Source of the DNA: Tubulanus polymorphus | Lineage: Eukaryota; Animalia; Nemertea | NCBI RefSeq assembly: GCF_964204645.1 | Contig: NW_027437441.1 | Span: 1-64,000, forward strand | Length of the DNA: 64,000 nt | Direction: 5' to 3' | Shown here: piece after piece, positions 1-64,000 of the stretch | Numbering within the stretch: the first letter of the stretch is position 1 | How the letters are laid out: each line of letters starts with the position of its first letter | Position numbers and translations under genes: made by a program | Notes under the pieces: model-generated | Told to the model about the DNA's origin: nothing | The model's input: the letters and a program-made list of their open reading frames with translations, nothing else | The model's database searches: none

Positions 1-3000
1 GTCAGGAAAAGCACTTTTCGACGCGAAAACGTCGCTCAACGCGAGAAAAGACGTTTTCGTGTCGAATATTCCCCCTATCGGAAAAACGACAATGTCGATG
101 CGTAAAAGCGCTCAAATCGTCAGGAAAAGCACTTTTCGACCCGAAAACGTCGTTCAGCGCGAGAAAAGTCGTTTTCCTATCGAATATTCTCACTATCGGT
201 AAAACGACAATGTCGATGCGTAAAAGCGCTCAAATCGTCAGGAAAAGCACTTTTCGACGCGAAAACGTCGTTCAGCGCGAGAAAAGACGTTTTCGTGTCG
301 AATATTCTCCCTATCGGTAAAACGACAATGTCGTTGCGTAAAAGCGCTCAAATCGTCAGGAAAAGCACTTTTCGACGCGAAAACGTAGTTCAGCGCGAGA
401 AAAGACGTTTTCTTATCGAATATTCCCCCTATCGGAAAAACCAATGTCGATGCGTAAAAGCGCTCAAATCGTCAGGAAAAGCACTTTTCGACGCGAAAAC
501 GTCGCTCAACGCGAGAAAAGACGTTTTCGTATCGAATATTCTCACTATCGGTAAAACGACAATGCCGATGCGTAAAAGCGCTCAAATCGTCAGGAAAAGC
601 ACTTTTCGACGCGTAAACGTCGTTCAGCTCGAGAAAAGACGTTTTCGTGTCGAATATTCTCCCTATCGGTAAAACGACAATGTCGATGCGTAAAAGCGCT
701 CAAATCGTCAGGAAAAGCACTTTTCGACGCGAAAACGTAGTTCAGCGCGAGAAAAGACGTTTTCTTATCGAATATTCCCCCTATCGGAAAAACGACAATG
801 TCGATGCGTAAAAGCGCTCAAATCGTCAGGAAAAGCACTTTTCGACGCGAAAACGTCGTTCAGCGCGAGAAAAGACGTTTTCGTGTCGAATATTCCCCCT
901 ATCGGAAAAACAACAATGTCGATGCGTAAAAGCGCTCAAATCGTCAGGAAAAGCACTTTTCGACCCGAAAACGTCGTTCAGCGCGAGAAAAGTCGTTTTC
1001 GTATCGAATATTCTCACTATCGGTAAAACGACAATGTCGATGCGTAAAAGCGCTCAAATCGTCAGGAAAAGCACTTTTCGACGCGAAAACGTCGTTCAGC
1101 GCGAGAAAAGACGTTTTCGTGTCGAATATTCTCCCTATCGGTAAAACGACAATGTCGATGCGTAAAAGCGCTCAAATCGTCAGGAAAAGCACTTTTCGAC
1201 GCGAAAACGTAGTTCAGCGCGAGAAAAGACGTTTTCTTATCGAATATTCCCCCTATCGGAAAAACGACAATGTCGATGCGTAAAAGCGCTCAAATCGTCA
1301 GGAAAAGCACTTTTCGACGCGAAAACGTCGTTCAGCGCGAGAAAAGACGTTTTCGTATCGAATATTCTCACTATCGGTAAAACGACAATGTCGATGCGTA
1401 AAAGCGCTCAAATCGTCTGGAAAAGCACTTTTCGACGCGAAAACGTCATTCAGCGCGAGAAAAGACCTTTTCGTATCGAATATTCTCACTATCGGTAAAA
1501 CGACAATGTCGATGCGTAAAAGCGCTCAAATCGTCAGGAAAAGCACTTTTCGACGCGAAAACGTCGCTCAACGCGAGAAAAGACGTTTTCGTATCGAATA
1601 TTCTCACTATCGGTTAAAACGACAATGTCGATGCGTAAAAGCGCTCAAATCGTCAGGAAAAGCACTTTTCGACGCGTAAACGTCGTTCAGCTCGAGAAAA
1701 GACGTTTTCGTGTCGAATATTCTCCCTATCGGTAAAACGACAATGTCGATGCGTAAAAGCGCTCAAATCGTCAGGAAAAGCACTTTTCGACGCGAAAACG
1801 TAGTTCAGCGCGAGAAAAGACGTTTTCTTATCGAATATTCCCCCTATCGGAAAAACGACAATGTCGATGCGTAAAAGCGCTCAAATCGTCAGGAAAAGCA
1901 CTTTTCGACGCGAAAACGTCGTTCAGCGCGAGAAAAGACGTTTTCGTGTCGAATATTCTCCCTCTCGGTAAAACGACAATGTCGATGCGTAAAAGCGCTC
2001 AAATCGTCAGGAAAAGCACTTTTCGACGCGAAAACGTAGTTCAGCGCGAGAAAAGACGTTTTCTTATCGAATATTCCCCCTATCGGAAAAACGACAATGT
2101 CGATGCGTAAAAGCGCTCAAATCGTCAGGAAAAGCACTTTTCGACGCGGAAAACGTCGTTCAGCGCGAGAAAAGACGTTTTCGTGTCGAATATTCTCCCT
2201 ATCGGTAAAACGACAATGTCGATGCGCAAAAGCGCTCAAATCGTCAGGAAAAGCAGTTTTCGACGCGAAAACGTCGTTCAGCGCGAGAAAAGACGTTTTC
2301 TTATCGAATATTCCCCCTATCGGAAAAACGACAATGTCGATGCGTAAAAGCGCTCAAATCGTCAGGAAAAGCACTTTTCGACGCGAAAACGTCGCTCAAC
2401 GCGAGAAAAGACGTTTTCGTGTCGAATATTCCCCCTATCGGAAAAACAACAATGTCGATGCGTAAAAGCGCTCAAATCGTCAGGAAAAGCACTTTTCGAC
2501 CCGAAAACGTCGTTCAGCGCGAGAAAAGTCGTTTTCGTATCGAATATTCTCACTATCGGTAAAACGACAATGTCGATGCGTAAAAGCGCTCAAATCGTCA
2601 GGAAAAGCACTTTTCGACGCGAAAACGTCGTTCAGCGCGAGAAAAGACGTTTTCGTGTCGAATATTCTCCCTATCGGTAAAACGACAATGTCGATGCGTA
2701 AAAGCGCTCAAATCGTCAGGAAAAGCACTTTTCGACGCGAAAACGTAGTTCAGCGCGAGAAAAGACGTTTTCTTATCGAATATTCCCCCTATCGGAAAAA
2801 CGACAATGTCGATGCGTAAAAGCGCTCAAATCGTCAGGAAAAGCACTTTTCGACGCGAAAACGTCGTTCAGCGCGAGAAAAGACGTTTTCGTATCGAATA
2901 TTCTCACTATCGGTAAAACGACAATGTCGATGCGTAAAAGCGCTCAAATCGTCTGGAAAAGCACTTTTCGACGCGAAAACGTCATTCAGCGCGAGAAAAG

Positions 3001-6000
3001 ACCTTTTCGTATCGAATATTCTCACTATCGGTAAAACGACAATGTCGATGCGTAAAAGCGCTAAAATCGTCAGGAAAAGCACTTTTCGACGCGAAAACGT
3101 CGCTCAACGCGAGAAAAGACGTTTTCGTATCGAATATTCTCACTATCGGTAAAACGACAATGCCGATGCGTAAAAGCGCTCAAATCGTCAGGAAAAGCAC
3201 TTTTCGACGCGTAAACGTCGTTCAGCTCGAGAAAAGACGTTTTCGTGTCGAATATTCTCCCTATCGGTAAAACGACAATGTCGATGCGTAAAAGCGCTCA
3301 AATCGTCAGGAAAAGCACTTTTCGACGCGAAAACGTAGTTCAGCGCGAGAAAAGACGTTTTCTTATCGAATATTCCCCCTATCGGAAAAACGACAATGTC
3401 GATGCGTAAAAGCGCTCAAATCGTCAGGAAAAGCACTTTTCGACGCGAAAACGTCGTTCAGCGCGAGAAAAGACGTTTTCGTGTCGAATATTCTCCCTAT
3501 CGGTAAAACGACAATGTCGATGCGTAAAAGCGCTCAAATCGTCAGGAAAAGCACTTTTCGACGCGAAAACGTAGTTCAGCGCGAGAAAAGACGTTTTCTT
3601 ATCGAATATTCCCCCTATCGGAAAAACGACAATGTCGATGCGTAAAAGCGCTCAAATCGTCAGGAAAAGCACTTTTCGACGCGAAAACGTCGCTCAGCGC
3701 GAGAAAAGACGTTTTCTTTTCGAATATTCCCCCTATCGGAAAAACGACAATGTCGATGCGTAAAAGCGCTCAAATCGTCAGGAAAAGCACTTTTCGACGC
3801 GAAAACGTAGTTCAGCGCGAGAAAAGACGTTTTCTTATCGAATATTCGCCCTATCGGAAAAACGACAATGTCGATGCGTAAAAGCGCTCAAATCGTCAGG
3901 AAAAGCACTTTTCGACGCGAAAACGTCGCTCAACGCGAGAAAAGACGTTTTCGTATCGAATATTCTCACTATCGGTAAAACGACAATGTCGATGCGTAAA
4001 AGCGCTCAAATCGTCAGGAAAAGCAGTTTTCGACGCGAAAACGTCGTTCAGCGCGAGAAAAGACGTTTTCTTATCGAATATTCCCCCTATCGGAAAAACG
4101 ACAATGTCGATGCGTAAAAGCGCTCAAATCGTCAGGAAAAGCACTTTTCGACGCGAAAACGTCGCTCAACGCGAGAAAAGACGTTTTCGTGTCGAATATT
4201 CCCCCTATCGGAAAAACAACAATGTCGATGCGTAAAAGCGCTCAAATCGTCAGGAAAAGCACTTTTCGACCCGAAAACGTCGTTCAGCGCGAGAAAAGTC
4301 GTTTTCGTATCGAATATTCTCACTATCGGTAAAACGACAATGTCGATGCGTAAAAGCGCTCAAATCGTCAGGAAAAGCACTTTTCGACGCGAAAACGTCG
4401 TTCAGCGCGAGAAAAGACGTTTTCGTGTCGAATATTCTCCCTATCGGTAAAACGACAATGTCGATGCGTAAAAGCGCTCAAATCGTCAGGAAAAGCACTT
4501 TTCGACGCGAAAACGTAGTTCAGCGCGAGAAAAGACGTTTTCTTATCGAATATTCCCCCTATCGGAAAAACGACAATGTCGATGCGTAAAAGCGCTCAAA
4601 TCGTCAGGAAAAGCACTTTTCGACGCGAAAACGTCGTTCAGCGCGAGAAAAGACGTTTTCGTATCGAATATTCTCACTATCGGTAAAACGACAATGTCGA
4701 TGCGTAAAAGCGCTCAAATCGTCTGGAAAAGCACTTTTCGACGCGAAAACGTCATTCAGCGCGAGAAAAGACCTTTTCGTATCGAATATTCTCACTATCG
4801 GTAAAACGACAATGTCGATGCGTAAAAGCGCTCAAATCGTCAGGAAAAGCACTTTTCGACGCGAAAACGTCGCTCAACGCGAGAAAAGACGTTTTCGTAT
4901 CGAATATTCTCACTATCGGTAAAACGACAATGCCGATGCGTAAAAGCGCTCAAATCGTCAGGAAAAGCACTTTTCGACGCGTAAACGTCGTTCAGCTCGA
5001 GAAAAGACGTTTTCGTGTCGAATATTCTCCCTATCGGTAAAACGACAATGTCGATGCGTAAAAGCGCTCAAATCGTCAGGAAAAGCACTTTTCGACGCGA
5101 AAACGTAGTTCAGCGCGAGAAAAGACGTTTTCTTATCGAATATTCCCCCTATCGGAAAAACGACAATGTCGATGCGTAAAAGCGCTCAAATCGTCAGGAA
5201 AAGCACTTTTCGACGCGAAAACGTCGTTCAGCGCGAGAAAAGACGTTTTCGTGTCGAATATTCTCCCTATCGGTAAAACGACAATGTCGATACGTAAAAG
5301 CGCTCAAATCGTCAGGAAAAGCACTTTTCGACGCGAAAACGTAGTTCAGCGCGAGAAAAGACGTTTTCTTATCGAATATTCCCCCTATCGGAAAAACGAC
5401 AATGTCGATGCGTAAAAGCGCTCAAATCGTCAGGAAAAGCACTTTTCGACGCGAAAACGTCGCTCAGCGCGAGAAAAGACGTTTTCTTTTCGAATATTCC
5501 CCCTATCGGAAAAACGACAATGTCGATGCGTAAAAGCGCTCAAATCGTCAGGAAAAGCACTTTTCGACGCGAAAACGTAGTTCAGCGCGAGAAAAGACGT
5601 TTTCTTATCGAATATTCGCCCTATCGGAAAAACGACAATGTCGATGCGTAAAAGCGCTCAAATCGTCAGGAAAAGCACTTTTCGACGCGAAAACGTCGTT
5701 CAGCGCGAGAAAAGACCTTTTCGTATCGAATATTCCCCCTATCGGAAAAAAAACACAATGTCGATGCGTAAAAGCGCTCAAATCATAAGGAAAAGCACTT
5801 TTCGACGCGAAAACGTCGTTCAGCGCGAGAAAAGACGTTTTCGTGTCGAATATTCCCCCTATCGGTAAAACGACAATGTCGATGCGTAAAAGCGCTCAAA
5901 TCGTCAGGAAAAGCAGTTTTCGACGCGAAAACGTCGTTCAGCGCGAGAAAAGACGTTTTCTTATCGAATATTCCCCCTATCGGAAAAACGACAATGTCGA

Positions 6001-9000
6001 TGCGTAAAAGCGCTCAAATCGTCAGGAAAAGCACTTTTCGACGCGAAAACGTCGCTCAACGCGAGAAAAGACGTTTTCGTGTCGAATATTCCCCCTATCG
6101 GAAAAACGACAATGTCGATGCGTAAAAGCGCTCAAATCGTCAGGAAAAGCACTTTTCGACCCGAAAACGTCGTTCAGCGCGAGAAAAGTCGTTTTCCTAT
6201 CGAATATTCTCACTATCGGTAAAACGACAATGTCGATGCGTAAAAGCGCTCAAATCGTCAGGAAAAGCACTTTTCGACGCGAAAACGTCGTTCAGCGCGA
6301 GAAAAGACGTTTTCGTGTCGAATATTCTCCCTATCGGTAAAACGACAATGTCGTTGCGTAAAAGCGCTCAAATCGTCAGGAAAAGCACTTTTCGACGCGA
6401 AAACGTAGTTCAGCGCGAGAAAAGACGTTTTCTTATCGAATATTCCCCCTATCGGAAAAACGACAATGTCGATGCGTAAAAGCGCTCAAATCGTCAGGAA
6501 AAGCACTTTTCGACGCGAAAACGTCGCTCAACGCGAGAAAAGACGTTTTCGTATCGAATATTCTCACTATCGGTAAAACGACAATGCCGATGCGTAAAAG
6601 CGCTCAAATCGTCAGGAAAAGCACTTTTCGACGCGAAAACGTAGTTCAGCGCGAGAAAAGACGTTTTCTTATCAAATATTCCCCCTATCGGAAAAACGAC
6701 AATGCCGATGCGTAAAAGCGCTCAAATCGTCAGGAAAAGCACTTTTCGACGCGAAAACGTCGTTCGGCGCGAGAAAAGACGTTTTCGTATCGAATATTCC
6801 CCCTATCGGAAAAACGACAATGCCGATGCGTAAAAGCGCTCAAATCGTCAGGAAAAGCACTTTTCGACGCGAAAACGTCGCTCAGCGCGAGAAAAGACGT
6901 TTTCGTGTCGAATATTCTCCCTATCGGTAAAACGACAATGTCGATGCGTAAAAGCGCTCAAATCGTCAGGAAAAGCACTTTTCGACGCGAAAACGTAGTT
7001 CAGCGCGAGAAAAGACGTTTTCTTATCAAATATTCCCCCTATCGGAAAAACGACAATGCCGATGCGTAAAAGCGCTCAAATCGTCAGGAAAAGCACTTTT
7101 CGACGCGAAAACGTCGCTCTGCGCGAGAAAAGACGTTTTCTTTTCGAATATTCCCCCTATCGGAAAAACGACAATGCCGATGCGTAAAAGCGCTCAAATC
7201 GTCAGGAAAAGCACTTTTCGACGCGAAAACGTCGTTCAGCGCGAGAAAAGACGTTTTCGTGTCGAATATTCTCCCTATCGGTAAAACGACAATGTCGATG
7301 CGTAAAAGCGCTCAAATCGTCAGTAAAAGCACTTTTCGACGCGAAAACGTCGCTCAGCGCGAGAAAAGACGTTTTCTTTTCGAATATTCCCCCTATCGGA
7401 AAAACGACAATGCCGATGCGTAAAAGCGCTCAAATCGTCAGGAAAAGCACTTTTCGACGCGAAAACGTCGTTCAGCGCGAGAAAAGACGTTTTCTTATCA
7501 AATATTCCCCCTATCGGAAAACGACAATGTCGATGCGTAAAAGCGCTCAAATCGTCAGGAAAAGCACTTTTCGACGCGAAAACGTCGTTCAGCGCGAGAA
7601 AAGACGTTTTCTTATCAAATATTCCCCCTATCGGAAAAACGACAATGCCGATGCGTAAAAGCGCTCAAATCGTCAGGAAAAGCACTTTTCGACGCGAAAA
7701 CGTCGCTCTGCGCGAGAAAAGACGTTTTCTTTTCGAATATTCCCCCTATCGGAAAAACGACAATGCCGATGCGTAAAAGCGCTCAAATCGTCAGGAAAAG
7801 CACTTTTCGACGCGAAAACGTCGTTCAGCGCGAGAAAAGACGTTTTCGTGTCGAATATTCTCCCTATCGGTAAAACGACAATGTCGATGCGTAAAAGCGC
7901 TCAAATCGTCAGTAAAAGCACTTTTCGACGCGAAAACGTCGCTCAGCGCGAGAAAAGACGTTTTCTTTTCGAATATTCCCCCTATCGGAAAAACGACAAT
8001 GCCGATGCGTAAAAGCGCTCAAATCGTCAGGAAAAGCACTTTTCGACGCGAAAACGTCGCTCAGCGCGAGAAAAGTCGTTTTCTTTTCGAATATTCCCCC
8101 TATCGGAAAAACGACAATGTCGATGCGTAAAAGCGCTCAAATCGTCAGGAAAAGCACTTTTCGACGCGAAAACGTCGTTCAGCGCGAGAAAAGACCTTTT
8201 CTTATCGAATATTCCCCCTATCGGAAAAACGACAATGTCGATGCGTAAAAGCGCTCAAATCGTCAGGAAAAGCACTTTTCGACGCGAAAACGTCGCTCAG
8301 CGCGAGAAAAGACGTTTTCGTATCGAATATTCGCCCTATCGTAAAAACGACAATGCCGATGCGTAAAAGCGCTCAAATCGTCAGGAAAAGCACTTTTCGA
8401 CGCGAAAACGTCGCTCAGCGCGAGAAAAGACGTTTTCTTTTCGAATATTCCCCCTATCGGAAAAACGACAATGCCGATGCGTAAAAGCGCTCAAATCGTC
8501 AGGAAAAGCACTTTTCGACGCGAAAACGTCGCTCAGCGCGAGAAAAGACGTTTTCTTTTCGAATATTCCCCCTATCGGAAAAACGACAATGCCGATGCGT
8601 AAAAGCGCTCAAATCGTCAGGAAAAGCACTTTTCGACGCGAAAACGTCGTTCAGCGCGAGAAAAGACGTTTTCGTATCGAATATTCTCACTATCGGTAAA
8701 ACGACAATGTCGATGCGTAAAAGCGCTCAAATCGTCAGGAAAAGCACTTTTCGACGCGAAAACGTCGTTCGGCGCGAGAAAAGACGTTTTCGTATCGAAT
8801 ATTCTCACTATCGGTAAAACGACAATGTCGATGCGTAAAAGCGCTCAAATCGTCAGGAAAAGCACTTTTCGACGCGAAAACGTCGCTCTGCGCGAGAAAA
8901 GACGTTTTCTTTTCGAATATTCCCCCTATCGGAAAAACGACAATGCCGATGCGTAAAAGCGCTCAAATCGTCAGGAAAAGCACTTTTCGACGCGAAAACG

Positions 9001-12000
9001 TCGCTCTGCGCGAGAAAAGACGTTTTCTTTTCGAATATTCCCCCTATCGGAAAAACGACAATGCCGATGCGTAAAAGCGCTCAAATCGTCAGGAAAAGCA
9101 CTTTTCGACGCGAAAACGTCGTTCAGCGCGAGAAAAGACGTTTTCGTGTCGAATATTCTCCCTATCGGTAAAACGACAATGTCGATGCGTAAAAGCGCTC
9201 AAATCGTCAGGAAAAGCACTTTTCGACGCGAAAACGTAGTTCAGCGCGAGAAAAGACGTTTTCTTATCGAATATTCCCCCTATCGGAAAAACGACAATGT
9301 CGATGCGTAAAAGCGCTCAAATCGTCAGGAAAAGCACTTTTCGACGCGAAAACGTCGTTCAGCGCGAGAAAAGACGTTTTCGTGTCGAATATTCCCCCTA
9401 TCGGAAAAACAACAATGTCGATGCGTAAAAGCGCTCAAATCGTCAGGAAAAGCACTTTTCGACCCGAAAACGTCGTTCAGCGCGAGAAAAGTCGTTTTCG
9501 TATCGAATATTCTCACTATCGGTAAAACGACAATGTCGATGCGTAAAAGCGCTCAAATCGTCAGGAAAAGCACTTTTCGACGCGAAAACGTCGTTCAGCG
9601 CGAGAAAAGACGTTTTCGTGTCGAATATTCTCCCTATCGGTAAAACGACAATGTCGATGCGTAAAAGCGCTCAAATCGTCAGGAAAAGCACTTTTCGACG
9701 CGAAAACGTAGTTCAGCGCGAGAAAAGACGTTTTCTTATCGAATATTCCCCCTATCGGAAAAACGACAATGTCGATGCGTAAAAGCGCTCAAATCGTCAG
9801 GAAAAGCACTTTTCGACGCGAAAACGTCGTTCAGCGCGAGAAAAGACGTTTTCGTATCGAATATTCTCACTATCGGTAAAACGACAATGTCGATGCGTAA
9901 AAGCGCTCAAATCGTCTGGAAAAGCACTTTTCGACGCGAAAACGTCATTCAGCGCGAGAAAAGACCTTTTCGTATCGAATATTCTCACTATCGGTAAAAC
10001 GACAATGTCGATGCGTAAAAGCGCTCAAATCGTCAGGAAAAGCACTTTTCGACGCGAAAACGTCGCTCAACGCGAGAAAAGACGTTTTCGTATCGAATAT
10101 TCTCACTATCGGTAAAACGACAATGTCGATGCGTAAAAGCGCTCAAATCGTCAGGAAAAGCACTTTTCGACGCGTAAACGTCGTTCAGCTCGAGAAAAGA
10201 CGTTTTCGTGTCGAATATTCTCCCTATCGGTAAAACGACAATGTCGATGCGTAAAAGCGCTCAAATCGTCAGGAAAAGCACTTTTCGACGCGAAAACGTA
10301 GTTCAGCGCGAGAAAAGACGTTTTCTTATCGAATATTCCCCCTATCGGAAAAACGACAATGTCGATGCGTAAAAGCGCTCAAATCGTCAGGAAAAGCACT
10401 TTTCGACGCGAAAACGTCGTTCAGCGCGAGAAAAGACGTTTTCGTGTCGAATATTCTCCCTCTCGGTAAAACGACAATGTCGATGCGTAAAAGCGCTCAA
10501 ATCGTCAGGAAAAGCACTTTTCGACGCGAAAACGTAGTTCAGCGCGAGAAAAGACGTTTTCTTATCGAATATTCCCCCTATCGGAAAAACGACAATGTCG
10601 ATGCGTAAAAGCGCTCAAATCGTCAGGAAAAGCACTTTTCGACGCGAAAACGTCGTTCAGCGCGAGAAAAGACGTTTTCGTGTCGAATATTCTCCCTATC
10701 GGTAAAACGACAATGTCGATGCGCAAAAGCGCTCAAATCGTCAGGAAAAGCAGTTTTCGACGCGAAAACGTCGTTCAGCGCGAGAAAAGACGTTTTCTTA
10801 TCGAATATTCCCCCTATCGGAAAAACGACAATGTCGATGCGTAAAAGCGCTCAAATCGTCAGGAAAAGCACTTTTCGACGCGAAAACGTCGCTCAACGCG
10901 AGAAAAGACGTTTTCGTGTCGAATATTCCCCCTATCGGAAAAACAACAATGTCGATGCGTAAAAGCGCTCAAATCGTCAGGAAAAGCACTTTTCGACCCG
11001 AAAACGTCGTTCAGCGCGAGAAAAGTCGTTTTCGTATCGAATATTCTCACTATCGGTAAAACGACAATGTCGATGCGTAAAAGCGCTCAAATCGTCAGGA
11101 AAAGCACTTTTCGACGCGAAAACGTCGTTCAGCGCGAGAAAAGACGTTTTCGTGTCGAATATTCTCCCTATCGGTAAAACGACAATGTCGATGCGTAAAA
11201 GCGCTCAAATCGTCAGGAAAAGCACTTTTCGACGCGAAAACGTAGTTCAGCGCGAGAAAAGACGTTTTCTTATCGAATATTCCCCCTATCGGAAAAACGA
11301 CAATGTCGATGCGTAAAAGCGCTCAAATCGTCAGGAAAAGCACTTTTCGACGCGAAAACGTCGTTCAGCGCGAGAAAAGACGTTTTCGTATCGAATATTC
11401 TCACTATCGGTAAAACGACAATGTCGATGCGTAAAAGCGCTCAAATCGTCTGGAAAAGCACTTTTCGACGCGAAAACGTCATTCAGCGCGAGAAAAGACC
11501 TTTTCGTATCGAATATTCTCACTATCGGTAAAACGACAATGTCGATGCGTAAAAGCGCTAAAATCGTCAGGAAAAGCACTTTTCGACGCGAAAACGTCGC
11601 TCAACGCGAGAAAAGACGTTTTCGTATCGAATATTCTCACTATCGGTAAAACGACAATGCCGATGCGTAAAAGCGCTCAAATCGTCAGGAAAAGCACTTT
11701 TCGACGCGTAAACGTCGTTCAGCTCGAGAAAAGACGTTTTCGTGTCGAATATTCTCCCTATCGGTAAAACGACAATGTCGATGCGTAAAAGCGCTCAAAT
11801 CGTCAGGAAAAGCACTTTTCGACGCGAAAACGTAGTTCAGCGCGAGAAAAGACGTTTTCTTATCGAATATTCCCCCTATCGGAAAAACGACAATGTCGAT
11901 GCGTAAAAGCGCTCAAATCGTCAGGAAAAGCACTTTTCGACGCGAAAACGTCGTTCAGCGCGAGAAAAGACGTTTTCGTGTCGAATATTCTCCCTATCGG

Positions 12001-15000
12001 TAAAACGACAATGTCGATGCGTAAAAGCGCTCAAATCGTCAGGAAAAGCACTTTTCGACGCGAAAACGTAGTTCAGCGCGAGAAAAGACGTTTTCTTATC
12101 GAATATTCCCCCTATCGGAAAAACGACAATGTCGATGCGTAAAAGCGCTCAAATCGTCAGGAAAAGCACTTTTCGACGCGAAAACGTCGCTCAGCGCGAG
12201 AAAAGACGTTTTCTTTTCGAATATTCCCCCTATCGGAAAAACGACAATGTCGATGCGTAAAAGCGCTCAAATCGTCAGGAAAAGCACTTTTCGACGCGAA
12301 AACGTAGTTCAGCGCGAGAAAAGACGTTTTCTTATCGAATATTCGCCCTATCGGAAAAACGACAATGTCGATGCGTAAAAGCGCTCAAATCGTCAGGAAA
12401 AGCACTTTTCGACGCGAAAACGTCGCTCAACGCGAGAAAAGACGTTTTCGTATCGAATATTCTCACTATCGGTAAAACGACAATGTCGATGCGTAAAAGC
12501 GCTCAAATCGTCAGGAAAAGCAGTTTTCGACGCGAAAACGTCGTTCAGCGCGAGAAAAGACGTTTTCTTATCGAATATTCCCCCTATCGGAAAAACGACA
12601 ATGTCGATGCGTAAAAGCGCTCAAATCGTCAGGAAAAGCACTTTTCGACGCGAAAACGTCGCTCAACGCGAGAAAAGACGTTTTCGTGTCGAATATTCCC
12701 CCTATCGGAAAAACAACAATGTCGATGCGTAAAAGCGCTCAAATCGTCAGGAAAAGCACTTTTCGACCCGAAAACGTCGTTCAGCGCGAGAAAAGTCGTT
12801 TTCGTATCGAATATTCTCACTATCGGTAAAACGACAATGTCGATGCGTAAAAGCGCTCAAATCGTCAGGAAAAGCACTTTTCGACGCGAAAACGTCGCTC
12901 AACGCGAGAAAAGACGTTTTCGTGTCGAATATTCTCCCTATCGGTAAAACGACAATGTCGATGCGTAAAAGCGCTCAAATCGTCAGGAAAAGCACTTTTC
13001 GACGCGAAAACGTAGTTCAGCGCGAGAATAGACGTTTTCTTATCGAATATTCCCCCTATCGGAAAAACGACAATGTCGATGCGTAAAAGCGCTCAAATCG
13101 TCAGGAAAAGCACTTTTCAACGCGAAAACGTCGTTCAGCGCGAGAAAAGACGTTTTCGTATCGAATATTCTCACTATCGGTAAAACGACAATGTCGATGC
13201 GTAAAAGCGCTCAAATCGTCTGGAAAAGCACTTTTCGACGCGAAAACGTCATTCAGCGCGAGAAAAGACCTTTTCGTATCGAATATTCTCACTATCGGTA
13301 AAACGACAATGTCGATGCGTAAAAGCGCTCAAATCGTCAGGAAAAGCACTTTTCGACGCGAAAACGTCGCTCAACGCGAGAAAAGACGTTTTCGTATCGA
13401 ATATTCTCACTATCGGTAAAACGACAATGCCGATGCGTAAAAGCGCTCAAATCGTCAGGAAAAGCACTTTTCGACGCGTAAACGTCGTTCAGCTCGAGAA
13501 AAGACGTTTTCGTGTCGAATATTCTCCCTATCGGTAAAACGACAATGTCGATGCGTAAAAGCGCTCAAATCGTCAGGAAAAGCACTTTTCGACGCGAAAA
13601 CGTAGTTCAGCGCGAGAAAAGACGTTTTCTTATCGAATATTCCCCCTATCGGAAAAACGACAATGTCGATGCGTAAAAGCGCTCAAATCGTCAGGAAAAG
13701 CACTTTTCGACCCGAAAACGTCGTTCAGCGCGAGAAAAGTCGTTTTCGTATCGAATATTCTCACTATCGGTAAAACGACAATGTCGATGCGTAAAAGCGC
13801 TCAAATCGTCAGGAAAAGCACTTTTCGACGCGAAATCGTCGTTCAGCGCGAGAAAAGACGTTTTCGTGTCGAATATTCTCCCTATCGGTAAAACGACAAT
13901 GTCGATGCGTAAAAGCGCTCAAATCGTCAGGAAAAGCACTTTTCGACGCGAAAACGTCGCTCAGCGCGAGAAAAGACGTTTTCTTTTCGAATATTCCCCC
14001 TATCGGAAAAACGACAATGTCGATGCGTAAAAGCGCTCAAATCGTCAGGAAAAGCACTTTTCGACGCGAAAACGTCGCTCAGCGCGAGAAAAGACGTTTT
14101 CTTATCGAATATTCGCCCTATCGGAAAAACGACAATGTCGATGCGTAAAAGCGCTCAAATCGTCAGGAAAAGCACTTTTCGACGCGAAAACGTCGTTCAG
14201 CGCGAGAAAAGACCTTTTCGTATCGAATATTCCCCCTATCGGAAAAAAAACAACAATGTCGATGCGTAAAAGCGCTCAAATCATAAGGAAAAGCACTTTT
14301 CGACGCGAAAACGTCGCTCAGCGCGAGAAAAGACGTTTTCGTATCGAATATTCCCCCTATCGGAAAAACGACAATGTCGATGCGTAAAAGCGCTCAAATC
14401 GTCAGGAAAAGCACTTTTCGACGCGAAAACGTCGTTCAGCGCGAGAAAAGACGTTTTCGTGTCGAATATTCTCCCTATCGGTAAAACGACAATGTCGATG
14501 CGTAAAAGCGCTCAAATCGTCAGGAAAAGCACTTTTCGACGCGAAAACGTAGTTCAGCGCGAGAAAAGACGTTTTCTTATCGAATATTCCCCCTATCGGA
14601 AAAACGACAGTGTCGATGCGTAAAAGCGCTCAAATCGTCAGGAAAAGCACTTTTCGAAGCGAAAACGTCGTTCAGCGCGAGAAAAGACGTTTTCGTATCG
14701 AATTTTCTCACTATCGGTAAAACGACAATGTCGAAGCGTAAAAGCGCTCAAATCGTCAGGAAAAGCACTTTTCGACGCGAAAACGTAGTTCAGCGCGAGA
14801 AAAGACGTTTTCTTTTCGAATATTCCCCCTATCGGAAAAACGACAATGCCGATGCGTAAAAGCGCTCAAATCGTCAGGAAAAGCACTTTTCGACGCGAAA
14901 ACGTCGCTCAGCGCGAGAAAAGACGTTTTCTTTTCGAATATTCCCCCTATCGGAAAAACGACAATGCCGATGCGTAAAAGCGCTCAAATCGTCAGGAAAA

Positions 15001-18000
15001 GCACTTTTCGACGCGAAAACGTCGCTCAGCGCGAGAAAAGACGTTTTCTTTTCGAATATTCCCCCTATCGGAAAAACGACAATGCCGATGCGTAAAAGCG
15101 CTCAAATCGTCAGGAAAAGCACTTTTCGACGCGAAAACGTCGTTCGGCGCGAGAAAAGACGTTTTCGTATCGAATATTCTCACTATCGGTAAAACGACAA
15201 TGTCGATGCGTAAAAGCGCTCAAATCGTCAGGAAAAGCACTTTTCGACGCGAAAACGTCGTTCGGCGCGAGAAAAGACGTTTTCGTATCGAATATTCTCA
15301 CTATCGGTAAAACGACAATGTCGATGCGTAAAAGCGCTCAAATCGTCAGGAAAAGCACTTTTCGACGCGAAAACGTCGTTCGGCGCGAGAAAAGCGTTTT
15401 CGTATCGAATATTCCCCCTATCGGAAAAACGACAATGCCGATGCGTAAAAGCGCTCAAATCGTCAGGAAAAGCACTTTTCGACGCGAAAACGTCGTTCGG
15501 CGCGAGAAAAGACGTTTTCGTATCGAATATTCCCCCTATCGGAAAAACGACAATGCCGATGCGTAAAAGCGCTCAAATCGTCAGGAAAAGCACTTTTCGA
15601 CGCGAAAACGTCGTTCGGCGCGAGAAAAGACGTTTTCGTATCGAATATTCCCCCTATCGGAAAAACGACAATGTCGATGCGTAAAAGCGCTCAAATCGTC
15701 AGGAAAAGCACTTTTCGACGCGAAAACGTAGTTCAGCGCGAGAAAAGACGTTTCTTATCAAATATTCCCCCTATCGGAAAAACGACAATGCCGATGCGTA
15801 AAAGCGCTCAAATCGTCAGGAAAAGCACTTTTCGACGCGAAAACGTCGTTCGGCGCGAGAAAAGACGTTTTCGTATCGAATATTCCCCCTATCGGAAAAA
15901 CGACAATGCCGATGCGTAAAAGCGCTCAAATCGTCAGGAAAAGCACTTTTCGACGCGAAAACGTCGTTCGGCGCGAGAAAAGACGTTTTCGTATCGAATA
16001 TTCTCACTATCGGTAAAACGACAATGTCGAAGCGTAAAAGCGCTCAAATCGTCAGGAAAAGCACTTTTCGACGCGAAAACGTCGTTCAGCGCGAGAAAAG
16101 ACGTTTTCTTTTCGAATATTCCCCCTATCGGAAAACGACAATGCCGATGCGTAAAAGCGCTCAAATCGTCAGGAAAAGCACTTTTCGACGCGAAAACGTC
16201 GCTCAGCGCGAGAAAAGACGTTTTCTTTTCGAATATTCCCCCTATCGGAAAAACGACAATGCCGATGCGTAAAAGCGCTCAAATCGTCAGGAAAAGCACT
16301 TTTCGACGCGAAAACGTCGCTCAGCGCGAGAAAAGACGTTTTCTTTTCGAATATTCCCCCTATCGGAAAAACGACAATGCCGATGCGTAAAAGCGCTCAA
16401 ATCGTCAGGAAAAGCACTTTTCGACGCGAAAACGTCGTTCAGCGCGAGAAAAGACGTTTTCGTATCGAATATTCTCACTATCGGTAAAACGACAATGTCG
16501 ATGCGTAAAAGCGCTCAAATCGTCAGGAAAAGCACTTTTCGACGCGAAAACGTCGCTCAGCGCGAGAAAAGACGTTTTCTTTTCGAATATTCCCCCTATC
16601 GGAAAAACGACAATGTCGATGCGTAAAAGCGCTCAAATCGTCAGGAAAAGCACTTTTCGACGCGAAAACGTCGTTCAGCGCGAGAAAAGACGTTTTCGTA
16701 TCGAATATTCTCACTATCGGTAAAACGACAATGTCGAAGCGTAAAAGCGCTCAAATCGTCAGGAAAAGCACTTTTCGACGCGAAAACGTAGTTCAGCGCG
16801 AGAAAAGACGTTTTCTTTTCGAATATTCCCTCTATCGGAAAAACGACAATGCCGATGCGTAAAAGCGCTCAAATCGTCAGGAAAAGCACTTTTCGACGCG
16901 AAAACGTCGCTCAGCGCGAGAAAAGACGTTTTCTTTTCGAATATTCCCCCTATCGGAAAACGACAATGCCGATGCGTAAAAGCGCTCAAATCGTCAGGAA
17001 AAGCACTTTTCGACGCGAAAACGTAGTTCAGCGCGAGAAAAGACGTTTTCTTTTCGAATATTCCCCCTATCGGAAAAACGACAATGCCGATGCGTAAAAG
17101 CGCTCAAATCGTCAGGAAAAGCACTTTTCGACGCGAAAACGTCGCTCAGCGCGAGAAAAGACGTTTTCTTTTCGAATATTCCCCCTATCGGAAAAACGAC
17201 AATGCCGATGCGTAAAAGCGCTCAAATCGTCAGGAAAAGCACTTTTCGACGCGAAAACGTCGCTCAGCGCGAGAAAAGACGTTTTCTTTTCGAATATTCC
17301 CCCTATCGGAAAAACGACAATGCCGATGCGTAAAAGCGCTCAAATCGTCAGGAAAAGCACTTTTCGACGCGAAAACGTCGTTCAGCGCGAGAAAAGACGT
17401 TTTCGTATCGAATATTCTCACTATCGGTAAAACGACAATGTCGATGCGTAAAAGCGCTCAAATCGTCAGGAAAAGCACTTTTCGACGCGAAAACGTCGTT
17501 CGGCGCGAGAAAAGACGTTTTCGTATCGAATATTCTCACTATCGGTAAAACGACAATGTCGATGCGTAAAAGCGCTCAAATCGTCAGGAAAAGCACTTTT
17601 CGACGCGAAAACGTCGTTCGGCGCGAGAAAAGACGTTTTCGTATCGAATATTCCCCCTATCGGAAAAACGACAATGCCGATGCGTAAAAGCGCTCAAATC
17701 GTCAGGAAAAGCACTTTTCGACGCGAAAACGTCGTTCGGCGCGAGAAAAGACGTTTTCGTATCGAATATTCCCCCTATCGGAAAAACGACAATGCCGATG
17801 CGTAAAAGCGCTCAAATCGTCAGGAAAAGCACTTTTCGACGCGAAAACGTCGTTCGGCGCGAGAAAAGACGTTTTCGTATCGAATATTCCCCCTATCGGA
17901 AAAACGACAATGCCGATGCGTAAAAGCGCTCAAATCGTCAGGAAAAGCACTTTTCGACGCGAAAACGTCGTTCGGCGCGAGAAAAGACGTTTTCGTATCG

Positions 18001-21000
18001 AATATTCCCCCTATCGGAAAAACGACAATGTCGATGCGTAAAAGCGCTCAAATCGTCAGGAAAAGCACTTTTCGACGCGAAAACGTAGTTCAGCGCGAGA
18101 AAAGACGTTTTCTTATCAAATATTCCCCCTATCGGAAAAACGACAATGCCGATGCGTAAAAGCGCTCAAATCGTCAGGAAAAGCACTTTTCGACGCGAAA
18201 ACGTCGTTCGGCGCGAGAAAAGACGTTTTCGTATCGAATATTCCCCCTATCGGAAAAACGACAATGCCGATGCGTAAAAGCGCTCAAATCGTCAGGAAAA
18301 GCACTTTTCGACGCGAAAACGTCGTTCGGCGCGAGAAAAGACGTTTTCGTATCGAATATTCTCACTATCGGTAAAACGACAATGTCGAAGCGTAAAAGCG
18401 CTCAAATCGTCAGGAAAAGCACTTTTCGACGCGAAAACGTAGTTCAGCGCGAGAAAAGACGTTTTCTTTTCGAATATTCCCCCTATCGGAAAAACGACAA
18501 TGTCGATGCGTAAAAGCGCTCAAATCGTCAGGAAAAGCACTTTTCGACGCGAAAACGTCGCTCAGCGCGAGAAAAGACGTTTTCGTATCGAATATTCCCC
18601 CTATCGGAAAAACGACAATGCCGATGCGTAAAAGCGCTCAAATCGTCAGGAAAAGCACTTTTCGACGCGAAAACGTCGCTCAGCGCGAGAAAAGACGTTT
18701 TCTTTTCGAATATTCCCCCTATCGGTAAAACGACAATGTCGATGCGTAAAAGCGCTCAAATCGTCAGGAAAAGCACTTTTCGACGCGAAAACGTCGTTCA
18801 GCGCGAGAAAAGACGTTTTCGAATCGAATATTCCCCCTATCGGAAAAACGACAATGCCGATGCGTAAAAGCGCTCAAATCGTCAGGAAAAGCACTTTTCG
18901 ACGCGAAAACGTTGTTCGCGCGAGAAAAGACGTTTTCGTATCGAATATTCTCCCTATCGGTAAAACGACAATGTCGATGCGTAAAAGCGCTCAAATCGTC
19001 AGGAAAAGCACTTTTCGACGCGAAAACGTCGCTCAGCGCGAGAAAAGACGTTTTCTTTTCGAATATTCCCCCTATCGGAAAAACGACAATGTCGATGCGT
19101 AAAAGCGCTCAAATCGTCAGGAAAAGCACTTTTCGACGCGAAAACGTCGCTCAGCGCGAGAAAAGACGTTTTCTTTTCGAATATTCCCCCTATCGGAAAA
19201 ACGACAATGTCGATGCGTAAAAGCGCTCAAATCGTCAGGAAAAGCACTTTTCGACGCGAAAACGTCGTTCAGCGCGAGAAAAGACGTTTTCGTATCGAAT
19301 ATTCCCCCTATCGGAAAAACGACAATGCCGATGCGTAAAAGCGCTCAAATCGTCAGGAAAAGCACTTTTCGACGCGAAAACGTCGCTCAGCGCGAGAAAA
19401 GACGTTTTCTTTTCGAATATTCCCCCTATCGGAAAAACGACAATGTCGATGCGTAAAAGCGCTCAAATCGTCAGGAAAAGCACTTTTCGACGCGAAAACG
19501 TCGTTCAGCGCGAGAAAAGACGTTTTCGTATCGAATATTCCCCCTATCGGAAAAACGACAATGCCGATGCGTAAAAGCGCTCAAATCGTCAGGAAAAGCA
19601 CTTTTCGACGCGAAAACGTCGTTCAGCGCGAGAAAAGACGTTTTCGTATCGAATATTCCCCCTATCGGAAAAACGACAATGCCGATGCGTAAAAGCGCTC
19701 AAATCGTCAGGAAAAGCACTTTTCGACGCGAAAACGTCGCTCAGCGCGAGAAAAGACGTTTTCTTATCGAATATTCCCCCTATCGGAAAAACGACAATGC
19801 CGATGCGTAAAAGCGCTCAAATCGTCAGGAAAAGCACTTTTCGACGCGAAAACGTCGCTCAGCGCGAGAAAAGACGTTTTCTTTTCGAATATTCCCCCTA
19901 TCGGAAAAACGACAATGCCGATGCGTAAAAGCGCTCAAATCGTCAGGAAAAGCACTTTTCGACGCGAAAACGTCGCTCAGCGCGAGAAAAGACGTTTTCT
20001 TTTCGAATATTCCCCCTATCGGAAAAACGACAATGCCGATGCGTAAAAGCGCTCAAATCGTCAGGAAAAGCACTTTTCGACGCGAAAACGTCGTTCAGCG
20101 CGAGAAAAGACGTTTTCGTATCGAATATTCTCACTATCGGTAAAACGACAATGTCGATGCGTAAAAGCGCTCAAATCGTCAGGAAAAGCACTTTTCGACG
20201 CGAAAACGTCGTTCGGCGCGAGAAAAGACGTTTTCGTATCGAATATTCCCCCTATCGGAAAAACGACAATGCCGATGCGTAAAAGCGCTCAAATCGTCAG
20301 GAAAAGCACTTTTCGACGCGAAAACGTCGCTCAGCGCGAGAAAAGACGTTTTCTTTTCGAATATTCCCCCTATCGGAAAAACGACAATGCCGATGCGTAA
20401 AAGCGCTCAAATCGTCAGGAAAAGCACTTTTCGACGCGAAAACGTCGCTCAGCGCGAGAAAAGACGTTTTCTTTTCGAATATTCCCCCTATCGGAAAAAC
20501 GACAATGCCGATGCGTAAAAGCGCTCAAATCGTCAGGAAAAGCACTTTTCGACGCGAAAACGTCGTTCAGCGCGAGAAAAGACGTTTTCGTATCGAATAT
20601 TCTCACTATCGGTAAAACGACAATGTCGATGCGTAAAAGCGCTCAAATCGTCAGGAAAAGCACTTTTCGACGCGAAAACGTCGCTCAGCGCGAGAAAAGA
20701 CGTTTTCGTATCGAATATTCCCCCTATCGGAAAAACGACAATGCCGATGCGTAAAAGCGCTCAAATCGTCAGGAAAAGCACTTTTCGACGCGAAAACGTC
20801 GCTCAGCGCGAGAAAAGACGTTTTCTTTTCGAATATTCCCCCTATCGGAAAAACGACAATGCCGATGCGTAAAAGCGCTCAAATCGTCAGGAAAAGCACT
20901 TTTCGACGCGAAAACGTCGCTCAGCGCGAGAAAAGACGTTTTCTTTTCGAATATTCCCCCTATCGGAAAAACGACAATGCCGATGCGTAAAAGCGCTCAA

Positions 21001-24000
21001 ATCGTCAGGAAAAGCACTTTTCGACCCGAAAACGTCGTTCAGCGCGAGAAAAGTCGTTTTCGTATCGAATATTCTCACTATCGGTAAAACGACAATGTCG
21101 ATGCGTAAAAGCGCTCAAATCGTCAGGAAAAGCACTATTGGACGCGAAAACGTCGTTCAGCGCGAGAAAAGACGTTTTCGTGTCGAATATTCTCCCTATC
21201 GGTAAAACGACAATGTCGATGCGTAAAAGCGCTCAAATCGTCAGGAAAAGCACTTTTCGACGCGAAAACGTAGTTCAGCGCGAGAAAAGACGTTTTCTTA
21301 TCAAATATTCTCCCTATCGGAAAAACGACAATGTCGATGCGTAAAAGCGCTCAAATCGTCAGGAAAAGCACTTTTCGACGCGAAAACGTCGCTCTGCGCG
21401 AGAAAAGACGTTTTCTTTTCGAATATTCCCCCTATCGGAAAAACGACAATGCCGATGCGTAAAAGCGCTCAAATCGTCAGGAAAAGCACTTTTCGACGCG
21501 AAAACGTCGTTCAGCGCGAGAAAAGACGTTTTCGTGTCGAATATTCTCCCTATCGGTAAAACGACAATGTCGATGCGTAAAAGCGCTCAAATCGTCAGTA
21601 AAAGCACTTTTCGACGCTGCGTAAAAGCGCTCAAATCGTCAGTAAAAGCACTTTTCGACGCGAAAACGTCGCTCAGCGCGAGAAAAGACGTTTTCTTTTC
21701 GAATATTCTCCCTATCGGAAAAACGACAATGCCGATGCGTAAAAGCGCTCAAATCGTCAGGAAAAGCACTTTTCGACGCGAAAACGTCGCTCAGCGCGAG
21801 AAAAGTCGTTTTCTTTTCGAATATTCCCCCTATCGGAAAAACGACAATGTCGATGCGTAAAAGCGCTCAAATCGTCAGGAAAAGCACTTTTCGACGCGAA
21901 AACGTCGTTCAGCGCGAGAAAAGACCTTTTCTTATCGAATATTCCCCCTATCGGAAAAACGACAATGCCGATGCGTAAAAGCGCTCAAATCGTCAGGAAA
22001 AGCACTTTTCGACGCGAAAACGTCGTTCAGCGCGAGAAAAGACGTTTTCGTATCGAATATTCTCCCTATCGGAAAAACGACAATGCCGATGCGTAAAAGC
22101 GCTCAAATCGTCAGGAAAAGCACTTTTCGACGCGAAAACGTCGTTCAGCGCGAGAAAAGACGTTTTCGTATCGAATATTCCCCCTATCGGAAAAACGACA
22201 ATGTCGATGCGTAAAAGCGCTCAAATCGTCAGGAAAAGCACTTTTCGACGCGAAAACGTCGCTCAGCGCGAGAAAAGACGTTTTCTTTTCGAATATCCCC
22301 CCTATCGGAAAAACGACAATGTCGATGCGTAAAAGCGCTCAAATCGTCAGGAAAAGCACTTTTCGACGCGAAAACGTCGTTCAGCGCGAGAAAAGACGTT
22401 TTCGTATCGAATATTCCCCCTATCGGAAAAACGACAATGCCGATGCGTAAAAGCGCTCAAATCGTCAGGAAAAGCACTTTTCGACGCGAAAACGTCGTTC
22501 AGCGCGAGAAAAGACGTTTTCGTATCGAATATTCTCCCTATCGGTAAAACGACAATGTCGATGCGTAAAAGCGCTCAAATCGTCAGGAAAAGCACTTTTC
22601 GACGCGAAAACGTCGCTCAGCGCGAGAAAAGACGTTTTCGTGTCGAATATTCCCCCTATCGGAAAAACGACAATGTCGATGCGTAAAAGCGCTCAAATCG
22701 TCAGGAAAAGCACTTTTCGACGCGAAAACGTCGTTCAGCGCGAGAAAAGACGTTTTCTTTTCGAATATTCCCCCTATCGGAAAAACGACAATGTCGATGC
22801 GTAAAAGCGCTCAAATCGTCAGGAAAAGCACTTTTCGACGCGAAAACGTCGTTCAGCGCGAGAAAAGACGTTTTCGTATCGAATATTCCCCCTATCGGAA
22901 AAACGACAATGCCGATGCGTAAAAGCGCTCAAATCGTCAGGAAAAGCACTTTTCGACGCGAAAACGTCGTTCAGCGCGAGAAAAGACGTTTTCGTATCGA
23001 ATATTCCCCCTATCGGAAAAACGACAATGCCGATGCGTAAAAGCGCTCAAATCGTCAGGAAAAGCACTTTTCGACGCGAAAACGTCGTTCAGCGCGAGAA
23101 AAGACGTTTTCTTATCAAATATTCCCTCTATCGGTAAAACGACAATGTCGATGCGTAAAAGCGCTCAAATCGTCAGGAAAAGCACTTTTCGACGGGAAAA
23201 CGTCGTTCAGCGCGAGAAAAGATGTTTTCGTGTCGAATATTCTCCCTATCGGTAAAACGACAATGTCGATGCGTAAAAGCGCTCAAATCGTCAGGAAAAG
23301 CACTTTTCGACGCGAAAACGTCATTCAGCGCGAGAAAAGACGTTTTCTTATCGAATATTCCCCCTATCGGAAAAACGACAATGCCGATGCGTAAAAGCGC
23401 TCAAATCGTCAGGAAAAGCACTTTTCGACGCGAAAACGTCGTTCAGCGCGAGAAAAGACGTTTTCGTATCGAATATTCCCCTTATCGGAAAAACGACAAT
23501 GCCGATGCGTAAAAGCGCTCAAATCGTCAGGAAAAGCACTTTTCGACCCGAAAACGTCGTTCAGCGCGAGAAAAGACGTTTTCTTATCGTATATTCCCCC
23601 TATCGGAAAAACGACAATGCCGATGCGTAAAAGCGCTCAAATCGTCAGGAAAAGCACTTTTCGACGCGATAACGTCGCTCAGCGCGAGAAAAGACGTTTT
23701 CGTATCGAATATTCCCCCTATCGGAAAAACGACAATGTCGATGCGTAAAAGCGCTCAAATCGTCAGGAAAAGCACTTTTCGACGCGAAAACGTCGTTCAG
23801 CGCGAGAAAAGACGTTTTCTTTTCGAATATTCCCCCTATCGGAAAAACGACAATGCCGATGCGTAAAAGCGCTCAAATCGTCAGGAAAAGCACTTTTCGA
23901 CGCGAAAACGTCGCTCAGCGCGAGAAAAGACGTTTTCGTATCGAATATTCCCCCTATCGGAAAAACGACAATGTCGATGCATAAAAGCGCTCAAATCGTC

Positions 24001-25374
24001 AGGAAAAGCACTTTTCGACCCGAAAACGTCGTTCAGCACGAGAAAAGACGTTTTCTTACCGTATATTCCCCCTATCGGAAAAACGACAATGCCGATGCGT
24101 AAAAGCGCTCAAATCGTCAGGAAAAGCACTTTTCGACGCGAAAACGTCGTTCAGCGCGAGAAAAGACGTTTTCTTTTCGAATATTCCCCCTATCGGAAAA
24201 ACGACAATGCCGATGCGTAAAAGCGCTCAAATCGTCAGGAAAAGCACTTTTCGATGCGAAAATGTCGTTCAGCGCGAGAAAAGACGTTTTCGTATCGAAT
24301 ATTCTCCCTATCGGTAAAACGACAATGTCGATGCGTAAAAGCGCTCAAATCGTCAGGAAAAGCACTTTTCGACGCGAAAACGTCGTTCAGCGCGAGAAAA
24401 GACGTTTTCGTGTCGAATATTCTCCCTATCGGTAAAACGACAATGTCGATGCGTAAAAGCGCTCAAATCGTCAGGAAAAGCACTTTTCGACGCGAAAACG
24501 TCGTTCAGCGCGAGAAAAGACGTTTTCTTATCGAATATTCCCCCTATCGGAAAAAACAACAATGCCGATGCGTAAAAGCGCTCAAATCGTCAGGAAAAGC
24601 ACTTTTCGACGCGAAAACGTCGCTCAGCGCGAGAAAAGACGTTTTCGTATCGAATATTCCCCCTATCGGAAAAACGACAATTTCGATGTGTAAAAGCGCT
24701 CAAATCGTCAGGAAAAGCACTTTTCGGCCCGAAAACGTCGTTCAGCGTGAGAAAAGACGTTTTCTTTTCGAATATTCCCCCTTATCGGAAAAACGACAAT
24801 GCCGATGCGTAAAAGCGCTCAAATCGTCAGGAAAAGCACTTTTCGACGCGAAAACGTCGTTCAGCTCGAGAAAAGACGTTTTCTCATCGAATATTCTCCC
24901 TATCGGTAAAACGACAATGTCGATGCGTAAAAGCGCTCAAATCGTCAGGAAAAGCTCTTTTCGACGCGAAAACGTCGTTCAGCGCGAGAAAAGACGTTTT
25001 CTTATCGAATATTCTCCCTATCGGTAAAACGACAATGTCGATGCGTAAAAGCGCTCAAATCGTCAGGAAAAGCTCTTTTCGACGCGAAAACGTCGTTCAG
25101 CGCGAGAAAAGACGTTTTCGTATCGAATATTCTCCCTATCGGTGAAACAACAATGTCGATGCATAAAAGCGCTCAAATCGTCAGGAAAAGCACTTTTCGA
25201 CCCGAAAACGTCGTTCAGCGCGAGAAAAGACGTTTTCGTATCGAATATTCCCCCCTATCGGTAAAACCACAATGCCGATGCGTAAAAGCGCTCAAATCGT
25301 CAGGAAAAGCACTTTTCGACGCGAAAACGTCGTTCAGCGCGAGAAAAGACGTTTTCGTATCGAATATTCTCCCT
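1..25374 (+). repeat. Tandem satellite DNA array, 118-bp monomer, about 215 copies; continues off the left edge of the window
   Basis: GTCAGGAAAAGCACTTTTCGACGCG... recurs at 1, 119, 237 etc. (period 118). Monomers differ at a handful of diagnostic sites. About 16 CpG per monomer. Confidence 0.99.
21574..21661 (+). repeat. 44-bp sub-monomer tandem duplication that breaks satellite phase
   Basis: TGCGTAAAAGCGCTCAAATCGTCAGTAAAAGCACTTTTCGACGC occurs at 21574-21617 and again at 21618-21661. Confidence 0.9.
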
Positions 25375-25394
25375 CTCCTCCTATCGAATAGTCT

Positions 25395-27605
25395 TTTTAG
25401 CGTCGAAAAGTGCTTTTCCTGACGATTTGAGCGCGTTTACGCATCGACATTGTCGTTTTTTCAGATAGGGGGGATATTTGATACGAAAACGTCTTTTCTC
25501 GCGCTGAACGACGTTTTCGGGTCGAAAAATGCATTTTCTCGTCGATTTGAGCGCTTTCGCGCATCGATATTTTCATTTTTGCAATACGGGGAATATTTGA
25601 TGAGAAAACGTCTTTTTTCGCGCTGAACGACGTTTTCGGGTCGAAAAGTGCTTTTCCTGACGATTTGAGCGCTTTTACGATCGACATTGTCGTTTTTCCG
25701 ATAGGGGGAATATTTGATACGAAAAAGTCTTTTCTCGCGCTGAACGACGTTTTCGGGCCGAAAAGTGCTTTTCCTGACGATTTGAGCGCTTTTACGCATC
25801 GACATCTTCGTTTTTTTTTCCGATAGGGGGGATACTTGATACGAAAAAGTCTTTTCTCGCGCTGAACGACGTTTTCGGCTCGGAAAGTGCTTTTCCTGAC
25901 GATTTGAGCGCTTTTACGCATCGACACTGTCGTTTTTTCCGATAGGGGGAATATTTGATACGAAAACGTCTTTTCTCGCGCTGAACGACGTTTTCGGGTC
26001 GAAAAGTGCTTTTCCTGACGATTTGAGGGCTTTTACGATCGACATTGTCGTTTTTCCGATAGGGGGAATATTTGATACGAAAACGTCTTTTCTCGCGCTG
26101 AACGACGTTTTAGCGTCGAAAAGTCCTTTTCCTGACGATTTGAGCGCTTTTACGCATCGACATTGTTTTTTGTCCGATAGTCTGAATATTTGATACGAAA
26201 ACGTCTTTTCTCGCGCTGAACGACGTTTTCGGGTCGCAAAGTGCTTTTCCTGACGATTTGAGCGCTTTTTCGCATCGACATTGTCGTTTTTCCGATAGGG
26301 GGAATATTTGATACGAAAACGTCTTTTCTTGCGCTGAACGTCGTTTTAGCGTCGAAAAGTGCTTTTCCTGACGATTTGAGCGCGTTTACGCATCGACATT
26401 TTCATTTTTCCGATAGGGGGAATATTTGATACCAAAATGTCTTTTCTCGCGCCGAACGACGTTTTCGGGTCGAAAAGTGCTTTTCTCGTCGATTTGAGCG
26501 CTTTTACGCATCGACATTGTCGTTTTTCCGATAGGGGGAATATTTGATACGAAAACGTCTTTTTTCGCGCTGAACGACATTTTAGCGTCGAAAAGTGCAT
26601 TTCCTGACGATTTGAGCGCGTTCACGAATCGAAATTTTCGTCTTTCCGATAGGGGGAATATTTGATACGAAAAAGTCTTTTCTCGCGCTGAACGACGTTT
26701 TCGGGTCGAAAAGTGCTTTTCCTGACGATTTGAGCGCTTTTACGCATCGACATTGTCGTTTTTTCCGATGGGGGGGGGGATATTTGATACGAAAACGTCT
26801 TTTCTCGCGCTGAACGACGTTTTCGGGTCGAAAAGTGCTTTTTCTCGTCGATTTGAGCGCTTTTACGCATCGACATTGTCGTTTTTTCCGATGGGGGGGG
26901 ATATTTGATACGAAAACGTCTTTTCTCGCGCTGAACGACGTTTTCGGGTCGAAAAGTGCTTTTTCTCGTCGATTTGAGCGCTTTCGCGCATCGATATTTT
27001 CATTTTTGCGATACGGGGAATATTTGATGAGAAAACGTCTTTTTTCGCGCTGAACGACGTTTTCGGGTCGAAAAGTGCTTTTCCTGACGATTTGAGCGCT
27101 TTTACGCATCGACATCTTCATTTTACCGATACGGGGAATATTTGATGAGAAAACGTCTTTTCTCGCGCTGAACGACGTTTTAGCGTCGAAAAGTGCTTTT
27201 CCTGACGATTTGAGCGCGTTTACGCATCAACATTTTCGTTTTTCCGATAGGGGGAATATTTGATACGAAAACGTCTTTTCTCGCGCTGAACGACGTTTGA
27301 GCGTCGAAAAGTGCTTTTCCTGACGATTTGAGCGCGTTTACGCATCGACATTTTCATTTTTCCGATAGGGGGAATATTTGATACGAAAACGTCTTTTCTC
27401 GCGCTGAACGACGTTTTCGGGCCGAAAAGTGCTTTTCTCGTCGATTTGAGCGCTTTTACGCATCGACATTGTTGTTTTTCCGATAGTGGGAATATTTGAT
27501 GAGAAAACGTCTTTTCTCGCGCCCAACGACGTTTTCGGGTCGACAAGTGCTTTTCTCCTCGATTTGAGCGCTTTTACGGATCGACATTGTTGTTTTTCCG
27601 ATAGG
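25395..27605 (-). repeat. Inverted, more diverged block of the same 118-bp satellite (about 19 monomers)
   Basis: Reverse-complement monomers (GTCGAAAAGTGCTTTTCCTGACGATTTGAGCGC...) with their own variant set and more indels. Confidence 0.97.
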
Positions 27606-27780
27606 TAAAAAGTTTTTTCTTTCAATCTCGGAATTCTAACATATAAAGTTTCATTCGGATTGATATTAGAAGGATTATGAGTAATAATGTGATGACAACA
27701 ATCTGCATTAATCGCATTAGATATTCTCAAATTTTTTGAAGGATCTGATTTTGAATTAAATTGTCCAGATAAGTCATTTC
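27606..27780 (-). pseudogene. N-terminal fragment of Polinton major capsid protein, truncated by satellite
   Basis: PSKNLRISNAINADCCHHIITHNPSNINPNETLYVRIPRLKEKTFY aligns to copy A PSKNSRISNAIKAERSHHIITHNPSNINPDETLYVRIPRLNQNTFY, then runs into satellite. Confidence 0.85.
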
Positions 27781-27872
27781 GGATTCTTGATATTTGATAT
27801 AAAAAGGAAAAAAAATATATAATCTTATTATTTTCATTATTTTTTAAATTTTTTTTTATTAAAAAAAAATGT

Positions 27873-28201
27873 TTATTCAACAATTTCTAAATCATGATGG
27901 CCATCTTCATTTTTCCCGTGATAAATTATTCTATATCCTTCTAAATCTTTTAATTCGTCTGTATTTAATGTAATCCATTCATCGAGTAAAAATACTTTAT
28001 TAAAGTATCGTGTTGTACTAACATTACAATAACTCACATTTGCTGATATTTCTTCACCATATTTTGTTTTCATTTTTTTCTAATTTTAATATTTTATGTT
28101 CGATTTCTTGTGAAACATCGACTAATTTTTTATTTCATATTGTTTTTTGATGGTTCTATTCGGTTATTTATTGATACCAAGAATGCTTTCATGTCTTCCA
28201 T
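27873..28201 (-). pseudogene. Small Polinton protein, distant homologue of the gene downstream of polB in A and B
   Basis: TKYGE...IIYHGKNEDGHHDLEIVE versus NKYGD...FIYKGKNEKGHHDIDFE (43355-43590). Start in TAAATG context at 28201; disrupted 5' part. Confidence 0.7.
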
Positions 28202-28394
28202 TTATATAGAAAAAAATTAATGAGTGATGATGAGTGATTTATCGACCTCTCGATCACTGGTATGAAAACGCCATATTGTAATCACTTTCGTTCATAGTTC
28301 TACAGTACGGTAGTGCTTACAAAGTATCTCACATAAAGTTTACACCCACCAACTGCCGACCACTTAGCTGCGAGAGGTGCAGGATGCGCCACTG

Positions 28395-28530
28395 TTCTCC
28401 ACCACTTGTAATGGGACAGTTCTCCACCACTTGTAATGGTACTACAATCTCCACCAGTTGTTGTGGTACGAAGATCTTCACCAGTTGTTATGGGACTTAA
28501 CGATCTCTGTACCACTTGTTGTGTCACCTC
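28395..28530. repeat. Degenerate minisatellite, about five units of 25-29 bp
   Basis: Recurrent TCTCCACCACTTGTAATGG / TCTCCACCAGTTGTTGTGG / TCTTCACCAGTTGTTATGG cores. Confidence 0.75.
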
Positions 28531-29145
28531 GTTCTTCTCACTAATGCTGTCCCGCTGGATCTTCTATGAAACTGGTTCCTTTCGCTGACCTGCCTCTTCC
28601 TCATGTAAGTATTAACTACTAAACAAAGTGACAAAAAGCCATTCAGTCAAAATACTACCACACGTGACCCCCAGATGTAGCAAACCGCATTGTGAACAGT
28701 TTCTTTCCGTTTTCTTTGGATAATATTTTTCAGCTTCCCAGGATGAGGAACAGTGGCAGAGGGGCGAGCCAAGTGCAGTGTCAATTGGCCGTATCTACCT
28801 TTTGATGGTATAGATATTTTGGTTAGACACTACACTTAGGTGCGCCCCGAAAACGAACCACAAACCATTAGTGGAGATCGAAAGCTGCACATATCCTAAT
28901 CACTGAGATGCAACCCGAATGCGAAACGACTACTAGTGTTAGGTGTCGTGTTAGATGTCTGCTGTATCCAGAGCAGAGAAGTTTGGAGCTTAATATTGTA
29001 AAATAAGGACTATAATTGTTTAAATTTGTGTAGATATTTTGACTATACATTCCTGTTCAAATAGGAGTTTGAACAAGTTGAAGGGGGTGGTGTGATGGAA
29101 TATGTCCATCAGTCGTCTTCTATGTTGTAACTGGAGGGTGCTGCC

Positions 29146-29163
29146 CTCTCTCTCTCTCTCTCT
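29146..29163 (+). repeat. (CT)n microsatellite
   Basis: About nine CT units seen directly. Confidence 0.9.
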
Positions 29164-29607
29164 TGAAAAATACAGAACAATAGGTGATTGTGTTTATATC
29201 CTTTGTCCGCTGTTTTACTGGTTTTTGGGTTCTCGGAGTCGATATTTGGAGGAAACTTCTACTGTAGAATAGGACCTCGTTACAATCAGGTTTCACATTT
29301 AGTGAAGAATGACCCACAACTGGTGAAATATTTCTCCACTAGCCATTTTGTTAAGATTGCAAAAATCAATATTGCTTATTGTTGGAAAAATGATCTCATA
29401 CAACACAAACATCTAAAAATCAATAAGGGTGCATTAGATTTACTGCTAGAGTGTTACCTAGAGTGTCTCGAGACCTGACATGACAGGTTCTGGAAACTCG
29501 ACCTTTAGGGTCGAGCTACGTTTCCATACCTCAGAATACGGTGTCACTATGCCATCAAGGCGTGTCTACATCATCCATGTATATGACGTCACTGGCAGCA
29601 TATAAAG

Positions 29608-29655
29608 GACTTCACTGAAGAGTACTGTATTAGGATAGTCAAAGCGTCGAACTGC
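29608..29655 (+). ncRNA. Degenerate minimal hammerhead-like motif (possible PLE/retrozyme relic)
   Basis: CTGAAGA core, imperfect stem II (GTACTGT/ATAGTC), AAA lacking the G of GAAA, then GCGTC followed by GAA that could pair with upstream TTC. Confidence 0.35.
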
Positions 29656-31139
29656 TCAAGGAAACATTATTTACATATAATGGACTTAATATCTTCCCAA
29701 CATATAATGGACTTAATATTTTCCTTACAATTGTGGGATTCTCTTTATATTATTAACTGATAAAATGTCTGCGAGCTCGTCGGATATGCTGATGACTAAT
29801 TCAAATTTTGCAGAATCAGATAACTATTTCGGATTTTGATAGGCAATATTATTTAGCTGTTTTATACAATATAAAAAGTATATAAAAGAGTATATAAAAA
29901 TAATAATACATGTAAAATTCAGTTTTTTTTCAATCATTATAATTTCCTACACAAAAGCCATTTTATCCGAAATATCAAAATTCATATCCCCTATATGAAA
30001 TTTTGACAACGTTTCAACACCAATGTATAATTAACTTCCTGCGTGGGATTGAAGAATGTTTTTCATTATATTCAGAGCATATATTTGGATTATCTTTTGA
30101 ATGTCAATTTAACAAAATATGATTTCTTTAGGAACAGATCCATGTCGGTTCAGTATGATCAGGGAGGCCACCTCCCCGGCCGGTATGAGGCATGTTTAGC
30201 ATTGGTTGACGTCTATGACGTCATGCCAATGCTAGTAAAATGGATCGAAAATAGTAGTACGAAAAAATAGCGCCGACTCTTCTCATTTTCATAGTAACTT
30301 CAAATTGTCACTCCATTCACGTAAAACATTAGAAACAGCTGAAAATGAGTAAAAAAATGTTTCAATTATTCCCCACAACATAGCGTCGCCAGATTTCTGA
30401 TTTAATGGTCCAAAAAGTTATTCGATCGCATTTTTCTCGTTCATTATCGGGTAGATGAGAGCGGGTTAAATAATCGCGTAGCGATATATCCGCATTGACA
30501 TTGGCAGTAAAGAATGGGGAACAGCCTCTTCTGAATAGAAAAACATAAAATTATGTACCTCCGGTTTATAAATATCACAGTGTTTGGATATCACTGTTAT
30601 TCCAACTAATATCAGTATCCATGGGATTATTTGGGATTAATCAGCGTCAGAATATGTATTTCTAGAGCAGTGGAACGGCAGCATTCTAGTGACTGAAACA
30701 CGTATGTGATCGTGCGGGAACGCCTTTACTAAAGTTAAAACCATTTCATGATGACACGAAACATCAAACGGTAAACGGTAGGCTACCACCATGATACGAT
30801 ATCACCAGTTGTTTATTGGAGGAAAATATCATTGTTAAGAACGCCGAGGACAACCGTGTTGTATCATCAATCAGTTGACTGACATTTAAAAATTCGATTC
30901 GGCTATATTCTAATATAAGTTTTCACTTTCGGACGCCCTACCCGCCTGCTGCGCACTCATAAGGCGGTAGCACCCTCTTACGCACTCGGCAGAGATTCGC
31001 TTTGTAATGCGCGCCGGGAAAAATACCTTTTATTAATCTTTTCCATGCGTTAAACAACAGTGATTTACGGGTGTTTGTCGCAAATTGCAATATTGCGATG
31101 GTTATTTGCCGCTGCTGTAGTTTTTTGGAATTGGATCGA

Positions 31140-31231
31140 GCGGCCTCGGTAGCTCAGTGAGATAAGGCGTGATGCTGTTGAATCCACTATCAATGCTGAG
31201 TGACAAGTGGGTTCGAGTCCTGCTGGCTGCG
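31140..31231 (+). pseudogene. tRNA-derived sequence (pseudogene or SINE head)
   Basis: A-box-like TAGCTCAGTGAG and B-box GGTTCGAGTCC within a T-arm (GTGGG/CCTGC). Acceptor and anticodon stems do not pair cleanly and the spacing is long. Confidence 0.5.
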
Positions 31232-32364
31232 AACAGTGCGGGAAACACTTCAAAGGCCGTACGTACCGTCGTCAGGTTAAATGAACAATCCAATAGGAAT
31301 AGTCTTGGGAAACCAAGATCCAAACGACGTACGTAAAGCCAAACAAACAAAAAGACAAACAAACAATCATCAGCCGGCCTCAGTGACACCAACGCCGGCA
31401 TCGCCCTCTGCGACGTTTTGCATGCGTACATGCATCAGAGCTTGGAGCTCTAAGATCAGAGGGTCTTGCAATTGCATTCAGGAAAATCGTTCTGTTTTTG
31501 TTTTCATTATTCAGTGGGGCCTAACAGTTCATGCGTAAAAATAGGTTTTTGTATCCAAATCTTGATTGATATAAATATCTTGGCTGGGACATGACGGAAA
31601 CATCAGAATAAACTAGTTTCGTCTTTTTAACAGAATCGCAATAATGAGATTTAACAGTACAAATGGCCTAGGCTAAATCGTTCGGCAGAAAATAAATTCA
31701 TTTTCAGGAATAAAATCGTACTAGACAAATAGACCTTTAAATCTGTGGTCCTCCCAATCAACATCGTCATAGAAGATTTGCCGGCAGATGTAAAACATTA
31801 TAACCACTTAATACCACAGTATAATCTACCAATGCTCCATGGGCCTCTTGTTTAAATAACTGTGAAGGAGTACTGATTCCACCTCCCAGACAGAATTCTA
31901 CAAAAATCATCAATTTCATGATATTTTTTTAACGAAAAAGATGTTTTGGTTATGCCCGTCTTAATCTAATCTAATTAATCAAATTCATCAATCTCGTCAT
32001 ATGCAAATTAATTATAATTCCCACTCCTTTTTTCTGCAGTTCTTCAGAGGTTTATGTGGAAAATACTCAAATGATATAAAAATCTTGCTCTTCCATTTTG
32101 AAATGCTTATTATAAATTCTTTTTGAAATTTTTCATTTCATTTCCCTCGCCTCCAATTTCGTGAGAAAGTCCATGCTCCGCGATGCGAGTAGGCTTGAAT
32201 TGAAAAGGTCTAAAGTAAGAGTAATTCCATAATTCTTAATAATTGATGCAGTAAACCTTGTCTAATTTGAAAGACAAAATAAAGGTTTTTATCAAAAATG
32301 TTGTATGACTTTCTATGAAGCACAATCGATATTCCATTATGAGAATGCCGGTTTGCTAGCGTAT

Positions 32365-33750
32365 CTATTTAAGTTTTCTGCTAAATATAATCGAAGGGAG
32401 GCCTATGTAAGGAACGTAAAAAAGTGTTTCGACCTTATCTTCCCTGACCATACTAGCGGGAGTATCATCACTACATTTGCTTTTCAAAAATCTTCTTAGA
32501 CACGAATTAAACAAATCTTGTGGGTAGCCATTTTTGTGGCAAACGTTTTCTAGGAAATCAATGTCTTGTGAGAAAACAAACCAACTACTGCTTATGGTAT
32601 ATGCTCTATGGAGCAGACATTGGATTAAGCCAAATTTCCATTTTTGAGGACACATAGCTGAAAAGTTTAAAATCAAGCTAGTGTAAGTTGATTTTCTAAA
32701 TACATGAGAAGTGAAGGTACCATCATCCGTTGTTGGGAGCAAAATATACGTATCTAGAAATGGAAGTGTAGACGGCCCTATTTCTGAAGTAAATTTAAGA
32801 TTTGGATGTAGTGCATTTAGTTTCTCCAGGAAAGATGCATGTATTGAATCAAGTCTGAATACACAGAAAATATCATCAACATAACGTAGGTATAACGATG
32901 GCGCGAAACTTTTCCCTGAACAATCATCTAGTAGCTTAAATTCAAAATAAGCCAGACAGAAATGAGCCATTGTGGGCCCTAGAGGGCTGCCCATTGTAAC
33001 TCCATCTACCTGTCGGTAGAATCTTTCGCGATACATAAAGATTCCACTTGTTGCTATTTTCATAAGTTGTTTAAAGGTAGCCTTATCAAAATCTGGTTTA
33101 GTAGTCGATCCATAGATATGGTCTGCTATAATATTGATTCTTTGTCCCAATGGTACATTAGTAAGTAGTGACACGACATCAAAGCTGATCAGTATATCAG
33201 TAGGTTTGAAATAGAATTGTTTCAATCGCTCTTAAAAACTGGAGGTACTGTCTAGCATGTAATTAGAAGGAATATGTGGTTTGATAATACTGTCAAGATA
33301 TTTAGCCAAATTATACTCTGCTGTGTTTAACATTGAAACTACAGGTCTGAAAGGAAGACCTGGTTTATGAGCCATAAAGTTTCCCTGGTTGGCTGCCAGA
33401 TGGATAAATCGATTCATAAACCTTTTTTACTAATCGAGTCTTTGACATTTTTTCGTAGATAATTTTTGATAGAATTTTCATTTCTTATCACTGGGTGCGA
33501 TAAATTTGGATTGACCAGAATTTCTTGAAACTTAGATTTGTCAAAATCAATGTTGTCTAGTTTTTCAAAATATTCATTTGAATTAATAATGACTATACCA
33601 TTTCCTTTATCAAAAGAACAAACCTCGATACCTGAGTAGTTTTTTAAGTCCCTAATAGTTCTATGGAAGTTTTGGCTAATCCAAGAACCACAAATAGTCT
33701 TTCCACTATGCAAAAACGACTGTGTTGCATGTCTCAAGTCTTTTTTTTCG
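32365..33750 (-). pseudogene. PLE reverse transcriptase (frameshifted, with stops)
   Basis: Motifs FDKGNGIVI, HKPGLPFRPVVS, ISFDVVSLLTNVP, YRQVDGVTMGSPLGP, YLRYVDDIF, LPFLD, FRKST. Confidence 0.93.
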
Positions 33751-33757
33751 TTTTTTT

Positions 33758-34235
33758 CACACTTTTTTTCGTTCCTTACATAGGCCTCCCTTCGATTATA
33801 TTTAGCAGAAAACACAAGAGTCTATTCAAACAATATTACAACGTGGATATTCGTATTGTCTTTACTTCTTTCAAAATTAGGAACTACTTTTCACTCAAGT
33901 CCCATACTCCTTCACCCTTGTTGGCCAATGTAATTAGTAAATTCAAATGTTTGCGTGATACAAATAACACATACATTGGTTAAACAATGCGACATTTGGC
34001 TACAAGGGTAAAGGAGCATGGAACTTCGCCTTCAGCAATTAAGGAACATTTGACATCATGTAAAAATTGTGCATCAAATTTTTCTTTGAAAAACAACTTT
34101 TCAATCATTGATTCTGGAAAAAATGACTTTGAAATCACCATCAAAGAGGCATTATATATAAAATCCAAAAAAAACAAAATATTAACAAACAACTTTCCAC
34201 ACATGGTGTCTCATTTTTACTGAACGTATTTTGAT
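33758..34235 (+). pseudogene. PLE C-terminal linker and GIY-YIG endonuclease (in-frame stop)
   Basis: VISKFKC...TYIG*TMRHLATRVKEH...SAIKEHL..C..C...FSIID...IKEALYI. Confidence 0.88.
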
Positions 34236-34330
34236 ATGTTTATAATCCATTTTTACTTTGTAAACTAGGCCACTTCACGCCTGCATTCTCTGTAATTTGT
34301 AACAGTATACTATGCATAGTTTGTATCTTT

Positions 34331-34395
34331 TCATGTCATTTCTTGAAAAGGACTCGAAGAGGTGAGTCGAAATCGATCGAAACGTTTGAACATGT
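34331..34395 (+). ncRNA. Minimal type I hammerhead ribozyme in the PLE 3' region
   Basis: Stem I TTTC/GAAA (extended by CATGT/ACATG); core TTGAAAA (U3-A8 covariant of CUGANGA); stem II GACTC/GAGTC; GAAA; palindromic TCGA loop; TC cleavage site at 34377-34378. AATAAA lies just downstream. Confidence 0.75.
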
Positions 34396-34470
34396 AAATA
34401 AACTCATGAAGATTGTCATAGTTGCGTTTTTATTATTATTTAACTATCTGGATACTCTTCCGAAATTATA

Positions 34471-35289
34471 CAGATTTAATTGACATGAAGAACTTAGAAG
34501 AACATAACAAAGGATATTTTCGGATATTGAATGTTATAGATATATTCAGTAGATACGCATGGTCAATTCCAATCAAAAATAAAACTGGTATAGAAGTAAC
34601 AAATGCGTTCAAGTTAATATTTAAAGAAGCTATCCCAGGTAAGATACAATTTGATGAAGGTTAGGAATTCTATACATGTAATAAACATTTTCAAAAACTA
34701 TTTTCTGATAACGATGTAGAGTATTTCTCAACACACTCAGACAAAAAAGCATCTATTATAGAAAGATTTAATAAAACATTGAAAACTAGAATGTGGAAAT
34801 ATTTTACTGCCAATGAAACATATAAATATATAGATGATTTAGTGAAAGGTTATGATAATTCTAAACATTCAAGTATTGGTATGAAACCTATACAAGCTAG
34901 AAAAGAAGATAATTCAGAAGTTGTTTGGGAACAATTTATACGGAGCATTTGTTACACATGATTTTGGAGAACCTAAATATCTAAATATCGAAAAACATTT
35001 TATAAAGGTTATACTCCAAATTTTACTGAAGAAATATTTAATATTAAAAAGATAATATTTACTAAACCTTTTGTATATAAATTAGTAGATTTAAAAGATG
35101 AAGAAATATTAGGTTATTTTTATGAACAAGAATTATCAATAATACCAAATCCAGATGAAACAGAATACAAAATAGAAAAAGTATTGAAAACAAAAACTCT
35201 TAAAGGAAAAAAGTATTCTTTGGTGAAATATAAACGGTATGATGATAAATTTAATGAATGGATTTTATCTAGTAAAATTAAAAGAGTAA
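34471..35289 (+). pseudogene. Retroviral-like (rve) integrase with C-terminal chromodomain-like region; N-terminus missing
   Basis: DLIDM...ILNVIDIFSRYAW..PIKNK...IQFDEG*EF...KASIIERFNKTLK..MWKYF...HSSIGMKP...YKIEKVLK...LVKYKRYDDKFNEWI; contains stops and frameshifts. Confidence 0.92.
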
Positions 35290-35901
35290 ATGAATAAAGA
35301 TTTATTTATACTTGAACCGCATAATATGTTAGTAACTGGAGTAACAAATTCTGGTAAAACACATTTCATATTAGATTTGTTAGAAACTATTTATAAGAAT
35401 CATTTTGATAATATAATATTATTCTGTCCTACTTATGAAATGAATAAAACGTATAATAGGGATATACTTAAGATAAAAAAGTTTATTATATTAGATCCTA
35501 AAACAGTAAAAGAAAATTTAGATAATTGTATTAAGATAGCAATCGATAGTTATAAAGGTTCAAATACATTATTCATCGTGGATGATTGTGCTAATTTACA
35601 TGATTCAAAAGTTAGAGAAAGTGAACTATGTTATTTAGCTTTCTCTGGGAGACATTTTGGGATAACAACATGGGTTTCAAATCAAAATTATAATTCAATT
35701 GTGAAAGATTTTACGGAGAATATAAGATTTTTAGTTTTATTTTTTAACAAAGATAGAAAATCAATGCAACAATCATTGGAAGAAATTCAAATAATACCTA
35801 CTGAATTACATGATGAATATATGAATAAATTAAAAAGTAATAAAGGTTCAAAATTATTACTGAGACTACAATTTCCTTATGATTATAAATTTATAAAATA
35901 A
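35290..35901 (+). CDS. A32/FtsK-like DNA packaging ATPase
   Basis: Walker A GVTNSGKT, Walker B LFIVDD, SGRH motif; open 203-aa frame. Confidence 0.92.
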   Translation: MNKDLFILEPHNMLVTGVTNSGKTHFILDLLETIYKNHFDNIILFCPTYEMNKTYNRDILKIKKFIILDPKTVKENLDNCIKIAIDSYKGSNTLFIVDDCANLHDSKVRESELCYLAFSGRHFGITTWVSNQNYNSIVKDFTENIRFLVLFFNKDRKSMQQSLEEIQIIPTELHDEYMNKLKSNKGSKLLLRLQFPYDYKFIK

Positions 35902-35904
35902 GGT

Positions 35905-36255
35905 ATTTTAAGCATTTATGTATTAGATACGTATTTGATACCTTAATACGTCTAAGTTGCGTATTAGATACGTATTAGATACGTATTAGATACTTTAATA
36001 CTTAAAACCCCCTTTTTTGAAATATATATTATTATTGATTTTAATTTTTCAACTAATATATGAATAAGTTTGAAAATAATAGAAGTTTAGAATAAATTAA
36101 TACATATTAGATACATAAATACTTAAATATGTATTAGATACATAATACGTATTACGTATTAAATACTTAATACGTATTAAATACGTATTAGATACCTAAA
36201 TACTTAAAACCCTTTTTATTAACTATTATTTTATACCAATTTCAACTAATATATC
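35905..36255. repeat. Two modules of quasi-palindromic 11-mers (GTATTAGATAC)n, each followed by AAAACCC-T-tract and TTCAACTAATATA, between convergent genes
   Basis: Repeats read directly; a third related module lies at 46870-47010. Confidence 0.8.
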
Positions 36256-37106
36256 ATGTGAGTTTGTAATAATTAACATCATTTTCATCACCATCCTCCA
36301 ATTCATCATCAGACTCTAACATTTTATTCAACCTATCTACCGGGTCATCATAAGTTTCTTCATTATAATCCTTTTTCATCCTATCTACCGCATCATCAAT
36401 AGTTACTACTTTCCGTTTCGTCCAATCTGTATCTATATAAGCTTCACTATCAATATGCTTTCCAGTAACTATATTTTCCTTATCCTCTTACTTAATGTTT
36501 GACCTTAATATTTTATTTACAATGTTTGATCCTAATATTTTATTAGCAGTTAAATCTAATTCATCTTTACTGAGTTCAGGTTCCTTAGATAAAAATTCGC
36601 CTAATAAATCTTTATATAAATCTTTGTCATTTACTTTTTTATTTGAAACAAACCTTGTTACATATCTAAATGGGTGTTCTATAAATTCTTTCAAACCAAC
36701 GCGTTTTATAACATTAGTAATATGTACAGCTGTATTCATATGGTTATTCCAATTTGATGGACTGTTTGAAAATTACAATAACCACAATAATTTCTATTTT
36801 CACTATAATTTAATATTATTCCATTATTATATGTAGAAGGTAAAAAATTATCAGATGTAGAAGGCAAAAACATTATCCGATGTAGAAGGTATAACATTAT
36901 CAGATGTAGAAGGTATAACATTATTATCAATTTCATTACTTAAAATATCAACAACACCACTTTTATTATTATCTATTTTACTTATTCTATATTTGAATTG
37001 ATTAAAGTATTCTCAAAAATACTTACTATTCATCATAAGGTATTATATGATATATATCTGATATCATTTCACTTGGACTTTGTATTTCATATATTCCTCC
37101 TTCCAT
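36250..37106 (-). pseudogene. Decayed Polinton hypothetical gene(s) downstream of MCP, containing a 24-bp x4 coding-like repeat at about 36828-36925
   Basis: TAAATG start at 37106; ORF fragment 36488-36739; acidic C-terminal remnant; TGTAGAAGG(T/C)...TTATCAGA repeats. Confidence 0.5.
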
Positions 37107-37138
37107 TTATTATAGAATCTTTTATTAAAATTAAAATT

Positions 37139-38271
37139 TTAATACATAACATTATTTAATTGAGAATTTATAATATTTAATTGCGCGTCAGATATAATAT
37201 AAATGTGCATTTTGTAATTAAAACCTGCTTTTTCTTTTTCATGAATATTTGTATCCCATCTTTAGTGTTCTGTAGTTTTTTCCCAGAACCATGTAATAAG
37301 TTATCTTCAGATCATTCAGATCATTCTCATTCCTTGACAGAATATTTTATTGGCTATACCTTCGATAGTTATTTCTACTTTTGATATTTCCGGATTATAA
37401 TAATTATCAACATTTATTGCACCATTAGAATATGTTGCAATGGTAAAAAGTATTAATACACCTTTAATAGATCTTCTTGGGTAGTTGATATTCTCATTAA
37501 TTATTTCATCATTTGCATTGATTCATAGTGACAATTTTAAATTTTTCAATATAATCATATAATAATGAAAATCCTTGATTATATTGAGTTTGAATTATGC
37601 TAGCAATATTTTCATCAGTTACTCTATCATATTCTAAACATATATTCGATAATTTATATTAACCAATATCTTTAACAACGCTTGATAATACAATTTTATT
37701 AACAGGAGCAAAATTTATTTCAAATATAATATCTTGTATAGCATATTCATATAAAGGCGCATTATCATTTATCAATTCAAAGTCTAATGGAATTTTATAT
37801 TTGCTTCCATAAACTTTTTTTAATCAAATTATCTGTAGCATTAGTTACTACTGCATTATTAGCTTCACATCTTAATTTATTGTGGTTTTCTGATTGGATG
37901 CCTTGAAATATCATATTATTTCTATTTTCTTTTGTTAACCATAAATCTTTGTAATGTGCGAATAAATTATAATCATCTAATGAGAAAACTGTTTCTGGAC
38001 CGATCTTTATAGTTAATTTTTTAATCAAATATCTCCCAACATAATCTACGGCATGATTATTATTATTACCAGTTACATCTATATCAGCTGATAAATAAAT
38101 ACTATTTGGAACATAAAAAGTATTTTGATTTAATCGAGGGATTCTAACATATAAAGTTTCATCAGGATTAATATTAGAAGGATTATGAGTAATTATATGA
38201 TGAGATCTCTCTGCTTTAATAGCATTAGATATTCTAGAATTCTTAGAAGGATTTATATAACTCCCACTCAT
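37139..38271 (-). pseudogene. Major capsid protein (double jelly-roll type), frameshifted and probably internally deleted
   Basis: N-terminal IITHNPSNI...LYVRIPRL...VPNSIYLS, NINYPRRSIKGVLILF, and C-terminal HGSGKKLQNTKDGIQI...IYIISDAQLNI resemble animal Polinton MCPs; size and context fit. Confidence 0.8.
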
Positions 38272-38292
38272 TTATTTAACCAAAAAAATTAC

Positions 38293-39689
38293 TTATTTAT
38301 TTTTTATCATATTAACTAACCCAAAAATAATTACACTTACAACTGTAATTAAAAATAAAATAATATGTTCAGCAAAGTTAATAATATTTCCAGCAGATTT
38401 TAAAACAAAACCCACAATTGATGCTATAACTCCGGGTATGGCTGCAGCATATTTTTTAGATAGTTCCCATAGATATTTTGCAAATTTTTTTAACCATCTT
38501 TAACTTTATCCTGTATAGAATTATTATGACTTGGAGGTTTATCCGGTTTATTGGGTGTAGGCGTAGATTTTAATGAATTTGATATTGCTAAACCAATTGT
38601 TGTAAATATCATAGTTACGGCTGTTAGAATTGATGGTATTGTGATACCTTCTTATTTAAATAATAACTTATAACTAATAACTCTATTAATATTATAATCA
38701 TATGATTTTAATAATAATTTCTTCTTTCTGAAATTCTATGTTATATTCTAAATCATCAATTTTTTTTTAAAATATGCATTTCTGTTTTTAAATTCAATTT
38801 CTTCAATAACTTTATTATCTCCATCTCATTTTAATTGTTCTATTTCTTTAAATTTATCATTTTTTTCTTTTTTTAATGTTCTTATTTTAAAATCTCTTTA
38901 ACTTTTTTCAAGGGCAAATTTATCAGCTTCATTTCTTGTACTAATAATTTCTCAAATTTCTTTATCAGAAAATATATTTAAATCTTCTAATTCTTGAGCC
39001 GTTGCATCAATTATTCCATTCGGTAAAAGTTTTTCAATTGGAACTTTATTTGATTTAAATTAACTAGTTTTAGAAGTTACATTCTGTTCAGAAGTTGTTT
39101 CTGTTTCTAAATTATCATTTATTATTTCAAATAATTCATTAATTCTTTGTTTAAATACTCTTTTATTTTGATTTATTTCTGTGTCGGTAACATTTTCTAT
39201 TTCATTACTATTACTTATTCTTTTAATTCTAGATGGTTCTAAATTACTCAAAGTCGATTCTGCTATTATTTTGTTTTGATTTTTATAAGTGATATTAATA
39301 AAATAATCATCTTTCAAATGATAATAATATTCACCATCTAAAAATTTTAATTCTCTTACTAAATATCTGGCACCTCTATCATTTATATTATATCCAAATC
39401 TTTCAAATATAGGTAGGAAATTATATATAAATTCATCATTTTCTAAATTTTGTTTTACAAAATCTGGATTTTCATTTTCAGCATTTATTCTCGATCTAGT
39501 TTTTTTATCAAACTCGTCTGTTGAAGGGGCTTTAGAACCACTATCTGCTAAATTAAAATTATATGCCGATCCATCATCATTATCAATATTAGTTTCATTA
39601 AAATCAGGTTGTGGTTCATCAGGTATAAATCCTTCATTATTATTTCCCATTTCTCCCATTTCATAAGCTTCTCCACCTTCTACATACAT
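38293..39689 (-). pseudogene. Polinton protein with acidic N-terminus, coiled-coil middle and multi-helix hydrophobic C-terminus (putative membrane-active protein)
   Basis: ORF 39060-39689 plus downstream fragments GITIPSILTAVTMIFTTIGLAI...AAAIPGVIASIVGFVLKSAGNIINF..HIILFLITVV; homologue starts at 63429. Confidence 0.65.
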
Positions 39690-39705
39690 TTATATCTTAT
39701 AAAAA

Positions 39706-41074
39706 TTAAAATCTAAAATATAATATTCCTCCTATTACAATTCCTATACAAGTTATAGCTAATTTAGTATTTTCATAGGATTAATTATCATTATTACTTT
39801 CAATTATATCATGTTGAATGATATCAGTTTTTATATTTTCTGTAGTATTGTAATCTTTTATTTTAGAATTATTATTTAATTTAATATTCTTAGTTTTAGT
39901 TTCAGTTGATTGAATATTGTTTTTAATTTTTTCACCTTCCATTAGTTCTGGAGCAGTGATAATCTTTTTATTAATATCATTTAATCCAAATGAATTATTT
40001 TTGTTGCGGTTTTAATCAAATCATTATAACCAATTATAATATTAAATCATCAGAAATAATTAATAAATTGGGCCCTATACAATAATTGAATCTTACATGT
40101 GATTTAGCTAAATAATTTTGGTACCTAACTATAGTTTCTGGAATCGATCTATTTTTATCATTATGAATTGAATCTTCAAATAATACTTTAAATTGTTTTT
40201 GTGTATCAAATGATGTATTTAAATTTCCAATTATTGGGGATCTTGTTTCAACCTGTGATCCTAGAATACATATCAAATAAGTTCTAATTGATTGATTTAT
40301 TCTTTGCATACCTGATTTAGTAAAACCTTCACTATTATCTAAGATAAAATAAACCCAACCATTATTGTTTTCTTGTTTTAAATGATCATAAAATTTCAGT
40401 AATTTATTATAATTTCATGTTTCTAAATCCATGTTTTCTATTTTACCATTACCTAATTTATCATTATAGATATTATAGAAACTATTAGATAGTATGGGAA
40501 GTGCACAATATTGTAAAATATTTTCAGGACAAGGAATTGATCTTATTGTTCCAATTTTTTTTCTAAAATCAGAATTATTTATATCTATATTAAATTCATT
40601 ACAAATTTTATAAAACTTTGATAAATTAATATTATTATCTTTAAAATATCTAGATCCTGGTAAATGGGTCTCTAATTCATTTAATATTAATCTTATTTGA
40701 AAGTATGTGTGGAATCTAAATAAACTTTGAATTAATTTATATTTAGGATTAATCAAATGATCATTCCAACCAATTCCACAACCTGTTGTTGCAAAATAAA
40801 CTGCAAAATTTAATTAGTTCAGCCAATACTTCATATTAGATTTTAATAACCATTGTTTTTCATCTTTCATTTTTTTTAAATTGATTAAATATACATGAAA
40901 TATATTTTCCATTTTTGTATTAAAATTATTAGTTTCAGTAACATAAATATCTAAATTAATTAATGAATCTAAAACTTCATTTCAATATGAAATATCTTTA
41001 TCAAAATCTGTTGCAGGAAAATTATATTCAATTGATTTATTTTATTGAAAAGCTTTTGGAAAACTAATTGCCAT
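39706..41074 (-). pseudogene. Conserved Polinton hypothetical protein with C-terminal hydrophobic tail
   Basis: LNFAVYFATTGCG, FRFHTYFQIRLIL, SEGFTKSGMQRINQSIRTYLICILGSQ; homologue at 62104-63405. Confidence 0.8.
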
Positions 41075-41090
41075 TTATATAATAAAAAAA

Positions 41091-41526
41091 TTAATAATCT
41101 ATTAATTCTTTTAATAATTTATCCTTCTCTTGAATTGTTATATTACCGTTTACACTTATTGTATAATCTAGTGTATTTTTTAATTTATTAATTTCTTTTA
41201 TATTAGATTTTATTTTTTCTTTATTACTTTTTATATTCAATTTTGAACTTTTTCCGGTTAAAACACTTGATGATAATCCTAGCGCACCAATTGTGATAGC
41301 TAAAGGTGTTAATGGTGAGAATATTGCTAAAAATGTTATCACCGAATTAATTGTAACTGAACCACTAATAATAACATAATATATAATTTTGCTTTTTAAA
41401 TATTTTTTCTTCTTAACTTTTAAATCATTTTTAAATTCTAATATTTGTTTTTTCCAAATATAATTTTAATTTAGTTTTATTTATATCATGAGGAATAATA
41501 TCAACATTATCAACTATATCATCCAT
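41091..41526 (-). pseudogene. Small Polinton protein with central hydrophobic segment and coiled coil
   Basis: ORF 41091-41342 plus frameshifted 5' part; homologue at 55669-62087. Confidence 0.7.
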
Positions 41527-41546
41527 TTATTTAGAAAAGAAAATTA

Positions 41547-41969
41547 CTAATTAGTAAATTTATATGCCACAAATATAACAATAACTGTTCCACCTAAAAT
41601 CCAATTATTTCATATTTCTTCTGTTCATTACTTGGGGTATATTAATCTGATATTGCAGGTTTATGTAGATGTAATTTTTCTTTATTTGTTACTGCGTTAT
41701 ATAAACTCATTGCATCATCGACTGATTGAAAATCTCTATGTGAAATTTTCTGATTATATAATTCTTTGTTAATATAATCCATATAGTTTTGTCTTTTTTC
41801 TCTATATTCTTCTGCAGCTTTATTATATTTCTTTAATGCGAAGTTATATCTTTTTTTGTTCTGATAATGAACCACTTTCATCAATATGTTTAAATGAATA
41901 TCCACCACCAGTAAATGCTAAAGCGTTAACAATTGCCGATCCTATAATATTAATAATTGCAGATGCCAA
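41547..41969 (-). pseudogene. Small conserved Polinton protein with hydrophobic ends (start codon mutated)
   Basis: ASAII..IGSAIVNALAFTGGGY...; intact homologue at 55228-55653. Confidence 0.75.
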
Positions 41970-41993
41970 TTATTTAACAAAAAAATTATGCAT

Positions 41994-42208
41994 TTATATA
42001 GGAGGGATACATTTTTGTTTATCTAAATAATCAATTGTTAAATTAGATAAAGTTACGTTAATTTTAAAATATCATTGATATCAAATCTATCAACATTAAC
42101 ACGTCCCATTTTAAATACTTTTTTTAATACCACTGAATAACCAACAGTTCCAACTGATAGTAAGGCACCATTATATAATCCAGTTATTATTCACTTATTA
42201 TCACTCAT
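41994..42208 (-). pseudogene. Small hydrophobic Polinton protein
   Basis: Homologue of 54982-55203, with a stop and a small deletion. Confidence 0.7.
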
Positions 42209-42211
42209 TTA

Positions 42212-42565
42212 TTAATTTAAAAAAATACTATCTTCAAAATATTTAGTTAACTTAGTTATAATTATTTCAATATTTATAATATTATTAGTTTCATTTTTAT
42301 ATATTTCAGTTATCATTTTTTTGATATCATCAATGATAAAATCTTCATCTAATTCATAAAATCTTAAAGACTCTCTAATTAAATCAGTAATCTTTTCTAC
42401 ATTAAAAGTTTCTTTATTTATTGTTGTTTCATAATCAAATGTTGTTTCATTAACAAATACAATATTTTTAATATGAGTTATTACATCATTAATGTTAAAT
42501 TTCATTTCTTTCTCACGTTTAAAACCAGATCCAAAACATATACTCGGTACTACTGTTATATTCAT
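42212..42565 (-). CDS. Polinton hypothetical protein (117 aa)
   Basis: Open frame conserved with 54638-54985. Confidence 0.75.
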   Translation of the reverse strand: MNITVVPSICFGSGFKREKEMKFNINDVITHIKNIVFVNETTFDYETTINKETFNVEKITDLIRESLRFYELDEDFIIDDIKKMITEIYKNETNNIINIEIIITKLTKYFEDSIFLN

Positions 42566-42582
42566 ATTTATATATCAAAAAA

Positions 42583-43334
42583 TTACTCTTTACATCTTAT
42601 AACTAATTCATAAATTACAGGAAATTATTTAAATCAATTAAGTGACCATTATGATTTCTCATTTCTACCTTAAAATTATTAAATTTTGGAATACAAGGTT
42701 TAAAATCACATTCAGCTAAATTATAATTTATTTGCGTTTCAAATTGTTTAACATTTTTTAATTGGTAAAATATTTAATATACTAGAATTACAAATTGTAT
42801 CTTTAGTTGCTTCGAATGTTTTTGTTGGGTCTATTAAATTACAATAAATATAAAAGTGTGTAAAAGAAATTATATTTGTATAATCAGTACTTGAATAATC
42901 TCTATCTGGAAGAATTCCAAACAGTTTAGCTAAAGGTTTTCTTACTAGGAATCTATGTTGTTCATTAGTTAACCTTATTCTTATTTTATTCGAACTATCA
43001 CTTTTAATAAATTTAATTTCAAATCGAGCAGCTGCGCCCATTTTTAAACGAGCTCTTTTATTAATTTCTTGCGCTAATGTTTCTAAATTATAAAAATCCT
43101 GGTTTTAGATAAAGATGACACCATTTATCAATTTTTCTAACATGAATTAAAAGCTAAATGATCAAGACTTTTATTCGATATATTATGAAAAGAATTACAT
43201 AAACTTTCATTTACTAATTTTAAATCAACACAATTCTTAAATTCTCTATCTAATTGTACTAGTAAATTATGTGATTTATAATTTGTAAGTCTTCTTGAAT
43301 CAACAAATATTCTATATTCTTTCAATTCTACCAT
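42583..43334 (-). pseudogene. Minor capsid (penton-like) protein, frameshifted
   Basis: IFVDS, NSFHNIS, PGFYNLETL, LAKLFG, FYIYCNLID, ILNILP and VEIRNHNGHLIDL motifs typical of Polinton/NCLDV pentons. Confidence 0.75.
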
Positions 43335-43354
43335 TTATTTTACATACTTTTATA

Positions 43355-43590
43355 TTATTCAAAATCTATGTCATGGTGCCCTTTTTCATTCTTACCTTTG
43401 TATATGAAATAGAAATCACCAGAACACAATTCTTCACTTGATAATCTATGAAATCTATCTGGTAAATAAGTTCTGAATTTATAATTATTTCCTTTTAATC
43501 CTTCATATTCTAAGTGGATAACTGATTTATCTCCATATTTGTTAGTAACTGTTTCAATATTTGTAATTAAATATTTCTTATGAATTACAA
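43355..43590 (-). pseudogene. Small Polinton protein downstream of polB; 5' part deleted together with the polB tail
   Basis: YLITNIETVTNKYGDK...YLPDRF...YKGKNEKGHHDIDFE; comparison with B shows roughly 220 bp missing. Confidence 0.7.
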
Positions 43591-45720
43591 CCATAAGCGA
43601 CTGTATGAATTCCATCATCTAAAATATATGTTTTATCGTCAAATGGGTTTAGACTTATCTTCTCTATCTCTTCAATAAACATCTCGTGATCTTCAGATCT
43701 TTAAACATTTCATCTTATGTTTTCTAACTTCTTAATTGAATATACAATTGATGTAATCTTTGAAATGAATATTCTTTTCTACTACACTTTTGGAAATTTC
43801 TTTTAACTTTTTAGCTTCATGAGTTTTAGTTTTATATGAATACATTTTAGATCTAATGCCTATAAATTCTATCATTTCTTCACCACCTAATTCGTCTTTG
43901 AATTTACCAGGCGCCTTTTTATTATCATTGTTAAACAATTCATGAGCTTTTGGATAGTTACTGAAATCAAAATGATGTTTTAATGTTTTTAAATCATCTG
44001 TTATGTTATTAGATTTTATCTTTAATATGTAACTGTCAGTATCAAAATATAAGATTTCTATATGCTTTTCTCCAAAATGAGGTTGTAATACGTTATAGTA
44101 AAATTCATACATCAATAATTTTGATATTTCTAAAACTGAAGCACCAACATAAATTGGTTTATTAAATTTCATTGATGTTCTTCTCATTTTAACAGCAGCT
44201 AAATTTTCATGAAATATTCTGTTACCAATAAATTTAGGATATGTTTGTAAATGTCTTATCCTTGTACCATTACTAACTAACTCAATATTATTTCTATTTC
44301 TAATATTTTCACAAGTCTTACCATAGAATGCATTATTCATTAGTTAGAAAAAATCTTTCTCGAAATCAGTTTTAGCTTTAGTGTTAAAATCTGTATATTT
44401 TTCTAACCATTTAGATTGACTAAATGAAATATATCTATGTACTTTTTTTAGAACCATTCCTTGATTCAAATAGAATTTTAAAATTCTATAACGCACTAAA
44501 TAAGTATATTTATCTTCCGGAGTTACCTTTAACTTTTCTGTATGAATATGGTTTTCGGGTTTAATTCTTTTTTGATAATTTGATAATTCGTCATGTGTTA
44601 CAGTTTTATGTTCGGGACAGTATGCTAGATTTCTCGAAGTCTACAACGAAAAACTAACCAGTATCTGAATCATCTGCAATATCGAGAATTCTTTTCTTCC
44701 AATCAAATTTATCAACATTTTCGTGCTGTAAAATTTCAGTTATTTGAAATACTCCATAAGGTTGTGGTTCCATCATTGCCCAACCATATAGATTATTTGC
44801 ATCTATATATAATAACTTATATCCAGGATTATCATTTACATTGAAATATCTATCACCTAATACACCCGAAACTCCTCCTCTTATAGATTTTTCAAATAAT
44901 AATAATTAATCTATATTTGTTAACAAATCCATTTTTATATCTGTGAATTTTAATCCACAATCCCAGGGTTAACCTGGACTAGAATAACAATGGCATGGAT
45001 CAATATCAAAATATTTTAGATTTACATCTCTAAACCTTTCAAATATATCAGTTAATCATAATACATCATAAATATAAATCAACTAATTGTCAGTGATTTT
45101 TCAGTCCAAAATGATTCCAAATATTCAATGTTCTATTATAGACTTCATCTTTAACATATTCATTTTTTAATTCATCATAAAACTGTTCTTTTAATAATTC
45201 AGTTATGTTAAAATCATTATGATTTTTATAGAATGAATATGGAATTGCTCCTTTATATCTCATTAATTGAAGATCATCATTATTTCGATAGTGTTGTTAT
45301 AATAATATTTTTAATTCATCATCAACTAATGATTTTCTTAAATTATCTAATGAACTACTTAAAAATCTATATGAATCTATAAATCTTAGACACCCAAATT
45401 GGAAAGATATATAATTCTCAGATGTTTTAGCTAACATTTTAAATTTATATGTTGGTATTTTATCTTTTGATCTATTTGAATTTAATCTTTCTATTTCATT
45501 ATTGATTTCTTCTATTTTATGACATAGCTGTTTGATGAATAAATGTGCATCATACCCTGATAAATTACGAAATATTACTGGAACAAAATCAATTTTCTTA
45601 GCTTTTAAGTTACAATGCTCATGTGCTGCACCTCTAAACTTTCCATACAAATGATCATGATCTCTTACTTTTTTATCTTTAAAATTAAATAGTTTTTCAC
45701 AATAATAACATTTTCTAATG
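43585..45720 (-). pseudogene. polB: Protein-primed family B DNA polymerase, N-terminally truncated and fragmented
   Basis: VRDHDH..GKFRGAAH..CNL, NLSGYDAHLF, FIDSYRFL, YIDANNLYGWAM, LMNNAFYGK, YFDTDS, GKFKDE, SKMYS, PFDDK. Confidence 0.95.
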
Positions 45721-45721
45721 A

Positions 45722-46545
45722 GTAAATACAGTTTATTAACTCGAACTTTTTCGGGACCATATCCCCTAATCAGGTGAAATACAAGTGAATCAAATGATTA
45801 AACTACAGGTTTATAGACAACATAAGTTACATGAGCCATTTTGAAACAATTGTTGATTTAAAGAGGGTCGTTGCGCTTTAATAAACACGGCCTCCCTAAT
45901 TTTACAGTCGAGATCAGATGAACATTTGTCTAGAATTTTGAATTTGTTGTCACTGAATTCCTGCTCACAAGTGTGACAAATTGTGAGATGTTGTCCAATC
46001 GCAGAAGTCTTTGATCTGGGTTCTTTAATCCTGATGGCCAAATGTCGTTTAGTTTTCCCAATATAGGAAGTGTTTATATCACATAAACAATTAAATTTAT
46101 ATATGCCTTCAGCGATTTAGGGGTAGCACATTTCAAAGAGAAAAAATCCTTAATTTTGGTCGTAGTGAATGCACACTTCAAGTTGATTTCAAAATTCCTT
46201 TTAAATAGATATTTCAATTTTCGGGCAAATAGGATTGACGGGTTTCCAATAAACGGTAATGAAATGAATAGATCAATTCCATCTTCAACAGGTTTCGGTT
46301 TAGGTTCTGAGTTCTGTTTTGATTTCAAAAATCTATTGATACATTGATCGATGACATGAATAGGAAACGCATTAGATTTAAACAGATTTTTCAAAAAATT
46401 GATTTCTTCTGAAAAGATGGTCCAATCACTGCAAATATTGTAGGCACGAAAAAGCATGGTATTGATGAGTCCTATCTACCATTTGTACGATCACATGGCG
46501 TTGAAGTTCATAAGTAGGCCTGTGTTGGAAGCTTTCCTGTACTTT
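45722..46545 (-). mobile_element. 5'-truncated Penelope-like element 2 (RT thumb, linker, GIY-YIG, 3' tail)
   Basis: YRKASNTG...LFRAYNICS..., ISLPFIG, YKFNCLCD...YIGKTKRHLAIRIKE, SAIGQHL, KIREAVFIK..RPSLN; diverged relative of PLE 1. Confidence 0.9.
45738..45780 (-). ncRNA. Degenerate hammerhead motif in the PLE 2 3' tail
   Basis: Minus strand CTGATTA-G-GGGAT-ATG-GTCCC-GAAA-AAGT-TC followed by AATAAA, at the same relative position as in PLE 1. G8 is altered and stem I is weak. Confidence 0.5.
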
Positions 46546-46620
46546 AATTCAACAATTATTTCAAAACGGCTCATCCTTTATCCTAAATGTATTCAAATAA
46601 TTAGCTTGTAATTAAATACT

Positions 46621-46681
46621 TTAGAAAAACAATACAATTGAATAAGCAACACTAACTTATTCAATTGTATTGTTTTTCTAA
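46621..46681. repeat. Perfect 26-bp inverted repeat with 9-nt loop
   Basis: TTAGAAAAACAATACAATTGAATAAG-CAACACTAA-CTTATTCAATTGTATTGTTTTTCTAA. Confidence 0.95.
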
Positions 46682-46869
46682 TGTTTTTCTAATATTTCTT
46701 GTTGATATTAAATTACTTTACATTTGACTAAAATAATATTAGAAAAACAATAAACCAACTAATTTAGTATAAACTTGTATTACCCTTGTCAAATGTAACG
46801 AATTACAATATCATATATGAATAAATCAAAAAATAAATTACTTCTGTGACTTCAATTTCAGAAATAAAG

Positions 46870-47010
46870 CATAATATGTATTTAATACCTTTAATATGTA
46901 TTTAATACATTAATACGTATTTAATACGTATTTAATACATTGATACCTCAACCCCCTTTTTTAACATAAATATAATTTACTCATTTTCATACATTTCAGC
47001 GAATATATTT
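46870..47010. repeat. (GTATTTAATAC)n module homologous to 35905-36255
   Basis: Quasi-palindromic 11-mers followed by AACCCCC-T-tract and TTCAGCGAATATA. Confidence 0.75.
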
Positions 47011-47027
47011 TATATTTTCAACCCAAT

Positions 47028-47336
47028 TTAACAGTCGATTTCATAAAATTTCTCATCTAATTCATGAATATATTTACGATTCCTTAATGATTTTGAATTT
47101 TTATACTTCTTATTGCATATTTCACAACATTTAATATTATTTATTCGATCTAAAATATAATTTACGTTATCTTTTAATTCTGTATATCTAATTTTACAGC
47201 TATCATAGAATTCTAACAACTATTTTATAGTATAAACTGAGAATGAAAATAAACCTGAAATCATAATAACTGATTTAATATTCTGTTGATTTTTTTATAT
47301 TAGATGTAATAAATTTAATACCTTACTTTCATTCAT
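47028..47336 (-). pseudogene. Small protein with C-terminal C2H2-like zinc finger remnant
   Basis: CEICNKKYKNSKSLRNRKYIH (first His lost); in-frame stops upstream. Confidence 0.5.
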
Positions 47337-47640
47337 TTTTATAGTTAAAATATATAAAATAAATTAAATTAAAAGATTCTGTCTTAATCCTCCAAACCAT
47401 TTAAACCATTAACTATTTCCATGATTGTTTCCATTTAACTTCTTTAACTTTTTACTCAATTTAATGTTTTCATTCATCAAATCTTTACTAATATTTTCAT
47501 AGTAAAGTAAAGTGCAGCTAATATTAAACCTCCAGCAACTAAATAATGCTTCAAATCACTTTTTCCAAATGGAATGCTGAAATCTTCCATTTATTTAAGA
47601 GAAAAATTAAAAGTAATTTGAAATATCTTATTTTGAATAT

Positions 47641-48216
47641 TTAGAGTTGAATTAGTATTTTTGAGTTATGATATTTTGATTTAAGATGGTGTGATTTATT
47701 GCTTCGAGTATAATATTTTCCACAATTACATAACACTTCTTCATTAGGTTCATATTTAGGCGTAACATTTTCATTATCTAAGTTACATTGAACTGCAACA
47801 TCTTTGAATGATTTTTCATTTGGAATGTCAGGGGTTAATCTTTTTTCTTCCACTCTGAAAAACATTACATAGCATTCTCTGAAAGGGCAATAACGTAAGT
47901 GTAAAAATAATGTTTTATGTGAATTTTCATTATTAAAAAGTGATTGTATTTCATCTGTAATTATTAAATGTTTATCTATTTCTTCAAATGTTGTGAATTT
48001 TTGAATTATTGTATTGAATAAGATTTTATCTTTATCATTCGATAACTCTATCATTGGTTAATAATTTTTAAACATTAATTCAGTAATATTTTTCACTTGA
48101 AAACGGAAGCGTGCAGTTTTAACCAAATCTTTAATAGGAATGAAATCTTTAATTGTAAAATATTTTTCTAATTCATTTAAATCGATATCTTTGAATCGTA
48201 GTATCTGTTCATTCAT
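47641..48216 (-). pseudogene. Hypothetical protein with C-terminal zinc finger
   Basis: TAAATG start at 48216, one in-frame stop, then ORF 47641-48054 ending CNCGKYYTRSNKSHHLKSKYH. Confidence 0.6.
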
Positions 48217-48252
48217 TTATTAGCCATTTTTTTATTAAAATTGATATTTTCT

Positions 48253-48546
48253 TCAGTACTCGTTATTTTTTATATTATTTAACTCATTATTCATATTTCT
48301 AATATGAGTTTTAGACTTTAAATGTTCTTTATGATATCTTTTTTCACTGAATGATTGATTACATGTATCACATTTATATATTTCTTTTTCGTTCTTTAAT
48401 TCTTCTAATTCAGTTTCTAATATATCATCTTTATATTCTAATTTCAATTTATTTTCTAAATGTGTTTTAGTTTTATTGTGTCTTGATTTTTGGGATTTAT
48501 CTATATTGATTTTACATGTTGGACAGTAGTACTTATTTGCTTCCAT
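48253..48546 (-). CDS. Stand-alone double zinc-finger protein equivalent to the N-terminus of copy B PolB
   Basis: YYCPTCK...SRHNKTKTH and YKCDTCNQ...EHLKSKTH; near-identical to 49671 onward until RNMNN, then diverges and stops. Confidence 0.75.
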   Translation of the reverse strand: MEANKYYCPTCKINIDKSQKSRHNKTKTHLENKLKLEYKDDILETELEELKNEKEIYKCDTCNQSFSEKRYHKEHLKSKTHIRNMNNELNNIKNNEY

Positions 48547-48733
48547 TTTAATAACATATTTTTTATTAAGATTGATATTTTCTTCAACTCGTTAATTACT
48601 AGTTACTTTTATGTTAAAATCAAGAATTTAACACATATAAATATATTCACTGTTTTCTCGACGCAAGTTTTCACTTGTTAATTACTCGTTACTTTTTATG
48701 TTAAAATCAAGAATTCAACACATAAAAATTTAA

Positions 48734-48822
48734 AGTAATAGGGTATTAGTTGTTCTATATCAAAGGTTGAATGGTCGAAAAATAAATTCGAGTGTGCGAG
48801 AATATATTTTTCGATCGTTCGA
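48734..48822. repeat. Terminal hairpin of element D (outer arm truncated)
   Basis: 23-bp stem 48767-48789/48800-48822, loop GAGTGTGCGA; the inner arm begins AGTAATAGGG and is homologous to the B hairpin. Confidence 0.75.
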
Positions 48823-49187
48823 AAAAAACATGTAGAAATTGAGTGCCCAGGTATTATAAGAACCCACAACCAAAACATGGGCGGTGCTGAACGTTGTGAC
48901 ATGTTATTGTCCTTTTATCGGATTAGAATGAAAAGCAAGAAGTGGTACAAACGCATTATCTTCCACTTATTAGATATGAGTTGTGTAAATGCCTGGACTA
49001 TTGGCAGAAAAAAATGGAAGTATTCAAGCCAAGAGTAACAAGTTATACAGATTCAAACTTGCAATTGCCCACTGCCTAATTTTGGGTGTTCCCAATCCTG
49101 AACCTGTGCTGAGAATCGAATCTGAAAAGGATGTACGCAGTGCAAAGTTTGTGCCTGACCACATACGCCTTGATGGTCATGGGCATT
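48823..49187 (+). pseudogene. piggyBac-family transposase C-terminal fragment
   Basis: Frame KKHVEIECPGIIRTHNQNMGGAERCDMLLSFYRIRMKSKKWYKRIIFHLLDMSCVNAW, then shifted frame FKLAIAHCLI...VPDHIRLDGHGH; matches the YN..MGGVD..D / KKWY / VNAW piggyBac pattern. Confidence 0.88.
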
Positions 49188-49376
49188 AGTAATAGGGGAA
49201 TGTGGCTTTCATACCAAAGGTCGAAAGGTCGAGCTCGTAAAAAAATGAAAATAACAATAATTTCCAGTTGAATTAGTCGTGCACACTCCTAATTCAACTA
49301 GAAATCATTGTTATTTTAATTTTTTACTCACTCACCCTTTCAACCTTTGATATGAAAGCCACATTCCCCTATTACT
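49188..49376. repeat. 189-bp imperfect terminal palindrome (AGT...ACT)
   Basis: Arms 49188-49276 and 49289-49376; first 26 bp perfect, 10 mismatches and 1 indel overall; loop TCGTGCACACTC. A diverged third arm copy lies at 49426-49471. Confidence 0.93.
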
Positions 49377-49670
49377 CTTAAAATATTCATTTACATGGAT
49401 AAAATATATATGAATAACATATAAAAGTAATTAGAAAAGTGGGATTTCAAGCCAGAGGTCGGAGGTCGAGCCATTATAGAATAGATATATAGATATATTT
49501 TAAACATATTTCAATATTTATATTTGTATGAGTTAGATTTTTAAACATTAAAAGTGTCAGTAAAGTGTGATTGAAATAATTCATATATACACATGAATAA
49601 CATATAAATGAATAAAATATAAATTAATAAAATGTGTAAAATCAATTTAAAAAAAAAATTTAGTATTAAA

Positions 49671-52600
49671 ATGGAAACAAATAAGTATTACTGTTCAACA
49701 TGTAAAATCAATATAGATAAATCCCAAAAATCGAGACACAATAAAACTAAAACACATTTAGAGAATAAATTGAAATTAGAATATGAAGATGATATATTAG
49801 AATCTAAATTAGATGAATTAAAGAATGAAAAAGAAATATATAAATGTGATACATGTAATCAATCATTCAGTGATAAAAGATATTATAATGAACATTTAAA
49901 ATCTAAAAGTCATATTAGAAATATGAATAATGATATTTTAGGTGAAGATTATTTTGATAATGATAACGATAAGAAACATAAGACAATTAAAAGGATAAGA
50001 AATAAATTAAACAATAAAAGACCATACATGGAAGATGTAAGAAATTATATTAATTCATTAGATAATAAAAAAAAGATATAGAGATAACCGAAGCATTTAA
50101 GTGATATTGGTCCAGCTGCTATTGAGTTTAAATTTCATAAAGGAAAAACATTAGAAGAAAATAAAAAACATTTAGAAAATATGAAAAATATTATAAAAAT
50201 AATCACTGATGTTGAATACCCTAAAATTAGTATATCAGTTAAAGTAAAGTTTATAAAATCTGAAGATAAACCAATATATAATATAAATTCTCATTCACAA
50301 CATATTATATCTAAACAACATATAGATGATAAATTAGATAAATGTTATTATGAAGTAAAAACTAAAATAGAAGAGGAATATTTTGAAGGATCTGGTTTAA
50401 TATTTGATGAAATAATATTTATGACTTTACATGTGTATAACACAAAATATAATAAGTTAACTAAATCAAAACCAATAGATGAAAATAATGTATCATATTA
50501 TAAAGAACCAGATACTGAAGCATCGAGTTATATTAAACTACCATTTAAAACTAATGCTGTTATAAATGTACAAAATTTTGATGATAAATGTTTTCTATGG
50601 ACAATTATAAGTTGCTTACATCAAACAGAAGATATTACACATAGTTTTAGATTAACGAATTATAAACAATTTGAAAATAATTATAAGATAGATAAGTATC
50701 CAGTTAGAATTAAAAGTATCCCAAAAATAGAAAGAGATAATAATTTAAGAATAAATGTATTTGATTTAATCAAATTACCAAAAACAAAAGGCAACAATAT
50801 AAAATATTTTACATTAGAACCTTTATACCTATCAAAGATTATGATTCAAATGATGTTATAGATATATTATGTTATGAAAATCATTATATGTGGATTAAAC
50901 AAATCGATTTATACTTTAGAACAGAAAGTGATCATCATCGTAAAATTTATCTATGTAGAAAATGTTTACATAGATTCAGTAATGAAAGTACATTATTAAA
51001 TCATAAACAATTATGTGATAATCATGATTATTGTAAATTAGTTTTACCAAATGAAAAGGATAAAATATTAGAATTCAAAAAATATGATTACAAAAATAAA
51101 GTACCATTTGTTATATATGGAGATTTTGAATCATTAAATAAAGAATTAACTGATCAAGATAGAAAAGAAATATATTATAAAAGAAAGAAATTAAATTCTA
51201 ATGAAAATGATTTTTCAGATGAACCACCAAAAACAAATACAATTAAAAAGATTCATCAATCAGCTGCAGCTTTCGGGTTATATATAAAATCTGATTATCC
51301 AGAACTAATTGAAAGTGAATATTATCATTATAGAAATGAAAATGTTATCAATCATTTTTGTGACATATTAATTGAATATGAAATAAGATTTAGTAAACTA
51401 TTGAATACAAATATAGAAATTATAATGACAGAAGAAGATAAAGAAGAATTTGTGTTTACAGGTAAATGTTATTATTGTGAAAAGATATTAAATTATAAAG
51501 ATAAAAAAGTAAGAGACCATGATCATTTGAATGGAAAGTTTAGAGGCGCTGCGCATGAGAATTGTAATTTGCAAGCAAAGAAAATAAATTTTGTTCCAGT
51601 TATATTTCATAATCTATCAGGATATGATGCACATTTATTTATCAAACAGTTATGTCATAAAATAGAAGAAATCAATAGTGAAATAGAAAGATTAAATTTG
51701 AATAGATCAAAAGATAAAATAAATTTAAAATTTTAGCTAGAACATCTGAGAATTATATATCATTCCAATTTGGGTGTTTAAGATTTATAGATTCATATAG
51801 ATTTTTAAACAGTTCATTAGATAACTTATCAAAATCATTAGTTGATGATGAATTTAAAATATTAAAACAACACTATCCAAATAATGATGATTTCCAATTA
51901 ATGAGATATAAAGGAGCGATTCCATATTCTTTCTATAAATCACATAATGATTTCAATATAACTGAATTATTAAAAGAACAATTTTATGATGAATTAAAAA
52001 ATGAATAGATGAAGTCTATAATACAACATTGAATATTTGGAATCATTTTGGAATGAAAAATCATGGACAATTAGTAGATTTATATTTAAAATCAGATGTA
52101 TTATTATTATCGGATATATTTGAAAGGTTTAGAGATGTAAACCTAAAATATTTTAACATTGATCCTTGTCATTTTTATTCTAGTCCAGGTTTAACTTGGG
52201 ATTGTGGTTTAAAATTTACAGATATAAAAATGGATTTGTTAACAAATATAGATCAATTATTATTATTTGAAAAATCTATAAGAGGAGGAGTTTCAGGTGT
52301 CTTAGGTGATAGATATTTCAATGTAAATGATAATCCTGGATATAAGTTATTATATATAGATGCAAATAATCTATATGGTTGGGCAATGACGGAACCACAA
52401 CCTTATGGAGTATTTGAAATAAGTGAAGTTTTACAACATGAAAATAATGATAAATTCGATTGGAAGAAAAGAATCCTAGATATTGCAGATGATTCAGATA
52501 CTGGTTACTTCTTTGTTGTAGACTTGGAATATTCTGAACATATTAAATTTAAATCTAGAATACTGTCCCTGTCCAGAACGTAAAACTGTAACTCATGAAG

Positions 52601-53690
52601 AACTATCAAATTATCAAAAAAGAATTAAACCCGAAAATCATATTCATACAGAAAAGTTAATGTTGACTCAAGAAGATAAATATAATTATGTAGTACATTA
52701 TAGAATGTTGAAGTTTTATTTGAACCAAGGAATGGTTCTAAAAAAAGTACATAGATATATTTCATTTAGTCAATCTAAATGGTTAGAAAAATATATAGCT
52801 TTAACACCAAACAGAGAACTGAAGCTAAAACTGATTTCGAGAAAGATTTCTTCAAGTTAATGAATAATGCATTCTATGGTAAGACTTGTGAAAATATTAG
52901 AAATAGAAATGATATTGCGTTAGTTAGTAATGGTAAAAGGATAAGGCATTTACAAACATATCCCAAGTTCTTAGGTAACAGAATATTTGATGAAAATTTA
53001 GCTACAGTTAAAATGAGAAGAACTTCTATGAAATTTAATAAACCAATTTATGTTGGAGCATCAGTTTTAGAAATATCAAAATTACTAATGTATGAATTCT
53101 ATTATAATGTATTACAACCTCATTTTGGAGAAAAACATATAGAAATCTTATATATTGATACTGACAGTTACATTTTAAAGATTAAAACTAATAATCTAAC
53201 AAATGATTTAAAAACATTAAAACATCATTTCGACTTTAGTAATTATCCAAAAGATAATGAATTGTTTAGCAATGTTAATAAAAAGCAGCCCGGGAAGTTT
53301 AAGGATGAATTAGGCGGTGAAGAAATGATAGAGTTCATTGGTATTAGATCTAAAATGTATTCATATAAAACTAAAGAACATGAAGCTAAAAAGTTAAAAG
53401 GAATTACTAAAAGCGTAGTAGAAAAGAATATTCATTTCAAAGATTATATCAATTTTATATTCAATGAAGAAGTTAGAAAACATAAGATGAGATGTTCAAG
53501 ATCTGAAGATCATGAAATGTTTATTGAAGAAATTGAAAAGGTTAGTTTGAATCCATTTGACGATAAAAGATATATTTTAGATGATGAAATTCATACAGTC
53601 GCGTATGGTTGCAATTTAGATGATTATGTAAAGTTCAAAAGAGAAGAAACAAAAGAGAAGGAAATAATGAAAAGAATTCTAACGTGTTAA
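49671..53690 (+). pseudogene. polB: Full-length protein-primed PolB (N-terminal zinc fingers, OTU-like Cys/His region, endonuclease VII-like insertion, 3'-5' exonuclease, polymerase), multiply frameshifted
   Basis: SSYIKLP..VINVQNFDDKCF, NHYMWIK, VIYGDFES, CYYC...VRDHDHLNGKFRGAAHENCNL, FHNLSGYD, YLKSDVLLL, YIDANNLYG, KLMNNAFYGK, YIDTDS across ORFs 49632-53690. Confidence 0.96.
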
Positions 53691-53719
53691 TTCAGTTTTA
53701 ATAAAAATATATATTATAA

Positions 53720-54073
53720 ATGGAGAGTAAACAAGCAAACAGTGAGTACAACAAATTATTTCTAGATAGAATAAAAAATACTTCAAATGTCAGATCAGTA
53801 GATTATAAATTTAAGAAGTTAAGAGAAATCAGAATCCATAAGAAATAACTAATTACAAATATTGATACAGTTACTAACAAATATGGAGATAAATTAGTTA
53901 TACACTTAGAATATGAAGGATTAAAAGGAAATACATTTAAATTCAGAACATATTTACCAGATAGATTTCATAGATTATCAAGTGAAGATTTAGAAGAATT
54001 ATGTTCAGGCGATTTCTATTTCGTATACAAAGGTAAGAATGAAAAAGGCCACCATCAAATAGATTTCGAATAA
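53720..54073 (+). pseudogene. Small Polinton protein (one in-frame stop)
   Basis: MESKQANS...KFKKLREI..HKK*LITNIDTVTNKYGD...YLPDRF...GHHQIDFE; homologues in A and C. Confidence 0.75.
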
Positions 54074-54087
54074 AATATGTGAAATAA

Positions 54088-54621
54088 ATGGTAGAATTAA
54101 AAGAATATAGAATACATGTTGATTCTAGAAAACTTACAAATTATAAATCTCATAATTTACTAGTACAATTTAAATTTTTAATTAGATTTATAAAAAGTGA
54201 TAGCACAAATAAAATTAAAATAAAGTTACATGATGAAAGTCAACATTCATTTATGGTGAGAAAACCATTAGCTAAACTGCTAGGAATTGCATCAGATATT
54301 GTTACAGGAAACGTAGATGGTAATTCAAATATAATGCCTTTTTCACACTTTTATATTTATTGCAATTTAATTGATGCTACAAAAAATTTCGAAGCAACTA
54401 AAGATATATCTTGTAATTCTAGTATATTAAATATTATACCATTACAAAATGTTAAAAAATTTGGAACACAAATTAATTATAATTTAGCTGAATGTGATTT
54501 TAAACCTTGTATTTCACGATTTAACAATTTTAAATTAGAAATAAGAAATCATAATGGTTATTTAATTAATTTGAATAACTTTCCTATAATTTATGAATTA
54601 ATTATAAGATGTAAAGAGTAA
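54088..54621 (+). pseudogene. Minor capsid (penton-like) protein with an internal deletion that leaves the frame open
   Basis: Matches 42583-43334 but lacks the segment from LDREF through the PGFYN region. Confidence 0.75.
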
Positions 54622-54640
54622 TTTTTTCACTATATAAATG
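54622..54640 (+). promoter_or_regulatory. Representative poxvirus-late-like promoter: T6-N7-TAAATG
   Basis: TTTTTT CACTATA TAAATG; the same architecture precedes most Polinton starts (see findings). Confidence 0.6.
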
Positions 54641-54985
54641 AATATAACTGTTGGATCAAGTATATGTTTTGGATTTGATTTTAAACATGAGAAAGAAATG
54701 AAATTTAACATTAATGATGTAATAACACATATTAAAAATATTTCATTTTCTAATGAAACAACATTTGACTATGAAAAAACAATAGATAAAGAAACTTTTA
54801 ATGTAGAAAAGATTACCGAGTCTTTAAGATTTTATGAATTAGATGAAGATTTTATAATTGATGATATCAAAAGAATAATAACTGAAATATATGAAAATGA
54901 ACCTAATAATACTATAAATGTTGAATTAATCATAAATAAGATAACTAAATATTTTGAAAATAGTAATTTTTCTATAAATAAATGA
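54638..54985 (+). CDS. Polinton hypothetical protein (115 aa)
   Basis: Open frame; homologue 42212-42565. Confidence 0.75.
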   Translation: MNITVGSSICFGFDFKHEKEMKFNINDVITHIKNISFSNETTFDYEKTIDKETFNVEKITESLRFYELDEDFIIDDIKRIITEIYENEPNNTINVELIINKITKYFENSNFSINK

Positions 54986-55203
54986 GTGATAATAAGTGGA
55001 TAATAACTGTTTTTTATAATGGAGCATTATTATCGGTTGGAACTGTTGGTTATACAATGGTATTAAAAAAAGTATTTAAAATGGGAAGTGTTAATGTTGA
55101 TAGATTTGATATTAATGATATTTTAAAATTAACGTTAGCAGTTACTTTATCTAATTTAACTTTTGATTATTTGGAAAAACAAAAATATATTCCTCCCATA
55201 TAA
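54982..55203 (+). CDS. Small hydrophobic Polinton protein (73 aa)
   Basis: Open frame, TAAATG start, homologue in A. Confidence 0.75.
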   Translation: MSDNKWIITVFYNGALLSVGTVGYTMVLKKVFKMGSVNVDRFDINDILKLTLAVTLSNLTFDYLEKQKYIPPI

Positions 55204-55211
55204 ATGCATAA

Positions 55212-55230
55212 TTTTTTTTCTAAATAAATG
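55212..55230 (+). promoter_or_regulatory. Representative poxvirus-late-like promoter: T8-N5-TAAATG
   Basis: TTTTTTTT CTAAA TAAATG; the T-run also contains a T5NT motif directly after the upstream stop. Confidence 0.6.
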
Positions 55231-55653
55231 GCTTCTGCAATTATAACTTTTTTAGGATCAGCAATTGTTAACGCTTTAGCATTTACTGGTGGTGGTTATT
55301 TATTTAAACACATTGATAAAAATGGTTCATTAACAGAACAAAAAAGACATAACTTAGCATTAGAAAAATATAATAAAGCTGCAGAAGAATACAGAAAAAA
55401 AAGACAAAACTATATGGATTATATTAACAAGGAATTATATAATCAGAAGATTTCACATAGAGATTTTCAATCAGTTGATGATGCAATGAGTTTATATAAC
55501 GCGGTAACAATGAAAGAAAAATTACATCTACATAAACCTACAACATCAGATTATTATACCCCAAGTAATGAACAGAAGAAATATGAAATAATTTGGATTT
55601 TAGGGGGAACAGTTATTGTTATATTTGTTGCTTATAAATTTACTAATTCGTAA
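55228..55653 (+). CDS. Small conserved Polinton protein (141 aa) with hydrophobic N- and C-termini
   Basis: MASAIITFLGSAIVNALAFTGGGYLF...YYTPSNEQKKYEIIWILGG; homologue in A. Confidence 0.8.
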   Translation: MASAIITFLGSAIVNALAFTGGGYLFKHIDKNGSLTEQKRHNLALEKYNKAAEEYRKKRQNYMDYINKELYNQKISHRDFQSVDDAMSLYNAVTMKEKLHLHKPTTSDYYTPSNEQKKYEIIWILGGTVIVIFVAYKFTNS

Positions 55654-58207
55654 TTTTTTGCTAAATAAATGGATGATAAAGTTGATGGTCTTAATATTAT
55701 TCCTCATGATATCAGTAAACCTAAATTAAGAATATATTTAGAAAAACAAATATTAGAATTTGAAAGTGACTTAAAGATAAAAAAGAAAAAAAATTTTAAA
55801 AAGTAAAATTATATATTATTTGATTATAAGTGGTTCGGTTACAATTAGTTCTGTAATAACATTTCTAGCAATATTCAGCCCATTAACACCTTTAGCTATA
55901 TCAATTGGTGTGTTAGGATTAAGTTCAAGTGTATTAACTGGCATAAGTTCAAAATTAAATATAGCTGCAAAGCAGCGATAACGGGTTTTCTGAGCAGGCG
56001 TGCTATTCATAATTTGAAAAGTGGATAAAAGAAATATATCAATACGGGATACGCATTTGATGTGTCAAGTCACACCAATGCGGTTTAACATAACATAATT
56101 TATAGTTATAGTCAAATTGGGGGTTACTCGGGTCGTTTAGTTGTCTGTGGAGTCGAGTAGATTGGTTACCCGTCTGTAACATTGGTTAGGGAAACGACTC
56201 GTCAGCTTGATGAGTTGTATGTATTATGATTGTGCACCACCTGCATTTTCCGAAATAATGTTCATATAATTATTTGAAGGGACAATTGAAATCAATTATC
56301 AACGTACATCTGAATATGTAATAGTCCTTAGTAACTTTCTGTTGCAGAGGGCATAGAAAGGATTTTGAAATTATTTAATTAAAATATAAATTTTATTTAC
56401 GAAAAATAAACTATTATGGTCAGTACAAATTGAATATTCATAGTGTATTTTTAAGAACAAGCTTACATAGCTTACAGAATACATCACGTACATTTGAATT
56501 TTATAACTGATGGGTAAAAAATCAACGTGTGACAGAAAAAAATGTAGTTAATTATTTAACAATATCGAAATATGTGCTCTCTTTTTAAACTAATGGAGTG
56601 ATACGCAATTAATCACATGGCCTGTATTAAAAGATAGAACATACAAATTGGATATTTATAAGTCGAAACATGTGAACAGAAACTAAAAATTTGATGTCAG
56701 TGACCAGTAGTATGGAATTACACAACGACAATTGGCTTTAAACTCAACAAACATTATTAAAGAATGTTTCAAACAAAATGCTTTATATAACGACATGAAT
56801 AAACTTGTTTTACAAAACAAGAAAGTACATTTTGAACTTTTGAATGGTCGAATCCCATTTATTCACAGTAACCTGTGATGTGGCGATCCTCGGAGCCATC
56901 ATTCTTGATGACGTCACTAACAAGTGGTCACGGCCGTCGCGTGCACTCATTTCTTTGAAAATCTAGCTTCCTCGCGGAGCGGGACCTGGTGACGCTGAGC
57001 CCCACCCCCTTCGCGCTGAGAAATATCTTATTCCCAGTCAGCAAAGACAGGTTCTAAAGATCATAGAGTGCATCGCTGGAGGGTTTCCGATCCAATTTGA
57101 ATTGGTGCGGTGGCGCTCTCAATGCGGAAGTTTTTGTGAATTTTTCAGTCGGCGACGGACGTTTATCGTTGTAAGTGATGTAATATGTAAAAAATGCAGG
57201 GAAACCTATCTCAATTTATTTTTAGCGATGCAGCGGAACTAATAAGGAACATTTTGATATATAACATGACTATAGTACACTATCCCTGATGGAATAATAA
57301 GCTCCACTCGACAAACTCGTTCCCGTGCATTTTTATCTCTGTTTCAGCACACCATAGTTAGTTACCTAATCGTTGGTGGTAAGCTTTTTATAATCGGATG
57401 GGCTTATACCAACGTTAGGGATGACAAGGACCAAAACACGTTAAAAAAAGTAACACTTCAAAAGTATACTTTCTATTCACTTCAGTCCACAATTAATGGC
57501 TTAATTCACAAACTAACACAGGTACCTTTCGAAATAATCCAATTTCATGTATGTTTCGAGTGGTTAATCAACATTATTTTGAGAAATTAATTAATTTCTC
57601 CACCAATTTCGCCATTGGCCGCCATTTCTCTGTATTGCACATGTGGCATGATAGGACAAGGGGACCTACAAGGATTTATATAAAACTTCCAAGACGAAAC
57701 GACAATTTTTATTTTTGATGGTTTTCCAACTTATATTTCAAATCTTCGTGTTTTCCATAATAAATAATGAAATAATAAATTCTGGTAAAAGAAAAATGTG
57801 AATAAGTGTTGATTTCTTAATTTTTTTCAATTTCGTCGTTTCGCTTCGTTAGTTTGTGCTGTTGTCCTGGCCTCAGTCCACAGGTGCCAGCACCTCCAGT
57901 AATTTTCAAAATGGCAGCTGTTGACCCGACGGAAATTGACTCTCACTTTACGGCCGATTTGCACATGGATTAAGATCATCAGGTGAGGTGTTATAGGTAT
58001 CAGACAAACTACGAATCTGTTGTGCGTCGATTACAACAAAAAATAGACGGATATCTTAAGAGACAATGAAATGCCAGGCAAATTACTCGTCAGTCAAATT
58101 GGCTGACGAAGATTTCATACAAAAATGACCTTCCCATTCTTGACTGTGGTTTGTGAAAATATCCGATTGTGAAACTAAACCACAGACAGGTTACTGACTA
58201 AGCACAC

Positions 58208-58285
58208 CAGGGAAGTGTGATGAGATACTAATTAGTAAATTTATATGCCACAAATATAACAATAACTGTTCCACACACTTCCCTG
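58208..58285. mobile_element. 78-bp TIR-bounded cassette with 7-bp TSD, containing 49 bp of Polinton A sequence
   Basis: TIR CAGGGAAGTGTG (58208-58219) / CACACTTCCCTG (58274-58285); flanking direct repeat AGCACAC; 58226-58274 identical to 41545-41593. Confidence 0.85.
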
Positions 58286-58774
58286 AGCACACACAGCCCC
58301 TCTACCATCATGCCTAACCCCTGTTCGACCAACTGTGGGCGTTTCCCTTTGAAACATAAGCCTAATTGTAAAAGATAGGCATTAATCTATGTTAATGCTG
58401 CATCTTTATCATGAAACCTAAGTAAGATTATTCTATTATTTAGGCCTATTCAAATTTTCTGTCCACTACCACGTGGAAATAATAAGACCCAGTCAAAATT
58501 GTGCATCACGCTTTGACCAAGAAATTGGTTCTAGGCTATAAATTTTACGACTCAAACGAATCTTTTCCTCAACAAAGCCGCTTTTAGTTTGATGCAAAAT
58601 GAAATTTGCTTTTAAAATGTGTAACTAGGCCTAATCAAAAGGATATTTCAAAAGCAAACTTTGCCGGGCCAAGAGCCATATTGAATTCAATTTTTTCCGA
58701 AGCATTATGCCTCTTTCATCATAACATTATTTATCCTATTTCAAGATCTTAGGCCTAGTAGAGAGAGGGCCTAC

Positions 58775-59310
58775 GTTGGGTTCAAATCGGAATTTTAAGA
58801 TTTATTTCATTTAATTCCAGGTTTTCACTGTAGATTATCAAAGACATGTGGCGTTGTGAGAGTTCATGGTTGTTTGATGATCCATTATTTGTAAGTGTAA
58901 GGCTATTTGAGGGATTCGAAACCGATATTTCGTAAATTTTGTAGCTTTATTACGTTTAATTCCAGATGTTTATCATGACATTCGGGGGTTTGTCAGCGAG
59001 TTGGTATGCTGTCGGCAGAAGTAGTTTGATAATTCGTTTCATGTAAGTAAACAGCTATTTGAAGGATTCGAAACCGAAATCTGTATTATGAATTTTTTAG
59101 TTGTATTTTGTTCGATTCTAGGTGAATAGGACATGATTCATTTTGGGAGTTTGTCTGCGAGTTTGTATACTGTGAAATGAAGTTTCTTCGTCAATTTGTC
59201 GTATGTAAGTATCAATCTATAGGTTATATAGGCCCTATTAGGGGTTCGATACAGAAATTTGGTGAATTCCTCAGATTTATTTTAATTTATTCTAGGTTGT
59301 TATCAGAAAA
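58775..59310. repeat. Degenerate tandem repeat of roughly 130-180 bp, 3-4 units, inside the HINE
   Basis: Recurring GG(A)TTCGAAACCGA.AT, GAGTT and TGTAAGT anchors near 58779, 58912, 59065 and 59243. Confidence 0.6.
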
Positions 59311-61559
59311 ATATGTACTTTATTTCATGGGTTAGTCTTTGATTGAAAACTAAAAATGGATGATAGTTCTAAATTTGATGTTGATTCACATGACCAATCT
59401 AGTAAGTATGGCTCACTCGTCTTTTAGAATAAGAGACCTATTGCATTAATCCTTCAATTCAAGTTGCTATACAACCTTTTATACAGATATTTACCTTATC
59501 AATATAAACATGTATTTGCCATTAGCCATACAATTCAGTAAAACTTTTCCCGTCCAGATTTTGAAACATCATTTGACTCAATTTTTCCTCCTAGAAAATT
59601 GCTTTAGCTCATTCCAATGTTCGCAGTAAAAGTGAATGTAGCATGTATGATTCCCATTCATCAATTTTGTCTTGTTTCGTATTTTTAGCGAAAATCTCGA
59701 AAAAGTCTGACGTCGAGGCAGGTGGTGGCCAGACAAAGACATATTCTTGGGAAATATTTAAAGACGCATGGCAAACACACTTATTGTTCACTTTTTCCTA
59801 TCCTTATTTTGAAATTGAAGTATTGTAATAAACTATTGATTTATTTTTGTTGATCAACGCAACTAGTTTTCTTTCTTAATTTACATTTGAATTGGATGGT
59901 CATCTTGCGTAGGAGTCAGTTTGTCATCGAAGCAATACAGTCTAACTTGTTGGCGTCTCAGATGCAGCGGGGCAGGGCGGTCATTATATTGTGGACTTAT
60001 CCAAATAACACTTACACAGCCCAACGTGTTTCAGTGTGTAAACTCCGTCGTACTCGGCATTATAAGACAGTGAGGAATTGAGTTTTAGTCACCTGAGCCC
60101 TCGGCTTGATTCGACCAAAAAGATCTTAACTGACTTCACAGAATTTGATTATGAGTCAAGGATTTTCTAAATTTCTGAATGCTTTCTCTGGTTTTAAGAT
60201 CAATTCAAATTCAATCTTCAAAATATTTTATTGAAAGAAATTCTACTGAGGACAGATTTTGAAATGAAGGATATATCCAGGCAAATAATTATAGCAAAAT
60301 CAACTGATGATCATCAAGGTGAAGTTTTCATTCATCTTCGGCTAATTTGTCTACCCCTGATGATTGAAGCATTTTGGTTACTCGCGCCAATTAGTCAGCC
60401 ACAGTCGATTTTCATGCCATCTGACCTTTTTCATCTGTAATTAAGCAATCAAATGTAAGAATTACTTAGGTAAGGAGCGAAATAATATATAGATATCTTA
60501 GGAGACTATTTGAAATCATGAGTTTGTTGTGAAAATCTATTACTACAGTCTCGTAGAGCATAGACACCAAGCCACGTGGCATTGGTATTTTTAGGGCTAT
60601 TCAGTTTACTCCAAAACAAGTCAATGATTAACATTAAAAAAGCTTCATATCAAGGGTATGTCGCAGGACTCGTGACGCCCATGAATTATCATCCCATTAT
60701 TACAATGAATCCAATTCTGCATGTACGTTAGCACGACTGATTACTAATCCAAATATTGCATTACAAAAAAAAATTACGCAAAACGTCAAGTACTTACAGC
60801 ATCTGAGACAATTGCGCTTAAGTTAGCGTGTTAAGTTACGTCTTTGGCTGTCAATGTCGAAAAAGCCTAATTTGAAACATACATTTGCGCACTGTGGTTT
60901 AATATTCCCGCAAGTATCCGCAAAGGAATTGAAGACCGTAGTGCCCAGTTCATTCCACGAATAATAGCTGGAAAGAAAGTAATCAAAATAAATTGTCATG
61001 CACATTCAGTGTAAACCAGGCCATAACTAGCTGCTATTAAGGCATTCCACTGACTGGCTCTACCCATTATATTTAGGGCCTAAATCTATTCTAGGCGCAT
61101 CCCCCAAAAAGCTAGGCATTAAGTAAGTAGCCAAGAATGATCATTGCTTCACCGAGTAGGCCTACTCATTTGCTAGCATACTCATATTATTAAAGAAATC
61201 ATTTAATACATTCCCTGGTTAACGGATTCTCACCTTAAAATACATAAACTCCGCTGTCGTTGTCATCGATCCGAGTCGTCAACTGAACGCGGAAGTAAAA
61301 TTCCGTGTGAAAATTCCTACAATTTCTGTCCATATCACGTTGATTTGACCCCGAAATCTTCAGGAAATGTAGCCAACGTAAATTGATTTACGAATAGAAT
61401 TAATCAATTGACTCATTTTAGAAATCATGGTTTCGTGAAATTCATTTAAGTCCTAAAACTCGCGATAAATTTAAGCCGAAAATGATTTCAACCATCCACC
61501 ATGTTGTTTCGTTAATAAAACAATTGTTGCGCGCCGGCGCTGCACTGTGATAATGCATG

Positions 61560-61630
61560 GTTTCACTAGGATTCGAACCCTCGACCTCTCATTTGGGAGT
61601 CAAACACCTTATCCACCATGCCACAGGACA
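61560..61630 (-). pseudogene. tRNA-derived sequence within the HINE
   Basis: Minus strand TGGCATGGTGGATAAGG (A box) ... CTCCCAA loop ... GGTTCGAATCC (B box) at tRNA-like spacing; stems degenerate. Confidence 0.55.
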
Positions 61631-62103
61631 GGACGCTGTTTTAATCGTTAGTGGGAGTACCCCACAGGGCGAGTCGCGATTGCTACTATCATCCGGTGTT
61701 ATCTTTCAGTAAGTAATTTTAAGTTTAAAATAGGACGGAGAATGCATAGGTATAATCTACGCGGAGCGAATGCGTGTTATATTACTATCAGAATTCTACA
61801 TTTCAATTAGAAGCAGTTAGGTGTCGAATCTGATAGAAGATGAATTTTATGTGCGAAAAAAAAGTGGAAAATATGTAAATAATAATAATAACAATCAACA
61901 GAATTACAAAAGGGTTTTCGACGAAAGTCAGAAAACCCTAAATATAAAAAGTAATAAAGAAAAATTTAAAACTAATATAAAAGAAATTAATAAATTGAAG
62001 AATACACTAGATTATATAATAAGTTTAAATGGTAATATTACAGTTGAAGAACAAGATAAATTATTAAAAGAATTAATAAATTATTAATTCTTTTATTATA
62101 TAA

Positions 62104-63405
62104 ATGGGGTTTCCAAAAGCTTTCCAATATAATAAATCAATTAAATATAATATTCCTGCAATAGATTTTAACAAAAATATTACATATAAAAATTTAGTTT
62201 TAAATTCATTAACTAATTTAGAAATTTATGTTACTGAATCACAGTTTTTTATTTCTAAAATGGAAAATATATTTAATACATATGAAGTTACTTTTACTCG
62301 AGATGAATATCATATATATAAAGTAAAATCTAATATGAAATATTGGCAGAATCAATTAAATTTTGCTGTTTATTGTGCAACAACTGGTTGTGGTATAAGT
62401 TGGAATGATCATTTGAATAACTTAGATAAAAATTTGAAAATTCTGATTTAAAATTAATTCACACAATATTTAGATTTCACACATATTTTCAAATCAGAAT
62501 AATATTAAATGAATTAGAATGTCCTTTACCCGGATCTAAGTATTTTAAAGAATTGGATGATAATATTAATCTATCTAAGTTTTATAAAATATGTAATGAA
62601 TTTAATATAAATATTAATTCTGATTTTAGAGCGCATGGTAAATTGCAAGGTATTGGTGAAGAGTATGAAATAAAAAGAAGTGATTATATGCATAGAATTT
62701 CAGCTTATCATACTTATAAAATTGATAATAATAATGGTTGGATTGATTTCATTTTAGAAAATAGTGAAGGTCTTACAAAATCAGGCATACAAAGAATAAA
62801 TCAATCTATTAGAACTTATTTAATTTGTATTTTAGGTGCACAAGTTGAAACAAGATCACCAATAGTTGGAAATGATAGTACTTCATTTGATGCGCAGAAA
62901 CAATTCAAAGTATTATTTGAAGATTCCATTCATAATGATAAAAATAGATCTATTCCAGAAAACATTGTAAGATATCAAAATTATTTAGATAAATCACATA
63001 TTAGATTAAATTATTGTATAGGCCCTAATCTATTAATTATTTCTAATGATTTAGTATTAAAGATGGGAAATATAATTGGTTATAATAATCTAATTAAAAC
63101 TGCAACAATAAATAATTCATTTGGATTAAATGATATAAATAAAAAGATTATTGCTGCTTCAAAAATTAATGGAAGGTGAAAAAAATAAAAAACATATTCA
63201 ATCAACAGAAACTAAAACTATGAATATTAAATTGGATAATGATTCTAAAATAAAAGATTACAATACATCAGAAAATATTAAAACTGATAATATTCAACAT
63301 GAAATAATTAAACTAAATGATGATAATAAATCCCATGAAAATGCTAAATTAGCTTTAACTTGTATTTTAGTTAGGAATTGTAATCGGAGGAATATTATAT
63401 TTTAA
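62104..63405 (+). pseudogene. Conserved Polinton hypothetical protein (frameshifted)
   Basis: YWQNQLNFAVYCATTGCGISW, FRFHTYFQIR, SEGLTKSGIQRINQSIRTY; homologue 39706-41074. Confidence 0.82.
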
Positions 63406-63428
63406 ATTTTAATTTTTTTATTATGTAA

Positions 63429-64000
63429 ATGGATGTAGAAGGTGGAGACGCTTATGAAATGGGAGAAATGGGAATTAATAATGAAGGATATATTGATGAT
63501 GATTATAATGATGCAGAAACTAATATTGATAATGATGATGAATCAGCGTATAATTCTAATTCAGCAGATAGTGCTTCTAAAGGCCCATCAACAGATGAAT
63601 TTGATAGAAGAACTAGATCGAGAATAAATCCTGAAAATCAGAATCCAGATTTAGTAAGACAGAATTTAGAATATAATGAATATGTTTATAATTTCAAACC
63701 TACATTTGAAAAATCTGGATATAATATAAATGCCAGAGGCGCCAGACTTTTAGTAAGAGAATTAAACATTTAGATAGTGAATATTATTATCATTTGAAAG
63801 ATGATTATTATATTAATATCTCTTATAAAAATCAAAGCAAAATATTAGCAGAATAAACTTTGAGTAATTTAGAACCAGAATTAAAAGAATAAGTAATGGT
63901 AATGAAATAGAAAATGTAAAACAAGAAAAAATAAATCAAAATAGAAAAGTATTTAAACAAAGAATTAATAATTTATTTGAAACAATCGATAATAAACAGA
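63429..64000 (+). pseudogene. 5' part of the acidic/coiled-coil putative membrane-active Polinton protein
   Basis: MDVEGGDAYEMGEMG... homologous to the gene starting at 39689. Confidence 0.75.

Follow-up and report, generated by a model that had tools for sequence, protein, structure and literature searches.

Among described systems, a close parallel is provided by mavirus and its helper CroV, in which a Polinton-like integrating virus is reported to carry promoters that copy the late promoter of the helper (10.1101/068312). Mavirus resembles the elements analysed here in having a protein-primed family B DNA polymerase (pPolB), an rve integrase, a double-jelly-roll (DJR) capsid and, on the reading proposed below, helper-copied promoters, but the motif and the helper family are different, helper-induced expression and host protection have been shown for mavirus and not for the present family, and the present host is probably an animal. 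Polinton-like viruses associated with entomopoxviruses were found in occlusion bodies by Barth et al. 2024 (PMC11296320), one lineage lying next to group-2 Maverick-Polintons; they are described as encoding a cysteine protease, with no rve integrase in the account given there. These poxvirus-associated elements are published, with no promoter analysis in the main text of that paper, from which the words 'promoter', 'TAAAT' and 'motif' are absent. Maverick-Polintons and adintoviruses (PMC8502044; 10.64898/2026.06.19.733378) share pPolB, an rve-chromo integrase, an A32 ATPase and a DJR capsid with the elements studied here, and differ in that no cysteine protease was detected in the latter, which are incomplete; 'promoter' does not occur in the main texts of these two sources either. 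The linear pGKL elements of yeast are described as having pPolB and a pox-like TAAAN initiator that gives rise to 5' poly(A) leaders, but also their own RNA polymerase and an ATNTGA box akin to pox early promoters (PMC6211774), neither of which was seen here. In poxviruses themselves, the late promoter is given as TAAATG with a conserved T 10 nt upstream, and the intermediate promoter as TAAA, often without TG, with an A-rich upstream region (PMC11980589).

The window (the whole stretch of 64,000 nucleotides that was analysed) contained Polinton copies A and B and fragments C and D, with the following features:

27600..28221, minus strand: fragment C, part of the major capsid gene together with a small gene (start 28201)
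28199-28221, minus strand: T-run TAAATG promoter of the fragment C small gene, start 28201
34470..45713, no strand: decayed Polinton copy A, both ends cut by RT retroelements; plus-strand genes for rve integrase and A32 ATPase; minus-strand genes for polB, small genes, a putative minor capsid, two conserved genes of 400-480 aa, the double-jelly-roll major capsid gene and then one more gene
35270..35292, plus strand: A-run TAAATG promoter of the packaging ATPase (ORF 35290-35901, Pox_A32)
35920..36203, no strand: two long AT-rich hairpins (z -4.9 and -4.7) separating the ATPase gene from the neighbour that converges on it, candidate 3' end signals
37104..37126, minus strand: A-run TAAATG promoter, start 37106
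38269..38291, minus strand: T-run TAAATG promoter of the major capsid gene, start 38271
39687..39709, minus strand: T-run TAAATG promoter, start 39689
41072..41094, minus strand: T-run TAAATG promoter, start 41074
41524..41546, minus strand: T-run TAAATG promoter, start 41526
41967..41989, minus strand: T-run promoter ahead of a disrupted start codon, start 41969
42206..42228, minus strand: T-run TAAATG promoter, start 42208
42563..42585, minus strand: T-run promoter with variant initiator TAAATATG, start 42565
43332..43354, minus strand: A-run TAAATG promoter of the putative minor capsid gene, start 43334
46870..48732, minus strand: fragment D, which includes the N-terminal zinc-finger piece of polB, start 48546 (A-run TAAAATG)
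Further fragment D genes, minus strand: start 48216, A-run TAAATG; start 47590, T-run TAAATG; start 47336, T-run with a variant initiator
Near 46876-46940: hairpin of fragment D
49638..55978, plus strand: decayed Polinton copy B, left part, with polB (zinc finger and endonuclease VII domain) and then six genes
49651..49673, plus strand: A-run TAAAATG promoter of polB, intermediate-like, start 49671
53700..53722, plus strand: A-run TAAATG promoter, start 53720
54068..54090, plus strand: A-run TAAATG promoter of the putative minor capsid gene, start 54088
54618..54640, plus strand: T-run TAAATG promoter, start 54638
54962..54984, plus strand: T-run TAAATG promoter, start 54982, overlapping the upstream stop
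55208..55230, plus strand: T-run TAAATG promoter, start 55228
55649..55671, plus strand: T-run TAAATG promoter, start 55669, of a gene split by a 6-kb insertion
61938..64000, plus strand: right-hand portion of Polinton copy B, carrying two T-run TAAATG promoters (62084-62106 and 63409-63431)

Wherever intact relatives produced a tblastn match, start positions were fixed on it, while those of fragment D, of polB and of a few other genes were taken from a preliminary description of this DNA, the coordinates of which were all found to be correct. The observation made there, that Polinton genes of the window start within TAAATG, was confirmed: the motif was present at 19 of 24 mapped starts (8 in B, 8 in A, 2 in D and 1 in C), and the five exceptions were as listed (42565, 41969 with its broken start codon, 47336, 49671 and 48546). 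Lack of enrichment over an AT-rich background had been named as grounds for rejection; at other ATGs of the same AT-rich element DNA, TAAATG was found in 61 of 929 cases (6.6%). The pooled p-value of 1e-18 is for starts that are not independent, because copies A and B are orthologous; in element B alone, 8 of 9 starts carried the motif (p=3e-9). A T4-T8 run ending 5-8 bp before TAAAT preceded 13 of the 19 TAAATG starts and was lacking in six. The distance of 15-25 bp to the upstream stop was not universal: the start at 54982 overlaps a stop (ATGA), and only 3 bp separate 42208 from the stop before it.

Relatives were sampled as 72 deduplicated metagenome loci, 63 of them with two or more genes. 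Among these 63 the trait was close to all-or-none per element (all starts in 29 loci, none in 21), and in core genes overall TAA directly preceded ATG at 168 of 264 starts (TAG 2, TGA 1), against a TAAATG background of 3.8-5.6%. For the 37 TAAATG loci, the codon before ATG was TAA in 157, TAG in 1 and TGA in 0 of 166 cases; true stops in the same loci were TAA 90, TGA 27 and TAG 22. Upstream of the initiator, WTWT was found at -15..-12 in 92 of the 157 starts; the shuffle control proposed in the preliminary description gave 13.7+-3.4 (maximum 26 in 2000 shuffles), and internal TAAATG occurrences had WTWT at this position in 13 of 169 cases. T occupied -14, -13 and -12 (the 11th to 9th nt upstream) in 88, 69 and 75%, respectively, and T at -14 was high (50-100%) in all but one of the 11 gene families with at least 4 members; when the two largest families were left out, the motif count was 93/103. 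The signal was kept down to ~42% ATPase identity and across 20-45% GC. AT composition as its source was rejected, as the motif persisted at 53 of 54 starts in relatives of 36-45% GC and was missing from some AT-rich relatives (20-31% GC). In relatives with at least 36% GC, G+C amounted to 7% at -15..-13 versus 39% at -11..-6.

The signal was in register with poxvirus promoters. The pox set consisted of 36-37 records (~25 orthologue groups near one gene, no insect poxvirus included) and had TAAATG at 337 of 728 starts, giving a coverage of ~45% compared with ~95% of genes (157/166) in the Polinton class. The T-profiles of the two sets correlated best at shift 0 (r 0.72-0.74), the strongest upstream T was at -14 in the Polinton family and at -13 in the pox set, and a purine was present at +4 in 95% versus 91%. 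Likeness to pox late and intermediate promoters, as these are described in PMC11980589 and PMC5294985, thus covers TAAAT fused to the start codon and followed by a purine, a T-rich element free of G and C ~10 nt upstream, and an A-rich class in which TAAA is not always followed by TG; differences are that the signal is carried by a small integrating element without a polymerase, and that no early class was seen. As sequence features, the fixed two-part geometry and its independence of upstream genes make the pox-late-promoter reading of the starts in the window and its relatives, already put forward in the preliminary description, well supported. What that description had missed was a split into T-run and A-run promoters.

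In most genes the upstream element was T-rich at -15..-12, and in a minority, which included the polB genes of the window, it was A-rich at -16..-14. The A-run replaced the T-run at 35290, 37106, 43334, 53720, 54088 and 48216 and at both polB starts; altogether, 8 of 24 promoters in the window and 19 of 157 in relatives combined a TAAA initiator with an A-rich upstream region and no upstream T. The exceptions named earlier therefore appear to include a second class, newly recognised here, which contains polB and resembles pox intermediate promoters. A non-circular test of this class gave 8/19 versus 26/138 (p=0.034), a weak result on a class of 19 promoters. Orthologue groups of both the T-run and the A-run kind exist in pox records.

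Gene content agreed with a Polinton. The protein-primed polymerase domain (PF03175) was weak on the window fragment (1e-5) and strong in the relatives L035 and L085, and the A32-like packaging ATPase of the window matched PF04665 at 1.5e-10. In the relative L006, the integrase orthologue (59-75% identical to 34470-35288 of the window) had rve and chromo domains above cut-off. The intact L006 major capsid protein, ~71% identical to the window pieces, gave an alignment-based fold of pLDDT 85 (single-sequence fold, pLDDT 34) that matched iridovirus, PBCV-1, Sputnik and mavirus capsids (E 1e-16 to 5e-11), and the capsid gene of the window is on this model predicted to encode a double-jelly-roll major capsid protein; a PDB sequence search with the capsid gave no match. 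The family has the Polinton gene set (pPolB, rve integrase, A32 ATPase, DJR capsid); the fold matches did not favour Sputnik or mavirus, and it was not placed in Virophaviricetes. Among the proteins scanned, from the window and from relatives (all incomplete elements), there was no Pfam match to a minor capsid protein, for which the label on genes 43334 and 54088 is a guess, or to a cysteine protease. The same proteins gave no match to families of RNA polymerase, TBP or TFIIB, in line with the earlier statement that no polymerase is encoded; polB aside, L006 had no ORF longer than 486 aa. Self-comparison gave no clean pair of terminal inverted repeats, the copies being broken or running past the window edge. 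The viral_contigs database gave no close ATPase relative (0 and 5 distant loci). ARAGORN detected no tRNA. The host is probably an animal, judging by the class of element and the repeats that flank it.

From the match between the conserved two-part signal and poxvirus post-replicative promoters, we consider it likely that the family relies for its transcription on a co-infecting pox-type virus, which would supply both the RNA polymerase and the intermediate/late factors. A helper of another giant-virus group, iridovirus-like or unsampled, that also starts genes at TAAATG is quite improbable. It would fit the 79 loci of a group with short RPB1, which we take to be iridovirus-like, where 195 of 864 starts had TAAATG (up to 8/10 and 15/25 in single loci), often as AATAAATG as in the window, and the deoxynucleoside kinase gene of L006, itself under a TAAATG promoter, has a distant counterpart (27% identity) in L198 of that group. 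Against it, WTWT in the short-RPB1 group was flat over -22..-13 with no positional upstream element, the T-profile correlation did not exceed 0.35 when all its loci were taken together (in the close clade it reached 0.44, at shift 3), and a purine at +4 occurred in only 69%. In 80 other giant-virus loci TAAATG was found at 46 of 609 starts; most other giant viruses sampled thus lacked the pox-type signal or had TAAATG without a fixed upstream element. Reading of the signal in the nucleus by host RNA polymerase II, with or without an element factor, through shared TBP-type recognition or by convergence, is also unlikely. The high copy number in the host would suit it, as would the several conserved genes of the elements that have no assigned function, and TBP targets vaccinia intermediate and late elements, to judge by a title cited in PMC5294985. 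It is opposed by the T at -3, the reverse of what is seen in a clade that the ATPase tree places as sister to this one, which has ordinary A-rich starts with A at -3 in 74% of 46, by head-to-head genes that overlap or lie 4-6 bp apart (L016, L017, L019) and leave no room for an upstream 5' UTR, by the missing TBP and TFIIB matches, and by AATAAA behind stops showing no excess (24/133 versus 27.7).

An origin in translation or compaction, be it stop-start coupling, an in-frame stop guard or AATAAA fused to ATG, aided by AT-rich DNA, is largely refuted and has the least probability of the readings considered. Tandem gaps were indeed often 0-5 bp, 17 of 157 starts used the stop of the upstream gene as their TAA, and AAATAAATG was the commonest form of the signal; yet 59 of the 157 starts were head-to-head (38 with overlapping 5' ends) and so lacked a co-directional gene upstream, and AT-rich relatives without the signal exist. 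Stop-start coupling and Kozak context are inadequate because of these head-to-head starts and the fixed WTWT, which translation leaves without explanation. Kozak context was further rejected on the T at -3, and a stop guard on the near absence before ATG of TAG and TGA, which make up 35% of true stops. That the signal is a disused remnant of an earlier dependence on a helper is very improbable. The window copies are decayed, three of their T-run promoters are damaged or variant, and decayed relatives lose the motif, but intact relatives keep it while spacer sequence and GC drift freely, which calls for ongoing selection, and L006, L010 and L037 point to intact, recent or free copies with a full promoter set.

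If a pox-type helper does the transcribing, initiation would fall on AAA, and slippage of the polymerase there would build a poly(A) leader at the 5' end of the RNA. This leader would take the place of the T at -3, so that ribosomes could use the start although no 5' UTR is encoded. Expression would begin with the A-run genes, as intermediate-like genes, and the T-run genes, the capsid gene among them, would follow. All genes examined lacked a start of another kind, whether early or host-type, and for this reason the element would stay silent in the absence of its helper, in the way that mavirus does without CroV; the many germline copies would result from the activity of the rve integrase. 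Searches for the helper returned 38 viral_contigs records with a pox-type polymerase motif, all of which look like poxvirus genomes of known size and none of which was tied to the host. Environmental or insect pox-like searches gave only full-length pox records of the same kind, and tblastn of 239 pox ORFs found no match in the window or in 80 loci. Contigs of the family were highly numerous in the DNA run from the host (10,227; one 171-nt contig in the other run), a copy number that a strictly helper-dependent element could hardly reach unless infections were frequent. The role in antiviral defence suggested earlier is unsupported.

We give about even chances to the broader proposal that a large, old clade of integrating Polintons consists of obligate parasites of pox-type viruses with a two-stage (intermediate/late) promoter code, marking undiscovered poxviruses in hosts from which none has been described, with sister lineages using other start signals (one TATA-type), and that the start signal may name the helper family. 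If true, one big Polinton clade would be helper-dependent; the virophage strategy, familiar from protists, would reach the germline elements of what are probably animals; new pox-type viruses would be predicted in these hosts; and the start signal would offer a cheap sequence rule for assigning helpers. TTTTTNT strand bias did not differ between the two classes compared, and polyadenylation signals did not separate the classes because they were enriched in neither. The hairpins behind the ATPase gene are no helper marker, since they were found in the close clade and, in weaker form, also in the sister clade.

The first 27.5 kb of the window (1-27580) are filled by a 118-bp satellite (more than 200 copies, the terminal ~2 kb being inverted and adjoining the first Polinton fragment), and four Polinton pieces with a GC content of 22-26%, interspersed with RT retroelements and other host DNA, lie downstream:

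27600-28221, fragment C
34470-45713, copy A
46870-48732, fragment D
49638-55978 and 61938-64000, copy B, in opposite orientation to copy A

All four are decayed, and were recognised as Polintons from pPolB, rve-chromo integrase, A32 ATPase and double-jelly-roll capsid (the capsid shown on an intact orthologue). Copies A and B share 80-88% identity; the 6-kb insertion splitting copy B has an inner 49 bp (58226-58274) identical to 41545-41593 in copy A.

The preliminary description placed poxvirus-type late promoters, a T-run followed by TAAATG, before nearly every Polinton gene. The start signal itself, in which the start codon is fused to the initiator TAAAT, was recovered at 19 of 24 Polinton starts (8 of 9 in copy B alone), compared with 61 of the 929 remaining ATGs within the AT-rich element DNA. 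A T-run precedes 13 of the 19, ending 5-8 bp before TAAAT; the other six have an A-run. Both polB starts are TAAAATG with an A-run. In fragment D, a 41-bp block with an A-run promoter occurs before two successive genes (48228-48268 and 48559-48597; 90% identity).

An alignment of 71 ATPase proteins led to related stretches of metagenome DNA, 162 in all; the best 80 were used, leaving 72 relatives after removal of 8 near-duplicates; core genes were taken from 16 of 25 blast clusters (the nine omitted being antisense-like frames or unrecognisable). The codon before core-gene starts was TAA in 168 of 264 cases, TAG in 2 and TGA in 1, with a background of TAAATG among ATGs of 169/4476 (110/1957 under a stricter rule). 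The trait was bimodal: among 63 loci with at least two genes, 29 had it at all, 21 at none and 13 were intermediate, several of these mixed loci looking decayed. Class calls gave 37 TAAATG-class and 22 non-class loci; the 157 of 166 starts with TAAATG inside the class are partly so by definition, which does not apply to the stop-codon, head-to-head, GC and upstream-element tests. The ATPase tree has 66 rows, 56 of them labelled; on it the start-signal label changes at least four times, a bare count in which kin share labels. Locus L053 lies within the clade that lacks TAAATG, yet its only two genes both carry the signal, a possible independent switch for which the gene number is too small to tell.

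Simple stop-start coupling, already discounted in the preliminary description, does not explain the signal: true stops in TAAATG-class loci are 35% TAG/TGA, yet either precedes only 1 of 166 starts. At 59 of the 157 starts the gene lies head-to-head with its neighbour, in 38 cases with overlapping 5' ends, and the upstream stop is used by only 17. Nor does AT richness account for the signal, which is present at 53 of 54 starts at 36-45% GC and absent in relatives of 20-31% GC. In many of loci L031-L063 (for example, L035:8098-8125) the ATPase gene lies head-to-head with the adjacent gene and the two overlap by 13-43 bp, commonest being exactly 22 bp, each promoter lying within the other gene.

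When the relatives' TAAATG promoters were aligned on the ATG, T made up 59/88/69/75% of positions -15 to -12, with G+C near zero. WTWT at these positions occurred in 92 of 157 promoters and was found again in separate gene families; shuffling (2000 rounds) gave 13.7±3.4, and among internal TAAATG it was present in 13 of 169. The two-part architecture with variable spacer described initially holds in the relatives: A at -17/-16, T-rich -15 to -12, free spacer, TAAATG, purine. Where T is missing from -14 (19 promoters), A occupies -16/-15/-14 in 89/84/95%; for this A-run class the fully non-circular test was weak (p=0.034).

For comparison, a polymerase motif picked out 36-38 records, which we take to be poxviruses judging by how large they are and how their genes start; the virus sample has no known insect poxvirus or asfarvirus. 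In these records ~45% of starts near the polymerase gene were TAAATG, T peaked at -13/-12, G+C was near zero at -15 and -13, and the T profile correlated best with that of the Polintons at zero shift (0.72-0.74). Among other giant viruses, TAAATG was found at 46 of 609 starts (first 80 of at least 120 loci). A group among them with a short largest polymerase subunit, presumably iridovirus-like on that character, had it at 195 of 864 starts (79 loci) with no positional upstream element. TAAATG by itself is therefore not confined to poxviruses; what is pox-specific, in the virus sample examined, is the two-part geometry. In this aquatic group (L279-L357; for example, L316, L317 and L319), (A)ATAAATG reaches up to 80% of nearby gene starts, a feature for which no description was found in the iridovirus section of PMC5294985. 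Poxvirus orthologue groups were of T-run and A-run kinds (one group mostly TAAAATG), in agreement with review descriptions of late and intermediate promoters (PMC11980589; PMC5294985), and TAAATG is present in a fish poxvirus according to PMC4542343.

The pox-type promoter code of this Polinton family is thus real and conserved, and probably two-class. T at -3 is a poor scanning context. Slippage of vaccinia polymerase on the initiator, as described in PMC6211774, gives a 5' poly(A) leader; such slippage would account for the invariant T at -3 in Polinton starts, and the leader for head-to-head genes only 4-6 bp apart. As proposed initially, the elements appear to encode no RNA polymerase (no polymerase or TBP match among 23+30+18+35 proteins scanned), and the simplest source of transcription is therefore a helper, as for mavirus (10.1101/068312). 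Against this stand the high copy number and the want of a clear route for a cytoplasmic polymerase to a nuclear copy; for mavirus, entry of a late factor into the nucleus is only proposed (10.1101/068312). No helper virus was found among polymerase-motif viral records, nor, in a limited tblastn search with 239 pox ORFs, any pox gene in the window or the 80 relative loci. Helper dependence is likely but unproven, and the suggested antiviral defence is, for all these reasons, speculative.

A full-text search (mostly open-access main texts; the supplement of Barth et al. could bear on it) found no description of a TAAATG promoter motif in Polintons, and PMC8502044, PMC11131425 and two 2026 preprints do not use the word 'promoter' in their main texts. 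Poxvirus-associated polinton-like viruses are already reported in PMC11296320, and PMC11788076 applies the same logic of promoter likeness to a transpoviron and a pacmanvirus. The Polinton code would represent a new form of virophage strategy.

In an intact relative, a T-run TAAATG promoter stands before a gene for a deoxynucleoside kinase (L006:10343-10981; PF01712, 2e-31), as would suit replication under nucleotide shortage. Starts in the sister clade have A at -3 in 74% of cases, and its genes are spaced more widely, as expected under host transcription. Neighbouring branches (L021-L023, L025-L027, L030 and L040) have no TAAATG and instead a TATA-like tetramer at most about 10 nt from the ATG, even at 49% GC (L027); this resembles the asfarvirus/pacmanvirus late signal described in PMC11788076 and may reflect a different helper. 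Long AT-rich hairpins (z -3 to -10), unlike in sequence between elements, lie 3' of the ATPase or between converging genes (window 35920-36203 and 46876-46940; L007:3030-3110; L010:3555-3650; L009:787-1032) and are candidate terminators or 3' processing sites.
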